64,000 nt of DNA from Abditibacterium sp. (GTDB lineage: Bacteria > Armatimonadota > Abditibacteriia > Abditibacteriales > Abditibacteriaceae), in assembly GCA_965199495.1 (NCBI GenBank), contig CBDASK010000003.1:1536001-1600000 (forward strand). The letters run 5' to 3'. The position numbers and the translations under genes are program-made. A model generated the notes under the pieces. It was not told where the DNA came from, did no database searches, and worked only from the letters and a program-made list of their open reading frames with translations. Positions 1 to 64,000 of the stretch are shown here, in pieces (positions within the stretch are counted from its first letter, which is position 1; each line of letters opens with the position of its first letter).

Positions 1-1
1 C

Positions 2-1141
2 CCGACGATCAAAGCGTCGTGGGCCGACGGGCGCACCATCGAAGGCACGCCCAATCATCGCGTGAAAGTCGCCAACGCTCAAGGCTACGATTGGAAACGC
101 TTGGACGCTTTGGAAGCGGGCGATTACGTTTCGGTGAAGTTGGGCGCGAATCTGTGGGCGGACAAAGACGCGAATTTGCTCGACGGCTTCGAGGCGTCGG
201 CGCTTTATGGTTGCCAGAAAACGATTACTCTGCCCGCGAAAATGACGCCGGATTTGGCGCGTTTCTTGGGAATGTATATCGCCGAAGGCAACATGACACG
301 CAGCAACTACATGGTGCGCGTGACTAACCTCAACGCCGAAGTTTTGAGCGCGTGCGAACGCATCGTTTTCGAGACGTTTGGCATTACGGGGCGCGTCGAA
401 ACCGACAAGCGCAACGGCGTGACGAGTTGGGTTTGCGCGTCCAAATCATTGTGCGAGTTTCTGACGCACATCGGCGCGGGCGGCGATTCGAGTAGCAAGC
501 AAATCCCGTGGTCGGTTTTGCAGTCGAGCGAAACCTGCGTGCGCGAATTTATCGGCGGTTTGTGGCTCGACGGCTACATTCGTCAAGACGGTATGACGGC
601 GATTTGTCTCAACTCGCCCGAACTGTTGCGGCAACTGCAAGTCGTGCTGAATAACTTCGGTTTGCGCGCGCAACTGATTCAAAAATACAACAAGGTTTAC
701 GACAAGTTCTTTCACGAACTCGGTTTGCACGGCGCCGATTCGCGTCGCTTTGGCGAACTGTTCCGTTTGGACGACGCGCACAAAACCGAGGCATTGGCCA
801 AATTGTGCGAAGTCGCCAAAAAAGTCGATGCGGTTCACTCGGACGTAATTCCGGCGTTCCGCGCCGAAATTCAGGCGTTCGTGCGCGCCAAACACGATAC
901 GCAACGGTTCCGCAACATCTTCGATGCGCGCACCAAACATCTATCGCGTCATACCGTGGCCGCCGTGGCTGCATTCTACGGCGAAGAGTTGTTCAAAGCG
1001 ATTCCCGACTTGCGCGAGATCATGGACAACAACATTCACTTCGTCGCCCTGCGCGAAATCGAAGAAGGATTCGCGCCGGTTTACGATTTCCAGGTGCCGA
1101 CCAATCACGCGTTCTTGGGCAACGGCATGATCAATCATAAC
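2..1141 (+). mobile_element. Intein with LAGLIDADG homing endonuclease (N-terminus outside window)
   Basis: Block B TPNH (47-58), LAGLIDADG-like LGMYIAEG and IGGLWLDG, block F/G VYDFQVPTNHAFLGNGMINHN followed by +1 Thr (codon 1142-1144). Confidence 0.93.
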
Positions 1142-1909
1142 ACGGTGAATATGCCGCAGGACTGCACAGCCGACGAAATTTATGATGCCTATCTGCAATC
1201 GTGGAAAATGGGCGTGAAAGCGGTCGCGATTTATCGCGATGGCAGCAAGCGCACCCAACCGCTTTCGACGGCTTCGGACGCGCAAAAGGCCGAAAAAGCC
1301 GACAAGAAAGAAAGCGAAATCCGCCGCGCCGCGCGTCGCAAACTGCCCGACGAGCGCAATAGCATCACGCATAAATTCTCGATCGCCGGGCAGGAAGGTT
1401 ATTTCATGGTCGGTTTGTATGAAGACGGTTCGCCGGGCGAAATCTTCATCAAAATGTCGAAGGAAGGTTCGACGATTTCGGGCTTGATGGATTCGTTTGC
1501 GGTCGCGGTCTCGATGTGTTTGCAATACGGCGTGCCGTTGCGCGTTTTGGTGAATAAATTCTCGCACACGCGCTTCGAGCCGTCGGGCTACACCACTAAC
1601 CGCGATATTCCAATCGCCAAATCGTTGATGGATTACATCTTCCGTTGGTTCGACCTGAAGTTTCATCCCAACGGCGACAACGGTTACGCGGGCAAAGTTA
1701 CAGCGACGGTCGTGCATGCCGCCTTGCCCGAAGCTTCGCTGTTTGAGAGCGAGGGCGGCGGCAATCACGGTAACGTCGGCAACGCGCAACGCGAAGTCTC
1801 GCAGATGCAGCAGGACGCGCCGCCGTGTCCCGATTGCGGCGCGCTGACGGTTCGTAGCGGCGCCTGTTACAAATGTAACGAGTGCGGCGCCACGACCGGT
1901 TGCGGTTAA
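2..1909 (+). CDS. nrdJ: Class II (B12-dependent) ribonucleotide reductase, 5'-truncated by the window, intein-containing
   Basis: After the intein: TVNMP..AY..SWKMGVKAVAIYRDGSK..QPL, then a C-terminal domain (RRKLPDERNSITHKF..GEIFI) and a Zn ribbon CPDCG..CYKCNECG. Frame is open from base 2. Confidence 0.92.
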   Translation, partial: PTIKASWADGRTIEGTPNHRVKVANAQGYDWKRLDALEAGDYVSVKLGANLWADKDANLLDGFEASALYGCQKTITLPAKMTPDLARFLGMYIAEGNMTRSNYMVRVTNLNAEVLSACERIVFETFGITGRVETDKRNGVTSWVCASKSLCEFLTHIGAGGDSSSKQIPWSVLQSSETCVREFIGGLWLDGYIRQDGMTAICLNSPELLRQLQVVLNNFGLRAQLIQKYNKVYDKFFHELGLHGADSRRFGELFRLDDAHKTEALAKLCEVAKKVDAVHSDVIPAFRAEIQAFVRAKHDTQRFRNIFDARTKHLSRHTVAAVAAFYGEELFKAIPDLREIMDNNIHFVALREIEEGFAPVYDFQVPTNHAFLGNGMINHNTVNMPQDCTADEIYDAYLQSWKMGVKAVAIYRDGSKRTQPLSTASDAQKAEKADKKESEIRRAARRKLPDERNSITHKFSIAGQEGYFMVGLYEDGSPGEIFIKMSKEGSTISGLMDSFAVAVSMCLQYGVPLRVLVNKFSHTRFEPSGYTTNRDIPIAKSLMDYIFRWFDLKFHPNGDNGYAGKVTATVVHAALPEASLFESEGGGNHGNVGNAQREVSQMQQDAPPCPDCGALTVRSGACYKCNECGATTGCG

Positions 1910-1911
1910 AC

Positions 1912-1945
1912 AAAAGAGGACGCGGCGCAAGTCGCGTCCTCTTTT
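1912..1945. terminator. Intrinsic terminator
   Basis: AAAAGAGGACGCG-loop-CGCGTCCTCTTTT directly after the nrdJ stop. Confidence 0.8.
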
Positions 1946-1967
1946 CATTTACTTTTGAGGAGAAAAC

Positions 1968-2432
1968 ATGAATCAATGGAGAATGGCGTTTCGCGTGGGA
2001 GCCGATGGCACAGAGTTGTGGCCGCAGTGCAAAACTCTGGGTATCGCCGCCATCACTTACAAGCCGCTGGCCGAGACCGATCTCTCGCAATTTGCGCAGG
2101 GTGAACCAGAGGCAGATTGGAGAAAATTGGAGTCGTCTCAGAAATTTAGCCTAAAAGCCGTCGCTTACGAGATGAAGGCGGACGACGTTATTTATGTTAA
2201 ACAAGGGCCGATGATTATCTGGCGCGGACGAGTGACTGGCTCTTACCAATTCGACGCGGACTACCGAATCGTCGATGAGTTTGGGACGCCGTGGCCGCAT
2301 CAAGTTCCAGTAGAGTGGGAGCGTAACTTCCTGCCCGCGAAAATGAAGCTGGGAGCCGAAATGTCCACGGTTAAACGGTTGACCGAAGAAAACATCGCGG
2401 ATTTGGAGAAAGTTTTTGGCTCGCCCAAATAA
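1968..2432 (+). CDS. Hypothetical protein
   Basis: 154-aa ORF with GAGGAG upstream; no family recognised with confidence. Confidence 0.7.
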   Translation: MNQWRMAFRVGADGTELWPQCKTLGIAAITYKPLAETDLSQFAQGEPEADWRKLESSQKFSLKAVAYEMKADDVIYVKQGPMIIWRGRVTGSYQFDADYRIVDEFGTPWPHQVPVEWERNFLPAKMKLGAEMSTVKRLTEENIADLEKVFGSPK

Positions 2433-2477
2433 GTAAATAAAAAGGGACGCGATTTCATCGCGTCCCTTTTTATTTAC
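2433..2477. terminator. Bidirectional intrinsic terminator
   Basis: GTAAATAAAAAGGGACGCGAT-ttc-ATCGCGTCCCTTTTTATTTAC between convergent genes. Confidence 0.85.
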
Positions 2478-2484
2478 CGGATTC

Positions 2485-5286
2485 TCATTTCGCCACATAA
2501 ACCCGATACTTCCAACCATCCAATTTCAACGTCGGCGACGCATTTAGACTGACTTTGGAACTATGAAACGCATCAGCGTATTGCCCCGCGACATCGGTGC
2601 TTTTCAGCGTCACGGTTTGCGGTTGTTCGCTCAGATTGACCACGACCAAAACTTTGTTTTTGCCGTTTTGTCGCGTAAAAGCGTAAATTTTGTCGTCGTT
2701 ATCGGTCGCGATTTTGGCGAAACTGCCGCTCGAAAGCGCCGGATTATTCTGGTAAAGTTCCAGCAAATGATGATAAAACGGGTAAACCGCCGACCCGGCG
2801 CGCGCAGCAGCCACGGGCGACGGATCGGTTTTGGAAAAGCTCAATTCTTGCCCGTTATACAAGAGAGGTTTGCCCGGTAAAGTCGCGTTCAAAACCATTA
2901 ACGGCGCGACTTGCGGCATACCCGGTTTGACTTCGACCGGCGTGCCGGTGCCCCAGCCCCAATCGGCGTGCGGGTGCCAATCGTGGTTGTCCACGAAACG
3001 CATCAAAACCGAGCCGACCGGATAATCGCGCGCCTCGCGGCGCAACTGATCGTCAATGGCCGTGGCCGGTTTGCGACCGGCGGTGATGTCCCACAAAATC
3101 GGCGGCATCGCCCAATCGTAGCTCATATCGAACGCCGGATGAATGCCGGGATTATCGGCTTCGGCCAGCATAAAAACCGGCTTGATTTTCGTCAACTGCG
3201 GACGCAACCACTGCCAGAACTCAACCGGCACGCGGCCATTGCTGCCCGCGACATCGGCGCGAAATCCATCAACGCCGTAATCGCGCACCCACATTGCCAT
3301 GTTGTCGCGCATCAAATTCCACAACGGCTGATTCCAAGCGCCCGCTTTTCCATAATCGAGCTGCGCGACATCGGGCCAATTATAGGCTTGCATAATTTCG
3401 CCCGCCGCGTTTTTGGCGTAGAATTCGGGATGCTCTTTGATCCACGCATTGTCCCACGCAGTATGATTGGGCACCCAATCCATTATCACCCGCAAACCCA
3501 ATTTATGAGCGCTGTCAACCAATTGTTTGAACTCGGCTTTGGTGCCGAAATCGGGATTGATCGCGGTGTAATCGCGCACAGAATAGGGACTGCCGAAACC
3601 TTTCTCGGTGCCGCGCGGGTGCAGAGGCATAAACCACACGATGCCCACGCCCATCGCTTTGAGCGAGGGCAAATGCTGCTCGAATTCGCTCAAAGCCTGG
3701 CCTTTGGGAAATGAATACAAGTCGAGATTGACTTCATAAATCGACTGGTTTTTCGCCCAATCTGGCCCGGCGACAGTTTGCGTGGTGAGTGGGCCATTCA
3801 TTTTCAAAGGCAGACCGGGCGCCGACAGCAAATACGGCTGATATTTCTGTGCGCTCACCGTGAAGGGCGGCGACGTGGCTGCTAATCCGCCCGCGCCAAA
3901 ACGCGTGGTTTTGGAGCCGTCGGTCAAATCGAATTGATAGCTCAAATCGCTCTTGCGATTCCACGGTACATTGGCAACATAATACGAATAATACGCGTCC
4001 GTCATGGTCAAGCGGGCCGCATATTTCTGGCCCGCCGCTTCGACCGCGACGCTTTTCAAGTCGTCGGGCCGCGCGCGCAACACCAGCGCGATTTGACCGT
4101 TATCGTAACCCAAATCGCGCGGGCCATGCGGATGAAAGAGCGCTTTAGTCGCCGTCACGCCATCATCGGAATTGGCGGGTTTGTCGTAACCAACCGGCTT
4201 GATGAAAAGCACCGAGTTATCGTTGACTTTATCGGTTTCGTCGCGCGGCGCGTTGGAGTCAGCGACCCAATCTTCGCTGTTCGCGCCGAATTTGACGAAT
4301 TTGTAAAGATAGCGCCCCGGCGCGAGCGGCAAAGTCAAGCGCCACGTCAAACCGTCGGCATCAGCATGAAGCGGATTAGCGGTGTTCTTCCAACCGTTGA
4401 ATGTGCCGACGACAGCGACGCTTTTCAAAGGTTTATCGGCCTTGAAGACGAACGCGTGCGGCACGTCGCTCGGCTCGCCGGTTGTGCCCGCGCCCGCCGC
4501 GATTTCGTTGACCGGCGCCGGGGCATCGGCATCGGCGACAACGCCGCCCAGAGGCAACAAATCTTTGGGCTGCGCCACGACCAAAAGCGAGTTGTCATTG
4601 ACTTTATCTGTCTCGTCGCGCGGCGCTTTGGGGTCAACGATCCAATCGCTTTCGTCGGGCGCAAAGGGCGCGAACTTGTAAACATAACGGCCCGGCGCGA
4701 GCGGCAAACTCAGGCGCCACGAGAATCCGCCGTCGCCGCTCACCATCGCGTTTTTGGTTTTGTCCCAACCGTTGAAACTGCCGACCAACTGAAGTTTGTC
4801 CAGTTTTTTGGCGGATTTGTAAGCGAACGGTTGCGCGATGATTTGCACCATCGAATTGCCGTAAGTCGTGTCTTCCAGGTCTTTGGGCGCATTCGGATCG
4901 GCGATATATTCGCTGCCATCGGGCGCGAATTTATAGTCGTAGCGACCGGGCGGAAGCGGCACGCTAACACGCCACGTCAGACCATCGGCATCGGCTTTCA
5001 TCGGGTTTTGCGTGGCGTTCCAGCCGTTGAAAGTGCCGACCAGCGCGACGCTTTTTAATTTTTTATCGGCTTTGTAAACGAACTCGTGAGGCACCATGCC
5101 CTGTTCGGGTTGCGCGCCCCATTTCGGGTTGGCGAGCGCATCGGCGACGAGCTTGACTTTGGCGGGATTGAGCGCGGTCGGCGCCAAATCTGCCGAGCGG
5201 CTGCAACCAGCCACGCCGACAAGCGCGAGCGCTAAAAACGGCAGCGTGGTTTGGCGAAAGGGAAATTTCCTGTTTTTCTTCATCAT
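2485..5286 (-). CDS. GH13 alpha-amylase-family lipoprotein with three CBM48-like glycogen-binding repeats
   Basis: Lipobox VAGC; three V.LVG.FNGW..W..LPL.PGRY.YKF repeats; GH13 motifs DWVPNH, GFRADVA, LAEA, FVDNHD. Confidence 0.9.
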   Translation of the reverse strand: MMKKNRKFPFRQTTLPFLALALVGVAGCSRSADLAPTALNPAKVKLVADALANPKWGAQPEQGMVPHEFVYKADKKLKSVALVGTFNGWNATQNPMKADADGLTWRVSVPLPPGRYDYKFAPDGSEYIADPNAPKDLEDTTYGNSMVQIIAQPFAYKSAKKLDKLQLVGSFNGWDKTKNAMVSGDGGFSWRLSLPLAPGRYVYKFAPFAPDESDWIVDPKAPRDETDKVNDNSLLVVAQPKDLLPLGGVVADADAPAPVNEIAAGAGTTGEPSDVPHAFVFKADKPLKSVAVVGTFNGWKNTANPLHADADGLTWRLTLPLAPGRYLYKFVKFGANSEDWVADSNAPRDETDKVNDNSVLFIKPVGYDKPANSDDGVTATKALFHPHGPRDLGYDNGQIALVLRARPDDLKSVAVEAAGQKYAARLTMTDAYYSYYVANVPWNRKSDLSYQFDLTDGSKTTRFGAGGLAATSPPFTVSAQKYQPYLLSAPGLPLKMNGPLTTQTVAGPDWAKNQSIYEVNLDLYSFPKGQALSEFEQHLPSLKAMGVGIVWFMPLHPRGTEKGFGSPYSVRDYTAINPDFGTKAEFKQLVDSAHKLGLRVIMDWVPNHTAWDNAWIKEHPEFYAKNAAGEIMQAYNWPDVAQLDYGKAGAWNQPLWNLMRDNMAMWVRDYGVDGFRADVAGSNGRVPVEFWQWLRPQLTKIKPVFMLAEADNPGIHPAFDMSYDWAMPPILWDITAGRKPATAIDDQLRREARDYPVGSVLMRFVDNHDWHPHADWGWGTGTPVEVKPGMPQVAPLMVLNATLPGKPLLYNGQELSFSKTDPSPVAAARAGSAVYPFYHHLLELYQNNPALSSGSFAKIATDNDDKIYAFTRQNGKNKVLVVVNLSEQPQTVTLKSTDVAGQYADAFHSSKVSLNASPTLKLDGWKYRVYVAK

Positions 5287-5369
5287 TTGGGTCGGGAAAA
5301 AGGCAAACGGAGCGTGAAATTGATTTCACGCTCCGTCGTTAAAAGTTTCGGGGCGCCAGAGCGCGCCAT

Positions 5370-6131
5370 TTACTTCAAGCGATTCTGCTGCTCGCCCAGA
5401 GCGTCGCGCAAAATCGTCGGCACCGCGTCCGTCGTCGGGTTGACCGTCCACATATTGGCGCCCGTCACGGTCGCCATCGGTTTGAGCGACTTGACGTGGC
5501 CATCGGCAAACAGGAAATTCGTCATGCCCAGATGATTTTGGAAATTGGTATTGCTGCCACCCGCCAAATCTTCGACCTGATACAAATCCGCGTTGTTGGC
5601 GTTATCGGAGTGTTCCAAAACCAGAATCGTCTGCGAGGAACTTTCCAACTGCGCCAGCGCCGCGCCACCCGAAACGGGACGATCAATCTCGCCACGATTC
5701 ATCGGACGAATGCCGCCCGCGTTGGCGCTGGCCGGACTACCCGCGCCGACGCCCGGCTGATACGAGCCGCCGCCGTTGCACATATAAGACGCCGACGCCG
5801 CCGCCGCGTTGTTGACTGTTGTCGTTGGCGTGTAGGATGGGCACTTGAACACCTGCCAGCTTTTGATGTAGGGCTGAACGGTGTAATGCCACGGATAAGC
5901 GCCGTTGTCCCAGCAGGCGAAAGGCAGTTTTTCGTCGTAATCCTGCGTGTATTGCAAAATGCCCAGACCGATCTGCTTGAGATTGCTGGTGCATGAACTG
6001 CGCCGCGCGTTTTCGCGGGCACGCGCGAAAACGGGAAACAGAATCGCCGCCAAAATGGCGATAATCGCGATAACAACGAGAAGCTCGATCAAAGTAAATG
6101 CAGAGTTTTTGTGTGAGGAAATTTTGAACAT
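5370..6131 (-). CDS. Prepilin-type N-terminal cleavage / DUF1559 protein with H-X9-DG motif
   Basis: [46 protein letters not shown]-terminal [15 protein letters not shown]. Confidence 0.92.
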
Positions 6132-6230
6132 GATGTGCGTGAGCGCGGAACCGAGGCCACGCGAATACGGTTGAAGTTGGGCGCGGCGTCGCGCAGTTGC
6201 AAATAGTTTTGCCGGTTGAATGAGGGGAAC

Positions 6231-7358
6231 TCAAACGGCAACGGGACTGGGAAAATTAGCAAAGTTCGGCCACTTTTGACGGCAGGACAAGCGCGGAATC
6301 AGGCGCATCGGCACCGCGCGATGTTGGCGCTGGGGCGGCAGTTGATCGTGTGCGCGGCTCCACACCAAATCGGCGGCTTCGCGGCCAATCTCGTCCCACG
6401 GCAGGTGCAGCGAAGTGATGTTGTGCCGCCGCGCGGCGGGCGAATTATCGAACGCCACAATGGCGGGCCACTGCGCGCGTGGCACATTGGCGGCAAGCAA
6501 GCCGTCCATGAAACCCAGCGCGACCGCGTCATTGGCAGCCACGACGCCGCGAATGTCGCCGCGCCCCAGCAATTCGCCCGCGAATCCGCGTCCGATGGCG
6601 CGCGCACCCGCCGCGTCATCGTTGGCTTCTTCACGCGGACAAAACGCCATCGCGTGATAGGGCAAACCCGCTTCGGCCAGCGCGCGCGCCCAGCCGTTTT
6701 CGCGCTCGCTCGACCATTCTTTGGCGCTGCTGCCCGACGTGGCTGCATGAACGCCCAGATAAGCGATGCTCCTGAAACCGCGCTCGATCAGATGATGGGT
6801 GGCGCGATAGCCGCCATCTTCGTTATCGAAAGACAACAGATCGAGCTGCTCGCCTGCGCGCCAGTTGCCGCCGATGCGCGCCAGAGGCACGCTCTCATCG
6901 AACAAACCTCGCAGCGAAACCTCGTCGAGCCGCTCTTCGCGCACCAACAAAAACGCGCCGTCAATCTTCAAGTCGCGCCACGAATCGTTGGCCTGCGACA
7001 GCTCCAACGACAAAGCCACGCCGCCGCGCGCCGCCACACGCGAATCGAAACCGATCTGAATCTCCGTCGCGTAAGGATGCGGCGACGCGTCATCAATCAA
7101 AAACACCTGACACGACGCGGCTTCGGCTTCGCCCTGCCCCGCGAACGAACCGACTTTGGGAACCGCGCGAAACAAACCTTCGGCCTCCACCATCTGCAAC
7201 GCCCGATGCGCGATATAACGCGAAACTCCGTGCTGCTGGGCGACAGCACTCACGGTTGGTAACATCGCCCCCGGCTTCAAAGCGCCGCCGACCAACAAAG
7301 CGCGCAGCGATTGCTCTACACCTTGCTGTTGCTCGCGAGTTTCCTGTCGGCTGGCCAT
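6231..7358 (-). CDS. GntR-HTH / LacI-type sugar-binding transcriptional regulator
   Basis: LKPGAMLPTV..VA..HGVSR HTH; DNEDGGY.AT.HL, AANDAVALG, IVAFDN. ATG start chosen at MASRQ. Confidence 0.85.
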   Translation of the reverse strand: MASRQETREQQQGVEQSLRALLVGGALKPGAMLPTVSAVAQQHGVSRYIAHRALQMVEAEGLFRAVPKVGSFAGQGEAEAASCQVFLIDDASPHPYATEIQIGFDSRVAARGGVALSLELSQANDSWRDLKIDGAFLLVREERLDEVSLRGLFDESVPLARIGGNWRAGEQLDLLSFDNEDGGYRATHHLIERGFRSIAYLGVHAATSGSSAKEWSSERENGWARALAEAGLPYHAMAFCPREEANDDAAGARAIGRGFAGELLGRGDIRGVVAANDAVALGFMDGLLAANVPRAQWPAIVAFDNSPAARRHNITSLHLPWDEIGREAADLVWSRAHDQLPPQRQHRAVPMRLIPRLSCRQKWPNFANFPSPVAV

Positions 7359-7642
7359 GATAAATAGAGTATACCCAGATTCAAACAGTTTCAAACATAT
7401 TTTCAGATAGAATTTACATTCTTTATAAGCCAGCAATTTTCAAATTTTGAATGGACGCCTTTGCCTAAATATCGCCGCGCAGAGAAGGGTTGCGGTTAGT
7501 CCGCGAAAAAGGTAAGTTAAAAAGGCTGGCAATAAGAAGGGAATTGTTCAAATTTCCGGCGTTTTCTGCTTTCTAATTCTGGCTGCTGTTTTACTATAAA
7601 GTCTCTTTCAAAACTCATCTGGTTTTGCGATAATTTGTTCAA

Positions 7643-8224
7643 ATGGAACTGACACACGAACGAGGGGCACTCATTCCCGCCAAGCCCGGCCAATTCGCTA
7701 ATCTCGGATGGGCGGCGCTGTGCGCGCTGGGCGGCATCAGTTATGGCTGGGCGCAGCACATTGTAGCGCCGCGCGCGGCTTATATTATCGGCGGCACTTT
7801 GTTGGGCGTGGCTGCGGTATTGGTCGCGATTAATCTCGTCAACTATTTTCGTCTGGAGCGCGAAGGTTGGTGGATGCCCATCGAAGCCGAACCGTTTGGC
7901 GGCGGACGCACGTTGGAAGGCAAAGGCTGGATCGTGGACGTTCAGGACGATCACATTCATACTATCAATCATGGCCGTTACGGGCCAGTTGAAAACATGG
8001 TGCGTCTGGATGCGATTAAGCGCGTGGACGTTTTGGGCGACGGCGCCAGTCTGGTTTTGACCAACGAATTCGTCAATCCTTATATGTCCATCGAATGGGA
8101 TTTTCTGCCCAAAGCCCAACGCATCGCTTTAATTCGTTGGGTACGCGAACACACGCAAAACGCGCTGTTTACGCCGTTCGCCGAAGAGATCGAAAGCGGC
8201 TGGTTTCCGCGCGCCGTGCGTTAG
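7643..8224 (+). CDS. Hypothetical membrane protein
   Basis: Two hydrophobic N-terminal segments. Confidence 0.65.
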   Translation: MELTHERGALIPAKPGQFANLGWAALCALGGISYGWAQHIVAPRAAYIIGGTLLGVAAVLVAINLVNYFRLEREGWWMPIEAEPFGGGRTLEGKGWIVDVQDDHIHTINHGRYGPVENMVRLDAIKRVDVLGDGASLVLTNEFVNPYMSIEWDFLPKAQRIALIRWVREHTQNALFTPFAEEIESGWFPRAVR

Positions 8225-8232
8225 TTATTTTC

Positions 8233-8829
8233 ATGCAAACACCGTTAAATCCCGAACAAATCGAACAGGCATTGCGCGAAAGCGGCGCTTGGTTAGAAGG
8301 TCATTTTCTGCTGGCGTCGGGGCGTCATTCGGCGCAATATATCGAGAAATTTCGTCTGCTCGAACAGCCGCGTTTGACTTCGCAATTGTGCGCTGAAATC
8401 GCGCGGCGCTTTGAAAACGACGACATCGAATGCGTCGTCGGCCCGGTGACGGGCGGCATCATTCTGGCGTTTGAAGTCGCGCGCATTTTGGGCGTGCGCG
8501 CGGTTTACGCCGAACGCGCCGACGACGGCAAAGGTTTCGCGTTGCGGCGTGGCTTTGAACTGAAGCCAAACGAGAAATGTCTGGTCGTCGAAGACATCGT
8601 GACAACCGGCGGCAGCGCGCAAAAAGTCGTCGAATTGGTGCGCGCCAACAACGGCCACGTCGGCGGCGTGGCTCTATTGGTGGATCGTTCCAATGGCGCG
8701 TTGCAAATTGATGCGCCGCGCGTGGAATCGCTGTTGACGATGCAAGTCGAAAGCTGGGCGCCCGGCGAAGCACCGGCGTGGCTCAGCGAAAAATATGGCC
8801 CGGCGCGCAAACCGGGCACGACGAAATAG
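8233..8829 (+). CDS. pyrE: Orotate phosphoribosyltransferase
   Basis: GHFLLASGRHS; PRPP motif LVVEDIVTTGGS. Confidence 0.93.
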   Translation: MQTPLNPEQIEQALRESGAWLEGHFLLASGRHSAQYIEKFRLLEQPRLTSQLCAEIARRFENDDIECVVGPVTGGIILAFEVARILGVRAVYAERADDGKGFALRRGFELKPNEKCLVVEDIVTTGGSAQKVVELVRANNGHVGGVALLVDRSNGALQIDAPRVESLLTMQVESWAPGEAPAWLSEKYGPARKPGTTK

Positions 8830-8832
8830 ATA

Positions 8833-8937
8833 AATATTTGGCCACGAAAAAGCACAAAAGAAACAAAAATTTTGGAGGGGAAATACGCGTTCTTCCAAAC
8901 CTTTTGTTTCTTTTGTGCTTTTTCGTGACTAAATATT
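8833..8937. repeat. Intergenic inverted repeat (purine-rich / pyrimidine-rich arms)
   Basis: CACGAAAAAGCACAAAAGAAACAAAA ... TTTTGTTTCTTTTGTGCTTTTTCGTG. Confidence 0.85.
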
Positions 8938-8940
8938 ATT

Positions 8941-9846
8941 TCAACGCGCCGCCACAATCGCACGCGTGGCGCTTTGCCAACGCGGATAATCGAAGGCAAA
9001 ACCCGCGTCCAACAAACGCGTGGGCACGACGCGGCGGCTTTTGAGCAGTAATTCGGTTTCGGTTTGTCCGATTAATGCGCCAATTTCGAGTTGCCAGCGC
9101 GCCGTTGGCAACGCGTACGGGATTTTCAAAGCGCGCCGCAAAGTCGAGAGAAATTGCGCGTTGGTCAACGGTTGCGGCGCGGCGATATTGATTGGGCCAT
9201 TCAATTCGCTTTCCAATAAAAACGCGACGGCGCGACAGAAATCGTGCAAGTGAATCCACGAAATATATTGTCCGCCGCCCGCCATTGGGCCGCCGAATCC
9301 GAGCTTAACCAAAATCTCGAACGCATCATAAACTCCGCCGCGCGGTGCGCCGAAAACCATCGCCAAGCGCATCGCCACGCGGCGACATTCGACCGGCGCT
9401 GCGAACAAAGTTTGCTCCCATTTTTGGCAAACATCAACCGAAAAACCGTGGCCGATTTCGCCTGATGTTTCGTCCATCGGGCGGTCGCGCGCATCGCGAT
9501 AAATCGTGGCCGACGCCGCATTGAGCCACACGCGCGGCGCCGTGGCTGCATCGTTGACGGCACGCCCAATTAACTTTGTGGTTTGCACGCGCGAATCGAG
9601 AATTTGGCGTTTGTTCTCGGCGTTATAACGGCAATTCACGCTACGCCCAGCCAGATTAATGACGGCATCGGCGCCATCGAATTCGCGTGCCCAATCGCCC
9701 ATTGTTTTGCCGTCCCACGCGACAAATTTGGCGCCCATTTTTGGATCATGGCGCGAAATTACGGTGAGTTCGTGATTGGCGTTTTGTAGAAATGGGACGA
9801 GCGCTTGGCCGAGATAACCCGACGCACCGACGAGAATAATTTTCAT
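8941..9846 (-). CDS. TIGR01777-family NAD-dependent epimerase
   Basis: GASGYLG, AVINLAG, WIHLHD, LLLKSRRVVP.RL. Confidence 0.9.
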   Translation of the reverse strand: MKIILVGASGYLGQALVPFLQNANHELTVISRHDPKMGAKFVAWDGKTMGDWAREFDGADAVINLAGRSVNCRYNAENKRQILDSRVQTTKLIGRAVNDAATAPRVWLNAASATIYRDARDRPMDETSGEIGHGFSVDVCQKWEQTLFAAPVECRRVAMRLAMVFGAPRGGVYDAFEILVKLGFGGPMAGGGQYISWIHLHDFCRAVAFLLESELNGPINIAAPQPLTNAQFLSTLRRALKIPYALPTARWQLEIGALIGQTETELLLKSRRVVPTRLLDAGFAFDYPRWQSATRAIVAAR

Positions 9847-9861
9847 AAAAATTGCGGATGT

Positions 9862-9906
9862 TTTTCCCTCACCCGCCTTCTCGTAGCGAAGGCGGGTGAG
9901 GGAAAA
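9862..9906. repeat. Hairpin of CCCTCACCC REP-like type, possible terminator
   Basis: TTTTCCCTCACCCGCCTTC-loop-GAAGGCGGGTGAGGGAAAA. Confidence 0.7.
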
Positions 9907-9909
9907 CCT

Positions 9910-10833
9910 CTAATCGCGCGTCAGCACGAACGCCGCCCAGCGTTCCGTCCACGTTTCGTCGCCTTCGTCGCGCGATTCGCCGTCCATCTGCCGCGCGATT
10001 TGCGTTTTAAATCCGGCGCCATTTAACGCCGCCTCAACTTCATCGGCGCGCGGCGCGCTGATGCCCGAAACCACGAGCGTGCCCGCAGTGGCTGTAACGC
10101 GCGCGAGTTCGGGCGCCAATCGAATCAGCAAATCGCTCATCAAATTGGCGACGACAAATGGAAAGGGCTGCGCGACCCATTTCAAATCGGCAGCTAATTT
10201 CGCGTCAATTGCGACGCCGTTTTTTGCGGCGTTTTCGTTCGTGGCGGCAATGCACCATTCGTCCAAATCGGAGCCGACGACATCGGCGCCCAACTTGGCG
10301 GCGGCGATGCTCAAAATGCCGCTACCGCAACCAACATCGAGCAGCTTTTGGCCGTCTAAATTCAAATCGCCGAGTAGTTCCAGACACATCCGCGTCGTGG
10401 GATGTTGGCCGGTGCCAAAGGCCAAACCGGGATCGAGTTCGATGGCGATTTTGTCCGATTGCGGTGCATCTTCCCAACTGGGCACGATGAGAAAACGCCC
10501 GATTTCGAGCGGCGGAAAGTTTTCGCGCCACTCGTTGGCCCAATCGTGCGAAACGACGGCTTCGACGTGAAAATCGGCCTCGAAACCGGCGCGCGCCAAC
10601 GATGCAGCCACGTCGTCGGGACTGGAAGAGGAATTGTCGCGGCGATAACCCGTCAAAGTCGTTTGCTCGCGCTTCACGAGGGTCGCGTCCTCGCTCTGGT
10701 CGAAGACAATCGCGGTGTCCTCGATTTGCACGCCCTCGCAGTCGTGTTCGATTAAAAAATTAGCGGCGGCCTCGGTGTCGGCGGGCGCCACGGTGAGACG
10801 AATCAGGTGCCAGGAATCTTGGGGAGATGACAT
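9910..10833 (-). CDS. prmA: Ribosomal protein L11 methyltransferase
   Basis: LDPGLAFGTGQHPTTRMCL; LDVGCGSGILSIAA. Confidence 0.95.
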   Translation of the reverse strand: MSSPQDSWHLIRLTVAPADTEAAANFLIEHDCEGVQIEDTAIVFDQSEDATLVKREQTTLTGYRRDNSSSSPDDVAASLARAGFEADFHVEAVVSHDWANEWRENFPPLEIGRFLIVPSWEDAPQSDKIAIELDPGLAFGTGQHPTTRMCLELLGDLNLDGQKLLDVGCGSGILSIAAAKLGADVVGSDLDEWCIAATNENAAKNGVAIDAKLAADLKWVAQPFPFVVANLMSDLLIRLAPELARVTATAGTLVVSGISAPRADEVEAALNGAGFKTQIARQMDGESRDEGDETWTERWAAFVLTRD

Positions 10834-10868
10834 GGTTGCGGGCGTGAGTTTACCCGCTCAAACGGTTT

Positions 10869-12575
10869 TTACGCGTCCAAATCCACGCCCTCGATCTCTT
10901 CGGCGCCCGGCAAATCTTCGAGGCTCATCACGTTGTCCAGTCCGTCGCCCGTTTCCATTTCGTCTTCCGCTTCCAGGTTTTGTTTGGCGGTTTGCAACAA
11001 AGTCGAGTGTTCAGTCGTATGCTTTTCGGGATGAACTTTCATGCCCTGATGCAAAATTTGATCGATCAAATCCACGATTTGCGGGTCGAACTGCGTGCCC
11101 GCGCAACGCTTTAATTCGCCCACGGCGTCCTCGTGCGAGACCATATCGCGATAGGGACGCGGCGTCGTCATCGCATCGAACGCGTCAACGGCGCCCACAA
11201 TGCGCGCCACCAGAGGGATGCCCTCGCCCGCCAGACCATCGGGATAACCGCTACCGTCCCATTTTTCGTGGTGATGCAAAATCCCATCGGTCAGCCGGTT
11301 AAGCGTCGGCACGCGCAAAACCAAGTCGCGACCAATCGCCGGATGCTTCTGAATAATGGAAAATTCTTCGTCCATTAACTTGCCCGGCTTGAGCAAAATG
11401 CCGTCGGGCACGCCGATTTTGCCGATGTCGTGCAGCAAAGCCGAATAACGCACTTCGTCCAATTTCTCGCCCTTGAGTTCCAGGCGCCGCCCGACCTCGA
11501 CGGCCAAACGCATCACGCTTTCGCAATGTCCGCGCGTGTAGGCGTCTTTGGCTTCGATGGCGTCGGCCAAAACCGCGATGGTCGAAGCGTAAGCCTCATT
11601 GAGTTCGTGGTGCAAACGCACGTTTTCCAGCGCGATTCCGGCGTGCTGACCGATAGACAATAGCAATTTGGTGTCCTGCTCGTTGAAGTCTCCGCTGCGT
11701 TTGTTGGCCAAAAGTAGCACGCCACTGTTCTTGCCTTTGGCAGCCACCGGCAGAGCCGACAGGTTGACCAGACCGGAACCGTCGGGCAATTTGTCGCTAT
11801 CGTTTTCGACTAAGGGCGCGTTTTCGGTATGAACGCGGCGCGTGAACTCGAACAGCGCGTTGGCGATTTCGGGTTTGAGATCGTCCATGCCCAGCGAGGC
11901 GATCACATCGTCGCCGTCCGATTGGGTGAATAAACCGACTTCGGCGCCCGTCAGTTGGCGCGCCATTTCGATAATTAGCGACGGCAAATCGTCAATTTGC
12001 AGGTCGTGCAAATCCAAAACTTGCGCGAACAAATCGTCTTTTTCGCGCTCTTTTTCTTCGTTCTGGCGCACCAAATCGGCGACGTGAGAATGCAAACGCG
12101 CGTTTTCCTGCTCGGCCTCACGCTTTTCAGTTTGCAAATCGGCGTGAGCATTGTTCAATGCCTCGTGCGCTTCTTCGTGCGCTTCGAGTTGCCGCGCTAA
12201 CTGCGCGATTTGATGATTCAACCGCGCGTTCTCTTCGCCGCTCTGGCGATTATTTTCTTCGAGCGCGGCGTTTTGATGCGTCAAACTTTCGTTTTCGAGC
12301 GACGATTTGTCGAGTTGCACGCGCAACTGTTCGACCTCGGTCTGCAACTGCGCGATCTGCGCGCTCAAATTTTCTTGATGGCGCAGAGCGGCTATCTTTT
12401 CGGTATCGAGCGACAAAACGGCGGCGCGCGCGCATTCGAGTTGTTGATGCACGGCATCGAAAGCCGCCAGAGCCGAAGCACTGGCCGAAGGTTGGTGCAT
12501 TTGCGGATGATCTTGCAGCACGGCGCAATCATCAATTGAGTCGGATGTGGGCGGTAAATTGGCGGAGAGAAACAT
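10869..12575 (-). CDS. Coiled-coil + GAF + HD-GYP cyclic-dinucleotide phosphodiesterase
   Basis: KDAYTRGHC, LLHDIGK, HHHEKWDGSGYP, VDAFDAM, RPY. Confidence 0.92.
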   Translation of the reverse strand: MFLSANLPPTSDSIDDCAVLQDHPQMHQPSASASALAAFDAVHQQLECARAAVLSLDTEKIAALRHQENLSAQIAQLQTEVEQLRVQLDKSSLENESLTHQNAALEENNRQSGEENARLNHQIAQLARQLEAHEEAHEALNNAHADLQTEKREAEQENARLHSHVADLVRQNEEKEREKDDLFAQVLDLHDLQIDDLPSLIIEMARQLTGAEVGLFTQSDGDDVIASLGMDDLKPEIANALFEFTRRVHTENAPLVENDSDKLPDGSGLVNLSALPVAAKGKNSGVLLLANKRSGDFNEQDTKLLLSIGQHAGIALENVRLHHELNEAYASTIAVLADAIEAKDAYTRGHCESVMRLAVEVGRRLELKGEKLDEVRYSALLHDIGKIGVPDGILLKPGKLMDEEFSIIQKHPAIGRDLVLRVPTLNRLTDGILHHHEKWDGSGYPDGLAGEGIPLVARIVGAVDAFDAMTTPRPYRDMVSHEDAVGELKRCAGTQFDPQIVDLIDQILHQGMKVHPEKHTTEHSTLLQTAKQNLEAEDEMETGDGLDNVMSLEDLPGAEEIEGVDLDA

Positions 12576-12733
12576 GAGACAACGTAAAACTTGGGGCGGG
12601 CGCTGGACGCCCTTTTAATTCGGATGTTCAGCGCATTTCACGCCGAAGTCGTTCGCAATTACGGTTAAAAATTCCTAAGACTTCGGTTAAAAAAGCGCAG
12701 ACCAACCAGTGAACGCGATTTTCAACGTATGAC

Positions 12734-14353
12734 TTAGAGCAATGATTCCGCCGTGGCTTGGGCTTGGTTCTGCTGCGCTTGATCCAATTCTTCCTGCTCG
12801 ATGACCTGAAGATAATGATTGGACTGTTCCTGCGAACGTTTGAGCGCATCAGGGCGTGGACGGGCCGATCTTTCGGCCAGGGCCGCGAAATGATCGTTAG
12901 TTTTCTGGCTTTCTTGCAGAATTTTTTCCAAAACATTCACGACTTTGGGGTCGAACTGGCTGCCCGCACAACGCTTCATTTCGTCCAACGCTTCCTGCGC
13001 CGAAACGGACTGACGGTAAAGGCGCGGCGTCGTCATCGCTTCGAAGGCATTGACGGCGCCGACGATGCGCGCGGCAATGGGAATTCTCTCGGCGGCCAGC
13101 CCCGAAGGATAGCCGCTGCCGTCCCATTTTTCGTGCTGATGCAAAATCGCGTCGGCCACGAAATGCAGATGCGGCATCCGCAAAACCAGATCGCAGCCGA
13201 TCACGGGATGGGTGCGCATAATCTTCTGTTCTTCGTCATTCAACCGCCCCGTGTTGAGCAATATTCCGTCGGGCACGCCGACTTTTCCAATGGCATGAAG
13301 CAATGCGGCCTGACGCACCTCTTCCAGTTGTTCGGCTTTGAGATCGAGTTTTTTGGCGACTTCAACGGCCAACAACATGATGCTCTGCGCGCGCCCGCCG
13401 GTATAAGCATTGCGAGTTTCGATGGCGTCAATCAAAGCGGAAACGGTATCGTTATAACGCTCTTCGTGTTGCCGGTAAAACTTCGCGTTTTCCAGCGCGA
13501 TAATCATCTGCGGCTCCAACTGTTGGAGCCGGTGGCTGTCCGCAAGGGTAAAGTCGCCGTCCGATTTGTTGGCCAGCAGCAAAACGCCGCCGTTTTCGTG
13601 ATGGGCCGCAAAGGGCAGCGCGATGAGATTGAAAAACTCGCAACTTTTCGGCGTGTTTTCGAAATCGTTTTCGATAACCGCTTCTTTGCCCTGACGAACT
13701 CTCTGCGTGAACTCGAACAGTTCGTAAGCCACGCGCGGCGGCAACCCGTCTAACCCACGCATTGCGGCGGCATCTATGGCGCTCGAATCGGTGAGAACGC
13801 CAACTTCAGCGCCCGTAATTTCGCAGGCGGCAGTTACAATTTGCCCGACCAAATCTTCAGTTTTGAGATCGAAGAGCGGCCCCATTTGTTGCAACAACTT
13901 GTCGCCTGACGAATCGTCGAGTTCGCTGGCAGCGCCCTCGATTTCGTTGATTTGCTGCTGCAAGCGAGCGTTATCGCCTTCCAATTTTTTGTTGTGGTTT
14001 TCCAAAAATTCGATGAGTTCGCTGGCGTCATTCAATTCCGATTGTAACGTTTCAATTTGTGCCGTCAAGCCTGCTTCGTGCGCGAAGTGCTGCGTTCTGG
14101 CGCTGTCACTTTCCATTTGGAGCGCCGCTACTATTTGGCGCGATTTTTCGAGTTGCTCGATGACATCGCGAAGCGCCGCAACGGCAGTTTCTCCCCCGTT
14201 GTCGGTGGAATCTGCCTGGACTTTTTCCAACGCGGAATCCGAGTTCGGGTCGCCGGATTTTTGGTGCGACTCCGCCGCGACGACCGATGAAGAACGCACG
14301 GGGACGGGAATGATAGAAGGGGCGGATGAGGGAAAAAGAGCGCGGGGTTTCAT
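12734..14353 (-). CDS. Coiled-coil + GAF + degenerate HD-GYP protein
   Basis: Paralogue of the neighbouring gene with LLHAIGK, TGGRA, HQHE, VNAFEAM. Confidence 0.85.
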   Translation of the reverse strand: MKPRALFPSSAPSIIPVPVRSSSVVAAESHQKSGDPNSDSALEKVQADSTDNGGETAVAALRDVIEQLEKSRQIVAALQMESDSARTQHFAHEAGLTAQIETLQSELNDASELIEFLENHNKKLEGDNARLQQQINEIEGAASELDDSSGDKLLQQMGPLFDLKTEDLVGQIVTAACEITGAEVGVLTDSSAIDAAAMRGLDGLPPRVAYELFEFTQRVRQGKEAVIENDFENTPKSCEFFNLIALPFAAHHENGGVLLLANKSDGDFTLADSHRLQQLEPQMIIALENAKFYRQHEERYNDTVSALIDAIETRNAYTGGRAQSIMLLAVEVAKKLDLKAEQLEEVRQAALLHAIGKVGVPDGILLNTGRLNDEEQKIMRTHPVIGCDLVLRMPHLHFVADAILHQHEKWDGSGYPSGLAAERIPIAARIVGAVNAFEAMTTPRLYRQSVSAQEALDEMKRCAGSQFDPKVVNVLEKILQESQKTNDHFAALAERSARPRPDALKRSQEQSNHYLQVIEQEELDQAQQNQAQATAESLL

Positions 14354-14454
14354 AGAAAGACAGAGTTGCTGCGGCGCTCAAAGTGGCTTTCGCCATGCCT
14401 ACAAACAACGGATTCTGTCAATACAGCAACAATTTCGCCTCTCCCCAAAGAAAC

Positions 14455-14670
14455 TTATTTCGCTTTTTTAGCGGCGGCTTCCAAGGTGGAATCGGGCACC
14501 GCTTTTTCGCTGGAGCGCGCCAGAAGTTCGGTGATAACTACGAAAATGAGCGAGGCCACTCCTGCCGAAATGTTGAAACGCTTGGTGAGGAAGTTGGCGA
14601 ACATTTTGGCGACGAAACCGCCCAAAATGCGGCGACCGAAAAATAAAAGAAAGGACATGGGAATTCCCAT
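14455..14670 (-). CDS. Small hypothetical membrane protein
   Basis: 71-aa ORF with hydrophobic segments filling the intergenic gap. Confidence 0.5.
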   Translation of the reverse strand: MGIPMSFLLFFGRRILGGFVAKMFANFLTKRFNISAGVASLIFVVITELLARSSEKAVPDSTLEAAAKKAK

Positions 14671-14705
14671 GTCCTTTCAATTTACGCGCCAATGACAATT
14701 TTCAA

Positions 14706-15311
14706 TTAACTGCCGAAGCGTTCGCTGACTTTATCCCAATTGACGGTGTTCCACCACGCTTCGAGATATTTTGGGCGCGCGTTCTGATAATTCAGATAAT
14801 ACGCGTGTTCCCACACGTCGTTGCCCAGAATCGGCGTCAGGCCCTGCGTGAGCGGGCTATCTTGATTGGGCGTCGAAATCACCTGCAAATTGCCCGACGC
14901 GTCTTTGACCAGCCACGCCCAGCCCGAACCGAACTGGCCCGCGCCCGCCGCGTTGAATTTGGTCTTGAGTTCGTCCAGCGAACCAAACGTCTGGTCAATG
15001 GCGTCTTTGAGCGCCCCGCTGGGCTGCGAAGCGCCGCCGGGCGTCATGGTTTCCCAAAACATGGTGTGATTGATATGTCCGCCACCGTTGTTGCGAATAG
15101 CGGTTTTAACCGAATCGGGCGCGCTGTCGAGATTGGTAATCAAATCTTCGATAGATTTATTGGCCAGTTCGGGCGCCTTTTCGAGGGCGGCGTTGAGATT
15201 ATTGACGTAAGCCGCGTGATGCTTGTCGTGATGAATTTTCATGGTTTCTTCATCAATATGCGGTTCGAGCGCGTCATACGCGTAGGGCAGAGCGGGAAGT
15301 TCAAAAGCCAT
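14706..15311 (-). CDS. sodA: Fe/Mn superoxide dismutase, probably Mn type
   Basis: [40 protein letters not shown]. Confidence 0.92.
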
Positions 15312-15446
15312 AGTATTTTCCTTGAATCGCGCGGCGCCACGATTTGCTGGTTTTTGGCGCGCCGCCGAAATTCGAGGTTTCTCTGGCGCAAAACTGGCGC
15401 CGCGTTTTTGGGTAGTGCTACGAATCAGAAGTTTTGCTCTTGCCCC

Positions 15447-15476
15447 TTGCGCTCCATAAGCAAATCTGATTATAAT
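15447..15476 (+). promoter_or_regulatory. Putative sigma-70 promoter of the tRNA cluster
   Basis: TTGCGC-N18-TATAAT. Confidence 0.55.
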
Positions 15477-15507
15477 TATTTCCGCGCCAAATTGGCGCAC
15501 CAAAATC

Positions 15508-15603
15508 ATGTTTGTTTTCGGCTTGAACTTAAAACCCTTCGCTTTGCAGAATCTGCAAACGAATGGTTTCGTTCCACTTCCGACAGCGCGCATGAATTTC
15601 TAA
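15508..15603 (+). CDS. Putative 31-aa leader peptide [31 protein letters not shown]
   Basis: ATG..TAA between promoter and terminator; enriched in TTG/TTA/AAY/CAR codons. Confidence 0.5.
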
Positions 15604-15623
15604 GTTCTCAGAAATCATTGATT

Positions 15624-15668
15624 AAACGCCCGCCTCTGGAAGTCCCGGAGGCGGGCGTTTTTGTTTTT
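15624..15668 (+). terminator. Intrinsic terminator / attenuator upstream of the tRNA cluster
   Basis: AAACGCCCGCCTC-loop-GAGGCGGGCGTTT followed by TTGTTTTT. Confidence 0.85.
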
Positions 15669-15680
15669 CTGATGCGATTT

Positions 15681-15751
15681 TGCTTGATCGTCTAAAGGTA
15701 GGACTTCTGACTTTGGCCCAGAAAATCTTGGTTCGATTCCAGGTCGAGCAG
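15681..15751 (+). tRNA. tRNA-Gln(TTG)
   Basis: Acceptor TGCTTGA/TCGAGCA, anticodon loop CT-TTG-GC, T loop GTTCGATTC; no encoded CCA. Confidence 0.88.
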
Positions 15752-15767
15752 TGGAAATTTTTCCAAT

Positions 15768-15839
15768 AGTGAGGTGGCGAAGTGGTAACGCGACGGCCTG
15801 TTAAGCCGTTCATCGCAGGTTCGATCCCTGTCCTCACTG
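15768..15839 (+). tRNA. tRNA-Asn(GTT)
   Basis: Acceptor AGTGAGG/CCTCACT, ACGGC-CTGTTAA-GCCGT, GTTCGATCC; no CCA. Confidence 0.9.
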
Positions 15840-15843
15840 TAAG

Positions 15844-15916
15844 GTGCGCGTGGCCCAATGGCAGAGGCGGTCGGTTTAAGCCCGACGTGTTGCGAGTTCG
15901 AGTCTCGCCGCGCACA
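15844..15916 (+). tRNA. tRNA-Leu(TAA), short variable loop
   Basis: Acceptor GTGCGCG/CGCGCAC, GTCGG-TTTAAGC-CCGAC, A73; 73 nt. Confidence 0.85.
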
Positions 15917-15929
15917 GAGTTAGTTTTTC

Positions 15930-16003
15930 GCCCGCGTAGCCCAATTGGTAGAGGCGCTGGATTCAAACCCCAGAGGTTCGCAGTTCGAGTCTGCGCGTGG
16001 GCA
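15930..16003 (+). tRNA. tRNA-Leu(CAA), short variable loop
   Basis: Acceptor GCCCGCG/CGTGGGC, CTGGA-TTCAAAC-CCCAG, A73; 74 nt. Confidence 0.82.
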
Positions 16004-16103
16004 AATTTCACTCACGAAATATGGCGTTAAAACAGCTATGATACCCTGCACACCAGCAACGTCATCGCCGTTCCAATCGTCTAAAATTGACAACACATCA
16101 CCG

Positions 16104-18056
16104 ATGCAACAATCACAATCCGAAGTTCTCGTGCCCGCGCTTGAAAGCGCCGACCTCGCGCAAGAACCTCATATTATTACCGATAATTTGGACGAACTTC
16201 TGGCGGTTTTGCCCGCCGAATTGTCCGATGCGATTCCCGAATCGCAGCGCCCCAACTTATTGGAAATCGTCTTAGATTTGGGTCGTCGGCCCGAAGCGCG
16301 TTTTCTGGGACGCTATCAATATCTGCGCGAAACCGTCGTGACGCGCGAAGAGTTGGACTCAATCGAAGCGAAAATCGGTGCTTTCGGCGACGACAACCGC
16401 GCCGGACTGCCAGCCACGTTGCATCGCATCTCGGCGCTTCGCAATCGGCGCGGCCAAATCGTCGGCCTGACGCTACGCGTTGGGCGCGCCGTGACCGGCA
16501 TCATTGACATTCTGCGCGACTTGATCGAAAGCGGCCAATCGCTGTTGTTGATGGGCCGTCCGGGCCTGGGCAAAACCACGATGCTGCGCGAAATGGCGCG
16601 CGTTCTGGCCGACGAATCCGGCAAACGCGTGGTGATTGTGGACACCTCGAACGAAATCGCGGGCGATGGCGATGTGCCGCATCCGGCGATTGGGCGCGCG
16701 CGGCGGATGCAGGTGCCGCACGTCGCGCACCAACACGACGTGATGATCGAGGCCGTCGAAAATCACATGCCCGAAGTCATCGTGATTGACGAAATCGGGC
16801 GCATGGAAGAAACGCTCGCCGCGCGCACCATCGCCGAACGCGGCGTGCAACTCATCGCGACCGTGCACGGCAACACGCTCGATAATTTGATCGCCAATCC
16901 TTCGATGAGCGATTTAATCGGCGGCGTGCAAACCGTGACGCTGGGCGACGAAGAAGCGCGCCGTCGTCGCACGCAAAAAACAGTCAGCGAGCGCAAATTA
17001 CCGCCGACTTTCGACATCGTTGTCGAGATGATCGAGCGCGACAAAATCGCGATTCGCCGCCCGGTGGCTGATGTCGTGGACGCGTTACTTCGCGGCCAGA
17101 GCGCCAGTCCCGAAACGCGTTGGCGCGACGAGAACGGCGAATTAAATGTCGTGGGAGCCGAAGTTATATCGGCGCCCGAACCGATGGGCGAACGCGAGTT
17201 TTCCAATCGTAATGGTCGCGGCGGCGGGCGCGATAATCGCGGGCGCGGCGGCAATAATCGCGATAATCGTAACGGCTCCAACAAAGCGCACGGCTATTCC
17301 AAAGGTCACGGCGCTCCGGTTCCGCCGGTATTTCTGGCGCCCAAAGGCGGCACGCTCGTTCCCGTTGGCCCGCGCGCGGAAAGCGCGCAAACCTTCGCGC
17401 CATCGTCGTTCGATGACGATGGAGATGACCTAAAACCCATATTAAACGGCGAAGACGCGCGCCAATTCGAGTACGAAATGTTGCGTGACGAAAACAACGG
17501 CCCGGCGGGTGAACTGGCCGAAGAAGAGTTCGAGAATTTGCTTTCGACGTGGCAATCGCAGCCGGTGAACATGAGCAAAATTCGGCGTATTTATCCGTTC
17601 GGCATTTCGCGCTCGCGCTTGTCGCGCGCGGCCAAACATTTGGGAATTGACATCGTGCCCGCGCGCACCTGGCAAGAATGCGACGCCGTTTTGATGCTGT
17701 CGGGCGACGAAGGTTTGCCCGCGACCAATTCGATGCTGCGCGAAGCGCGCGACCTGAAACTGCCGATTATCGGCGTCGGCGGCAACACTTACGCGCAAAT
17801 CGTGGCGCGATTGAATGATCTATATAATACCGGCGCGTCCGATAGCGAAGATTCGCCGCGCGAACTGGCGATCCGAGAAGCCAAAGAAGCCGCGCAACGC
17901 GTGCTGGAAAGCGCGCAGACCATCGAACTGCGCCCGCAAATGAAAGCGCTGCGGCGTCTGCAACACGAAATCGCCGAGCGTTATCATCTGAAAAGTTTCA
18001 GCGTAGGACGCGACCCGCGCCGCCGCGTCAAAGTCGCGCCGATGATGGAACGGTAG
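16104..18056 (+). CDS. Ycf45/SpoIIIAA-family AAA ATPase with C-terminal R3H domain
   Basis: LEIVLDLGRRPEAR, GRPGLGKTT, DTSNEIAGDGD, ENHMPEVIVIDEIG; R3H RRLQH. Start uncertain. Confidence 0.9.
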   Translation: MQQSQSEVLVPALESADLAQEPHIITDNLDELLAVLPAELSDAIPESQRPNLLEIVLDLGRRPEARFLGRYQYLRETVVTREELDSIEAKIGAFGDDNRAGLPATLHRISALRNRRGQIVGLTLRVGRAVTGIIDILRDLIESGQSLLLMGRPGLGKTTMLREMARVLADESGKRVVIVDTSNEIAGDGDVPHPAIGRARRMQVPHVAHQHDVMIEAVENHMPEVIVIDEIGRMEETLAARTIAERGVQLIATVHGNTLDNLIANPSMSDLIGGVQTVTLGDEEARRRRTQKTVSERKLPPTFDIVVEMIERDKIAIRRPVADVVDALLRGQSASPETRWRDENGELNVVGAEVISAPEPMGEREFSNRNGRGGGRDNRGRGGNNRDNRNGSNKAHGYSKGHGAPVPPVFLAPKGGTLVPVGPRAESAQTFAPSSFDDDGDDLKPILNGEDARQFEYEMLRDENNGPAGELAEEEFENLLSTWQSQPVNMSKIRRIYPFGISRSRLSRAAKHLGIDIVPARTWQECDAVLMLSGDEGLPATNSMLREARDLKLPIIGVGGNTYAQIVARLNDLYNTGASDSEDSPRELAIREAKEAAQRVLESAQTIELRPQMKALRRLQHEIAERYHLKSFSVGRDPRRRVKVAPMMER

Positions 18057-18064
18057 AAGTGAGC

Positions 18065-18212
18065 GTGTCCGCGAAGGCGTACAGTTGCGCGCGAAGCGCG
18101 ATTCCAGACCCACATTTCAATGGGTTACGCGGGATGTTCACTCTCGTAAACCCATAATAAATTATGGGTCTGGAATCGCGCTTCGCGCGCAACTGTACGC
18201 CTTCGCGGACAC
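18065..18212. repeat. Long palindrome (48-bp perfect arms, internal hairpin)
   Basis: GTGTCCGCGAAGGCGTACAGTTGCGCGCGAAGCGCGATTCCAGACCCA (18065-18112) and its reverse complement (18165-18212). Confidence 0.92.
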
Positions 18213-18224
18213 ACGAATCGAACA

Positions 18225-18533
18225 ATGAACCAAACTCCACAAACTGTTGAAGAGTTGGGCTGGCAAGACGGCACCGTCGCCGAATTTTTGGGTTTGACGC
18301 CCGAAGAATCGGCGCTCATCGAGATGAAGTTGGCGCTGAGTCGTCACTTGCGCGAGCGCCGCGCCGCCAGCATGACGCAAAACGAATTGGCCGAAAAAAT
18401 CAGTTCGAGCCAATCGCGCATCGCCAAAGCCGAAAGCGGACACAGTTCAGTTTCGATGGAACTGTTGGTGCGCGCGATTCTGGCGACGGGCGCAACGCCC
18501 CACGAAATTGGCGAAGTTTTGGAGCGCGTTTGA
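18225..18533 (+). CDS. XRE-family HTH protein (HigA-like antitoxin)
   Basis: GW..GTVAEFLGLTPEE; MTQNELAEKISSSQSRIAKAE. Confidence 0.82.
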   Translation: MNQTPQTVEELGWQDGTVAEFLGLTPEESALIEMKLALSRHLRERRAASMTQNELAEKISSSQSRIAKAESGHSSVSMELLVRAILATGATPHEIGEVLERV

Positions 18534-18570
18534 GCCACAAAGAAAGTCGCGCCCATGACGCAAAGATGAA

Positions 18571-19179
18571 TTATGAACCTGCCAGACGCGACCAAGCGCA
18601 CAAACGAATGTTGAAACCGCGTCCGGCTTTGTCTCCCCATGTTTGCGTTTGGTAAGCGACAGCTTTGTTTTCCCATTTTGTGGATTCGCGCAGTTCTTCT
18701 AACTCGCCCTCAAAAGGGCGTTGCGCTTTGTCGTAGCTGATGAACATGACAATACGCGCATCAATTTCCCAACTGTATGTTCTTGATCCGAATGGTTTCC
18801 ATAATTGGCCGAGTTGACCGCTCAAATCGGCTTTTTCCCATCGCCCAAGTCTGTTTTCCTGCCTATCAACGTAATGTCCTGAACCATATCGCCTCACTTT
18901 TATATTCGACACCTTCACCAAAGCAAGCGTCACAGTACCAATTGAGGGAGAGTGACAAATGGCAGTTGACGAAAAGTTGTCTATAGGAGAAAATCGGCTG
19001 GCCCCGCATCCCTGTGATTCCAAGAATGGAAAAATCGCGCCTTGCCATTCCTGATAAGTTGACCTAACGGGATTCGCTCCAGCCAATTCGTCGCTGGCGT
19101 ATAAACCGAGCGGCAAAATCGCGGTATCGAACTGTTCGAGACAATCCACTAATCCATTTCGTAAAGCGTCAATTTCCAT
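18571..19179 (-). CDS. Hypothetical protein
   Basis: 202-aa ORF, visibly more AT-rich than core genes. Confidence 0.6.
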   Translation of the reverse strand: MEIDALRNGLVDCLEQFDTAILPLGLYASDELAGANPVRSTYQEWQGAIFPFLESQGCGASRFSPIDNFSSTAICHSPSIGTVTLALVKVSNIKVRRYGSGHYVDRQENRLGRWEKADLSGQLGQLWKPFGSRTYSWEIDARIVMFISYDKAQRPFEGELEELRESTKWENKAVAYQTQTWGDKAGRGFNIRLCAWSRLAGS

Positions 19180-19252
19180 GTTTTTCAGTGTGACTTAACG
19201 GCGATTGTCGCGCGCTCAAAACGCCGCAAAATGGTAAACCTTATTTAACCCA

Positions 19253-19825
19253 ATGAACGAATCATTTTTTCAGGTGCTCCAACGTGCGCGCGAATCGCAA
19301 TCGTTGGTCGCCATTTATACCAACGTGGACTCGCCGCGCGCGTTTTTGGCCGGTTGGGTCGAGGCCGTCACGCAGGAACACGTCGTAATGCGCCATCTTT
19401 CGCCCGAAGGTCGCTATGACGGCTACGTTTTGAAATACGTGGACTCGATTTTTCGAGTGGACGCCGAAGGCCGCTATATCGAGCGCTTGCAGTTTTTGTA
19501 TAACGCGCGCAATCAAGAATTTCCCGCGCGCCTGATTGGCGGCGACGTGGCTGAAGATGCGAGCCTGATTCCCGAAATGCTATCGGCGGCGCAAAACGAG
19601 GGCATGATGGTTTCCATCGAAGTCGCTGCCGACGACATGGAAAACGGCGTCGTGCGCGATGTCGGTTTCGATACGGTTCTGCTCGAAGTTTACGATTACT
19701 TCGGCGCCATCGACCGCGAAGCGACGATTCATCTTGAAGCGATTTCGGAAGTGCGCGTGGATTCGGAACGTTTGCAATCGTTGAAAATGTTGTCCAACTG
19801 GCATCAGTTGCCGGGGCTTGAATAA
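19253..19825 (+). CDS. Hypothetical protein
   Basis: 190-aa ORF with host-like codon usage. Confidence 0.7.
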   Translation: MNESFFQVLQRARESQSLVAIYTNVDSPRAFLAGWVEAVTQEHVVMRHLSPEGRYDGYVLKYVDSIFRVDAEGRYIERLQFLYNARNQEFPARLIGGDVAEDASLIPEMLSAAQNEGMMVSIEVAADDMENGVVRDVGFDTVLLEVYDYFGAIDREATIHLEAISEVRVDSERLQSLKMLSNWHQLPGLE

Positions 19826-19832
19826 CGATTTT

Positions 19833-19977
19833 TAGCCACAGAGGGCACGGAGAACGCACAGAGGGGCACAGAAAGAAAAAAGCAATTTAGATTACGAAGA
19901 ACTATTCGAGCGATTGACTTCTAAATTCTTCGTTCTTTCTGTGCCCCTCTGTGTGTTCTCTGCGAACTCTGTGGCTA
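19833..19977. repeat. TAGCCACAGAG-type intergenic palindrome
   Basis: TAGCCACAGAG..CACAGAGGGGCACAGAAAGAA ... TTCTTTCTGTGCCCCTCTGTG..CTCTGTGGCTA. Confidence 0.88.
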
Positions 19978-19988
19978 TTCCCCAAATC

Positions 19989-20705
19989 ATGAATTTTGAA
20001 ATTATTCCCGCCATTGATATTCGCGGCGGCCAATGTGTGCGCCTGATTCAAGGCGATTACAATCAAGAAACCGTCTACGGCGATGATCCGCTTCAGATGG
20101 CTCACAAATGGGCTGACGAAGGAGCCACGCGCATTCACATTGTGGATTTGGACGGCGCGCGCGATGGAAATAGCGGCAATTTGGAAATTATTTCCAAGAT
20201 TGCCAGCGAAATTAAAGTGCCGATTCAAGTCGGCGGCGGCATTCGCACGCACGATACTTTGGACGCGCTATTAGATGCGGGCGTGCAGCGCTGCATTCTG
20301 GGCACCAAAGCGGCGCAGGACACGCGCTGGGCTGAAGAGACTTTCGCAATTTACGCCGATGCCGTAATTTTGGGCATTGACGCGCGCGAAGGCAAAGTCG
20401 CGGTGAGCGGTTGGCAAGAAACTTCGGGCGCCGATGCGGTTGGTTTCGCGCGTTATATGGAAGAGGCCGGTTGTATGCGGATTATTTTCACCGACATCGC
20501 GCGCGACGGAATGCTGAGCGGGCCGAATTTGGACGCGATGCGCGCGATGGCCCAAGCGGTCGAAATCCCGGTTATCGCGTCGGGCGGTTTGAGCAATGCG
20601 GGCGACGTGGCTACCTTACGCGGCATTGATGGTTTGGAAGGCGTAATTACCGGCAAGGCGTTGTATGCGGGGAATGTGACGCTGAAAGATTTGCTGGCGG
20701 GTTGA
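19989..20705 (+). CDS. hisA: ProFAR isomerase
   Basis: IIPAIDIRGGQCVRL.QGDY, HIVDLDGA, QVGGGIR, TDIARDGMLSG. Confidence 0.95.
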   Translation: MNFEIIPAIDIRGGQCVRLIQGDYNQETVYGDDPLQMAHKWADEGATRIHIVDLDGARDGNSGNLEIISKIASEIKVPIQVGGGIRTHDTLDALLDAGVQRCILGTKAAQDTRWAEETFAIYADAVILGIDAREGKVAVSGWQETSGADAVGFARYMEEAGCMRIIFTDIARDGMLSGPNLDAMRAMAQAVEIPVIASGGLSNAGDVATLRGIDGLEGVITGKALYAGNVTLKDLLAG

Positions 20706-20706
20706 G

Positions 20707-20856
20707 CGTTTTACCCTCTCCCGGAGGGAGAAGGAACTACTTTTCGGAAAACAGAAGTTCGTCTAACTGACTTATTAAGTCAGTTGAAGCGACTTATAAA
20801 CCTCCGAAAATTAGTTCCTTCTCCCTCCGGGAGAGGGTTAGGGTGAGGGTAAAACG
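20707..20856. repeat. REP-like palindrome (CCCTCTCCC / GGGAGAGGG type)
   Basis: ACCCTCTCCCGGAGGGAGAAGGAACTA ... TAGTTCCTTCTCCCTCCGGGAGAGGGT, with an inner hairpin. Confidence 0.85.
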
Positions 20857-20865
20857 CCGAAAATT

Positions 20866-21834
20866 TTAATACGGCCCGCGAATCCACTGCGCCACATTCG
20901 ACTGATACCAATCGCTCAACTTCGCGTGAGCTTCATCGCCCAGCGGCGCCAAATCCGCCGCGCCCGCGTTCGATTCGACCTGACTGACTTTGCTGGCGCC
21001 GGTAATTATCGTCGTTACTGCGTCGTAATCTAAAATCCAACGCTGCGCCCATTGCGACATCGACGTATTTTCGGGCACGAAAAGTTTGAGTTCGTCGGCC
21101 AGTTCGACACCTTTCTCGAACGGCAAACCGGCGAAAGTTTCGCCAACGTTGAAACTGTCGCCATCGCGGTTAAAATTGCGATGGTCATCTTTATCGAACG
21201 TCGTTTCTTTCGTCATTTTGCCCGACAACAATCCGCTCGCGAGGGGCAAACGAATAATCAAACCGACGTTTTTGGCTTTAGCTTTCTCAAATAAATCGTC
21301 AATCGGCTTCTGGCGAAAAACGTTGAAGATGATTTGCAACGAACTCAAACCTTCGTGTTGCAAACAAATGTGCGCCTCTTCCATTGATTCGACGCTGGCG
21401 CCAAATCGCTGGATTTTGCCTTCGGTTTTCAAAGTTCGCAGATGATCGAAAACTTCGCCGCGCCGCAAATCTTGCGTCGGGATGCAGTGCAGTTGCGTCA
21501 AATCGAGCGATTCGACGCCCAGATTTTGGAGCGATTGTTCGGTCGCGCCGCGCAAACCTTCCAAAGTTAATTCTTCGCCGCCGCGCCCCAGTTTGGTGGC
21601 GACGAACGGCTTCGCGCCGCTCTCTTTCAGAAAGCGCCCGATGAGTTTCTCGCTTTTACCGCCACCGTAAACGTTGGCGGTATCGAACATCGTCACGCCG
21701 TTTTCGTGGGCGGCGCGCAAAATTTCGAGCGCTTCGTCTTCGGAAACTTCGCCCCAACTGCCACCGATTTGCCAGGTGCCCAGTCCGACTTCGCTAACAG
21801 CCACGCCGGAGGAATCTAATTTTCGGGTATTCAT
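20866..21834 (-). CDS. Aldo/keto reductase
   Basis: VSEVGLGTWQIG, FDTANVYG.G.SE, ATK. ATG start at MNTRK. Confidence 0.92.
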   Translation of the reverse strand: MNTRKLDSSGVAVSEVGLGTWQIGGSWGEVSEDEALEILRAAHENGVTMFDTANVYGGGKSEKLIGRFLKESGAKPFVATKLGRGGEELTLEGLRGATEQSLQNLGVESLDLTQLHCIPTQDLRRGEVFDHLRTLKTEGKIQRFGASVESMEEAHICLQHEGLSSLQIIFNVFRQKPIDDLFEKAKAKNVGLIIRLPLASGLLSGKMTKETTFDKDDHRNFNRDGDSFNVGETFAGLPFEKGVELADELKLFVPENTSMSQWAQRWILDYDAVTTIITGASKVSQVESNAGAADLAPLGDEAHAKLSDWYQSNVAQWIRGPY

Positions 21835-21888
21835 AATCGCGCTCGATATTGCAATCTCGGCACCCAAAACGCAATATATTTTGGTTCT

Positions 21889-22308
21889 ATGATTTCTTCC
21901 ATCGGCCACGCCGCCTACGATTGCTACAAATTCGACGCAACGCTCGACTTTTACACGCGCGTTCTGGGATTCGACAAAATGTTCGAGCTGCATAACGACG
22001 AAGGAAAACTCTGGATCGTTTATCTGCGCGTCAACGACAACGCTTACATCGAACTGTTTCCGCGCGTTGGCGAAGCGCCCGCCAAATCGGGTTCGTATTC
22101 GCATTTGTGCTTGGAAGTCACCGACATCGAGAACACTTTCGCCAGCGTCGTCGAGCGCGGCGCGCCGGTTGATGCTCAGGTCAAAACCGGCAAAGACGGC
22201 AACCGTCAGGCGTGGACGCACGATCCCGAAGGCAATCGCATCGAGTTCATGGAAATGGCGCCCGATTCGCTGCAACGAAAAGCGATTGAGCGGCTCAAAA
22301 ATGCGTGA
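21889..22308 (+). CDS. VOC/glyoxalase family protein
   Basis: IGHAA..FYTRVLG, HLCLEV, DPEGNRIE. Confidence 0.9.
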   Translation: MISSIGHAAYDCYKFDATLDFYTRVLGFDKMFELHNDEGKLWIVYLRVNDNAYIELFPRVGEAPAKSGSYSHLCLEVTDIENTFASVVERGAPVDAQVKTGKDGNRQAWTHDPEGNRIEFMEMAPDSLQRKAIERLKNA

Positions 22309-23450
22309 ATTTTAAACTCCAAGCTGTTCTGATGCTGACGCTGGCACTGGCTTGTGGCGGCGCTTTGCCCGTATCGGCGCGCGTGATGACGCCGACCGAA
22401 TTTGGCGCGACGGGAGACGGGCAAACCGACGACGGCCCCGCGCTCCAACGCGCTTTGGATTCGCTCAAGAACGGCGATGTTTTGCAAATCCCGGCGGGCC
22501 AAACTTACCGTCACGGCGACGTTTTGACGATTCGGGTTACGGGCGCGCACTTGCAGGGGCCGGGCACCTTGCTGGCGACGCAAGAAGAACATTGTGCGCT
22601 CTCCATTGACGCCGATAACGTGCTTGTTGACGGCGGATTAGAGCTGAAAATCGCCCAGACTTCGCGGCGTTGGAGCGCGCCCGCGCAGAACAATTTGAAT
22701 TTGCTCGCTCACAAAGGCATCGTGGTGCGCGACGTTTTCGTGGACGGAGCGGGCGCGGCGGGCGTGTTTATTTACGGCGCGTCCAATTACCTCATCGAGA
22801 ACGTGACGGTGCAAAACACGCGTGCCGATGGGATTCATCAAACGCACGGCGCGCACGACGGAATTATACGCCGCGCGGTTGTTCGTAACGTCGGCGACGA
22901 CGGCATCGCGGTCGTTTCCTACGGCGCCGATGGCGCGCCTTGCCACGATATTACAATTGAATCGCCGCGTTTTATTGGCAACAAATGGGGACGCGGTTTC
23001 AGCGTCGTGGGCGGCGATGACATCACGTTTCGCGATATTTACGCCGAAAATTCCAATGCCGCCGCGCTCTACCTTACCTGCGAGGGCGCGCCGTGGAATA
23101 CCGCGCCGACGCGCCGCGTGCGCGTGTTGGGCGGCGAGTTGAAACGTTCCAATCAAAGCGACACGGTTGATCACGGCGCGGTTTTGATTTACAATGCGCG
23201 CCCCAATTTTACTATCGAAGACGTGACGATTGAGGACTTGCAAATCAGCGAGACCAATCCCAAAGCCTCGCGCCAAGTCGGGATTTTGGTCGGCAAAAGT
23301 GGCGGCGTCAAAAATATAGAGTTGAGCGACCTGAGAATTAGCGGCGGGCCAGCGAACCTCTTCGTTTCCGATGCGCCCGCCGCCAGTTATGTGACGAAAA
23401 ACTGGACGTTTAACGGCGCGGCTCAAGCCAACCACGAAGTTGCGCAGTAA
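22305..23450 (+). CDS. Secreted right-handed beta-helix (pectin-lyase fold) protein
   Basis: Signal peptide; FGATGDGQTDD..ALQRA; ADGIH; GDDGIA. Confidence 0.85.
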   Translation: MNFKLQAVLMLTLALACGGALPVSARVMTPTEFGATGDGQTDDGPALQRALDSLKNGDVLQIPAGQTYRHGDVLTIRVTGAHLQGPGTLLATQEEHCALSIDADNVLVDGGLELKIAQTSRRWSAPAQNNLNLLAHKGIVVRDVFVDGAGAAGVFIYGASNYLIENVTVQNTRADGIHQTHGAHDGIIRRAVVRNVGDDGIAVVSYGADGAPCHDITIESPRFIGNKWGRGFSVVGGDDITFRDIYAENSNAAALYLTCEGAPWNTAPTRRVRVLGGELKRSNQSDTVDHGAVLIYNARPNFTIEDVTIEDLQISETNPKASRQVGILVGKSGGVKNIELSDLRISGGPANLFVSDAPAASYVTKNWTFNGAAQANHEVAQ

Positions 23451-23452
23451 GG

Positions 23453-24670
23453 TCAATTGTAAACTCGCGCCGGACGCGCTTGTTTTTCCCACGCCGCCGC
23501 GTCGCCGTTCCAGACTTGAAGCAAGCGGTCAATATTCGTGTTTTTCTGCATCAGCGCGCGCATTTGCGACGTGCCGCAGACCAAATCGAACATTTGGTTG
23601 TGGCTCGAACTGGCGAAGAAATTGATCTGCGGCGCGACTTTACGCGCGGCGGCCCATAGCTCGAAGTTGATGCGCGTCGAATCGGCGCGCGCCGGGTCGG
23701 CGACAATGAGTTGCGCGCCCTGACAAATTTTGCCCGCATAATGGCCTTTGCTCGGTTTCCACGAAACTGCTTGAAATTGCCAACCGGCGAGGTTACGTTT
23801 GTTCAGTTCGCGCACGAACGCGCGCGCGTCCAAACCGGGCGCGCCCGCCAGTTCAAACGGGCGCGACGTTCCAATTCCAATCGAAAGGCCGGGCAGTTCG
23901 CCTAAAATTCCGGTTGCGGCGTAGAAAAATGGCGAATCGGCGCGCGGAATGTTCGGACTCGACGGAATCCACGTCAAACCGGTGTCACGCCACGTCATGT
24001 CGCGTTGATAACCCCGCATCGGCACGACGCTTAGTTGGCAACTGTTGCCGCGCCGCGCATTGAGCCACCGCGCCAGTTCCCCCATCGTCAGGCCGTGGCG
24101 ATAGGGAATCGGATAGGGCGAAACAAACGAGGCTTTTTGCGCCAATCGGCCTTCGCTACGCGGCCCGACCGGATTGGGCCGATCCAAAATGACGTAGGGA
24201 ATGCGTTGCGCCGCGCACGCTTTCATGCACTCGCCCATCGTCGAAATGAAGGTATAAGAACGTGAGCCGATGTCCTGAATATCGAAAACTAGAACATCAA
24301 CGCCGCGCAGCATTCGCGGCGTCGGACGCCGCGTGCCGCCATAAAGCGAATAAACCGGCAAGCCGGTGGCTCTGTCGCGATAAGTTTTGACGCTCGCGCC
24401 CGCAGCCACGGCGCCGCGCACACCGTGTTCGGGCGCATAAAGCGCGACCAGTTTGACATTGGGCGCCGCGCGTAAAACGTCAATCGTGGCGCGCCCAGCG
24501 CGCGTCACGCCGGTTTGATTGGTCACCAAACCAACGCGTTTTCCGCTCAGAATATCGAAGTTATGTCCGGCCAAAACGTCAATGCCGGGCAAAACTTGCG
24601 CGTGAGCGGAGGGGGCACAGACGGCGAAAAGGAGCGTGAGAAAAAATGGAAGAAAATGGAAATTTCGCAT
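23453..24670 (-). CDS. DUF1343 / NamZ-family exo-beta-N-acetylmuramidase
   Basis: VGLVTNQTG, APEHG, FDIQDIGSRSYTFI, LDRPNP, RHGLTMGELA. Confidence 0.9.
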   Translation of the reverse strand: MRNFHFLPFFLTLLFAVCAPSAHAQVLPGIDVLAGHNFDILSGKRVGLVTNQTGVTRAGRATIDVLRAAPNVKLVALYAPEHGVRGAVAAGASVKTYRDRATGLPVYSLYGGTRRPTPRMLRGVDVLVFDIQDIGSRSYTFISTMGECMKACAAQRIPYVILDRPNPVGPRSEGRLAQKASFVSPYPIPYRHGLTMGELARWLNARRGNSCQLSVVPMRGYQRDMTWRDTGLTWIPSSPNIPRADSPFFYAATGILGELPGLSIGIGTSRPFELAGAPGLDARAFVRELNKRNLAGWQFQAVSWKPSKGHYAGKICQGAQLIVADPARADSTRINFELWAAARKVAPQINFFASSSHNQMFDLVCGTSQMRALMQKNTNIDRLLQVWNGDAAAWEKQARPARVYN

Positions 24671-24758
24671 AAACAACGGTGGGGAAGTTTAGGCGACTGA
24701 TTAAACTACGCGTTCAATTTGAATGGGATAATCTCGTGGAATGAACCTTTTTATCGGT

Positions 24759-25074
24759 ATGAAAACCTTGATTTCTACGTTCTGCTGTTTCGCTCTTTGT
24801 TGCGCTTCGGTGAGCGCCGCGCCCGCAAAAAAACGCTGTGGGAATATGCCACCGTTGATTTTGCTGCTTCACGATCTACAGGGAATACAAATTATCGTTA
24901 TGAGCAGAATTGATTCTGCCCGGCAAAAAAATTATTTTTATGGAAACCACAAATTCCAATACCGCCAATTATAAAAATTATCTTTTCAATCGAATGGGCG
25001 CGCAAGGCTGGGAATTGGCATTTGTTCCCGGCAAGCCAACCGAGAATATTTATATCTTCAAACGCCCAAAGTAA
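24759..25074 (+). pseudogene. Doubly frameshifted small secreted protein (DUF4177-like motifs)
   Basis: Signal peptide, WEY segment and MGAQGWEL..YIFKRPK segment lie in three different frames. Confidence 0.6.
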
Positions 25075-25105
25075 ATCATTTCATTCGCTAAACTAATCCG
25101 CAATT

Positions 25106-25861
25106 ATGCCCGCCAAACGAATCATTCCCGCGCTCGATATTAACGCGGGCCGCGTCGTCAAATGCGTTCAGTTCGAGAATATGCGCGACGCGGGCGACCC
25201 CATCGAACGCGCCGCGTTTTACGACGCGCAGGGCGCCGACGAACTGGTTTTTCTCGACATCACCGCCTCGCACGAAAAGCGCGGCATTATCTCCGACTTG
25301 GCCGCGCGCGTCTGTGAAGAGGCGTTTATTCCTTTCACCGTCGGCGGTGGCCTCAAATCAACCGACGAAATGGCGCAGATTTTGGCGGCGGGCGCCGACA
25401 AAATTTTCATCAACACATCGGCTTTCACCGATCCCGATCTAATCGAACGCGCCGCCAATCAGTTCGGCGTGCAGTGCGTCGTCGTGGCGATTGATGCCAA
25501 ACGCGACGGCGACAATTGGCAGGTTTGGTTGCACGGCGGGCGCACGCCGACGGGCCGCGACGCGATTGAGTGGGCGCGTGAGGCGCAAAGTCGCGGCGCG
25601 GGCGAAATTCTGCTCACTTCGATGGACGGCGATGGCACGCAAGCGGGCTACGATTTGGAACTCACGCGCGCCGTGGCTGATGCCGTCGGCGTGCCGGTTA
25701 TCGCGAGCGGCGGCGCGGGGAGCGTAGATCATATTTACGACGCGCTCACCATCGGCGGCGCTGAAGCCGCGCTTGTCGCCTCGATTGTGCATTACGGAAC
25801 TTATACGATTGGGCAAATCAAAACCGAATTGGCCGCGCGCGGCGTGGATGTGCGGCTTTAA
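25106..25861 (+). CDS. hisF: Imidazole glycerol phosphate synthase cyclase subunit
   Basis: [33 protein letters not shown]. Confidence 0.96.
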
Positions 25862-25882
25862 AGTTCCAATTCGCGTAACGGC

Positions 25883-26149
25883 TTACCAAATATCGCTTTC
25901 TTCGGCATCGTATTTCGCTTGCAACGCGCGCTTTTCGCGCGCGGTTTCTGCCCTTTGTCGCCGCGCATCAACAAAGATAAAAGGCAGGAAAACGATCAAG
26001 CTAAGTAAAGGCATTAGCAACAAAAGTTTTGGCGCTCCAGTTATTAAAGGTGTGACCAACATGGACAGCACGGTCGAAATTGCCATCGGCCACAGAAAAA
26101 ACAGCGTTCTTTTTTTGGTTTTCTCCCACGCAATCGAATTATTTTTCAT
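25883..26149 (-). CDS. Small membrane protein
   Basis: Two hydrophobic helices; GGAGGA RBS upstream. Confidence 0.6.
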   Translation of the reverse strand: MKNNSIAWEKTKKRTLFFLWPMAISTVLSMLVTPLITGAPKLLLLMPLLSLIVFLPFIFVDARRQRAETAREKRALQAKYDAEESDIW

Positions 26150-26280
26150 TATTCCTCCATTTCAACGGGCGCCTTTGAAATTCAAAACATATGGAACTGA
26201 TGCAGAATTTCGCTCAAATTAGCGTTTCGCTATTGCCAATGCGCGCGCGAACTGCCAATATAAAGCGGATGTTGCAAGCG

Positions 26281-27279
26281 ATGAAAGCGAAAATTGACTG
26301 GTTTTTGACCGGCATGATCGCCGCGATAATTCTGGCGTGCCTGTTCCCGACGCCGGGCGCCAAAAGCGGATTTTTACATCCCGATATTTTGGTCAAAGTC
26401 GGCGTCGCGCTGATATTTTTCCTGCACGGCGTGGCGTTGTCGTTCGATAAGCTCAAAGCCGGAACGCTGCGTTGGCCGCTTCACCTCATCGTGCAAGTCG
26501 GCACGTTCGTCTTTTTTCCCCTTCTCGGCTGGCTGCTGCTCCAATTATTCGGGCGCTTTTTGCCCGCCGATTTGAACACCGGTTTTTTCTATTTGTGCGC
26601 TTTGCCTTCGACGGTTTCGTCGTCGGTCGCGATGACGGCGGCGGCGCGCGGCAACGTGCCAGTCGCGGTTTTCAACGCGACATTATCGAGCTTAATCGGC
26701 ATTTTCCTGACGCCTTTATGGATCGGTTTGGTCATCGGCACCCAAGGTGGATCGTTGCCCCTGGGCAAAGTCATTCTCGATTTGGTATTGTGGCTTTTGC
26801 TACCGCTCGTCGTCGGCCAACTGTCGCGTCCGTTTTTGGGCGCGTGGGCGCAAGCGCATAAATCTTTCATCAACAATGTGGATAAAGGCACGATTTTGCT
26901 GCTGGTCTACACCTCTTTTTGCGATTCGGTCGTGGACGGCGTGTGGACAAAAAATGGCGCCAACGTTTTGCTACCCGCATTCGTCGGCGCGATGGTTTTG
27001 TTCGTCATCGTTTTCTCTGCAATGCGCGCGTTTTGCGCCAAAGCGCATATTGCGCCCGACGATAGCGCCGCCGTAATTTTTTGCGGCACGAAGAAAACGT
27101 TGGCATCGGGCGTGCCGATGGCGCATTTGATTTTCGGCGCCAATCCGGGTTTAGGTCTGATTCTGTTGCCAATTTTGATTTATCATCCGTTGCAACTGGC
27201 GATTTGCGGCTGGCTGGCGTCGCGCTGGGCGCGCCGCGCCGATAGGCGTGAAGCGGCGTTGGCCGAAAGCGTAGTTTAA
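26281..27279 (+). CDS. Bile acid:sodium symporter (YfeH-like)
   Basis: LCALPSTVSSSV.MT..ARGN, FCGTKKTLASG.PMA, YHPLQL. Start uncertain. Confidence 0.88.
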   Translation: MKAKIDWFLTGMIAAIILACLFPTPGAKSGFLHPDILVKVGVALIFFLHGVALSFDKLKAGTLRWPLHLIVQVGTFVFFPLLGWLLLQLFGRFLPADLNTGFFYLCALPSTVSSSVAMTAAARGNVPVAVFNATLSSLIGIFLTPLWIGLVIGTQGGSLPLGKVILDLVLWLLLPLVVGQLSRPFLGAWAQAHKSFINNVDKGTILLLVYTSFCDSVVDGVWTKNGANVLLPAFVGAMVLFVIVFSAMRAFCAKAHIAPDDSAAVIFCGTKKTLASGVPMAHLIFGANPGLGLILLPILIYHPLQLAICGWLASRWARRADRREAALAESVV

Positions 27280-27881
27280 GTGGCGAAGTCGTAATCATAA
27301 TTCCGCTCGCGCGGCGTCACCAATCGCGCGAAATCGCCGCGCGCGTTTTCGCGCTGCGTCGTCACAAACGCGCTGATGTCCTCGATTTCGACAATCTCCT
27401 CGCGCGCATAACGGCGCAACGTTTCGCCGCGAAGTCCCAGCTGAACCGCGCGCCGTTCGCACTTGGCGCCGCTTGGGTCGTGATCGGGATCCCATTGCAG
27501 TCGCACCTCCGATGCAGCCACGGCGGCTTGCCAGTCGGCGTGGCTGCTGTAATTCGAGGCGTCGAAACTCGATGGAACAGCGGCTTTTAAGACTTCATTG
27601 AAGAACGCGCGCCGGATGCGAATGGCGAGCGTGACTTCCTGATTTTCTTTGGTGCCCCAGCCGCACCGATACATCATCCACAGAAAATTCGGCTTGAACC
27701 AACTCATGCGGTTTAAACTCCAATCGCCGCCCAAAGTGCCTTCGCGTGCTGCGAAGTGGCCGATGCTCGCATTGTAAGCCTGATAAACAATGACCGATTC
27801 GTCGTCGAATTGGGCGAGAATATGTTGGCCCTCGCGCGGCCAAATAGAGAGTTGCGATAGATAAGATTCAAAATTAATCAT
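27276..27881 (-). CDS. DUF4291 family protein
   Basis: VYQAY, RMSWFKPNFLWMMYRCGWG.K, VRLQWDPDHD. Confidence 0.88.
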   Translation of the reverse strand: MINFESYLSQLSIWPREGQHILAQFDDESVIVYQAYNASIGHFAAREGTLGGDWSLNRMSWFKPNFLWMMYRCGWGTKENQEVTLAIRIRRAFFNEVLKAAVPSSFDASNYSSHADWQAAVAASEVRLQWDPDHDPSGAKCERRAVQLGLRGETLRRYAREEIVEIEDISAFVTTQRENARGDFARLVTPRERNYDYDFAT

Positions 27882-27882
27882 T

Positions 27883-28263
27883 ATGTTTTACGAAGAACTC
27901 AAATACGATGACAACGGTTTAATTGCCGGTGTTTTTCAGGATTACCAGACCGGCGAAGTTTTAACTTTAGCATGGTTGAATAAGGAAGCCGTTCAGCAAA
28001 TGTGGGAAACCAAACGCGGCACGGTTTATCGCCGCTCGAAAGGGCGCGTGATGATCAAAGGCGAAGTTTCGGGCAACATCCAAATCGTCCACGAAATTCT
28101 GGCCGATTGCGACCGTGACGCTTTGGTCATCAAAATCGAGCAAGTCGGCGGCGCGGCCTGCCACAAAGGTTATCGCTCGTGCTTCTTCGATCAAGTGCAA
28201 GAAGACGGCGCGATGGAAGCGCAGGGCGAACCGTTATTCGATCCGGCGAAGGTTTACGGATAA
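27883..28263 (+). CDS. hisI: Phosphoribosyl-AMP cyclohydrolase
   Basis: KGEVSGN, DCDRD, ACHKGYRSCF. Confidence 0.93.
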   Translation: MFYEELKYDDNGLIAGVFQDYQTGEVLTLAWLNKEAVQQMWETKRGTVYRRSKGRVMIKGEVSGNIQIVHEILADCDRDALVIKIEQVGGAACHKGYRSCFFDQVQEDGAMEAQGEPLFDPAKVYG

Positions 28264-28265
28264 AA

Positions 28266-28414
28266 TTAGCCACAGAGATCACAGAGAACACGCAGAGGGA
28301 CACAGAGAGAACGAAGAAAATGAAAAGCAAAACCATAAAAATGGTTCGTTTCCATTTCATTTTCTTCGTTCTCTCTGTGTCCCTCTGCGTGTTCTCTGTG
28401 ATCTCTGTGGCTAA
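28266..28414. repeat. Second TAGCCACAGAG-type palindrome
   Basis: TTAGCCACAGAGATCACAGAGAACACGCAGAGGGACACAGAGAGAACGAAGAAAATGAAA and its reverse complement. Confidence 0.9.
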
Positions 28415-30192
28415 ACCAAACCTTCAAATTCGTCAATTTGAGCGCGAATCACATCCAAACTCGCTGTCCAAAAATCGGGCGTCGTCACGTCAATGCCGAA
28501 CTTCGCGGCCAGAGTTTTGGCGTCGGCCATGCCGCATTCGCTCAGAAATTCGTCGTATTGCGCGCGGAACGTTTCCGGTTCGCGCTGATAGATCGCGTAA
28601 AGTCCCAGACCAAATAACAATCCGAATGTATACGGATAATTATAGAAAGTTGGGCCATAATAATGGCCTTTAACCGCCCACATATACGGATGATATGACG
28701 CCATATCATCGCCATAAGTTTGGTGTTGGGCATCCAACATGAGCGAACAAAATTCGCTTTCGGTTTGCTCGCGTTGTTCGCGCGCGGCAAAGACACTCTT
28801 CTCGAATAAAAATCGCGAATGTATATCTACGACGACCTGCAAACTACCACTTAACGAATTGTCCAACAACGCGATGCGCTCTTGCGGTTCGGCGTCTTTA
28901 ATGGCGGCTTGCAGCGCCAGAGTTTCGCAGAAAATGCTGGCGGTTTCGGCCAAAGTCATCGGGATTTGGCATTGCAACGGCGTGCGATTTTCCAAGCACA
29001 GGTTGTGGTAACCGTGTCCCAATTCGTGAGCGACGGTCGAAACGGCGTTATACGAACCGTCGAAGTTGGTCAAAATCCGCGAAACGCCGGGCAAAATGCC
29101 CGTGCAGTAAGCGCCACCGACTTTGCCCATGCGCGGCGGTGCGTCCATCCAATTTTCGTCGTAGGCCCGATCCGAAAACTCGGCCATTTTTGGCGAATAC
29201 TCGCCAAAATTTTCGCTCAGAAACTTTTGCGAAGCCACCCAACTCCACTCGCTTTTCGATTGACCGACGGGCGCGCCCAAATCGAACCATTCCAGTTTCT
29301 CGACGCCCAGAGCGCGCGCTTTGGCTTTCATATAGCGCTGAAAATCGGGAAACGAAGCCACACACGCGCTCTGCATCGCATCGAGCGTGGCCGCGTCAAT
29401 GCTGTTGCGAATCAATGTCGGCTCGACATCGCTATTGTAGCCACGGCGGCTTCGTAGTTCGCGTTGAAACCCTTTGATGCCGTTCAGAGCGCCCGCCAAA
29501 GGCATCGAAACGGTTTGCCAACTCGCGATTTCGGCGACGTAAGCGGCCTCGCGCGTTTCGCGATTCGGATCGTGCGCGAGGGCGCGAATCGAACTCATCG
29601 GCAACGCCTTTTTTTGCCCCTCGATTTCAACATCCACCGTTAAAAGCGCCGTCATATTGCCGTGCAATTTAGCCCAGCCGCCCAATCCCATCGGTTGCAG
29701 CGACGACGCCAGATTCTCTTCGGCGGCGCTCATCTGGTGCGCGGCCAATTGCGCGGCGCGGCGCACCCAAAACTCATGATCGCGCGCGACTTGCGATTGC
29801 GATAACAACGCTTCGATGTCGCTCGAACCGACCCACGCGACCAATCGCGTTTCGAGTTGGCCTAAAACAATTGTGCGCGTTTCCATCTCGGATTCGCGCG
29901 CCTTGGCGAGTTCGTCGCTCGCGTCAGTCGTCACGAAACAGCCGATATAACTGCCCAGCGTTTCCAATCGTTCGAGCAAGTGATTGAGCGAGCCGACGAT
30001 TTCTTCAAATTGGCCGACGAAAGCCAAGTCAACGGTGCCGGTTTCGCGACGAGCGACCCCGACTTGCTCAAAAAGCGCCGAGAGTTCGCCGATGGAATCG
30101 AGGGCGCTTTCAAATTCGGTGTTAAATTCGGGCGAAGTCAATGACGGAAAAATCGGCGTCATGTCCCAACGCGGCAAGGTTTGATTTTGCAT
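28411..30192 (-). CDS. pepF: M3B oligoendopeptidase F
   Basis: GKVGGAYC, AHELGHG.H, LAETASIFCE, FYNYPYTFG. Confidence 0.9.
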   Translation of the reverse strand: MQNQTLPRWDMTPIFPSLTSPEFNTEFESALDSIGELSALFEQVGVARRETGTVDLAFVGQFEEIVGSLNHLLERLETLGSYIGCFVTTDASDELAKARESEMETRTIVLGQLETRLVAWVGSSDIEALLSQSQVARDHEFWVRRAAQLAAHQMSAAEENLASSLQPMGLGGWAKLHGNMTALLTVDVEIEGQKKALPMSSIRALAHDPNRETREAAYVAEIASWQTVSMPLAGALNGIKGFQRELRSRRGYNSDVEPTLIRNSIDAATLDAMQSACVASFPDFQRYMKAKARALGVEKLEWFDLGAPVGQSKSEWSWVASQKFLSENFGEYSPKMAEFSDRAYDENWMDAPPRMGKVGGAYCTGILPGVSRILTNFDGSYNAVSTVAHELGHGYHNLCLENRTPLQCQIPMTLAETASIFCETLALQAAIKDAEPQERIALLDNSLSGSLQVVVDIHSRFLFEKSVFAAREQREQTESEFCSLMLDAQHQTYGDDMASYHPYMWAVKGHYYGPTFYNYPYTFGLLFGLGLYAIYQREPETFRAQYDEFLSECGMADAKTLAAKFGIDVTTPDFWTASLDVIRAQIDEFEGLV

Positions 30193-30239
30193 AAGCAAGA
30201 AATTAAAGTTGCAAGGTTGCCGCCGATAGTGCGGTAGCT

Positions 30240-30719
30240 TCAATTATAGACGCTCCACGCGTTGAGCCAGAGGCGCCCCGTCTTTTTGTCCGCCGCAAAA
30301 TTGCACAAAATAAACCACGGATGTTCGTCGTTCTTATCTTTTTCGACCATAAAAGAACCGCATTGCGCGCTCGGCGGAACAGTCGAAAACAATCCAGTTC
30401 CCTTTGTTAAAGCCGTTTGACTGATGGGAATAAGCGTGAATCTCGCGTGTTTTTTGAACTGCGCCAGAATTACGGATATTTGTTGTGGCGTCGTTTGTAA
30501 TACCATCGAATCGTGATTATCGGTCAAAGTGCCGCTACTTTTATGCTCGACAACTTGAATGTTTTGCGCGTTGACATCGATAAAATCGAGCGGGTTGCTT
30601 GTAGCGGCGCAACCGCGCGCCACGAAAAAACGAGCATTACTCCAACGCCGCTCAGGGCCAGCCATTTGAAAAATTTTTTCATTTGCCTCTATTATTTCAC
30701 GTTGCCGCATCCACGCCAA
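30240..30719 (-). CDS. Hypothetical protein
   Basis: ORF fills the gap; start uncertain. Confidence 0.45.
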   Translation of the reverse strand: MAWMRQREIIEANEKIFQMAGPERRWSNARFFVARGCAATSNPLDFIDVNAQNIQVVEHKSSGTLTDNHDSMVLQTTPQQISVILAQFKKHARFTLIPISQTALTKGTGLFSTVPPSAQCGSFMVEKDKNDEHPWFILCNFAADKKTGRLWLNAWSVYN

Positions 30720-30790
30720 ATTTCCGAGTGCCCACCAACGCGCACTCAGGTGCGTTACGCGCGACTATTTTGTTGGCAAGCTCTAATCCA

Positions 30791-31924
30791 ATGCGCTCTC
30801 GCAACTCCAAAAAACGCGTTCGATTATTGACGTTTGGTATCGCTCTAATTATCGGCGCCTTCGGTTTGTGGGCACAACAGCGCTGGCTCCACGATTTACG
30901 CGCCGTCCAAATCGGCGGCGACCCAACCGACGTGGCTGCACTTGCGCGCTGGCCGTGGCCCAATGCGAAAAGGGTTAATCCAACGCGCGGCGTCACACAT
31001 TGGCGCGACGATTCATCGGGCGACGGCACGGTTTGCGAACTCATCGAATTCGATTTTCAAGCCAACCCGAATTTGCGTTTCGCGCTGTTCGATCAAGACA
31101 GCGACGACGCCAAGCCTTGGGACAATCATTGTTTGTATTGGCCACGCGGCGCCGCGCAGATGACGCGACAACTCAACGACAACAATCAGCGCGTTGTCGC
31201 GTTGTGGAATGGTGCATTTTTCGGTTATCACGGCGGCTCGAAATGGGCGAATAAAGACGCGTTTCACGTTTCGCCCGTTGTCGTTGACGGCGTAGTTCAC
31301 GATTTTGGCGCCAATCACCGCTGGAGTTTCGGCGTCAAATATCGCAACGGTAAACCGACATTTTCAACGTTTCACGAGCCATCGAACGCGACGTTGAAAG
31401 AGAACTATGATTTTGCCAGTGGCGGTGTGCAATGTTTGATTCGCGATAAAAAACCGCTGGGTTTACGCGCTTATGGTTTGCCGCCGTTGACGCAGCCGGT
31501 GAATTCGACCGACAAAGAGGCCGGGCACATTCCCGATTTTGATTGGATGAAATCGAGTCGCGCCAGCATCGCATGGAACAAAGACAGTTCAAAAATGTGG
31601 CTCTTGTTCATCAAAGAAGGCGATTCCGAAGGTGCCAGCATAGCGGCGCTTAAAATCGGCGGCGGAATGTTAGGTTTGCAACTGCGCGGCGGCTGGAGCG
31701 TGGCCGATGTGCGTAGATTCTGGCTTTCCCGAAACGTGTGGGGCGCCATCAACTCGGACGCGGGCGACGTGGCTCAACTCAGCGTCTTGCGGCCCGACCG
31801 TAATTACGATTTAGTTCCGTCGCGTCAGGCCAGCTCGCAAATGCGATTGACGTTTGGGTCAGATTTTACCAATGCGCCCGCAGGCGGCGCGCTGATGTAT
31901 TTTTATGTCGCAGAACAGACTTAA
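30791..31924 (+). CDS. Membrane-anchored protein, possibly phosphodiester glycosidase (NAGPA-like)
   Basis: N-terminal TM; weak motifs WNGAFF, SRASIA, AINSDAG. Confidence 0.55.
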   Translation: MRSRNSKKRVRLLTFGIALIIGAFGLWAQQRWLHDLRAVQIGGDPTDVAALARWPWPNAKRVNPTRGVTHWRDDSSGDGTVCELIEFDFQANPNLRFALFDQDSDDAKPWDNHCLYWPRGAAQMTRQLNDNNQRVVALWNGAFFGYHGGSKWANKDAFHVSPVVVDGVVHDFGANHRWSFGVKYRNGKPTFSTFHEPSNATLKENYDFASGGVQCLIRDKKPLGLRAYGLPPLTQPVNSTDKEAGHIPDFDWMKSSRASIAWNKDSSKMWLLFIKEGDSEGASIAALKIGGGMLGLQLRGGWSVADVRRFWLSRNVWGAINSDAGDVAQLSVLRPDRNYDLVPSRQASSQMRLTFGSDFTNAPAGGALMYFYVAEQT

Positions 31925-31942
31925 CTCAGGCTTCAAAGCCAA

Positions 31943-32740
31943 TTAGCGCAAATGCTCTTCTGTTTCGCGTTCGAGTTGCATATAAGTCTCGATTTCGCGC
32001 CCAATTTGGCGCTCGATGTCTTCCGAATGCGCTTCCAGTTCCGTATCAATGGCGGGCGTGGCTGATGCGCTGAGTTGGTCTAATTCGCGGTGCAATTGGC
32101 GCGCACGCGCCGTTTTTCGCACGCTGTTCAAAATCGCTTCCAGACGGTCGCACGAACTTTGGATTTCGTCCGCGACTTTTTGCAGCGCTTCGGCATTGGC
32201 GCGCGTTTGTTCGAGGTTGCGTAAACCTGCGGAATGATTTTCGCCCAAAGCCTGCAATTGAGCGATTTTCTCGATCAAGGTTTCGCGCGTCGCGTTGATT
32301 TTAGTCAGACGCGCCCTCACCAATTCCAATTGGCGCGCTTGACGATCATAAGCGGCGACCAACTTGACGGCTTGGGACACTGGTAAAAGTTCGTGGCTCG
32401 GAGTCGCGGCTTGAATTTTGACGATTTTATCAATTAGCAAACGCGTGTCGCCCGCCAGCGGCTCGTCCTCTAAACCTTCCTTGCGGACTAATTTCCAAAA
32501 CTCCATTTGCTGATTTATTTTGTGATTTTTGAATTTGAGTAAAACGGGCGAAACAATGATGGATACCAAAAAGAAAAAGAGCAAAGAAGCAGTGTAAGAT
32601 TCGCCAAACACGAAAGCGAATAGCGCGAGAAAAGTGACGGCGAAGACGGCGAAACCGTTGATTCGAGCGCGCAAAAAAGAGCGCCGCCACGATTTTCGCT
32701 CGACGCGCACGATAATTTGCTCCGCTTCTCGATTCGTCAT
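31943..32740 (-). CDS. Hypothetical membrane / coiled-coil protein
   Basis: Two TM segments followed by helical heptads. Confidence 0.65.
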   Translation of the reverse strand: MTNREAEQIIVRVERKSWRRSFLRARINGFAVFAVTFLALFAFVFGESYTASLLFFFLVSIIVSPVLLKFKNHKINQQMEFWKLVRKEGLEDEPLAGDTRLLIDKIVKIQAATPSHELLPVSQAVKLVAAYDRQARQLELVRARLTKINATRETLIEKIAQLQALGENHSAGLRNLEQTRANAEALQKVADEIQSSCDRLEAILNSVRKTARARQLHRELDQLSASATPAIDTELEAHSEDIERQIGREIETYMQLERETEEHLR

Positions 32741-32749
32741 TTTGGCGCG

Positions 32750-33799
32750 CTACTGAACCATGCCTTTGGTCACGCGCATGAACACGTCTTCCAAATCGGC
32801 TTCGCGTTGCCCAAACGAAGCCACCGGCAACTGGTTCTGAATCAGCATGGCCAGTAATTGCGGCAGTTCGTCGTTGGTGCCGGTGAAACTCACCGTCAAA
32901 TGATTGCCCTCGGCTTTGGCGTCTTTCACCAAAGGATGCGCGCGCACGACTTGCAAGGCGCGCGCGCCGTTGGCGTTGTCGCCGGTTAAGCGAACATCCA
33001 ATAAAATCGAGCCTTCGAGCTTTTGCACGATGTCATGCACGCGACCAGCCACGACCAACTGGCCGCGCTCCATAATTCCAACCGATGTGCAGAAATCGGC
33101 GAGTTCGGGCAGAATGTGGCTGCTCACAAAAATCGTTTTGCCCATTTGCCGCAATTCTTTTAATAGCGCGCGAAATTCGATGCGCGCGCGCGGGTCAAGT
33201 CCAGACGCCGGTTCGTCCAACAACAATAATTTCGGATCGTGAACTAAGGTTTTCGCCAGACACAAACGCTGTTTCATGCCGCGACTCAAACCTTCGACGT
33301 AAGCCTCGCGTTTTTCGGTCAGGTCGGTCAATTCCAAAACGTCGTCAATAATCGCTTTGCGTTTGTTGGCCGGAATTTTATAGGCGGCGGCGAAAAAATC
33401 GAGGTATTCCCAGACTTTCACGTCGTCGTAAACGCCGAAAAAATCGGGCATGTAACCGATGATGCGGCGCACTTCAAGCGGATGCTTCAATACGTCAATG
33501 CCGTCCACTTTGACGCTTCCCGAAGTAAATTCTAAGAGTGTCGCGAGCGCTTTAATCGTCGTGGTTTTGCCCGCGCCGTTTGGCCCGATAAAACCGAAAA
33601 CTTCTCCCGGTTCGATGGTTAAATTCAGGTCGCGCACCGCTACCAAATCGCGGTAGCGTTTGGTTAAACCTTTGATTTCGATAATCGGTGTGACGCTGGA
33701 TTTGACCGGCGCCATCGGGATTCCGGCGGGCGTGGCTGTTGTTGGGGGCGTTGTGGGCGCAACGGGCGCGGGCGCAAAAGCGGAGGGTTCGGTGGCCAT
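32750..33799 (-). CDS. ABC transporter ATP-binding protein (ABC-2 type)
   Basis: GPNGAGKTT, LSRGMKQR, LLLDEP, SSH. Confidence 0.93.
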   Translation of the reverse strand: MATEPSAFAPAPVAPTTPPTTATPAGIPMAPVKSSVTPIIEIKGLTKRYRDLVAVRDLNLTIEPGEVFGFIGPNGAGKTTTIKALATLLEFTSGSVKVDGIDVLKHPLEVRRIIGYMPDFFGVYDDVKVWEYLDFFAAAYKIPANKRKAIIDDVLELTDLTEKREAYVEGLSRGMKQRLCLAKTLVHDPKLLLLDEPASGLDPRARIEFRALLKELRQMGKTIFVSSHILPELADFCTSVGIMERGQLVVAGRVHDIVQKLEGSILLDVRLTGDNANGARALQVVRAHPLVKDAKAEGNHLTVSFTGTNDELPQLLAMLIQNQLPVASFGQREADLEDVFMRVTKGMVQ

Positions 33800-33961
33800 A
33801 CCCTTTCTATTTTAACTTCTTTGTTTTCGCAGTGATAGCTAAATTCACTTCACACTTGACACCGTTTGCCCTTGACGCCAAATTTCGTTTCGATGAAAAT
33901 AGTTTCGATAGGAACCATTTGTTTCGGCAACGGTCTTGTTTCTGAATTTTTAGCATTGCCA

Positions 33962-34564
33962 ATGGCTCACACTTCACTCACGCCCGCCGACGAGACGGAA
34001 TTAACCTCAGAATTGCCGATTTTTCGGTTCATGCGCAAGATTCGTCCTGACGCGGCATCGTTTTGTAAACCCAAAGATGCAGGTGCATTGGGGCCAGGCA
34101 TTTATTGTTCGATCATGGTGCTGAATTCGGTGATGGAGCGCGCGGGCAATCGCAAATTGGAAGAACACAATTTGACGATTCCGCAATTGCTGGCGCTGGG
34201 CGCGGTTTTACACTGTGGCGCCGACGGTCTTTCGCACGGCCAGTTGGGCCAGCGCATGATGCTTTCCAAGGCGCCCGTCACCGGTTTAGTGGACAGATTG
34301 GCGCGCGCCGGACTTGTGGAGCGCCGTCCCGATGAACACGACCGCCGCGTTTCGCGCGTGGTGATTACGCCCGATGGCGAGGCGATGTGGAAACGGGCGC
34401 ACGAAACTTTAACGTCGAGCGCCAAAAATGATATGTTGGACAGCCTGAGCGAGGAGCAGCAAAACCAATTGTTGCATCTACTCAGTCATTTGTTGAGTTC
34501 GTTTGCGTCGCAGGACGAACACGTTGCCGAGTTAGTCGAAAACGCGCGCACCAACGCCGAATAA
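33962..34564 (+). CDS. MarR family regulator
   Basis: VTGLVDRL..GLVER..DRR..ITP.G. Confidence 0.88.
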   Translation: MAHTSLTPADETELTSELPIFRFMRKIRPDAASFCKPKDAGALGPGIYCSIMVLNSVMERAGNRKLEEHNLTIPQLLALGAVLHCGADGLSHGQLGQRMMLSKAPVTGLVDRLARAGLVERRPDEHDRRVSRVVITPDGEAMWKRAHETLTSSAKNDMLDSLSEEQQNQLLHLLSHLLSSFASQDEHVAELVENARTNAE

Positions 34565-34599
34565 ATCTTTAATCTTACGCTCGAATCGAGCGTTTTCCC

Positions 34600-36507
34600 A
34601 TGAAAAATTTCCCCCTTCTCGCCCTTTTTGTGTCGCTGGGCGCCGGTCAAATCGCCTACGCGCAGACCCAACCCGAAACGCAATTGCCCGCCGCTGTGGC
34701 GCCCGACTCCGCCGAAGGCAATGTGCCCGCCGACATCGCGCCCGGCACGGCGCCGATTCAAGAAGGTTCGGGCACGATTGGCACCGAAGGCATCGGCGGC
34801 GTGGCTGGTGGTTCGCCGACCGAACTCGTGCCCGTCCCCGATGTCTCGGACGCCGGATTGGCCGACGAACGCAACAACGCGAGCGCCAATGCGCCCGTCT
34901 TGACGCTCGAACAGGCCGTATCTGACGCGCTCCGCAACAACCCGACGCCTCAGGCGGCGCGCGCGGCGGTCGAAGGCGCCCTCGCGCGCGCGGGCATCGC
35001 GGCCTCGGCGGGCAAAATTCAGGGCAGTCTGGGCGGTCAACTGCAATATCAAAAAGTGCTTGGCCAGCCCAATTTCGGCAACGGCGGCGGCGTTATCATC
35101 GGCGGCACGGGAACGGGGACTGGCACCGGGACGGGAACCGGCACAACGACACCGGTGACGACGACTTCGCGCAGCAGTTCGACCAACACGCGCCAACTGT
35201 CGCTCAACGTGAGCTTGCCGGTTTATACCGGTGGACGCGTGAAAAACTCGCGGCGTTCGGCGCAAGCGGCGGCGCGCGCGGCGGTTTTGAATTCGCAGCA
35301 AACCGAACAGGAATTGGCCGCGCAAACGATTTTGGCTTATCTGGGCGTTTTGCGCGGCCAAGAACTTTTGACCGTCGCCGATTCCAATCTCGACACCTCG
35401 CGCGAACGGCGCCGCGTTTCGGGCGTGCGTTTCGATGCGGGCGCCGCCGCACGTTTGGAAGTTTTGCGCGCCGATGCCGAATTGGCGGCGTCGCAGCAAA
35501 ACCGCATTCAAGCCTCAAATTCGCTGGCGCAGGCCAAAGCCGCCGTCAATATTTTGCTGGCGCGCGCGCCCGAAACACCGCTTCGCGTCGAAGCCATTAA
35601 CGATTTGTCGTTGCCTTCCATCGCTTTGCCCGCCGTCGCGCGTTTCCCGCTGGCTGAGCAAGCCACGGCGATTGCCAACGGCGGCGCGATTCCGGCTTCG
35701 GCAGATTTGCGCGCCGTCGTCGCGACCGATTTGCCTTCTCTTCAAGCGACGCAAGAAAACATCAACGCCGCGCAGTTCAACGTGGCCGCGCAAAAAGCGC
35801 AGCGCAAACCCAATATCGGTTTGTCGCTGACTGGACTTTTGCGCGATCCCGTTGGCTCCATCGGGCGCGCGATTCTGGGCGCGGGCGTTTCGGTCGCGCA
35901 AAACCTGTTCGACGGCGGACGGATTTCGTCGCAGGTGCGCGAAGCCAACGCCTCATTGGAACAGGCACGCTTGGGCCTGACGGGCCAACAGTTGCAGGTC
36001 GCCAACGCCATCGAAGGTTCGTTGCTCACGCTCGATTCGGCGCGCAAAAAGTTGGCCTCGACCGACACCGCCGTTTTGAGCGCGCAGGAAGCATTGCGCG
36101 CGGCGCAACTGGCTTTCACGGCGGGCGCGGGCACGCCGCTCGATGTGACCGACGCGCAAAACGCGTTGTTGCAGGCGCAGACCGCCGCCGTCAACGCGAG
36201 ATTTGATGTGGCGCAGGCGCAAGTTCAATTGGCCGCCGCGACCGCGATCACGGCGGGCGGCTCAGCCACCGGCAGTTCGGGTCTGGGTACCAGCGCGGGC
36301 ACGGGCCAATCGGCGACGTTCACTTCGACGAGCGCCAGCCAGAATAGCGGCGTCAACGCCGGAACGACGGTGCGCACCGGCAGCACGTTCGGCAGCAACA
36401 CGACCGGCGCTACAACGGGCATCGGCTCAACCGGCCTTGGCTCGACGGGAATTAATTCGGGGCTGGGAACGGGCGGTCTGGGCAGCACGGGTGGATTTGG
36501 CAATTAG
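34600..36507 (+). CDS. TolC family outer membrane factor with G/T/S-rich insertion and tail
   Basis: LTLEQAV..AL.NNP, SLPVYTGG, NLFDGG, LDVTDAQ. Confidence 0.9.
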   Translation: MKNFPLLALFVSLGAGQIAYAQTQPETQLPAAVAPDSAEGNVPADIAPGTAPIQEGSGTIGTEGIGGVAGGSPTELVPVPDVSDAGLADERNNASANAPVLTLEQAVSDALRNNPTPQAARAAVEGALARAGIAASAGKIQGSLGGQLQYQKVLGQPNFGNGGGVIIGGTGTGTGTGTGTGTTTPVTTTSRSSSTNTRQLSLNVSLPVYTGGRVKNSRRSAQAAARAAVLNSQQTEQELAAQTILAYLGVLRGQELLTVADSNLDTSRERRRVSGVRFDAGAAARLEVLRADAELAASQQNRIQASNSLAQAKAAVNILLARAPETPLRVEAINDLSLPSIALPAVARFPLAEQATAIANGGAIPASADLRAVVATDLPSLQATQENINAAQFNVAAQKAQRKPNIGLSLTGLLRDPVGSIGRAILGAGVSVAQNLFDGGRISSQVREANASLEQARLGLTGQQLQVANAIEGSLLTLDSARKKLASTDTAVLSAQEALRAAQLAFTAGAGTPLDVTDAQNALLQAQTAAVNARFDVAQAQVQLAAATAITAGGSATGSSGLGTSAGTGQSATFTSTSASQNSGVNAGTTVRTGSTFGSNTTGATTGIGSTGLGSTGINSGLGTGGLGSTGGFGN

Positions 36508-36530
36508 CGCAACAATCCGAGTTTTAAATC

Positions 36531-39500
36531 ATGCAAAAGTTAGCTGAAATCTGTATTCAACGCCCGGTCTTTGCGACCGTGCTAATTCTGCTGCTCGTTG
36601 TGGTCGGCGCGGCGGGCTTCAAAAACCTGGGCGTTGACCGCTTTCCCAAAGTGGACTTTCCGACCGTCACCGTCACCACGACGCAAACCGGCGCTTCGCC
36701 CGAATCCATCGAAACCGAGGTGAGCGAACCGCTGGAAGAAGCGATTAACTCGATTTCGGGCATCGAAGATTTGCGTTCGTATTCCAACGAGGGCGTTTCC
36801 ACGGTCGCCGTCACGTTCGTTTTGTCCAAGGACGTGGACGTGGCTGCTCAGGAAGTCCGCGACAAAGTCAACCGCGCGCTGGGCCAATTGCCCAAAGACG
36901 TGGACGCGCCGATTATCCAGAAGCAGGACACGGACGCGACGCCAATCATGGGCATCGCGCTGACGGGTTCGGGCGACATTCGTGGAATTTCCGAATACGC
37001 CGACAAAACGCTGCGCCGTCGTTTGGAATCGACGCCCGGCGTCGGCAACATTGACGTTTTGGGTGGACGCGGTCGCCAGATCAATATCTATCTCGACTCG
37101 TTCAAGATGCAGTCGTTTGGCCTTACGGTCACTGACATTACCAACGCGCTGCAACAGCAGAACGCCGACATTCCTGGCGGGCGCATCGATCAGGGCGACC
37201 GCTCGCTGACGTTGCGCACCAAAGGCCGCATCGAGAATTTGCAGGGCTTCAAGGATATTCAGCTTAAAGCGGAAAATGGCGGTTCGGTCGCGCTGTCGGA
37301 TGTCGCCAACGTCGAAGATGGCATCGAAGATGTCAACACGGTTTCCGAACTCAATGGCAAGCCGACGGTTTATTTACAGATTTCCAAGCAGTCAGGCACA
37401 AACGTCGTCGAAGTGATTCAGGAAGTCAAAAATCGCCTCAAAGAGTTGCAGCCCGACATCGCGGCCAAGGGCTACGAAGTCCGCATCGTCAACGACCAGT
37501 CCGACTATATTCAGGCCGCGATTCACGCCGTGGAAGAGCATTTGATCGTCGGTTCGATTCTGGCGACTCTGGTCGTTTTGGCGTTTTTGCTCAACTGGCG
37601 CTCGACCTTTATCTCGGCGCTCGCGATTCCGGCCTCGATTATCGCGACCTTTGGTTTGATGTGGATTTTGGGTTTCACGCTCAATGTTTTGACGCTTTTG
37701 GCGCTGACGCTGAGCGTGGGTATCGTCATTGACGACGCGATTGTGGTGTTGGAAAACATCTATCGCTTCATCGAAGAGAAGGGCATGAATCCGTTTCAAG
37801 CGGCCATCGAAGGCACGCAAGAAATCGGTCTGGCGGTTTTGGCCACTTCGCTTTCTCTCATCGCCGTCTTTTTGCCGGTCGCGTTTATGAGCGGCATCGT
37901 CGGGCGTTTTATGAACTCGTTTGGCGTCACGATGAGTTGCGCGATTCTGGTTTCGCTCATCGTCGCGTTCACCCTCACGCCGACGTTATCGGCGCGAATG
38001 CTCAAGGCGCCCGATAAGAAGCGCCGCATGGACGGCGATGTCGGCAAAGATGGCGAGCGTCACGGGCACACTTCGGGATTTTTCGGTCACATTGACGCGG
38101 TTTATACCGTGATGCTCAAGTGGAGCATGAACCATCGTTGGGTGATTGGCCTGGCGTGTTTGGCGGCGATGGCGACGATGCCGTTTGTGGTTAAGCCGAT
38201 TCCCAAGAACTTCTTGCCCGACGACGACGAATCGCAGTTTCAGGTGACGGCGCGCGCGCCCGAAGGCACCTCTTTGGAAGCGACTGCGGCCATCGCTCGT
38301 AAAATCGCCACCGATATTCGCAAGCAGAAAGAAATCGAATACACCGTCATCACGATTGGCGGATCGGGCCAGAGCGCGGCGCGCAACAACGCGAGCGTGT
38401 TTGTGCGCCTCAAGCCGATTGGCGAGCGCGGCGAGACCGATGGCCACGAGCGCAGTCAGGCCGATTTGATTACCTATACGCGCAATAATATTGTGCCGAA
38501 ATTCGCGGCGGATCAACTGCGCACCACGGTTGGCCCCGCCGGTGGCATCGGCGGCGGCGGTGGCGCGCAGGGCGACGTGGCTTATACCGTTGCCGGGCCG
38601 GATTTGGACAAATTGCAGGAAGTCACGCAGAAGATGATGAGCGCCGTGCGCAAATTGCCCAAAGTCGTGGACGTGGATTCGAGTTTGATCGCGGGCAAAC
38701 CCGAACTGAACGTCGTGGTCAACAGACCTCTGGCCGCGCAGTTGGGCGTGCAGCCGCAACAGGTCGCGCAGGCACTCAACTATCTGGTCGGCGATAACGA
38801 AGTCACCAATTTCCAGCAGGGCGGCGAACAATATGAAGTTCATGTGCGCGCCGCCGAGCGTTTTCGTGACGGCGAAAACGGCATTTCGCTGCTGAGCGTG
38901 CCCGCCAGTCCCAACCTTGGGCCGGGCAACTTCCCCAAGGCGGGCGCCGCCAACTCGGTTCCGATTTCGCAGGTCACCTCGTTCAAGCGCGCGACCGGCC
39001 CGGCCACGATTCAGCGTTTGAATCGCCAGCGCGAAGTGACGATTAGCGCCAACCTGTTGCCCGGAGGTTCGGCACAGGACGTGATCGCGGGCTTAGATAA
39101 AGCGTTTGCCGCGCAGAATCTGGGGCCGGATTACAGCGCCGCACCAACGGGTCGATCGAAAGAGATGGGCAAAGCGTTCGGAGCGTTCATCACGGCATTT
39201 GGTTTGTCGATTATCTTCGTCTACCTGATTTTGGCGGCGCAGTTCGAGAGCTGGATTCACCCGGTCACGATTCTGCTTTCGCTCCCACTTACGGTTCCGT
39301 TCGCGCTGATTTCGATTTTGATTTTCGGTGGCTCGCTCAATATCTTCTCGATGCTGGGAATTCTGGTGTTGTTTGGCGTGGTGAAAAAGAACGCGATTTT
39401 GCAGATAGACCACACCAACCAATTGCGCGAACACGGCGTGCCGCGCGACGAAGCGATCATTCAGGCCAACCGCGACCGCTTGAGGCCGATTTTGATGACG

Positions 39501-39770
39501 ACGATCGCGTTCGTGGCGGGCATGTTGCCGCTCGTGATTTCGAGCGGCGTCGGTAGCGGCACCAATCGCGCTATCGGCTCGGTCATTTTCGGCGGCCAAA
39601 CGCTGTCGCTGTTGCTGACGCTGTTAGCCACGCCGGTGGCCTACTCGGTTTTCGACGACTTGTCGGGCTTTACCGCCCGCGTGCGCAATCGCGTTTTCGG
39701 CGGCGGCAAGAGCAACGCCAATCCCAAACAGGAAGCGGTGTTGCAGACATCGGCTTCGCGCGAGAAGTAA
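36531..39770 (+). CDS. RND efflux permease
   Basis: RPVFA, GIVIDDAIVVLENI, VKKNAIL, RLRPILMT. Confidence 0.95.
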   Translation: MQKLAEICIQRPVFATVLILLLVVVGAAGFKNLGVDRFPKVDFPTVTVTTTQTGASPESIETEVSEPLEEAINSISGIEDLRSYSNEGVSTVAVTFVLSKDVDVAAQEVRDKVNRALGQLPKDVDAPIIQKQDTDATPIMGIALTGSGDIRGISEYADKTLRRRLESTPGVGNIDVLGGRGRQINIYLDSFKMQSFGLTVTDITNALQQQNADIPGGRIDQGDRSLTLRTKGRIENLQGFKDIQLKAENGGSVALSDVANVEDGIEDVNTVSELNGKPTVYLQISKQSGTNVVEVIQEVKNRLKELQPDIAAKGYEVRIVNDQSDYIQAAIHAVEEHLIVGSILATLVVLAFLLNWRSTFISALAIPASIIATFGLMWILGFTLNVLTLLALTLSVGIVIDDAIVVLENIYRFIEEKGMNPFQAAIEGTQEIGLAVLATSLSLIAVFLPVAFMSGIVGRFMNSFGVTMSCAILVSLIVAFTLTPTLSARMLKAPDKKRRMDGDVGKDGERHGHTSGFFGHIDAVYTVMLKWSMNHRWVIGLACLAAMATMPFVVKPIPKNFLPDDDESQFQVTARAPEGTSLEATAAIARKIATDIRKQKEIEYTVITIGGSGQSAARNNASVFVRLKPIGERGETDGHERSQADLITYTRNNIVPKFAADQLRTTVGPAGGIGGGGGAQGDVAYTVAGPDLDKLQEVTQKMMSAVRKLPKVVDVDSSLIAGKPELNVVVNRPLAAQLGVQPQQVAQALNYLVGDNEVTNFQQGGEQYEVHVRAAERFRDGENGISLLSVPASPNLGPGNFPKAGAANSVPISQVTSFKRATGPATIQRLNRQREVTISANLLPGGSAQDVIAGLDKAFAAQNLGPDYSAAPTGRSKEMGKAFGAFITAFGLSIIFVYLILAAQFESWIHPVTILLSLPLTVPFALISILIFGGSLNIFSMLGILVLFGVVKKNAILQIDHTNQLREHGVPRDEAIIQANRDRLRPILMTTIAFVAGMLPLVISSGVGSGTNRAIGSVIFGGQTLSLLLTLLATPVAYSVFDDLSGFTARVRNRVFGGGKSNANPKQEAVLQTSASREK

Positions 39771-39854
39771 ATTGTTTTGCTTCGATGTGCTTTGTAGAGA
39801 CACCAACCGGGTGCCCTTAACATTTCCACCAACTCACGACCTTATCCTCAATCA

Positions 39855-41852
39855 ATGAAATCTCCCATACAAACACCGCCCGACCTTCACGAGAACGGCG
39901 AAATTCCCATCGAACCCGTCAACAACAACGGCAACCTCGCTGGCCCCTACGACGTTGACAACGAGCCGAAGAAGAAAAAATCCATCGCCATTCCCGCCAT
40001 CGTCGGCGTGGCGGCGTTGCTCGCCATCGGTCTGTTTCTCAAATCGCGTAGCGCGGGCAAAGCCGCCGCGCCCGACGCTGGCCCCAAAGGCCCACGTCTG
40101 ACGACAGTGCGCGTTATTCCGGCGACGACCGGCACCGTCGTCGAGACTTTGCCTTTGACGGGCCAGCTCAAGTCGAATCAGGACGTGAATATCAACTCGA
40201 AGATTTCGGGGCAGGTCGCGCGCGTCTACGTGAACGAAGGCCAACGCGTTGAGCGCGGTCAGTTGTTAGTTGCGCTCGATACCGGCGATTTGCAGCAGCA
40301 AGTCCAATCGGCGCGCGCTAACCTGGAAAGCGCGCAGGTCAAATTAGATCAGGCCCGCGTCGGCTTGCCCGCGCGCGTCGCCCAGATCAACAACGCGGTG
40401 CGCGAGGCCCAGACGATGGTCAACTCGGCCCAGGCGCGTTTGCAGCAGGCGCAGACCAGCCAGCCAACGACGGCGACCAACGCGCGCTCTCAGGTCGAGA
40501 GCGCCAAAGCGGCGATTGGCTCCAATCAGGCGCGCGTTAAACAGGCGCGCGATACCGCCAAACAAGTGCAGGGCCAAGTCAATTCCGGCATCGCTTCGGC
40601 ACAGGCGGCGTTGGGTCAGGCGCGCGCGCAGTTGGAGCAAGTCAAAAACGGTTCGCGCGATCAGCAAGTCGCGCAAGCTCAGGCGCAGGTCAATCAGATC
40701 GCGGCGCAGGTGAACGTGGGGCAAGCGCAGGTTGACGACGCGCAGACCAATTTGAAGCGCCAACAGGCGTTGTATCAGGGAGGAGCCACCGCTAAGGCCA
40801 ACGTGGATACGGCCCAGACCGCGCTCGAAGTCGCCAAAGCCAATCTCGAAGCGACGCGTTCGAGCCTCGAAGGCGCCCGGCAAAACCTGTCTTTGGTGCA
40901 AGCCGGTTCGCGCACTGAAGAGGTGCGTCAGGCCGAGCAAATCGTGGCGCAACGCGAGGCCGCGCTCAACACGGCGCGCGCCGATTTGAGCCGCATTCCG
41001 GCTTCGCAAGCGCAAATTAGTGACGCGTTGGGCGGTTTGGCGCAGTCGCAGGAAGCGCTGCGTCAGGCCAACGCCAATCTGTCGGCGATTCCCAATTCGC
41101 AGCAGGATGTCGTGCAGGCGCGTCAGGCTTTGAATCAGGCCAGAACCCAACTGCAAACCGCGCAATCGAACAAAGCGCAAATCCCCGTTGCCCAAGCCGA
41201 TGTGCCCGCCGCGCAATCCGCCGTTGACGCCGCGCGCTCGCAGTTGGAACAAGCGCAACTCAACTTGGGTTACGCCCAGATCAAAGCGCCGGTTGCGGGC
41301 GTCGTCAACACCAAATCCATTGACGCGGGCGAAACCGTCGCACCGGGCGCCACGCTATTGAACGTGGTTTCGACGAGTAACGTGATTTTCGAGGCGCAAG
41401 TTCCGGCCTCGCAGTTGGGCCAAATTCAGGTCGGCCAACCGGCCAAAATCACCATCGCCGCACAAAACGGCAAAACCGTTACTGGCTACGTCACCGAAGT
41501 CATCCCCGTCGCCGATGCGCGTCTGCGCCAGTTCCGCATCCGCATCAGCCTCGAAGCGCAGGACGGCCTGACGCCGGGCGCCTTTGCGCAGGGCATTTTG
41601 CAAACGCAGGTCTCGCGCAACACGTTGACAGTTCCGACCGAAGACGTGCGCACGGGCGACGGCAAACCCTACGTCTACGTCGCCGTGGCTGATGGCGACA
41701 ACGCCGTCGCCAAAAAGCGCGAAGTCAAAATCGGCGCGCAGGCCAACGGCAAAACCCAGATTCTGAGCGGTATCGCCACCGGCGACAAAGTCATCGAAGG
41801 CAATGCCCTTTACGACGACGACCAGAAAATCAAAGTCGCCAAAGACAATTAG
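39855..41852 (+). CDS. RND periplasmic adaptor with very long coiled-coil hairpin
   Basis: SKISGQV..V.V.EGQ.V..GQLL and IKAPVAGVV lipoyl halves. Confidence 0.9.
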   Translation: MKSPIQTPPDLHENGEIPIEPVNNNGNLAGPYDVDNEPKKKKSIAIPAIVGVAALLAIGLFLKSRSAGKAAAPDAGPKGPRLTTVRVIPATTGTVVETLPLTGQLKSNQDVNINSKISGQVARVYVNEGQRVERGQLLVALDTGDLQQQVQSARANLESAQVKLDQARVGLPARVAQINNAVREAQTMVNSAQARLQQAQTSQPTTATNARSQVESAKAAIGSNQARVKQARDTAKQVQGQVNSGIASAQAALGQARAQLEQVKNGSRDQQVAQAQAQVNQIAAQVNVGQAQVDDAQTNLKRQQALYQGGATAKANVDTAQTALEVAKANLEATRSSLEGARQNLSLVQAGSRTEEVRQAEQIVAQREAALNTARADLSRIPASQAQISDALGGLAQSQEALRQANANLSAIPNSQQDVVQARQALNQARTQLQTAQSNKAQIPVAQADVPAAQSAVDAARSQLEQAQLNLGYAQIKAPVAGVVNTKSIDAGETVAPGATLLNVVSTSNVIFEAQVPASQLGQIQVGQPAKITIAAQNGKTVTGYVTEVIPVADARLRQFRIRISLEAQDGLTPGAFAQGILQTQVSRNTLTVPTEDVRTGDGKPYVYVAVADGDNAVAKKREVKIGAQANGKTQILSGIATGDKVIEGNALYDDDQKIKVAKDN

Positions 41853-41866
41853 ATTGGTGACAAAGT

Positions 41867-41906
41867 AAGAAGGGCCGCAGGGAAAATTTTCCCTGCGGCC
41901 CTTCTT
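41867..41906. terminator. Intrinsic terminator
   Basis: AAGAAGGGCCGCAGGGAAAA/TTTTCCCTGCGGCCCTTCTT. Confidence 0.75.
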
Positions 41907-41924
41907 GCAATATCTTCGTATTCG

Positions 41925-42662
41925 GGGGACACAATACTTAATTATTCCCACTCGATTTGGGGCCGGGCTTTTTAGCAGCCAACGCACGCCCACAAATCTG
42001 TTCGGCCCGACTTACAAATTCGGACGTGCCGCAGGGCCGACCAGTGCGCGTTTGCTGGCGCAAGCGAATTGCGACGTCGTCATCCAAATCGTTTTCCATC
42101 AACTGTCGCCACGCGCGTGCATCGGGCAATAATCCCAACAAATCGTTGGTTTCCACCAATGGCTCGTGCCCGCGTTGTTCGGTATGAAACGCCGCGCTCG
42201 ACCAACGGTAATCTACGGCTCGCGCAACCAAACCCGCCCGCACCGGATTGAGCAACACGTAACGTGCCGCCGCGCCCAAATGATCCTGATCGAGCGGACA
42301 CGAGCTAAAACGCCCCTGAAATAGATAGCCCGTGGCTCGCAGGCGCCGGTTAATTTGCCATGTATAGCGCCGGTGCGCCTCGCCGATGGCACTCGCCAGC
42401 GCCGTCTCGCTGGCCGGAACCGCCAGCAAGTGAACGCGATTGGTCATCAAGCAATAGCACAAAATCCGCACGCCAAACTTCTCGGTCTGCTCTCTCATGT
42501 GACGTAAGTAAAGCGCGCGGTCGCCATCGCCGAAGAAGATGTCGCCCCGCCGCACGCCACGTTGCGTGACGTGGTGAGCGTAATCGGGCAAAACAACGCG
42601 AGAGAGACGAGGCATAAAGCGTAGTTTAGCCCAGTCAAGGAATAATTAAGTATTGTGTCCCC
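41925..42662 (-). mobile_element. RAYT/Y1 transposase element bounded by 24-bp perfect inverted repeats
   Basis: GGGGACACAATACTTAATTATTCC at 41925-41948; reverse complement at 42639-42662. Confidence 0.85.
41938..42615 (-). CDS. REP-associated tyrosine (Y1, IS200-like) transposase with mutated HUH motif
   Basis: MPR..R, HHVTQRG, YCLMTNRVHLL, LFQGRF, YVLLNPVRAG, YRWSS. Confidence 0.9.
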   Translation of the reverse strand: MPRLSRVVLPDYAHHVTQRGVRRGDIFFGDGDRALYLRHMREQTEKFGVRILCYCLMTNRVHLLAVPASETALASAIGEAHRRYTWQINRRLRATGYLFQGRFSSCPLDQDHLGAAARYVLLNPVRAGLVARAVDYRWSSAAFHTEQRGHEPLVETNDLLGLLPDARAWRQLMENDLDDDVAIRLRQQTRTGRPCGTSEFVSRAEQICGRALAAKKPGPKSSGNN

Positions 42663-42685
42663 TGAATTCCAATCCTGAATTCCAA

Positions 42686-44218
42686 TCAACGCAGTGTCAC
42701 GTCGTCCCAGCGCACGCTGGCGCTGTTAGCCCGCGTGAGATCGCGGATTTTGGTCTGGGCAGACGCCATGGTTTTGGCAGCCACGTCGTCGCCCTCTTTG
42801 ACTTCCAATGCGGCGTCGGCTTTGGTCTGGTCGTCAATTTGGGCCTGAAGCGCATTGCTGCCTTCCAGAGAAATCACGACCCACCCGTTGACCGGCACGA
42901 ACTGAACGCTCAGGAGTTGCCATTCCCCATTTTTGCTGGCTTGCGCAGTGAAACTGCGGTCGCCGTAGAGAGGTTGCGTGCCATGAGCGGCCAGCGTCGC
43001 GCCCGCTCCATTTTCAGGTTTGACCCAGGCCTGCAACGTGTAAGAGCGCCCCGGCACCAGCGGGCCGACCACGCGGCGCACGAAGTGCGTGGCCTGCGGC
43101 GCCAGAGAAATTTGCAGACAGTTCTGGCCCGCGTGCCCACCACTGGCCGAAAAATTGGCCCAGTTCGCCGGATCATACGAGTCGGCCACGACGTAGGGAT
43201 ACCAGTCGTAGCGCGGATCGTTGATCGCCTCGAAGCCGCCGTTCAAGGCGTTGAGTGGCGTCAACCGATAGCCCTCCTTGATGGCGGTGTAGGCTGGAGT
43301 CGCATCAAATTCGGCGGTTTTTTCGAGCGACGTTTGCAGCAGTTCCCAATCGCCCTGACTATCCAAATTGTAAAGCATGACGTGGCTGTAACCGAAACGC
43401 TTGAGCTGGACATAGAATTTGTCCATCCATTCGCGCCGCCCCTGCGCGCCGGTTTTGAACCAAGGGTCAATGGCACCCGACTCGGAAATCACTAACGGAC
43501 GGCGCGTGGTTTTGAGTTCGTTCAACCATTGCCAGGGGCGTCCCAAAACGGTTTCATCAATCTGGCCGCCATAGGCGTGCATTCCGATAAAATCGCAGAC
43601 GCTGCCGATGCCCAGAGCGATCATTTCGCGCAGAATTGGTGAATCGGGCGCGGCGGGCGGTGGCGATTCGATCTGGATACGCGGGTCAACTTTGTGGGCT
43701 TCCTCGAACGCGATTTTGCACATATCGAAGCTCTGCTGCGCCGTCAGTTTGCCGTTTCCGTAGTCCACGTCCGGCTCGTTGTCTATGATGTAATAGAAGA
43801 CGCGCCCCTTATAATGGGTCATCACGCTGGAAGCGAAGTAGCGCCAGTTGGCTTTCCACTTTTCGTAATCGGGATCGCGGTCAATCATCAGACGTGGCGA
43901 CATGGTGGCGCGAATCTGAATATTGGCGGCGCGATAGGCTTCGATGGTAGCGTCGCGCTTGGGCCAACGGAAGGGCGCGCCCCCATTTCTGCCGCCGATG
44001 TCGTCCATGCCGATGCGCGCGCTGCCCAGCCCCAAATCGTTGTCGGCAGCAATCGAGCGCGCCACATAAGTCGGATCGGTATTAAAACCGGTGTTGTTGT
44101 TGATGCCGACGAAAGCGCGGTCGCCGACAGCGTGCGCGGAAGAAACGGCCAGCAGCGTGGCGGCGCCCATCAGCGCGGTCGCAGAAAGTAGAGGCAAAGA
44201 AATAAGGGCAGGTTTCAT
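42686..44218 (-). CDS. Secreted clan GH-A glycoside hydrolase-like protein with C-terminal CBM-like domain
   Basis: Signal peptide; DNEPD, GMHAY, ISESG; NGGFE..YTLQAWVK. Confidence 0.75.
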   Translation of the reverse strand: MKPALISLPLLSATALMGAATLLAVSSAHAVGDRAFVGINNNTGFNTDPTYVARSIAADNDLGLGSARIGMDDIGGRNGGAPFRWPKRDATIEAYRAANIQIRATMSPRLMIDRDPDYEKWKANWRYFASSVMTHYKGRVFYYIIDNEPDVDYGNGKLTAQQSFDMCKIAFEEAHKVDPRIQIESPPPAAPDSPILREMIALGIGSVCDFIGMHAYGGQIDETVLGRPWQWLNELKTTRRPLVISESGAIDPWFKTGAQGRREWMDKFYVQLKRFGYSHVMLYNLDSQGDWELLQTSLEKTAEFDATPAYTAIKEGYRLTPLNALNGGFEAINDPRYDWYPYVVADSYDPANWANFSASGGHAGQNCLQISLAPQATHFVRRVVGPLVPGRSYTLQAWVKPENGAGATLAAHGTQPLYGDRSFTAQASKNGEWQLLSVQFVPVNGWVVISLEGSNALQAQIDDQTKADAALEVKEGDDVAAKTMASAQTKIRDLTRANSASVRWDDVTLR

Positions 44219-44463
44219 ACATTTGAAATCAAAATTCGCACGCAACGAGGTGATCTTGTTGAGTTGGTTTCTTTATTCGATAGGGGTGAGGTCACCCGCG
44301 TCGCAGAGGGTTGGGTGAAGTCGAAGTTGTAGTCCTCGAAGCGTGGAAAGTTGCCCTGCCGCCGGGCCGCGCTTTGACGTGACCGGCGGCAAAAGCGATA
44401 TTTCATCCGATGGAATATCGCTGCTCTTTTTTGACTTATCAATTGGCGGATTGCCGAGCGTTT

Positions 44464-46980
44464 TTAATAGCGGGCGTTGCCGATTTGGAAGTAGATTTTG
44501 TCGCGCACGGCGTCGTAGTTGATCGTGAGTTCGCGCGGGCCGACGGCGCGGCCCAGACTCCAACCGTAGTTGAACGAGCTATCGAGGGCGAACGACGAGT
44601 AATCGGCGAACAATCCGGCGCGCCATTTGGAACTGATGCGGTAGTTGATGTCGGTGCTGCCATAAAGCGAGCCATCGTTGAAGCTACGCGACAAAAACGT
44701 CGAAAAACCCAGTTTGCTGGAAACCTGCGCATCGAACGAGGCCGAGGCATAATTAGTGAAGTTGCCCAGCGAGTTGCTGCTGTAAAGGCCCAACGACGAG
44801 CGGTCGTAGGTGTAATCCAGACGCAGGTTGGCGCGGCTGCCGACGCGTTGCGAAAAGCCCAGCGTGACGCCGGGCGCGACGCCACGACGGCCATCGGAAT
44901 AGTTGAAGGCGGTCGTCAGCAGGTTGGCCGTCACTTGCGCGCCGCTCCACGGCTGGTAAAGCGGCGTCCTAACCGAAGCGGTCAGGGTTTGGCCATAAAG
45001 CGGATTATAGTCGGTGATGGTTTGCCCTGCGCCCTGTCCGGGGATGCCGATGCCGCCGCCGCCCATGCCCGGCACAAAACGCGTGGTGCCAACGCGACTA
45101 ATCGCCAATAGGTTGGCGCTGACGGTATAGGTCAGGCCGGTTTTGCCCAACTGTTTGGGACGCAGACGCGCGTAAAATTGGCCGCGCGTTATGCTTTGCT
45201 GGCCCTGCGGCGCATCGTAAAACGATTCGAGGCCGATTTGTGCGGCTTTGAAATCTTTGGTGATGGCGGCGCGGCCAAACAAATCGCGACCGCGCGGCAC
45301 ATTGACGAAGAACGAGGCCGCCGCCGTGCCACCCAGATTTTGCTGGTGCTGAAAGTTGAAGTTGGGCGCGCCGTGGCCGATTTCGTCAATGCCGAAGCGC
45401 CCGCGCGAACTGGACGAAAGCGAGTATTGCTGGTCGAGTTCGACCGAGGGGCCTTTGCGGTTCGAGCTGAAACCGGCACCCGGATCGTTGCGCAAAATCA
45501 ACGCGCCCGTGCCGTTTTTCGAGGCCTGATAAAACACCGGGAAACGCACCGACAAGCCGCCCGCCGAGTTGAAAGCAAACAGATCGGTCGTCGGGTTGAA
45601 CGAGCCGTCGAGCGGCAGCACGTAAAGCGGCACTTTGAACGCCTTGCCGCCGTTGAAATAGACCGTGGCGCGCTCGAACTGAATCTCGGTGCGCGGGAAC
45701 ACGCGCAGACGGCGCGCCGCCACCCAGTAACCCGCGCCCACATCGAAAGCGGGCGGTGGCAGTTCGATGATGCGCGGTTCGACGCCATCATCCGGCAAGG
45801 GCTGATAAGGCGTCAAACTCGGCAAATCGCCATCGGCCCGTGGTTGCGTGACCAGAGGATTGCTCTGCGTACTCGTCGCGCCCGGCCCATCGGGGCCAGA
45901 CGCGGCATCGGTTTTAGCGGGCGTTATCGCATCAGGCGTGTTTTCGGGCGCGGAATCGGGCGCGTTTTGCGCCGAAGTATCGGTCGTCTCATCGCCGGTG
46001 GCTGCTTGCGTGGTCGGCGTCTCTTCGGTGATTTTAGCCGAAACCGCGCCGCTCTGGCCCAGCGCATCGGCGTTGGCTTTACGATTATCCAACACGTTAA
46101 TCGGCGCGTCGTTATTGATGCCGTCGCCCAAAATTTGTCCGGCGGCGGGCACAATCGCGGCGGGCGCCTGGGGCGCATCAGCTTTATCTTTGGTGATAAC
46201 CGGTTTTTCCGGAGTGATGGCAGTGTTGGGCGTCTCTTTGGCATCGAGGGGCGGCAACGAGGCGAAGTCGGCGCCGAAAAACTCTTGGCGCGCGCCGGTA
46301 TCGCCGTTGGAACCGTCGCCTTCGGCGCGGCGTATCACGCCACTGCGGCGTTGCAGATCGAAAAATAGGCGTTCGCCGCGCAGAGTTTTGGCGCGCGTTC
46401 CCCGCCCCTGCCGAACCGAAACCCCGTCTTTGTTGCCCTGCGCCCAGATGCGTTCTTTATATAAATCCACATCCAGGCGCACGTCGCTTTCGATGTGAAT
46501 ATCGCCGAAATCGAACTGCGATTTGCCCGACGAAGTGATGATGCCCGTGCTTTGTCCATAAGCGACATAGGGCGCCGCGACTTCGAGATAGCGGTCAACG
46601 CGCTCGCCCTCGGCACTAAATTCGACCGTGATAACTTCGCGCGAATTTCCAATAAACGCCGTCACGACGGCGGTGCCGGGCGTGTTGGCCGAGCGCAACA
46701 GCACACGAGCCACGCCGCCCGACAACACGGACTGGCTTTCGATGGTGCCCGCCGTCGTGGCGAAACGCACGACGGGATTGGCCGAAATCGCGTCGCGCGA
46801 AGGCGGCACCTGCACGAAAATCGAGGTCGTCGAAATGCCGTTGGCCGGAATCACGTCTGGCTCGGCGCGTAGCGTGAAGCGCGCACTTTGCGCATGGGCA
46901 GAAGGCGCCACAACAACGCTGATCATGCCGCCAAGCGACAGGAAAAAAAGGGCAACGAGCGAGCGCGAAAAAACGGACAT
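44464..46980 (-). CDS. Secreted / outer membrane protein: Ig-like N-terminus, low-complexity linker, probable beta-barrel
   Basis: IPANGISTTSI..VRFATTAG..G.A Ig/invasin-like segment; amphipathic strands in the C-terminal half. Confidence 0.65.
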   Translation of the reverse strand: MSVFSRSLVALFFLSLGGMISVVVAPSAHAQSARFTLRAEPDVIPANGISTTSIFVQVPPSRDAISANPVVRFATTAGTIESQSVLSGGVARVLLRSANTPGTAVVTAFIGNSREVITVEFSAEGERVDRYLEVAAPYVAYGQSTGIITSSGKSQFDFGDIHIESDVRLDVDLYKERIWAQGNKDGVSVRQGRGTRAKTLRGERLFFDLQRRSGVIRRAEGDGSNGDTGARQEFFGADFASLPPLDAKETPNTAITPEKPVITKDKADAPQAPAAIVPAAGQILGDGINNDAPINVLDNRKANADALGQSGAVSAKITEETPTTQAATGDETTDTSAQNAPDSAPENTPDAITPAKTDAASGPDGPGATSTQSNPLVTQPRADGDLPSLTPYQPLPDDGVEPRIIELPPPAFDVGAGYWVAARRLRVFPRTEIQFERATVYFNGGKAFKVPLYVLPLDGSFNPTTDLFAFNSAGGLSVRFPVFYQASKNGTGALILRNDPGAGFSSNRKGPSVELDQQYSLSSSSRGRFGIDEIGHGAPNFNFQHQQNLGGTAAASFFVNVPRGRDLFGRAAITKDFKAAQIGLESFYDAPQGQQSITRGQFYARLRPKQLGKTGLTYTVSANLLAISRVGTTRFVPGMGGGGIGIPGQGAGQTITDYNPLYGQTLTASVRTPLYQPWSGAQVTANLLTTAFNYSDGRRGVAPGVTLGFSQRVGSRANLRLDYTYDRSSLGLYSSNSLGNFTNYASASFDAQVSSKLGFSTFLSRSFNDGSLYGSTDINYRISSKWRAGLFADYSSFALDSSFNYGWSLGRAVGPRELTINYDAVRDKIYFQIGNARY

Positions 46981-47025
46981 AACGGAAAATTGCGCGTGAA
47001 AGCGAAACTTCGACTTCAAAAAACA

Positions 47026-47213
47026 GGTAGTGGCTCAACGGGGGTTGCAGCGTTGTCATTCTGAGCGCAATGAGGAACGAACGAAGTCGAAGAATCCACA
47101 GGTTGCGCGTTGACTTCGCTTTCGCCTCGATTCCAATTTTTAGATTCTTCGACTTCGTTCGTTCCTCACTGCGCTCAGAATGACAACGCTGCAACCCCCG
47201 TTGAGCCACTACC
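47026..47213. repeat. GTCAT..ATGAC-type long palindrome
   Basis: ~70-bp arms containing GTCATTCTGAGCG..GAAGAATC / GATTCTTCG..CGCTCAGAATGAC. Confidence 0.9.
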
Positions 47214-47334
47214 CAAAAAAACAGATGCCGCTTTCCCCAAAAGAAAAGCGGCATTAGTTTAAAACATCAATGCTTCAAATGAAAGCAATCGGTAACAGTT
47301 ATTTATGCGGCCAATGACCGCGTTAACCAAACTT

Positions 47335-48261
47335 TTAGCGATCCAGAGCTTTCTCGTTGCCCGGATCAATACCCAACGGCGGCTCGCCAGCAGGGACGAC
47401 CGGGATCATCGGCATACCCGCTTGAGGTGCCATCGCATTGGGCGTGGCTGTTGTGTTGGGCGCGGTCATCGTATTGGGCGTGGCCATTGCGGGGGTTTTG
47501 CCATCCATGCCCATTTTGCCGTCCATGCCTTTTTTCCCTTTACCCATCTCGTCCTTGAGATTTTCGGTGAGCGAGGTGGGCAATTGGAAACTTTCGGGCG
47601 GCTTAACGAAAAAAGCGGCGACTTGGCCGAAGGCATTGGCGGCGGCATTTTGCAGACGCTCTTCGGGCGTGCGGCCTGTGGCAGGATCGGAAGTCACGAC
47701 GACCGAGTTCACCGGGCCACCGCCACCGATTTCGTAGAGCTTGGCCGAGACCTGCAATTGCAACGTCGGATTTTGGACCGTGCCACCAACGCTTAACTCT
47801 TCGATTTGAACCTGCGTGATCATCGGCACCTGATCAAATTTGAGTTTGGAGAAGATCGGCTCGGCGGTTTGCAGCGAGGGCGCGCTGACGAACGGATTAA
47901 CGATATCGTCCGAAATCAGGTTATCGCTGACGGCGCGCCGCAAAATCGGATCGAAGCGATAGGGCAAAGTCACCGAAAACTTGCCGGTGTCCGCAAAGGC
48001 CCGTTGCACTTCGGAACGTACCAACGGTTTAATCGCTTCGCCCAGTTGGGGGCCGCCGTTCCAATCGGGGCCGATGGTGAGCGGCAAAACCAACAACACG
48101 CGCTGGCCGGGCCAAATCTCCAGCGCGGGTTTTTTCATTTTGGGCGCGGCCTGAGCGGCGGGCGTCAAAATCGGCAAACACATCGCGCTTACGCCAAAGC
48201 CTAAAACGCCCAGAGTCAGCAGAGACGCGCGACGCGAAGGTGAAACAGAGTAATTCTTCAT
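47335..48261 (-). CDS. Hypothetical secreted protein
   Basis: Signal peptide (AAQA); low-complexity tail. Confidence 0.7.
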   Translation of the reverse strand: MKNYSVSPSRRASLLTLGVLGFGVSAMCLPILTPAAQAAPKMKKPALEIWPGQRVLLVLPLTIGPDWNGGPQLGEAIKPLVRSEVQRAFADTGKFSVTLPYRFDPILRRAVSDNLISDDIVNPFVSAPSLQTAEPIFSKLKFDQVPMITQVQIEELSVGGTVQNPTLQLQVSAKLYEIGGGGPVNSVVVTSDPATGRTPEERLQNAAANAFGQVAAFFVKPPESFQLPTSLTENLKDEMGKGKKGMDGKMGMDGKTPAMATPNTMTAPNTTATPNAMAPQAGMPMIPVVPAGEPPLGIDPGNEKALDR

Positions 48262-48377
48262 AATTTGTTTTTCCGATGCAGTTTAAATGGAATCCGACGG
48301 AATTGTCATCCTCGTTACCTCCTCGTGAAACCAAATTCCGCGCCTCGCAAACTTCTTTGCGAGGCGCGGAACAGAGA

Positions 48378-50525
48378 TTATTGAGGTGGTCGCACGCGGA
48401 CATTGCCAGAACCGGGAACGGAGCGCCCGTTGAGGCCACCATTGCGATTCAGGTTGATGCCACCGCTGGAATCGCCGGTCGGCGCGTTCAGGAAACGGGA
48501 GCCGGTGGCGACACGGTTTTGCCCGGCGGCGCTGTCAATTCTCGCGGTCGGACTGATGCGAAATGCGGGATTTGCATCATTGGTGTTGCGCGACAAAACA
48601 CGAATATAAAGCGGCGTTACACCCGGCAAATAGGGGTTGCCGGCTGACGACGGAATGCGAATGTCGCTGGCGTTGCCCAAACCGAGGATAATGGACTGGT
48701 TGAACGGATTGCCACCGGCAACAAACGGCGGAGCCGGAATGTCAGGCGAAACAAAGGTTGCGTTGCGCGGGAAGGACTGCGAAGTCGAGACCTCAAAGCG
48801 GAATTGGTTGACGCCTGAACCGACATAGGGATTGGCGGGCAACGCATAACCGACACCAGCATTGAGGGCAAACGCGCTGATATCCGTGGTAACGCGAACC
48901 GAAAAATTGTCCGTATCGAAGGTTTGATTGGGCACGACCATCGGCAAGAACAACGGTGTATAACCACCAACGGCGGCAGAAACCGGGCTGCGAACCGGCA
49001 ACAACGTCACCGCAGTCCCGGTGGTATTGTTGGTCGTTGTCGTCGTGCGCTGGCGTTGCGCCGTGATGCGACCAACACGATAATAGTAGGTCTGGCCGAT
49101 AACCAGAGGACGCTGCGTAAACTCGATACCAATGGCGCCAGTGGTCGAGTTCGAGTTGAGCTGGTCGGCGCCCGTGATAACGGCGCTGCCAAAAGTAACG
49201 TCAACACCGTTGGGAGTCAAAGTGCCATTCGTGCTGGTCGTAGCGGTAATATCCACTCTACGTCGAGTGTCACCTAAAATTCCGGAATCGGTGAAACTGA
49301 CGACTTTGCTTGCGGAGTCAAAACGACCATCAACGACGGCCTGCAAGTTACTCGCATCGGGCGTGAAACCGGGCGCCGTGCCACGATAAACCAGATAGGC
49401 CACGACCGATTCGCGGTCGAGCGTTTGCGCGAAGCTAATGCCATCGAAACCGGCGGTAAAACTAAAACGCGGTTGCGGATAGATGCCCGTGGGATTGGCT
49501 TCGGCGATATTAAACGCGTTGGGCGCTTTATTGTTGGAGCCACCGCCAAAGCCAGCCAGCGCGACCAACGCCGCTAATCCGACCAGACCAAAAATGCCCG
49601 ACTGAGCTCTTTTGACGAGACCGCCTCTGTTGGTGCTGGGCGGCGGCGCGGTGACGGGCGTCACGCTGTTGCCATTGCGGCCAGTCACCGGATAGTTACC
49701 GGGCACGAAGATTTGGCGCACACGGTCTCCCGTGGCAACGCCTTCTTGGCCACCCGCTGAAACGCGGGCCGACGACTGCGTCGCGTTGACGGTGGAGATG
49801 GTGACTTCACCGATTTTGCGGCGCTCGGTCACGTTGCGCGCGCGGTCGTATTTATCGCGCAAAACGCTGAAGCGCTCACCAATCGAAACGCCCGCATCGG
49901 CGCCAATCGAAAGCACGACTTCGTCTTTGGCCACGTTCAAAACGGTGCCACTGGGAAGCGTCGTCTGGCGCATCGAGCGCACGGCGGCAAAGACCGCTTT
50001 GTTGATCGCTTCATCCACCAAAATTTCGTTGGCGACTTCGCCGAGCATCTGCTCGGTCGGCTGCGAAACGACGGTGCCGTTGATGTAATCGCCGGTCACA
50101 ACATCCAGTTGGCGGGTTTCGAGAGTGACGCGCGCCGAGCGCCCGTTCACGACTTGAACGTCGGTGATGCGCCCGGAAAACACGCTGGAAGCGTTGACGG
50201 CTTCGGCCAATTTAATCTGAGCGATGTCGTTATAGGGGGGCTGCAAACCGGCCTGCTGCGCGACGGTCTCTTCAATGGTCTGGCGCGGCACAACGGTATA
50301 GCTGCCCGAACGTTGGAGTTCGACGGCCAGACCATCGGCGGCTTTGCGACCCAGCAATGGATCGAGTCCTTTATCGGTCGCGAAATCGAGAACGATCACG
50401 CTTTGTGCGGGTGCGCCCTGCGCCTGAGCCACTGGCGCGCCCAGGGGCGTGGTGAGCGTCGCGAAAAACGCGAACATCATCGGCAAAAGCCAGGTCGCCA
50501 ACACGCTACGCGCGATAAAGCGCAT
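48378..50525 (-). CDS. Hypothetical envelope protein with CsgG/FlgT-like N-terminal region
   Basis: VIVLDF..ADGLAVEL..SG.Y.VV; V.LSIG..AGV..G.RF.V. Start uncertain. Confidence 0.6.
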   Translation of the reverse strand: MRFIARSVLATWLLPMMFAFFATLTTPLGAPVAQAQGAPAQSVIVLDFATDKGLDPLLGRKAADGLAVELQRSGSYTVVPRQTIEETVAQQAGLQPPYNDIAQIKLAEAVNASSVFSGRITDVQVVNGRSARVTLETRQLDVVTGDYINGTVVSQPTEQMLGEVANEILVDEAINKAVFAAVRSMRQTTLPSGTVLNVAKDEVVLSIGADAGVSIGERFSVLRDKYDRARNVTERRKIGEVTISTVNATQSSARVSAGGQEGVATGDRVRQIFVPGNYPVTGRNGNSVTPVTAPPPSTNRGGLVKRAQSGIFGLVGLAALVALAGFGGGSNNKAPNAFNIAEANPTGIYPQPRFSFTAGFDGISFAQTLDRESVVAYLVYRGTAPGFTPDASNLQAVVDGRFDSASKVVSFTDSGILGDTRRRVDITATTSTNGTLTPNGVDVTFGSAVITGADQLNSNSTTGAIGIEFTQRPLVIGQTYYYRVGRITAQRQRTTTTTNNTTGTAVTLLPVRSPVSAAVGGYTPLFLPMVVPNQTFDTDNFSVRVTTDISAFALNAGVGYALPANPYVGSGVNQFRFEVSTSQSFPRNATFVSPDIPAPPFVAGGNPFNQSIILGLGNASDIRIPSSAGNPYLPGVTPLYIRVLSRNTNDANPAFRISPTARIDSAAGQNRVATGSRFLNAPTGDSSGGINLNRNGGLNGRSVPGSGNVRVRPPQ

Positions 50526-51075
50526 GGCGGCGCTTTCGCGCTGCATCGAGAAGAACGCCTGAGCCGCGCTCGCAAGCGAGCGGTTTGGCGCGGCTTTACC
50601 AGCCACAGAAGGGGATAGTGCCATATCAGATTGGGTCATGTGAAAAGGGGCCAGAGGGCCAGCCGAAAAATCGGTCGAAGACATGATTTTTGCGGAAGAA
50701 AACTGGCTCTCCAGTCTACGATTTGAAAACAACTTCTGCTCGCCTCATTTATCTCGAAAAAACGCGTCTAAAAATGGAGCTAAAACCATGATTATTGCGC
50801 GCCCACGAATTTCAGAAGAGATAAAGTGACAGGCATTGTAAAGCGAACGGCGCGCGCTGTCAAGCGTTAGGCCTCATTTGCAAGCATCAAAACCCGCGAA
50901 ATTTCCGAAATTTCGCGCGGCATTCGATTGGACGCAAATTCCGCTAACTCTGCTTTCACTCGCACTCAACTCAACTCAACGACGAACTTGAGGTGTTGGA
51001 ATCTTACTTCAAATCATCTCAACGTGCCGCATTTGAACGGCCCCATCAGTCGTTCCATTCGTTGAATTTTTTTCG

Positions 51076-51927
51076 ATGCTCTCTTTTTTCTTCCACAAAA
51101 TGCACGGCGCGGGCAACGATTTCGTCCTTTTGGACGGCATCAGCGCGCCACTTTCGCCCCAGTTGGACATGACGCGCGTCGCGCAGTTGCTCTGCGCTCG
51201 CCACTTCGGCATCGGCGCGGATGGTCTGCTCACGCTCGAACCCTGCGATTCCAATGTGGCCGATGCGCGCATGAGAATGTGGAATCCCGACGGCACGCCC
51301 GATATGTGCGGTAACGGGTTGCGCTGCGTCGCCGAACTGGCGCATCGTCTGGGCCATATTCAAAAAAATAATTTCGCCATCGAAACCATCGCTGGTGTTC
51401 GCCAAATCCAGCGTTTGCCCGATGGCCGCATCCGTGCCGCGATGGGCGTGCCGCAATGGGCGCCCGCAATTGTGCCAATAAATACAGCCACGCCGTTACT
51501 CGACGGCACGCTCGAAGTCGCGGGCGAAACATTGGAAAACGTCACCGCGCTTTCGACCGGCTCGACGCACACCGTAATTTTTCGCGACGCCGAATTAGGC
51601 GAAGCCGCGTTCCAAACTCTCAGCCCGCAATTGGAAAATCATCCGCTATTTCCAGCGCGCACTTCAGTTATGTGGGCGGTGCCCGATGGCGCCAACAAAT
51701 TTAAAATTCGCATCTGGGAACGCGGCGCGGGCGAGACACTGGCGTGCGGGACGGGCGCCTGCGCCGTCGGCGTGGCTGCTATCGAGACAGGCCGCGCGAT
51801 TGGCTCCATCCTCGTCGAAAGTCGCGGTGGCGAACTGGAAGTCGAATGGAACCAACCCGATGGCGAAATTGCTTTGACGGGTCGCGCGACTTACGTTTAC
51901 GCGGGCGAAATTGCGTTGGAAATTTGA
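51076..51927 (+). CDS. dapF: Diaminopimelate epimerase
   Basis: KMHGAGNDF, MCGNGLRC, ERGAGETLACGTGACA. Confidence 0.96.
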   Translation: MLSFFFHKMHGAGNDFVLLDGISAPLSPQLDMTRVAQLLCARHFGIGADGLLTLEPCDSNVADARMRMWNPDGTPDMCGNGLRCVAELAHRLGHIQKNNFAIETIAGVRQIQRLPDGRIRAAMGVPQWAPAIVPINTATPLLDGTLEVAGETLENVTALSTGSTHTVIFRDAELGEAAFQTLSPQLENHPLFPARTSVMWAVPDGANKFKIRIWERGAGETLACGTGACAVGVAAIETGRAIGSILVESRGGELEVEWNQPDGEIALTGRATYVYAGEIALEI

Positions 51928-51928
51928 A

Positions 51929-52363
51929 CTATACCAGCCACTGGCGCGGCCCAATGCTAACCGGCAGCAATTGAGGCTCGCCCGCCAAAGCCTCCTCAAT
52001 GCGCCGAATGGTAAAATCGCTGATGGGACGCGGCAACGCTGTTGGCGGCCAATAAGCGCACTCCGTCACTTCGGCATCCGGGCAAAATTCCGCGTCCTCG
52101 TCCAACCGGTGGCAAAGCAAAACGAAGGACAATAAATCGAGTGCTGGCTCGTAATAAACGCCCGTTGTCCGCTCGGCTTCGACCCGCAAACCGGTTTCTT
52201 CGCGAACTTCGCGCAGCGCTGTTTCCACGATTGATTCGCCAATTTCAGCGCCACCGCCGGGTATTTCCCAGTTCAAATGACCGTAACTTTGCTTGACCAG
52301 CAAAACATGACCTGCATCGTTCAAAATAATCGCCGCCACGCCGAGTTTTTTTGTTTGCATCAT
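51929..52363 (-). CDS. NUDIX hydrolase
   Basis: Nudix box GGAEIGESIVETALREVREETG. Confidence 0.92.
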   Translation of the reverse strand: MMQTKKLGVAAIILNDAGHVLLVKQSYGHLNWEIPGGGAEIGESIVETALREVREETGLRVEAERTTGVYYEPALDLLSFVLLCHRLDEDAEFCPDAEVTECAYWPPTALPRPISDFTIRRIEEALAGEPQLLPVSIGPRQWLV

Positions 52364-52385
52364 TTCGCTTGTAAATCGCGCACGA

Positions 52386-54401
52386 TTAATCCTCTAAATT
52401 CAGCCATTTCACTTCGTCGCTCGAAAGCGAAATTTTCAACGCCACCATCGAATCGCGCGTTTCGCTCAGAGCGCGTGGGCCGATGAGCGCGTAAATCGGG
52501 AACGGTTGCGCCAAAACGTAGGCCGCCGCGATGACAATGGGAGAAACGTTTTTCGCGCGCGCCAGCTCACGCGCGCGCCTCAAACGCTCGAAATTGTCGT
52601 CGCTATACCAGCAACGCACCAGTTCTTCGTCGGCGGTAAATTCGCGGTCGGCGCGCGCGAAAAAGCCGCGCGCCTGGCTGCTCCACGCGAACAGGCTCAC
52701 GTTATTTTCTTCAAACCACGCGCGCGATTGCGCATCGGACGAAGAAACACAACCGCTCCAAACGGGTTCGATCAAGCGTGCCAGAGAAAAATTATTCGAC
52801 GCGACCTGCATGCCCTGCAAACCGTGGGCGCGCGCGTATTGGTTGGCCTCTTGGAGGCGTTCCAAACTCCAATTCGAGCCGCCGAAAACTCGAATGCGCC
52901 CGGCGTTTTTGTGTTCGTTCAAAACGTCCACGAACTCGCCGACAGGCACCTCCAAATTGTCGCGATGCAACATATAAATATCGGCGCACTCGATGCTCAG
53001 TTTTCCCAATGATTCTTCGAGTTGACGCGTCAAACCGGCGGGCGTGCAATGCGGCGTGTGCGCGCCTTTGACGATGAGCGTGACATCATCGCGCACGCCG
53101 CGTGTTTGGAGCCAGTGCCCGACAATCGGCTCGGTGCCGTAAATATGCGCCGTATCGAACGCGTTGCCGCCGCGCTCGAAATAATCGTCGAAGAGCGCCA
53201 AACCCTGCGTCAACCGGTTGGTCGCGCCCTCGACCATCGTGCCACACACGATGCGCGCGATCTGCTTCGGCTCGCCATTGGGTTTCGTCACGCCTTCGAT
53301 GGTCGAATAAACCATCGAATTTGGGTAAACCTGCAACGCTTCGCCGCTCACGGGCGCGGTCAGATTCTCGATTTTTTCGGCGGGATATTGCAGTCCGATT
53401 TGCGCGCGCCATTCGTCCAGCGCGCGCATATTACCCAGCGAATCTAAAGCGGTTTGCGCGGGAATTTCCAGCGTTTCGCCCGCGACCAGAGCCGCCAACG
53501 CGTCGGCTTCGTAGGCATAAAGATTCAGCGGCGATTCGACGGTGATTTCTTCTTTGTCGCGACCTTTTTCCAAAACAAAATTCGGTGTCGCGTTACAAAA
53601 GAATGGCGAGGGAATGCGCAAATTGGCTTTGCTGCCGATGATGCGCGCGCTGCTGCCCTCGTTAGCAGCCACGGCGCACGAACAAACCGCGATAATATCG
53701 CCGGGAAAGCGCAAAAGGGCCGTCGTCTGGTTGTCCGTGCCCGAATCGTTGAGTTTGCCCAGCGCCTTAATTTCGAGCGGATCGGCGAACGGTTGATTGC
53801 ACGCCGCGCCCGCGATTAAACGGCACAGCGACATTGCATAACAGCCGACATCCAAAATGCCGCCGCCGCCCAATTCGGGATTGATTAAGCGACTGGCGGG
53901 ATTGCCGTCAGACATAAAACCAAAGGTCGCCTCGATTTTGCGCACCTCGCCCAGCGCGCCGCTACGGATAATTTCGACTAATTTGGCGGATTGCGGATGG
54001 CAGCGATACATGAACGCTTCGAGCAATTGCACGCCGTTGCGCTCGCACGCCTCGACAACGCGCGCGGCGTCGGCCCAGTTGAGCGTCAGCGATTTTTCGA
54101 CCAACAAATGTTTGCCCGCATCGGCGGCCTTAAATGCCCACCGCGCGTGCATCGGGTGCGGCGTGGCGATATAAATCGCGTCCACTTCGGAATTGTCGAG
54201 CAACGCCTGATAATTGGCGTGGCGATGGGGAATCTCGAATTCGTCGCCGAATTTATCGGCGCTTTCCTGCGTGCGAGAAGCCACGGCGACCAAATGGCCG
54301 CGTTTGGCCTCGCGCAAACCGCGCGCAAAGGTGTGGGCGATATTGCCCGTCGAAAGAATGCCCCAACGGAGCGAGGTGGGATTTGAGTTGGAGTTGGACA
54401 C
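52386..54401 (-). CDS. Gfo/Idh/MocA oxidoreductase fused to aldo/keto reductase
   Basis: WGILSTGNIA, GKHLLVEK, GGGGILDVGCY; FDTAHIYG, MLHRDN. Confidence 0.9.
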   Translation of the reverse strand: MSNSNSNPTSLRWGILSTGNIAHTFARGLREAKRGHLVAVASRTQESADKFGDEFEIPHRHANYQALLDNSEVDAIYIATPHPMHARWAFKAADAGKHLLVEKSLTLNWADAARVVEACERNGVQLLEAFMYRCHPQSAKLVEIIRSGALGEVRKIEATFGFMSDGNPASRLINPELGGGGILDVGCYAMSLCRLIAGAACNQPFADPLEIKALGKLNDSGTDNQTTALLRFPGDIIAVCSCAVAANEGSSARIIGSKANLRIPSPFFCNATPNFVLEKGRDKEEITVESPLNLYAYEADALAALVAGETLEIPAQTALDSLGNMRALDEWRAQIGLQYPAEKIENLTAPVSGEALQVYPNSMVYSTIEGVTKPNGEPKQIARIVCGTMVEGATNRLTQGLALFDDYFERGGNAFDTAHIYGTEPIVGHWLQTRGVRDDVTLIVKGAHTPHCTPAGLTRQLEESLGKLSIECADIYMLHRDNLEVPVGEFVDVLNEHKNAGRIRVFGGSNWSLERLQEANQYARAHGLQGMQVASNNFSLARLIEPVWSGCVSSSDAQSRAWFEENNVSLFAWSSQARGFFARADREFTADEELVRCWYSDDNFERLRRARELARAKNVSPIVIAAAYVLAQPFPIYALIGPRALSETRDSMVALKISLSSDEVKWLNLED

Positions 54402-54436
54402 AACTCAAAAGGATATAGCGGATTTCGGATTGCGGA

Positions 54437-54608
54437 GATGGGCGCGCGTTGTCATTTCGAGCGAGGCACGAACCGAGAAATCTTGCGGCCCCGCGCCAGC
54501 GGAGATAACGCATGAACCCGAAAGTTCAAGTCACTCGGACTTGCGTTGCCACGCGGGCAAAAGATTTCTCGGTTCGTGCCTCACTCGAAATGACAACGCG
54601 CGCCCATC
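54437..54608. repeat. Second GTCAT..ATGAC-type long palindrome
   Basis: GATGGGCGCGCGTTGTCATTTCGAGCGAGGCACGAACCGAGAAATCTT and a near-perfect reverse complement. Confidence 0.9.
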
Positions 54609-54636
54609 CGAAATCTGAAATCTGATTATCTGAAAC

Positions 54637-55146
54637 TTAGCGTCGTTTGCCGCCCAGACGGTTTTCGTGGTGGCGCTTGACATCTTCGATTCGATCCGAA
54701 GAATCGGTCAAAAAATCGCGCAGTTTTTCGTCGAATTCGGCGCGTTGGCGGGGATTTTTGGAAACACGAAAAGTGGGTTGTAGCGGTAAATCACCGGCAT
54801 ACATCGGCTGGTCGGCGCCAAAGTTTTCGCTCTCCGAATTTTCCAAGTCTCCATTTTCCGTAAGCTCCGCGACTTCGGCGGCGGCCTCGGCGTGTAATCC
54901 GCTCTCCGATTCGTTATTAAGCGCTTTTTTCATGGAAAACTCCCAACGCCCATCTTCCTTTTGCCGTAACACTTGAACGACAACCGGTGCGCCCTCAATG
55001 CAATATTGTCTCACATCTTTCACGTAATTGTTAGCTATTTCCGAGATGTGAACTAAACCTGTGGTGCCATCATCTAATTGAATGATCGCCCCATAAGCCA
55101 TGACGCGACGCACAATTCCACGAGAGATTTGATCTATTTCAGCCAT
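54637..55146 (-). CDS. S1 RNA-binding domain protein (YabR-like)
   Basis: YGA....TGLVHISEIA..YVKD; FDEKLRDFL.DS..R. Confidence 0.9.
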   Translation of the reverse strand: MAEIDQISRGIVRRVMAYGAIIQLDDGTTGLVHISEIANNYVKDVRQYCIEGAPVVVQVLRQKEDGRWEFSMKKALNNESESGLHAEAAAEVAELTENGDLENSESENFGADQPMYAGDLPLQPTFRVSKNPRQRAEFDEKLRDFLTDSSDRIEDVKRHHENRLGGKRR

Positions 55147-55443
55147 AATTTACTGCTCCTCCTCGATTTGATTCTTCGAGAAATTTTGAAGTAACCTATT
55201 CTACCCATTTCGGCTTTTTTTCAAACAGGTTTCACTCAAAACAGCCGTAATTTATGGAAGGTAACGCGCTTTATGGCGGTGTTTAAAGCTTAAATTTACG
55301 CTCTGCATATCAACGAACCCTCTAATTTCGAGCGTGATTATCGTTAATGTTAAATTATGTCAATAATAAGAAAACGACGCTGTTCCAAGAAAGAACAGCG
55401 CCGTTTTCCAACAAATATTAGGATTATGATCTCGCGCCACGAC

Positions 55444-56733
55444 TTACGCCGTGGCTGCTTGCAGCGCCTGCTCCAAATCTTCCCGCAAATCGTCAATGTC
55501 TTCCAAGCCAATCGAAAGTCTCACCAATTCCGGTTTGATGCCGCCTTCCAACTGCTGAACCGGATTGAGCTGCGAATGCGTCGTCGTCGCCGGGTGAATC
55601 GCCAGACTTTTGGCGTCGCCGACGTTGGCCAAATGCGAGAACAATTTGCAATTCTCGATGAATTTGCTGCCCGCCTCTTTGCCGCCCTTGATGCCAAAAA
55701 CGACCATCGCGCCGCCTTTTCCCTTCAGATATTTCTTCTGAAGTTCATATTGTGAATCGCCTTCCAAACCGGGATAGCGCACCCATTCGACGGCGGGATG
55801 ATCCTGCAAAAACTTGGCGACGGCGAGCGAATTTTCGCAGTGTCGCTCCATGCGAAGCGGCAACGTCTCGATGCCCTGAATGAAAAACCACGAGTTATCC
55901 GGCGAAATGCACGCGCCCAGATTGCGGAGCGGCACGGTTCTCATGCGTAAAATGTAGGCGAGCGGCGCCAACATTTCAGGCAAATCGTGGCCCCAACGCA
56001 AACCGTGATACGACTCGTCGGGATTGTCGAACAACGGATGCTGCCCGGCTTTCCAATCGAATTTGCCGCCGTCAATCACGATGCCGCCGATGCCAACGCC
56101 GTGACCGCCGAGCCATTTCGTCAGCGAATGCACCACGATGTCGGCGCCATGTTCGAGCGGATTGGTGAGATAAGGCGTCGAAAAAGTCGCGTCCACGATC
56201 AAGGGCACGCCGTGTTCGTGCGCGGCTGTGGAAATCGCGTCCAAATCGGAGACTTCGAGGGCGGGATTGGAAACGGTTTCGCAGAAGAACGCGCGCGTTT
56301 TTTCGTCGGCGGCGCGGGCAAAGTTTTCCGGATCAGTCGAATCCACAAAGCGCACTTCGATGCCCATTTGCGGAAGCAACACGTCGAATTGGGTGAACGA
56401 ACCGCCATAAAGATTGCGCGCCGAAACGATGTTATCGCCCGCTTGCGCCAGATTGATAATCGAATAAAAGACCGCGCTCGAACCAGAAGCCACGCCCAGT
56501 CCGGCCATTTCGTGGGCGCCTTCGAGCATCGAGACGCGTTTTTCCAAAACGTCGGTCGTCGGGTTCATCAGGCGCGTGTAGATGTTACCCAGTTCTTTGA
56601 GGGCAAACAGATTGGCGGCGTGTTCGGCGCTTTTGAAAAGATAAGCCGAAGTGCGATAGACCGGCACGGCGCGCGAAAGCGTATCGCTATCGGGCTTTTG
56701 GCCGCCGTGCAGACAAATTGTATCGAATTTCAT
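55444..56733 (-). CDS. metY: O-acetylhomoserine aminocarboxypropyltransferase
   Basis: IYTRLMNPT, HSLTKW.GGHG, HLANVGDAKSL.IHPA.TTH. Confidence 0.93.
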   Translation of the reverse strand: MKFDTICLHGGQKPDSDTLSRAVPVYRTSAYLFKSAEHAANLFALKELGNIYTRLMNPTTDVLEKRVSMLEGAHEMAGLGVASGSSAVFYSIINLAQAGDNIVSARNLYGGSFTQFDVLLPQMGIEVRFVDSTDPENFARAADEKTRAFFCETVSNPALEVSDLDAISTAAHEHGVPLIVDATFSTPYLTNPLEHGADIVVHSLTKWLGGHGVGIGGIVIDGGKFDWKAGQHPLFDNPDESYHGLRWGHDLPEMLAPLAYILRMRTVPLRNLGACISPDNSWFFIQGIETLPLRMERHCENSLAVAKFLQDHPAVEWVRYPGLEGDSQYELQKKYLKGKGGAMVVFGIKGGKEAGSKFIENCKLFSHLANVGDAKSLAIHPATTTHSQLNPVQQLEGGIKPELVRLSIGLEDIDDLREDLEQALQAATA

Positions 56734-56779
56734 GGGAGCGGCTTAGTCTAATTGAGCGCAAAAACTGTGGCTGCAAATC

Positions 56780-56831
56780 GTAGGGGCTTGCCGCGCAAGC
56801 CCCAGACGTGAATACGGCTTACGCGGCAAGC
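56780..56831. repeat. GTAG-type REP-like hairpin with a degenerate inverted partner
   Basis: GTAGGGGCTTGCCGCGCAAGCCCC followed by GGCTTACGCGGCAAGC. Confidence 0.55.
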
Positions 56832-57242
56832 TTTATTTAATTCTAAAAATTTTGTGGAATAACCAAACAATGTTCTCACTCATGACACATTGCGACATCA
56901 AAAGCGGTCTAATATCTCCTTGACCCCCGGCGGAACGTTTGGCTTTTGTCTTCGTTTATTCAAAGGAGACGAGAGTTGCCTTGCAACAGCATTTTGTGTT
57001 ATAAGGTAGAGTTGCGTTTCCCCGCACCAAGTTAAAACTTCGGTTTGATTGAACGTATAAAATCGTTTTGCAGACCGATTGAACATCTTTAAAACTGCCG
57101 CATTTAAAAGCATCTTTCCGATAAGAGCCAAGAATTGTCATCCAAAACACGCCTTTTTCAACAGAACCTGAACCCGCGAGGGCTAAGGTTTTTTGTGTGT
57201 CTGGGGCGCACGCGGATGAAGAGGAGCAAATAAACACACTGA

Positions 57243-58130
57243 ATGAGCAAGCAATATCCACAAGGCAATAACTCGCGCGGCGTCGAAGCCACGTCGTCGG
57301 CCCTCCCCGATGCCGTCGCGGCCTGGGTCAAGATGGCGCAGAAAACGCCGTTGCTCACCGCCGCCGAAGAAAAAGAACTGGGTCGCCGCATCGCGCGCGG
57401 CGACGAAGCCGCCTATAAACGCATGGTCGAGGCCAACCTGCGCCTCGTCATCACGATGGCTTTGAAGCAGTTGCATCAGGGCCACAATCATTCGCTGACG
57501 TTGGCCGACCTGATTCAAGAAGGCAACTTCGGCTTGATGCGCGCCGCGCGCAAATTCGATCCAGCATTGGGCTACCGTTTCTCAACCTACGCCTCGTTCT
57601 GGATTCGCCAAGCCATGAGCCGCGCCATCGCCGATCAAGCCAAGATGGTGAGAGTCCCGGCGCATATCGCCGAACTCACTAAAACCGCCTATCGCACGAT
57701 TGCGACGCTGGTTCAATCGTTGGGTCGCCAGCCGACAGTTGAAGAGTTGGCGCACAAGTTGGACGTGACCAAAGAGACCGCCGAATTGGTGTTGAAGAAC
57801 ATGGCCGAAACGTTTTCGCTCGACGATGAAATCGGCGATAGCGGCGACGGCGAAGATTTCGTGGATATGCTGCGCGACGTGGATGCCATCGTGCCCGAAG
57901 AGGCCGCCGAAACCGCGATTCTGCGCGAGGAAGTGCGCTCGGCGCTGGACGAATTGACCGAACGCGAACGCGAAGTCGTCAATATGCGCTACGGCCTGAG
58001 CGGTGGCCGCGCCCACACGCTGCAAGAGTTGGGCGCGCACTTCAAAGTCTCGCGCGAACGCGTGCGCCAAATTGAAGGTCAGGCTTTGCGCAAACTGCGC
58101 AAAGGCGGACTGAACGACGCAGTGAATTAG
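57243..58130 (+). CDS. Sigma-70 family factor (regions 1.2-4, no region 1.1)
   Basis: PLLTAAEE, ANLRLV, DLIQEGN.GL, RFSTYA.FWIRQ, SRERVRQIE. Confidence 0.93.
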   Translation: MSKQYPQGNNSRGVEATSSALPDAVAAWVKMAQKTPLLTAAEEKELGRRIARGDEAAYKRMVEANLRLVITMALKQLHQGHNHSLTLADLIQEGNFGLMRAARKFDPALGYRFSTYASFWIRQAMSRAIADQAKMVRVPAHIAELTKTAYRTIATLVQSLGRQPTVEELAHKLDVTKETAELVLKNMAETFSLDDEIGDSGDGEDFVDMLRDVDAIVPEEAAETAILREEVRSALDELTEREREVVNMRYGLSGGRAHTLQELGAHFKVSRERVRQIEGQALRKLRKGGLNDAVN

Positions 58131-58138
58131 GACGACAA

Positions 58139-58180
58139 AATAGAAAGAGCCTGCGATGAATTTCGTAGGCTCTTTCTATT
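58139..58180. terminator. Intrinsic terminator
   Basis: AATAGAAAGAGCCTGCGA..TCGTAGGCTCTTTCTATT. Confidence 0.75.
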
Positions 58181-58195
58181 TTGATCGGGGGAACA

Positions 58196-58726
58196 ATGAA
58201 AACGCTTTATTACCCGCTTTGGTATCGTCTTGATAGCGTGAATCGTTACCTGATTTGGATCACTCAAATGGAAGCAGACGAAGATTTGGATGGCGTTTGG
58301 CTCGATTTAAACGGCAAAATCCCCGTTTTTCGTTCGCTCGATGCGCTGTGCGCTTACGCTCAAGACAGGAAAATAATGCTTCAAGACGACGAACCTATTT
58401 TGCATAATTTGGACGTGATAAAGCGCTGGCTAAAAGTCAAGCGTTCCAAAGCGCAGGGGCCGACTTCGATTGATTGCGACGCGTTTTTGGCCGCGTGGAA
58501 TTTCTTCGCCGATGTCTCGCGCTCCCTTGGCGGTGGCTTCGATGCTGACCGCGAGCGCACAAAGAAGATTTATCTCAAGATTTTTTATGGCAACAATTTG
58601 CCCGCAATTACGCCCGCAGGGGAATATTATGTTCCGCGCTGGTCGAATCGCGAAAAGCGGATAATCCGCGAAATCATGACTTACGGTTTGAAAATGCTGC
58701 GTGCCAATGTCGCATACGTGCCATAG
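58196..58726 (+). CDS. Hypothetical protein
   Basis: ORF with GGGGGA upstream of the ATG. Confidence 0.65.
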   Translation: MKTLYYPLWYRLDSVNRYLIWITQMEADEDLDGVWLDLNGKIPVFRSLDALCAYAQDRKIMLQDDEPILHNLDVIKRWLKVKRSKAQGPTSIDCDAFLAAWNFFADVSRSLGGGFDADRERTKKIYLKIFYGNNLPAITPAGEYYVPRWSNREKRIIREIMTYGLKMLRANVAYVP

Positions 58727-58768
58727 CGTTTGCGGCGGCGCAATCGAATTAGTAAAATTGCTCCAATT

Positions 58769-59794
58769 ATGAAATCTGCCCAATTGTTTGTTGCCGCTTT
58801 ATCGCTTACGAGCGTCAATGCGTTTGCCCAACCCAATCCGGTTGCGGCGCCGATGGTCGCGCCCAAACCTATTTTAGCGCCGATTGATGGGACGAATTGG
58901 AGCGCGATAGCCGTGCGCAACGTGCCACCTTCACTTATCGCATGGCAACTCGACCAAAAACACAACGCGATGCCCGCGTTTTTCAACATGCCTTACGCGC
59001 CGCCGACAAAATATGCGGCGGATTATAAAGCGCCGCCTCAGACGAAAAACCCGTTCGATTTAGCCGATGAAACGCGTTTGGTGGCGTCCGATGAACAAAA
59101 ATTATTGTTTGTTGGCGGAGGCGACACGCAGCAAATCGCGAAAGTGCGCGAATTGGTTTCGATGTTCGACCAACCGTTGCGCCATGTCGAAATCGAGGCG
59201 CGGTTTGTTCAGTTATCGAATGTGGAACTGAAAGAATTTGGGATTGTCGCCGATGCAGCCACGCCGGGCACGCCCGGCGTGGCTGCACCAATCGAAGGCG
59301 CGATTTCACTCGGTTTCGTGCGCGGCGATTTTCAAAAGCGATTGGACGAAATGGTCGCCGATGGCAAAGCCAAAGTGATTTCGACCAAACCGCAAATCCT
59401 CACTAACAACATGGGCCTCACGATTTCGCTGCTTTCTGGCCCGATTGATAATACCGGCGCCAATCAGAATAAACGTCCTGCCGCGCCCGCCAACGGCACC
59501 GATACGATTTTCACCGTGACGCCGACAATTAACGGCGACGGTACCATCACCGTTTTGATGAATATCGCGACCTTGCCCGTAACTGCGAATTATTTGGGAT
59601 TGGAGACCGTTGCCAACATGCGCAACGGCGATACAATCGCGTTGATGGGTCTAAAGTCGTCGGTGATTCCAAGCGCGATGAGGAATGATAAAATTTCGAT
59701 ATATGGAAATATTCCTGATATTGGTTCGTTATTCCGCTCGAAAAATGTCGTGATGTTTGTGACCGCACGCATCGTGCGCGATGACGAAAAATAA
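58769..59794 (+). CDS. Short secretin-like protein 1
   Basis: Signal peptide; FDQPLRHVEIEARFV, AKVISTKP, VTPTINGDGTI, NGDTIAL.G, IPDIGSLFRS, MFVTARIV. Confidence 0.8.
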   Translation: MKSAQLFVAALSLTSVNAFAQPNPVAAPMVAPKPILAPIDGTNWSAIAVRNVPPSLIAWQLDQKHNAMPAFFNMPYAPPTKYAADYKAPPQTKNPFDLADETRLVASDEQKLLFVGGGDTQQIAKVRELVSMFDQPLRHVEIEARFVQLSNVELKEFGIVADAATPGTPGVAAPIEGAISLGFVRGDFQKRLDEMVADGKAKVISTKPQILTNNMGLTISLLSGPIDNTGANQNKRPAAPANGTDTIFTVTPTINGDGTITVLMNIATLPVTANYLGLETVANMRNGDTIALMGLKSSVIPSAMRNDKISIYGNIPDIGSLFRSKNVVMFVTARIVRDDEK

Positions 59795-59845
59795 TGCGCA
59801 ACATTCTGCGATAACTGTAATCGAATTTGAGTCCGATAATTTCTT

Positions 59846-60745
59846 ATGAAACATCTTCCTCTCCTCGCGCTTGTGGGCGCCGTCACGTTTTTGGGCACAA
59901 CTGCGGGCACTTTCGCGCAAACGGCGCAGCCGCCAGCGCCCGCGAAAACCGAGAAAGCGCCGGAATTAATGCGCACCATAAAAATAAAAAACGTGCCTTC
60001 GGCGTTAATCGCTTACTGGCTCGATCCCAAACACAATGCGCGTCCTGCCGCTTTGGGCGAAGTGAACTCAAACCGTTATGGCGCACCGCGCGAAGCCGAA
60101 GAGAAGGGCGCGTTTACGTTGCCCGGCGACATCAGACAAGTCGTTTCGGTTGACCCGCAAAACGTGATTTTAGTGGCGGGCGGCAGCAAAGAAGATATGA
60201 ACCGATTGGAAGAGTTAATTGACGTGTTGGATCAGCCGCTTCGACAAGTCGAAATCGCGGCACAGTTCGTCGAGATGAACACCGCCGATGTGAGCCAGTT
60301 CGGCATTGACACTAACGTTGCGGGCAAAGGGGACATTGGCTTTGTGCGCAGTAATTTTAACGCGCAGTTGAATAAGCTCATCGGTGAAGGAAGAGCGAAA
60401 GTCGTTTCGGCCCCGCGCGTGACCGCTATCAATAATGTGCCCGCGACGATCAATGCAGCCACGCCACCGACGAATGGAAAGACACCGAAATGGGTTTATA
60501 ATCTCACGCCAACCATCAATGGCGACGATACGATCACGATTTTATTCCAGCCCGTCGCGGAAAAAGGGGGAATCGAAACCGTTGCCAATGTCCGCGATGG
60601 CGATACCATCACGATGATTGTGCAAGCCACTCCGCAAACGACAGATGCGATAAACGCTCTCCCCGCATTAAAGACAACTCTGGTGTTTCTCACTACCCGC
60701 ATCATTTGGCGCGCCGGGGAAAAATTATCTGTTGCGGGGAAATGA
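59846..60745 (+). CDS. Short secretin-like protein 2
   Basis: LDQPLRQVEIAAQFVE, AKVVSAPRVTAINN.PA.I, LTPTINGDDTI, VRDGDT. Confidence 0.8.
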   Translation: MKHLPLLALVGAVTFLGTTAGTFAQTAQPPAPAKTEKAPELMRTIKIKNVPSALIAYWLDPKHNARPAALGEVNSNRYGAPREAEEKGAFTLPGDIRQVVSVDPQNVILVAGGSKEDMNRLEELIDVLDQPLRQVEIAAQFVEMNTADVSQFGIDTNVAGKGDIGFVRSNFNAQLNKLIGEGRAKVVSAPRVTAINNVPATINAATPPTNGKTPKWVYNLTPTINGDDTITILFQPVAEKGGIETVANVRDGDTITMIVQATPQTTDAINALPALKTTLVFLTTRIIWRAGEKLSVAGK

Positions 60746-60821
60746 AATCTTGAGATTAAAAACCGAATAAATTTCGGTTTTTCCCTTATGCTGTTAGTTG
60801 CAAGTTACCAAATTTACTACC

Positions 60822-61769
60822 ATGAAACAAATCACTCTCGTCGCCCTGTTGGGCGTGGCTGCATTGCAGGGAACAACGATGGGCGTTTGGGCGCAAACAG
60901 CGCCCACGATGCCCGCAACCAAACAAGACGCGAAAGTGAACTTGCATTATTTTCGCTTGAAAAACGTCCAGCCTTCGTTGATGGCGTATTGGATCGATCC
61001 AGACCATAATCCGCTTCCCAACGATTCGGACAGAGACGCTCATATATATGGCTCGCTCAAACAGTACTGGCCCGATGCCACGCTGAGCAATGAGAAGGAG
61101 GAACGGAGATTTAAACTTCCGGCGAACGTCGGTCGAGCCATCGCCTCCGACGAACATGACGTTTTATCGGTCGAAGTTGACGATGCCGATGTGGAACCGC
61201 TCCGGGAGTTGCTCAACTCTTTGGATCAACCGCTTCGCCGAATCGAAATCGAAGCGCAGTTCGTCGAAATGGACAAAGCGGATTTGAAAAAGTTCGACCT
61301 TGATATAGCATTAGGGAATGACAATCATGGCATGAGCGCCGGTCTCATGGGCGATAATTTCGCATCCACGCTGAACGAGCTGGTGGCTCAAAACAAGGTG
61401 AAGATTATCGCGGCGCCACGCGTAAACGCCGTTGATAACGTCATCGCGCAACTTGGAGATTCCGAAAGGCGCCCGATTCTTTCCAAGTCAAACGCCATGC
61501 AAGCAAGGCTTGAGTTTTCGACGAACAAGTTGTGGCTCAACATCGAGCCGACGATTAACCCCGATAATTCGTTGGCTTTGCGCTATCGTGCTTTTCGGCA
61601 AACTTATTTAAGTGCCGTAGAAAAGTCTGGTCAAGGACAAATCGCTGGCGTCTCCGACGGCGCCACGTTCGTTATTAGAAACCCGTTGCTTAGCAATAAA
61701 TCCGAAACCCAATCCGCGCGAGAAACCGTCGTATTTGTGACTCCGCGTATCGTGCACAAAGGTAGATAA
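60822..61769 (+). CDS. Short secretin-like protein 3
   Basis: LDQPLRRIEIEAQFVE, KIIAAPRV...N, IEPTINPD, ETVVFVTPRIV. Confidence 0.8.
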   Translation: MKQITLVALLGVAALQGTTMGVWAQTAPTMPATKQDAKVNLHYFRLKNVQPSLMAYWIDPDHNPLPNDSDRDAHIYGSLKQYWPDATLSNEKEERRFKLPANVGRAIASDEHDVLSVEVDDADVEPLRELLNSLDQPLRRIEIEAQFVEMDKADLKKFDLDIALGNDNHGMSAGLMGDNFASTLNELVAQNKVKIIAAPRVNAVDNVIAQLGDSERRPILSKSNAMQARLEFSTNKLWLNIEPTINPDNSLALRYRAFRQTYLSAVEKSGQGQIAGVSDGATFVIRNPLLSNKSETQSARETVVFVTPRIVHKGR

Positions 61770-61771
61770 CA

Positions 61772-61812
61772 ATAAAAAGGCCGCAGAACATGAGTTCTGC
61801 GGCCTTTTTTTA
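61772..61812. terminator. Bidirectional terminator
   Basis: AAAAAGGCCGCAGAAC-atga-GTTCTGCGGCCTTTTTT. Confidence 0.85.
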
Positions 61813-61822
61813 TATTTTTCTA

Positions 61823-62842
61823 TCAGCCACCGCAACACGAACTCGCCGCCGATTCCGGTTTGCTGGCGACGGTTTCGACTTCAAAGCCCGCCGCTTCGAT
61901 CCAAGCAGCCACGTCGGTGTGATGTTCGCCGGGCGTTGTCAAATAACCGTCAACGAAGAGCGAATTGGCGGGCCACAAAACGCGATGTTGCAATTCGCCC
62001 AAACGTTCGCGCCCGGCGGCGGCGCGGACTTCGGCGCGCGGGTTGGAAAAGCGCATCAGCGACATCACGCGCAGGGCGTGTTGCGCGCTCGTCGGTTGCG
62101 CGATTTGCAAGGGCACGCCTTTGATGCGAATTAAAACGTTAATCGGGATGCTCTCGATTTCCATTTCGCGCAACTGAAAAGCCATATCAATCAAATCGTC
62201 CACGCTTTCGCCCATGCCGACGATGCCGCCCGCGCAGGTATGAAGTCCGGCGCTTTGCACATTGCGAATCGTGTTCAAACGGTCGTCGTAGGTGTGCGTC
62301 GAGCAAATTTTGGGATAGTGATTTTCGCCGGTATTGAGATTATGATTGACGTAATCCACGCCCGCCGCTTTCAAGTCGCGGCATTTTTGCGCGTCCAACA
62401 AGCCCAGACTGGTGCAAATTTCGAGATGGCAAAGTTCGGGCGTGTCGCGAATTTCGGCGATGGCGTTGCCCAGATGTTCGATGTCGCGCGCCGTGGCTCC
62501 GCGCGCGGCGATGGCCATGCAAAAACGCGTGGCGCCCGCGTCAACGGCGGCGCGCGCGCGTTCGACGATTTTTTCTTGGGGCAACAGCCGGTATTTTTGC
62601 ACGGGCGCCGTCGAAATTTTCGATTGCGAACAGTAGCCGCAATCTTCCGGGCAGATGCCGCTTTGCGCGTTGAGCAGCAAACATAATTTGACGCGGCGCC
62701 CGTAATGATGCTCGCGCACGCGCAGGGCGGCGTCTAAAATCGCATCGAGATCGTCGTCGGGCGCGCACAAAACGGCGTGGGCTTGGTCGCGCGTCAGGGG
62801 TTCGTCGCGCAGGGCTTTGTCGGCGAGGGTTTGAAAATCCAC
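61823..62842 (-). CDS. bioB: Biotin synthase
   Basis: CPEDCGYCSQS, NHNLNT, THTYDDR, GGIVGMGE, SIPIN. Confidence 0.95.
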   Translation of the reverse strand: MDFQTLADKALRDEPLTRDQAHAVLCAPDDDLDAILDAALRVREHHYGRRVKLCLLLNAQSGICPEDCGYCSQSKISTAPVQKYRLLPQEKIVERARAAVDAGATRFCMAIAARGATARDIEHLGNAIAEIRDTPELCHLEICTSLGLLDAQKCRDLKAAGVDYVNHNLNTGENHYPKICSTHTYDDRLNTIRNVQSAGLHTCAGGIVGMGESVDDLIDMAFQLREMEIESIPINVLIRIKGVPLQIAQPTSAQHALRVMSLMRFSNPRAEVRAAAGRERLGELQHRVLWPANSLFVDGYLTTPGEHHTDVAAWIEAAGFEVETVASKPESAASSCCGG

Positions 62843-62865
62843 GCATCAAATTATAACGCGTATTC

Positions 62866-63072
62866 GGAATCGCATAACTCACACCCCCTCTGTCCTTGGG
62901 ATCCGCCCAAGGGGCACCCGCCCCCTCCGAAAGGGGGAGAGGCGCTTTTACCGTTCATTACTCGCGTTTGTTTTGGCGATGTCGAAGGTCAAACCGCCTC
63001 TCCCCCTTCGGAGGGGGCGGGTGCCCCTTGGGCGGATCCCAAGGACAGAGGGGGTGTGAGTTATGCGATTCC
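62866..63072. repeat. Long GC-rich palindrome (~78-bp arms)
   Basis: GGAATCGCATAACTCACACCCCCTCTGTCC..GGGGGAGAGGCG and a near-perfect reverse complement. Confidence 0.9.
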
Positions 63073-63126
63073 AACCAACTCTAATTTTCTACGCGCCATT
63101 AAACTAAACCGCCAACGAAAACCTTG

Positions 63127-64000
63127 ATGAAAATCCTGCTGCAACCGCAAACCGCCGTGACCTGCGACGCCGACTTTCGCGTCATCGAAAACGCCGCGAT
63201 TCATATCGAAAATGGCCGCATTACCTATATCGGCGAACGCCAAAACGCGCCCGATTTTGCGCCCGACGAAACCGTCGGCGGCGCGCATTTGATCGCGATG
63301 CCGGGTTTAATCAACACGCACACGCACGCGGCGATGACTTTGGTGCGCGGCTATGCCGACGACATGGCTTTAGAACCGTGGCTGCAAGGGAAAATTTGGC
63401 CTTACGAAGCGAATTTACAGGCGCATCACATTTATAAAGGCACGCAGTTGGCCGCCGCCGAAATGATTCGCGGCGGCACGACGATGTGCGCCGATATGTA
63501 TTTTCACTACGATGAAGGCGCGCGCGCCTTTCTGGAAAGCGGGATGCGCGCGGCGCCCGCCGCGACGTTGCTGGGTTTTTTGCCCGGTGCCGACCAGAAA
63601 ATCGCCGACGGCATCGCGTGGGCGCGCAATTGGCGCGGCGCGGGCGAGGGCCGCATCACGCCGCTGTTGGCGCCGCATTCGCTTTATACCTGCGACCGCG
63701 CGCAGTGGGAGAAAATCGTCGTCGGGGCGCACGAATACGACATTCAAATCACCACGCACGTCAGCGAAACGCGGCGCGAGAACGCCGACGTGGCTGCTTC
63801 GTGGGGCGCCTCGCCGATTCAATCATTGTTCCAAATCGGCGCGCTCGAACAACCATTGTTGGCCGCGCACTGCGTTTATACCGACGAGCGCGACCGCGAA
63901 ATTATGGCGAATACGCCGTTTTTCGTGGCGCATAATCCCCAGTCGAATTTGAAGTTGGGTTCGGGCATCGCGCCGATTCCCAATTATCGCGCGCGCGGCA
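63127..64000 (+). CDS. mtaD: MTA/SAH deaminase-type amidohydrolase, 3'-truncated; absent from the ORF track
   Basis: Own translation: MKILLQP..MPGLINTHTHAAMTLVRGYADD..APHSLYT..HVSE..AAHCV..HNPQSNLKLGSG. Confidence 0.85.
   Translation, partial: MKILLQPQTAVTCDADFRVIENAAIHIENGRITYIGERQNAPDFAPDETVGGAHLIAMPGLINTHTHAAMTLVRGYADDMALEPWLQGKIWPYEANLQAHHIYKGTQLAAAEMIRGGTTMCADMYFHYDEGARAFLESGMRAAPAATLLGFLPGADQKIADGIAWARNWRGAGEGRITPLLAPHSLYTCDRAQWEKIVVGAHEYDIQITTHVSETRRENADVAASWGASPIQSLFQIGALEQPLLAAHCVYTDERDREIMANTPFFVAHNPQSNLKLGSGIAPIPNYRARG

Follow-up and report, generated by a model that had tools for sequence, protein, structure and literature searches.

A strand-balanced DNA word with orientation-dependent spacing in a probable Abditibacteriaceae genome, and its resemblance to uptake sequences

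A dispersed word in the window and in its genome

Why should a short, non-palindromic word recur again and again inside the genes of one 64,000-nucleotide stretch of bacterial DNA (the window), and what may read it? An earlier note listed 24 copies of CGTGGCTGC there, and our count reproduced all of them, on the same strands (14 plus, 10 minus; Table 1), against 0.90 ± 1.01 in dinucleotide shuffles (largest 4 of 100). As claimed, all 24 lie within called genes, most (20 of 24) are directly followed by A/T, and the extension GACGTGGCTGC occurs eight times; CGTGGCT is found 58 times, where about 50 had been estimated. The motif boundaries, however, had been placed three bases off: the consensus is CG[CGA]CGTGGCTG(C)(W), and the 10-mer CG[ACG]CGTGGCT has 39 copies in the window. 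The peptides proposed for the word hold for 17 copies read as xVAA, five as AAT and one as PWLQ, but the SSHA copy at 27539 was missing from that list. Both inverted pairs are real and intragenic. The copy at 63377, lacking the upstream CG, is possibly a chance copy. Structured RNA was rejected as the source of the word, the window having only four tRNAs.

Table 1. Copies of the word in the window
Feature	Position	Strand	Reading or remark
Dispersed word CG[CGA]CGTGGCTG(C)(W)	961..63797	.	39 10-mers, 24 9-mers; part of chromosome-wide array
9-mer	964..972	+	AVAA
9-mer	2807..2815	-	PVAA; amylase-family gene
9-mer	3874..3882	+	AATS
9-mer	6535..6543	-	VVAA
9-mer	6738..6746	+	AATS
9-mer	7807..7815	+	GVAA
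9-mer	9541..9549	+	AATA
9-mer	10604..10612	-	DVAA; prmA
9-mer	24402..24410	-	AVAA
Inverted pair in one gene	27514..27547	.	27514 (-) AVAA, 27539 (+) SSHA
9-mer	30931..30939	+	DVAA
9-mer	36839..36847	+	DVAA; RND permease
9-mer	42777..42785	-	DVAA
9-mer	51771..51779	+	GVAA; dapF
9-mer	53665..53673	-	AVAA
9-mer	55450..55458	+	AATA
Inverted pair in short secretin-like gene	59255..59286	.	59255 (-) AATP, 59278 (+) GVAA
9-mer	60455..60463	-	AATP
9-mer	60854..60862	+	GVAA
9-mer	61905..61913	-	DVAA; bioB
9-mer	63377..63385	+	PWLQ; without upstream CG
9-mer	63789..63797	+	DVAA
12 more 10-mers without full GC tail	8545, 8664, 8774, 12749, 19543, 20603, 25669, 31765, 34797, 38573, 41681, 62489	+	span 8545..62498
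10 more 10-mers (lowest coordinates)	5209, 7014, 21799, 29439, 35661, 39626, 46708, 51486, 54279, 57287	-	span 5209..57296

The array extends beyond the window. The source genome (G000), which probably belongs to the family Abditibacteriaceae, carries 1,783 copies of CGTGGCTGC, against 141 of the reversed control word, and 2,801 of CG[ACG]CGTGGCT; on average the word recurs every ~1.7 kb. The enrichment outlasts synonymous-codon shuffling (1,606 9-mers in genes vs 96.2 ± 9.1 in 10 shuffles, 17-fold) as well as a dicodon null (254), and is seen in all six frames and, with the same consensus, between genes. Two reading frames are favoured, and the tripeptides encoded by the word are also enriched (VAA, 1,826 vs 1,334; AAT, 1,419 vs 1,057); a codon or peptide artefact is nevertheless excluded by the protein-preserving nulls and the enrichment in all six frames. 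The strands are balanced (864 plus, 919 minus), and replichore skew is absent, the cumulative strand excess being at most 22 copies at every 250-kb checkpoint. The word is a maintained DNA-level signal, independent of the direction of transcription and replication.

It is sparser between genes (0.30 per kb) than in coding sequence (0.65 per kb): 240 of the 2,801 10-mer copies are intergenic, 91% of the copies are lone words within genes, no shared flanks were found around the copies, and the 2,799 sites include only 24 close inverted pairs that lie in noncoding DNA or at gene edges. Moreover, the word is confined to the long-resident chromosome. It stays at background level on a plasmid, a phage and islands; contigs C1 and C2 hold 0 and 2 copies against 14.6 and 38.3 expected, and the 12 longest word-free gaps are mostly mobile-looking or low-GC islands. 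Typical genes have 0.73 words per kb, those with the lowest codon scores 0.35. G000 tends to avoid most palindromic hexamers.

Orientation-dependent spacing and helical phase

Two features are new in this follow-up, namely strand-specific spacing and phase-locking to an 11-bp wave. A second copy in the same orientation is strongly avoided within ~1 kb (ratio 0.08-0.34 below 600 bp), whereas copies in opposite orientation are placed independently of each other. With close inverted pairs taken out beforehand, same- against opposite-orientation pairs at 50-600 bp number 104 vs 439 in G000 and 4 vs 23 in its relative G011; Pasteurellaceae USS show the effect as well (45 vs 81, p=0.002), while no orientation effect was seen for Neisseria DUS (56 vs 65, p=0.47) and no same-strand avoidance for the first 100 plus-strand Chi sites of E. 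coli (9 vs 10.9 expected). Same-strand gaps below 600 bp make up 4-5% instead of the expected 16%, so the spacing is more even than random. A general avoidance of short direct repeats is not the cause, because control words tend to lie close together (median ratio 1.26); among 352 abundant 8-mers, strong same-strand avoidance is confined to those overlapping the word, and the first that does not overlap the motif has a ratio of 0.88. The palindrome of G020 also shuns its neighbours (1/16, 3/20 and 18/40 below 400 bp, in a smaller sample). This orientation-spacing test is cheap, told USS from Chi here, could help to classify other uptake-like words, and predicts that two same-orientation copies are not additive while two opposite copies are.

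A WW wave with a period of 11.0 bp is locked in phase to the word and decays over ~110-170 bp on each side, its upstream amplitude being 0.065, against a mean of 0.013 and a maximum of 0.040 in 250 control 8-mers. Across the 10 genomes compared, the three that bear the word have the strongest genome-wide 11-bp signal (16-20 vs 2.5-11). Away from the word the signal is just as strong (18.6 vs 17.9 overall), hence the long-range phasing may come from the genome-wide wave. Such long phasing was not seen for DUS or USS in our comparison. A period of 11.0 bp is usually tied to intracellular supercoiled DNA (PMC4132750), a link that has been disputed (PMC7537859).

Conservation and dialects among relatives

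The word is present in three of 13 genomes of the genus (in the family of 27 genomes, 17 were scored word-free from samples) and changes between sister species. Of 457 fourfold positions in the word, 431 have the same base in G011, where a codon-matched expectation gives 319.6, and 113 of 156 aligned word sites are kept there, against 29-36% for control 10-mers. With G004 there is no silent-site excess (241/396 vs 246.7 expected), and 18 of 163 word sites are kept, below control 10-mers; G004 uses another dialect, with 1,535 copies there, 3 in G000 and 0 in G011. The core CGTGGCTG is common to the two nearest relatives only, in G004 as this longer dialect. There, 141 of 301 core copies are intergenic, many in inverted pairs, and the long form starts with GTAG and forms intergenic inverted doublets, only 18 of 49 lying just 3' of a stop codon; the dialect includes GCTGGTG, a match to E. 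coli Chi in 7 of its 8 bases. Intergenic doublets occur in G017 as well. Across the family, RAGTACTY (the AGTACT palindrome) reaches 2,695-4,371 copies in six of 27 genomes and at most 117 in the other 21.

Identity to G011 at silent sites does not change with distance from the word (0.72-0.77 in every bin out to 3 kb), and no drop in divergence was seen close to it or to one side of it. Amino-acid identity to G004 is 0.73 at word sites vs 0.81, but the outgroups match G000 and G004 about equally there (55 vs 51 of 88), hence word-driven amino-acid change is not supported. The tree was built with FastTree, and comparisons with G014, G017, G020, G022, the G009 helicase-nuclease locus and several G000 methyltransferase loci rest on smaller samples.

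What may read the word

We give roughly even chances to the reading that the word is a lineage-specific self-DNA tag in natural transformation, similar to Pasteurellaceae USS and read directionally. Such a tag would accumulate by point mutation together with biased uptake or recombination, and its reader would be polar and act on ~1 kb pieces, the polarity arising either from tracking along a fragment from its end or from the choice of the strand that enters through ComEC. If so, copies would be needed on each strand, and one more close by on the same strand would add nothing; a single palindrome would cover the two strands together, in keeping with the AGTACT words found in other genera. The 11-bp A/T phasing may arise from binding to a single face of DNA that is bent or wrapped.

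The likeness to Pasteurellaceae USS (AAGTGCGGT core), as described in PMC2817400, PMC7811141 and PMC1939737, is broad: both words are non-palindromic, ~10 bp long, present in thousands of copies, equal on the two strands, held in two favoured frames, scarce in foreign DNA and flanked by helically phased A/T, and the same-orientation avoidance measured here is common to them. The present word is, however, unrelated in sequence and phylum, its avoidance is stronger and longer (~1 kb vs ~0.5 kb), and its phasing is weak and spreads ~100 bp to both sides, whereas USS have two sharp tracts within 30 bp. DUS and USS are reported to be enriched between genes and in terminators (PMC2817400), and the scarcity of the G000 word there counts against a tag of this kind; their terminator inverted pairs find little counterpart in G000 and a partial one in G004. 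Neisseriaceae DUS, read by ComP (PMC3630211), likewise form dialects that share a core and follow phylogeny (here G000/G011 vs G004, with core CGTGGCTG), and likewise stand in inverted pairs between genes, as in G004. Unlike our word, DUS showed neither orientation effect nor long phasing in our tests, and our word is patchy within one genus of a family that also has unrelated palindromic words.

A search for com/pil genes, suggested by the earlier note, found competence and type IV pilus genes in G000: comEC, comEA and dprA, a pilB-pilT-pilC-pilD-minor-pilin cluster and five full secretin domains, all matches being free of stops. Since comEC (27/27 genomes) and comEA (25/27) also occur in word-free relatives, they do not discriminate word-bearing genomes, which counts against a transformation tag. 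The sequence-specific receptor of DUS/USS is ComP, or the predicted ComN; here, our guess would be a minor pilin at the pilus tip or a step linked to ComEA/ComEC. DUF1559 prepilins have too many paralogues to serve as a lead. The minor pilin G000:C3:868592-870445, 48% identical to G011 against a median of 90%, was rejected as receptor, being fast-diverging although G011 has the same word. Its model (pLDDT 78) has a pilin fold with inserted beta domains and no sign of DNA binding, Foldseek gave no match at E<=0.001, the best VIA Z was 5.3 to a pseudopilin XcpV/XcpW entry, and Thermus ComZ was absent among the best 50 matches listed. That no receptor emerged, one minor pilin having been modelled, also counts against the tag, as do the link of the 11.0-bp period to intracellular supercoiling and the lack of long phasing in DUS/USS. 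Uptake by H. influenzae is reportedly independent of USS orientation (PMC1939737), which leaves the step that creates polarity without explanation even there. The "uptake-like or nucleoid" reading of the earlier note thus stands as a resemblance that came through every test aimed at refuting it, but one at odds with the intergenic scarcity and with the competence genes of word-free relatives.

The phasing could instead mark a polar site within the cell at which a chromosome-handling protein loads or stops (a nucleoid protein, SMC-type loop extruder, gyrase or translocase), with ~200 bp wrapped and each orientation present every few kb. Phase-locking above all 250 control 8-mers, the top rank of the word-bearing genomes in 11-bp signal and the absence of intergenic bias speak for such a site, yet we consider it unlikely: it would occur in only three of 13 genus genomes, the few sites kept in G004 mean that it would turn over fast for a chromosome signal that is essential, regions away from the word have an equally strong 11-bp signal, and the strand-specific spacing is common to USS. 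KOPS/AIMS and Chi (RecBCD/AddAB) are likewise short, non-palindromic and orientation-dependent, but the word lacks the origin-to-terminus polarity of the former and the leading-strand skew of the latter. A Chi-like break-repair site, at which a non-canonical helicase-nuclease would arrive from either end of the DNA, appears very improbable. Polarity fits end-loading enzymes, the G004 dialect comes close to Chi, and G000 and G004 encode a 1,421-1,430 aa PD-(D/E)XK plus AAA_11/AAA_12 helicase protein; however, similar large nuclease-helicases occur in word-free G016, RecC (PF04257) was not found in any of the five genomes searched, among them G000, the single UvrD_C match in G000 implies no RecB or AddA, no AddA/B-sized PDDEXK_1 protein was found in this genome (95% complete), and E. 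coli Chi shows no same-strand avoidance.

Cyanobacterial HIP1 (GCGATCGC; PMC5861425, PMC4390886) is likewise described as hyper-abundant, conserved at silent sites and mostly in genes, and in form it resembles the AGTACT words that six genomes of the family carry. By analogy, a methyltransferase might mark our asymmetric site on one strand and direct repair, recombination or methylation-dependent transformation, AGTACT being the symmetric form; each orientation would serve one daughter duplex, a scheme predicting replichore-neutral, independent tiling per strand. Methylated HIP1 is reported to raise Synechococcus transformation (10.1101/2024.09.10.611283), and G000 has several methyltransferase matches. 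Unlike HIP1, however, our word is not palindromic, and no matching methyltransferase was found (one orphan enzyme compared across genomes). We hold this scheme to be distinctly improbable, as the flat silent-site identity around the word reveals no local repair benefit. That family-wide orphan enzyme was rejected as driver: it occurs in 22 of 27 genomes but was not found in G004, which bears the word, and its distribution does not follow that of the word. At 13-20 bp, the consensus would also be unusually extended for a methyltransferase site. An origin as remnants or targets of REP/RAYT, or in plain codon/peptide usage, is scarcely credible, and for G000 largely refuted, though the intergenic doublets of G004 and G017 may be of the REP/RAYT kind. 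The GTAG start and intergenic inverted doublets of G004, a RAYT-like transposase encoded in the window, and the commonness of VAA and AAT recall them, but G000 copies are mostly single, intragenic and without shared flanks, unlike extragenic 20-40 bp hairpin repeats, the enrichment survives the protein-preserving nulls, and same-strand avoidance is limited to 8-mers overlapping the word.

More tentatively, and with considerable doubt, the transformation tag may be part of a family-wide, fast-evolving self-recognition system, in which a polar reader tiles each strand at ~1-kb resolution and the word has alternated between an asymmetric form (core CGTGGCTG) and a palindromic one (core AGTACT). 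If true, uptake sequences and HIP1-type palindromes would be one phenomenon, and the strand-specific spacing of Pasteurellaceae USS would suggest that transformation includes a directional step so far unrecognised. Sequence-specific uptake tags have been described from two proteobacterial families (PMC7811141; 10.1101/2025.10.24.684340). The present word would be a third system, in a distant phylum, whose word-bearing, dialect-bearing and word-free sister species could be compared to find the reader and to learn why such tags arise and vanish.

Enrichment, coding nulls and conservation of the word

All 24 copies of the 9-mer CGTGGCTGC that the earlier note had listed in the window were recovered at exactly the positions it gave, against 0.90 expected. 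The studied Abditibacterium genome (G000) comprises 4.81 Mb on three contigs, with the window on C3 (4.72 Mb), and the word is not confined to this stretch: 1,783 copies (864 on the + and 919 on the - strand) occur genome-wide, vs 141 of the reversed word. With flanks added, the consensus reads CG[CGA]CGTGGCTG(C)(W); the 10-mer CG[ACG]CGTGGCT is present in 2,801 copies, i.e., one per 1.7 kb, and CGCCGTGGCTG in 1,051 (6.9 expected). The GTGGC core is sharp, any single change in it bringing counts near background.

Using our own gene calls (3,834 genes, 83% coding), we found that the enrichment outlives both nulls the earlier note had proposed, a within-gene synonymous shuffle (1,606 copies in genes vs 96.2 +/- 9.1) and a dicodon model (1,606 vs 254); the reversed word gave 132 vs 78. 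These nulls, the enrichment in all six frames (xVAA and AAT dominating) and a consensus that is the same in intergenic and genic copies rule out a coding artefact. Genes carry comparable numbers of sense (1,415) and antisense (1,134) copies. Moreover, the conservation sought in relatives was found in G011, one of the two nearest word-bearing genomes (212 orthologues, ~0.4 Mb of sampled DNA, median protein identity 90%): of 156 aligned word sites, 113 persist, and at fourfold positions inside the word the two genomes agree in 431 of 457 cases, where the same codons outside it predict 319.6. Contigs C1 and C2, assigned by inspection as plasmid-like and phage-like, carry only background numbers (0 copies vs 14.6 expected and 2 vs 38.3), and the longest word-free gaps in the genome are mostly mobile-looking islands. 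The word is a real, selected DNA word.

Strand-specific spacing and helical phase

Same-orientation copies are rarely found close together, the observed/expected ratio being 0.08 at 20-50 bp, 0.19 at 100-200 bp and 0.34 at 400-600 bp, and rising to 0.80 at 800-1,000 bp and 1.0 beyond 1.5 kb, whereas opposite-orientation copies, convergent or divergent, stay at 0.8-1.3 at all distances. In genes of up to 1.5 kb with exactly two copies, orientations are opposite in 222 of 252. When 352 abundant 8-mers were ranked by same-strand spacing ratio, the bottom eight were all 8-mers that overlap the word, and G011 has the same pattern (4 same- vs 23 opposite-orientation pairs). The replichore skew that, according to the earlier note, would point to Chi or KOPS is absent at every chromosome position. 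An exception to the spacing rule is seen within pyrE, where three same-strand copies lie ~115 bp apart.

Control loci were fetched by pattern and kept if >9 kb, motif-rich and non-overlapping (27 from Neisseria, 43 from Pasteurellaceae; small samples, pooled across related species). At 50-600 bp, with close inverted pairs removed, 45 same- and 81 opposite-orientation pairs were counted for the Pasteurellaceae uptake signal (USS; p=0.002), and 56 and 65, respectively, for the Neisseria uptake sequence (DUS; p=0.47); E. coli Chi gave 9 pairs vs 10.9 expected among the first 100 of 499 + strand sites. Hence, as far as this small pooled sample goes, same-orientation avoidance is common to the word and USS, a proven uptake signal, and not to Chi, which lacks it among those 100 sites. 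Even spacing of USS was reportedly described by Karlin in 1996, possibly with the strands already treated separately; our literature search found no statement of orientation-specific spacing. Even USS spacing is also recorded in two other papers (PMC2817400, PMC1939737).

Codon-position-corrected WW dinucleotides peak at -17, -28, -40, -51 and -61 from the first base of the word and at +29, +39, +51, +62 and +74 on the other side, with a best period of 11.0 bp and an amplitude of 0.065, vs a maximum of 0.040 among 250 control words. The G011 word is likewise phased, whereas DUS lacks 11-bp phasing and USS has two near A/T tracts only, with no longer phasing. Since the 11-bp signal is equally strong genome-wide away from the word, what these data show is a preferred rotational setting; they do not make the word the source of the wave. 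The G000 chromosome has strong genome-wide 11-bp WW periodicity, common to G011 and the other nearest word-bearing relative, G004; it also has very weak GC skew and very strongly avoids palindromic hexamers (11 at <=0.05 of expectation).

Dialects in relatives and candidate readers

Among 40 relatives, the 9-mer is enriched only in G004 (972 copies) and G011 (1,411), which form a clade with G000 (support 1.0 in a midpoint-rooted tree of five concatenated proteins). G004 has a longer dialect, GTAGGACGTGGCTGGTGTC, with about half of its copies intergenic; its 15-mer occurs 1,535 times there, 3 times in G000 and never in G011, and only 18 of 163 G000 word sites are kept in G004. Six family genomes (G014, G018, G020, G022, G024, G042) carry RAGTACTY in 2,695-4,371 copies each, about one per kb, vs at most 117 in each of the other 21. 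These AGTACT-centred palindromes resemble the cyanobacterial HIP1, have species-specific flanks (WTCGAGTACTCGAW in G020, TGCAAGTACTTGCA in G014) and lie both within and between genes; that of G020 avoids neighbours below 400 bp. G017 has its own word, GACCGTAC, which in most cases forms a doublet with T runs after it (68 copies in 79 kb of loci L071, L072, L104 and L125; 49 intergenic). Hyper-abundant words were thus found in 10 of 27 family genomes and not in 16, in whose samples (13-180 kb) a sparse word may have gone unseen; for G005, the search covered four patterns only.

The search for com and pil genes suggested by the earlier note recovered comEC, comEA, dprA, a pilB-pilT-pilC-pilD-minor-pilin cluster and several secretins in G000, and these competence and pilus genes also occur in word-free relatives. 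comEC appears shortened or split in G012 and G023, both word-free in samples, and comEA is short in G012. The minor-pilin cluster 3' of pilD includes two tandem PilX-like genes (~1,300 aa) and a fast-diverging 618-aa pilin (48% identity to G011), a predicted pilin fold with three inserted beta domains; the modelled layout of this candidate recalls the Thermus tip receptor ComZ (PMC6561018), but ComZ was not among the structural matches listed for the model. Three tandem short secretin-like genes of the window (290-315 aa) give partial Secretin or Secretin_N matches, and more such paralogues lie elsewhere in G000. The presence of the one orphan methyltransferase examined does not track the word.

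No RecC, RecB or AddA was found in G000. A PDDEXK_1 protein of ~1,000-1,160 aa, AddAB/AdnAB-like to judge by size and domains, was found in every word-free genome of the genus except G003 (9 of 10; incomplete in one) and adjoins an equally large UvrD_C gene in five genomes. It was found in 0 of 10 word-bearing family genomes, and also not in 7 word-free genomes of other genera; within the genus, this distribution amounts to one phylogenetic event. In the window, the best match of an amylase-family protein is an Abditibacterium record (63%).

Coordinates of features in the window and in related loci
Feature	Location	Strand	Remark
Three word copies within pyrE	window 8545-8783	+	
Four tandem tRNA genes	window 15681-16003	+	
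Copies of several REP-like repeats	window 39794, 47054, 47174, 54573		62-161 copies per genome
RAYT/IS200-like transposase gene	window 41938-42615	-	
Three short secretin-like genes	window 58853-61769	+	
Minor-pilin cluster	G000:C3:868592-880963		
PDDEXK_1 protein, example locus	G009:C1:1896629-1900336		genus g1

Possible function of the word

By most sequence tests the word behaves like USS, and the earlier proposal (an uptake-like or nucleoid-protein motif) stands as a resemblance; the intergenic/terminator feature of uptake sequences, however, is not seen in G000, and for this reason we do not class the word as USS and regard an uptake function as putative. Uptake sequences are named from two families in earlier work (PMC7811141, 10.1101/2025.10.24.684340, 10.1101/2025.06.16.659825, PMC3630211), and, among the records listed, our searches on Abditibacterium and on Armatimonadota uptake sequences brought up nothing on the word.

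The chief competing reading is a polar binding site on wrapped DNA inside the cell. The 11-bp phasing speaks for it, as does the lack of intergenic enrichment; we hold it to be rather unlikely. A methylation-linked system fits less well and is improbable; a Chi-like site, also a poorer fit, is more doubtful still, and an origin from REP elements or codon usage, which likewise fits less well, is very improbable. The best explanation, to which we give about an even chance, is that the word may be a self-tag that is read in a polar manner when DNA fragments come in. This would account for a signal that is blind to the direction of transcription and replication, is saturated on each strand over ~1 kb, is a mark of resident DNA and differs from one sister species to the next.

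Follow-up and report, generated by a model that had tools for sequence, protein, structure and literature searches.

The tRNA unit located on the plus strand at positions 15447-16003 of the window, that is, of the whole 64,000-nucleotide stretch of Abditibacterium DNA analysed here (G000:C3:1536001-1600000), is quite probably a ribosome-mediated attenuator that gates four spare tRNA genes and opens when ribosomes are delayed at codons for Leu, Asn, and Gln. The original prediction, which had read the unit as tRNA genes controlled by a leader peptide sensing its own codons, gains support from sequence comparison with respect to the conservation of the leader, the match between leader codons and tRNA cargo, and the covariation of the antiterminator. 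All the elements it had named, i.e., the promoter, the 31-codon upstream ORF, the terminator, and the four tRNA genes, are present, as indicated by the sequence, ARAGORN, and Rfam.

Transcription would start at a predicted sigma-70-type promoter, TTGCGC-N18-TATAAT (-35 at 15447-15452, -10 at 15471-15476). Only three of six bases of its -35 element agree with the consensus, which is why a promoter scan did not return it. A TTG[CT]-N17/18-TATAAT-type match is present in all 11 Gln-Asn-Leu loci and a TTGAC/TTGC-N17/18-TAnnnT match in the 15 remaining loci, and housekeeping tRNA genes of the same genome (G000) are also preceded by a TTGC-type -35. A short G+C hairpin predicted at 15484-15498, which has similar counterparts in relatives, presumably forms the 5' end of the transcript. 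It is followed by the leader ORF (15508-15603, 31 codons), whose ATG and open frame are found in all 11 aligned loci, at a length of 31-36 codons. No Shine-Dalgarno-like sequence precedes the leader ORF of the window, and 10 of 32 leaders have one by the duplex cut-off used. The ORF comprises the Leu/Asn/Gln-rich sensor stretch (codons 6-19, 15523-15564), delimited by codon counts versus expectation, and the putative antiterminator strand (codons 23-28, 15576-15591), which can pair with the loop and the 5' arm of the terminator. The latter is an intrinsic terminator (15624-15668) composed of a 16-bp hairpin (15624-15660, about -32 kcal/mol) and T5-G-T5. At each of the 33 loci, 17-35 nt separate the end of the leader ORF from the terminator. 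The gap between the terminator and the first tRNA gene is 12-35 nt in the window and in most Gln-Asn-Leu loci, and therefore leaves little space for a separate promoter. A hairpin with a T run at most 110 nt upstream was found for 3 of 44 first-in-unit tRNA genes of G000, and two of these three are attenuator loci. The unit is flanked by a divergent superoxide dismutase gene (sodA) on one side and by a co-oriented AAA-R3H gene downstream, and the latter is the downstream neighbour in five genomes and at one metagenome locus. Elsewhere in the window (10869-14353), two tandem minus-strand genes encode, as judged by eye, coiled-coil, GAF-like, and HD-GYP-like parts; the upstream gene of this pair lacks the HD-GYP motif letters present in its partner.

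The sensor codons correspond to the tRNAs encoded downstream. The claim that the four cargo tRNAs decode eight codons of the 6-19 stretch proved correct, and this count compares with 1.8 expected from genome codon usage (8/14, binomial p 9e-5). At the amino-acid level, 9 of 14 codons match the cargo vs. 2.5 expected, and at ten related loci the number of matches is 8-12 of 14. The relation of leaders to cargo was examined in 26 loci (21 genomic and five metagenomic, in 13 leader clusters) over 14 codon positions, 17 to 4 before the antiterminator; three leaders without tRNA cargo, four truncated or incompletely called cargos, and three metagenome duplicates were left out. The cargo was edited by hand, in that interrupted or degenerate tRNAs were added in G010, G011, and G012 and distal tRNAs at G013b and G022a, and two weak calls were removed. 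The match score of leaders with their own cargo was attained by none of 200,000 cluster permutations, at the amino-acid level and the codon level alike, although such figures overstate independence, since the clusters have a distant common ancestry. The control stretch between the antiterminator and the stop codon gave p of 0.24 and 0.15 and the two other reading frames p of 0.32-0.94. As the original codon range had been picked after data inspection, the test was repeated with the whole ORF, with a range set by the distance to the terminator, with sequence-only clusters, and with the discovery cluster removed, each time with 0 of 100,000 permutations attaining the score; removal of the four first-seen clusters gave 3 of 100,000.

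Thus tested, the codon content of the leaders follows the cargo across the 13 clusters. For instance, the leaders of G013b and L220 are related and differ in cargo, and each fits its own. A locus with Arg/Cys/Asp/Ser cargo scores 11/14, and a Gln-Asn locus without Leu tRNAs has Q or N at 9 of 14 positions. The weakest matches are those of G019b (2/14), G000b, G020b, and L226 (3/14), and G006b (4/14), with Ser/Tyr and Asn-only cargo among the loci scoring 3/14. Codon-level tracking is imperfect within the genus, where CTC codons persist at loci in which Leu(GAG) is absent, and the amino acid sequence of the leader is loosely conserved (9 synonymous and 11 non-synonymous variants among the closest four). 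By sequence, the sensor codons lie upstream of the antiterminator and relate to the genes downstream, as attenuators require. A structured non-coding RNA or riboswitch was rejected as a candidate, because Rfam gave no match to one and because the codons match the cargo in one frame only, which suggests that the leader is translated.

Of 61 genomes searched at the DNA level, 22 gave matches, including 18 of the 26 family relatives. Eight genus genomes (G000, G002, G004, G006, G007, G010, G011, and G012) have a Gln-Asn-Leu(n) unit preceded by leader and terminator, and a unit of this type is found also at three distinct loci from metagenomes, of which one is limited to Gln and Asn. In all 11 of these loci the Leu/Asn/Gln-rich middle of the leader and the terminator are retained together with the ATG and the open frame, so that the proposed ORF passed the check on conservation in relatives. 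The unit of G007 lacks Gln, and that of G011 has an interrupted Gln gene. In the latter (L003:1742-2490), about 750 bases of low-GC DNA stand in place of most of tRNA-Gln, and Leu(CAA) is degenerate too; we presume that the insert may encode a minus-strand HNH-type nuclease, as judged by eye.

A degenerate terminator pattern matched 16 of the 27 genomes of the family, as against 5 of 374 genomes outside it, with no match for the reversed control and none in viral contigs; the five outside matches examined have no same-strand tRNA downstream. Of 26 family loci examined (25 pattern matches and G019a), 21 are promoter-leader-terminator-tRNA units, three are leaders without standard tRNA cargo, and two are ordinary gene-end terminators. 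A tRNA lies within 400 nt of the pattern match in 12 of 77 GTDB and 12 of 95 metagenome cases, and all the 12 tRNA-adjacent GTDB matches belong to Abditibacteriaceae, Abditibacterium, Abditibacteriota, or Armatimonadota. The units contain from 1 to 21 genes, and arrays of 14-21 tRNA genes stand behind the same switch in family relatives. At G023 (L086), a leader of His-Arg-Leu-Trp type and a terminator are followed by no tRNA genes and have lost the antiterminator pairing, which by sequence makes this locus a likely relic. A second attenuator of G000 (L060, G000:C3:4309188-4309650, minus strand) comprises a 56-codon leader, tRNA-Ser(UGA), tRNA-Tyr, and a 76-aa ORF; downstream of it lie a gene for a 526-aa protein with a weak, below-cut-off match to the Ro60 vWA domain and, further on, a ThiF-family gene. 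At four loci (L087, L185, L220, and L093), tRNA-like elements with a recurring motif are placed between tRNA genes or replace them, with Ro60/TROVE downstream at L087. We take these elements to be possibly Y-RNA-like; Rfam recognises them only as tRNA, in long matches of 131-134 nt at two of the loci, L087 and L220.

As the original prediction had pointed out, ACTTCCG at 15576-15582 is complementary to TGGAAGT at 15637-15643 in the terminator. In the 11 Gln-Asn-Leu loci, the partner of the terminator loop and the upper 5' arm is a strand whose first codon is 23-25. With the register set by hand and anchored on the ungapped terminator, 69 of 77 core pairs are retained (slid controls, 15-40 of 77), and both-sided, compensatory changes occur at four of seven columns; the own pairing ranks best of 120 permutations of five subfamilies. 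Partner search was narrowed to 90-20 nt before the terminator, because an unrestricted search took far-upstream partners at 6 of 33 loci, and within this range the start of the best partner lies 47-90 nt upstream of the terminator at all but one of the 33 loci. At the same 32 loci the duplex exceeds the mean of its shuffles in stability, G023 being the one that does not, and it is significant at the single-locus level (p<=0.05) in 18 of 33; taken alone, that of the window does not stand out from shuffled sequences (z -1.4, p 0.095). The conserved pairing indicates that the antiterminator and the terminator are mutually exclusive.

Ribosome masking was modelled in 26 loci by minimum-energy folds of transcripts cut at the terminator loop, where the loss of pairing under a mask covering the antiterminator strand follows from the set-up itself and constitutes no evidence. 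When a ribosome was placed in the sensor, the fold contained the antiterminator in 26 of 26 loci, in line with the prediction that a stall at codons 6-19 frees this segment. This holds for truncated transcripts; the full-length G000 leader folded into the terminator in 10 of 10 masked states, and the decision of the switch must therefore be kinetic, i.e., co-transcriptional. In the comparison of folds with and without a ribosome, proposed as a check, the antiterminator forms also without any ribosome in 19 of 26 loci, the window locus included, and with a ribosome at any position upstream of it. In the full-length fold a long hairpin covers the ORF, but the ribosome-free antiterminator is seen in those 19 truncated transcripts. 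With a ribosome at the stop codon, which had been expected to mask the antiterminator, the pairing re-forms in 15 of 26 loci; a footprint of -15/+12 covers its 3' half and leaves the 7-bp core free, so that the expected masking is partial. The folding models suggest that the untranslated state leans towards read-through and, given the 19 of 26 ribosome-free folds, that a general failure of translation probably opens the switch too.

Both ARAGORN and Rfam detect all four tRNAs of the unit (50-67 bits), which we regard as spares because housekeeping isoacceptors of all four are encoded elsewhere in G000. They are tRNA-Gln(UUG) (15681-15752; U1-A72, with an A31-C39 mismatch in the anticodon stem; housekeeping copy at G000:C3:3273287), tRNA-Asn(GUU) (15768-15839; A1-U72, not U1-A72; housekeeping copy at G000:C3:415822), tRNA-Leu(UAA) (15844-15916; short variable arm; long-arm housekeeping copy at G000:C3:2889030), and tRNA-Leu(CAA) (15930-16003; short variable arm and one anticodon-stem mismatch; long-arm housekeeping copy at G000:C3:111631). 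None of them encodes CCA, which is encoded in 1 of 66 tRNA genes of G000. The lack of a long variable arm makes the spare Leu tRNAs 73-74 nt long vs. 83-84 nt of the housekeeping ones. The short-arm Leu form is probably chargeable in this genus, since the sole Leu(UAG) of G000 (G000:C3:3473050-3473125) is short-armed, as is the stand-alone Leu(UAG) in seven of seven genus loci checked. Two distinct sequence types occur among the stand-alone Leu(UAG) genes of the genus (L299-L301, L315, L316, L318, and L322). The A1-U72 pair of the spare tRNA-Asn is present in six of six Gln-Asn-Leu loci compared, whereas housekeeping tRNA-Asn has U1-A72. No GlnRS or AsnRS was found above the cut-off in G000, and the charging of Gln and Asn here would appear to need on-tRNA amidation. 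Bacterial GatCAB is reported to read U1-A72 (PMC2811023, in passages that do not cover A1-U72).

The acceptor stems of the spare tRNAs are conserved (divergence 0.13 vs. 0.16 for housekeeping tRNAs), but their anticodon stems are diverged (0.44 vs. 0.12), and so are their T stems (0.29 vs. 0.05). The change in the anticodon stems fits the evasion of nucleases and also a relaxed constraint, which could account for it because the T stems diverge too. Certain other extra tRNA genes of G000 have no such leader, namely a Glu-Trp-Ala cluster (G000:C3:4061305-4061537), a Trp gene, a tRNA-like gene that ARAGORN calls Stop(UUA), and Ile(UAU) (4263025, 4284143, and 4621966). In the housekeeping tRNA-Leu(UAA) of G004 (L292) and G006 (L293), the anticodon loop carries inserts of about 670 and about 290 bases, respectively, with shared blocks. 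We presume that they resemble a group I intron; at the gathering threshold, neither has an Rfam match.

A switch of the same layout precedes rtcB. This gene is present in all 27 family genomes, in 20 of which it has a leader and a terminator upstream, the leader ending 18-43 nt before the terminator; of the seven rtcB genes without a leader call, four had less than 450 nt of upstream sequence. In G000, a promoter, a 40-codon leader, an antiterminator, and a terminator are predicted at L325:893-1155 (G000:C3 ~2253900-2254165), further rtcB loci being L329-L357. The 11 rtcB leaders with a matched promoter have mixed codons, with L+N+Q amounting to about 20%, and use 9-11 different amino acids per 14 positions vs. 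5-8 in Gln-Asn-Leu sensors. At some leader-tRNA loci, genes of Ro60/TROVE, Hen1, or RlaP are located downstream, and by layout the co-regulated genes encode RtcB, Ro60/TROVE, Hen1, RlaP, and SPFH proteins. At L082 and L226, a single tRNA-Asn stands between an Asn-rich leader and a Hen1 gene (by Pfam, Hen1_L in the case of L082). A scan of G000 for further switches (145 hairpins) recovered the window locus, rtcB, and two unconvincing others; the scan is insensitive, as it missed the known Ser/Tyr locus.

The mechanism that we propose assumes that the leader ORF is translated. An unhindered ribosome would sweep codons 23-28 during synthesis of the hairpin, the terminator would form, and transcription would stop at about 15668. 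If a ribosome is held at codons 6-19, or if none loads, codons 23-28 would remain available for pairing with the loop and 5' arm of the terminator, and polymerase would enter the tRNA genes. Their products would refill the pool whose shortage had opened the switch and thus close a product-feedback loop.

Three other explanations deserve consideration. The unit may be a general sensor of translation stress, like whiB7/wblC, opened by any stall or failure of initiation, with the codon match being secondary or leftover. The ribosome-free antiterminator of 19 of 26 loci and its formation with a ribosome anywhere upstream agree with this, as does the presence of rtcB behind the same device with mixed codons, and the Anabaena array is described in the accessible part of its report as induced by ribosome antibiotics of any class (PMC8421152). 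We nevertheless consider it unlikely, since a general sensor gives no reason for sensor codons to track different cargo across 12-15 clusters, or for rtcB leaders to differ from tRNA leaders. An attenuator of the classical kind, responding through uncharged tRNA to starvation for Leu, Gln, or Asn and thereby to nitrogen or branched-chain supply, would share the geometry of amino-acid attenuators; starvation would likewise stall ribosomes on these codons, and both Gln and Asn seem to depend on amidation on the tRNA. It is made distinctly improbable by the metabolically unrelated sets combined at other loci (Arg/Cys/Asp/Ser or Glu/His/Lys), by the co-regulated proteins, which are RNA-repair factors and include no biosynthetic enzymes, and by the consideration that a tRNA cargo would not cure a shortage of amino acids.

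The unit could also be a decaying relic of a phage-derived or otherwise horizontally acquired array, silenced by the terminator, in which the switch was functional only in an ancestor. Its tRNAs are 77-80% identical to phage tRNAs among the blastn matches listed, arrays lose members (as with the interrupted Gln gene of G011), and in G000 the Leu tRNAs are fewer and the sensor is more diluted than in G004, with two stem mismatches in addition. Every element of the switch (promoter, ORF, antiterminator, and terminator) is intact and conserved genus-wide, though, the AAA-R3H neighbour persists downstream, the cargo-less G023 has lost its antiterminator pairing as well, and the terminator pattern is without a match in viral contigs; among the best 20 of 58 phage records, blastn matched only tRNA bodies. 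This makes decay a very improbable explanation.

For the codon-specific attenuator that we favour, the most likely trigger would be the loss or damage of tRNA, e.g., by anticodon nucleases. This is suggested by the occurrence of the same switch ahead of tRNA and RNA-repair genes in the family, by the uselessness of extra tRNA against amino-acid shortage, and by the preservation of acceptor stems alongside diverging anticodon stems. Ribosome antibiotics and general stalling probably open the switch as well. We give about even chances to a broader reading of the sequences, in which Abditibacteriaceae have a tRNA-damage regulon placed entirely on leader-peptide attenuators, with own-codon leaders controlling nuclease-evading spare tRNAs and mixed-codon leaders controlling RtcB, Ro60, and Hen1. 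In its specifics, the destroyed species alone would be replaced, and the evading variants would be those with altered anticodon arms and the short-arm Leu form.

The control of individual tRNA genes in bacteria is described as largely unknown in the accessible text of PMC8421152, and the solved case of a tRNA array relies, according to the available part of PMC10272220, on a repressor protein, TrcR. If our reading is true, the leader provides a direct, species-resolved feedback on tRNA supply by way of the codons of its own products. It also opens a way to test what silent spare tRNA genes are for, as the leader specifies at which codons a failure is expected to induce them. The family supplies at least 12 naturally re-tuned sensors and the mixed-codon control of rtcB, all of them short, and such leaders might be used as biosensors for tRNA-cleaving toxins.

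Leader-peptide attenuators are known from amino-acid operons and pheST (trpL, hisL, pheL), with thrL and ilvGMEDA as multivalent examples. On sequence grounds, the unit of the window appears to have the testable defining features of a multivalent attenuator of this kind. It shares with the trpL/hisL/pheL type the promoter, the ORF with control codons, the antiterminator overlapping the 3' part of the ORF, the terminator, and the sensing of several amino acids. It differs in its cargo, which is composed of tRNA genes, so that the likely signal is tRNA supply and not amino-acid supply; in its control codons, which are interspersed and re-tuned for each cargo and do not form tandem runs; and apparently in the 1:2 protector hairpin, which is obligatory in the trp type and may not be so here, as the untranslated state tends to antiterminate in the folds, as in whiB7 and not as in trp. 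The available text on pheL treats it as a leader-peptide attenuator (PMC3082878), the accessible attenuation text of PMC2965389 has no occurrence of 'tRNA gene', and the passages of PMC11404447 at hand give no case of tRNA genes as attenuator cargo. Leader-peptide control of tRNA genes was not found in the titles and abstract openings covered by our search of a largely open-access literature.

T-box riboswitches likewise sense tRNA and act by antitermination, but they read the charging state directly, whereas the device described here is based on an ORF. They reportedly may precede tRNA genes in Clostridium. The T-box was rejected as a candidate for the window, in which Rfam gave only the four tRNA matches at the gathering threshold and none to the T-box model with its Stem I and specifier.

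The whiB7/wblC leaders of actinobacteria, as far as the accessible part of PMC10287673 describes them, also combine a uORF with a terminator opened by ribosome stalling, and their induction has been linked to tRNA cleavage by VapC5. The product of whiB7 is a transcription factor and its leader is described as a general stall sensor, whereas the leader of the window precedes tRNA genes and matches them in its codons. With the L-arrays of Anabaena and mycobacteria, judged from the available excerpts, the unit shares supernumerary, divergent tRNA genes and the link to rtcB and SPFH/slipin proteins, the stress induction being reported for the arrays. The Anabaena trn array is induced by translational stress, with 23 of 26 tRNAs charged (PMC8421152), and is controlled together with rtcB by the repressor TrcR (PMC10272220), in the sections of these papers that were accessible, in which the words 'attenuat' and 'leader' do not occur. 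Thus, a DNA-binding repressor serves the Anabaena array, and in Abditibacteriaceae split units would each have their own codon-matched leader. A short-variable-loop tRNA-Leu is described in the mycobacterial cluster in the passage available (PMC6582537). The genes of the window are supernumerary, co-oriented, and duplicate housekeeping isoacceptors, as in L-arrays, but with four genes the unit is not an L-array, since these comprise up to 43 genes, spread horizontally, and often have an HNH gene; it is relatives that carry arrays of 14-21 genes. In enterobacterial RtcR systems, damaged tRNA turns on rtcB through a protein activator and an alternative sigma factor, according to the accessible text of PMC10272220, whereas rtcB of Abditibacteriaceae has a predicted leader-peptide switch upstream. 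Taken together, the sequence comparisons point to a known type of control applied to an unusual target, the tRNA genes, with unusually strong comparative support.
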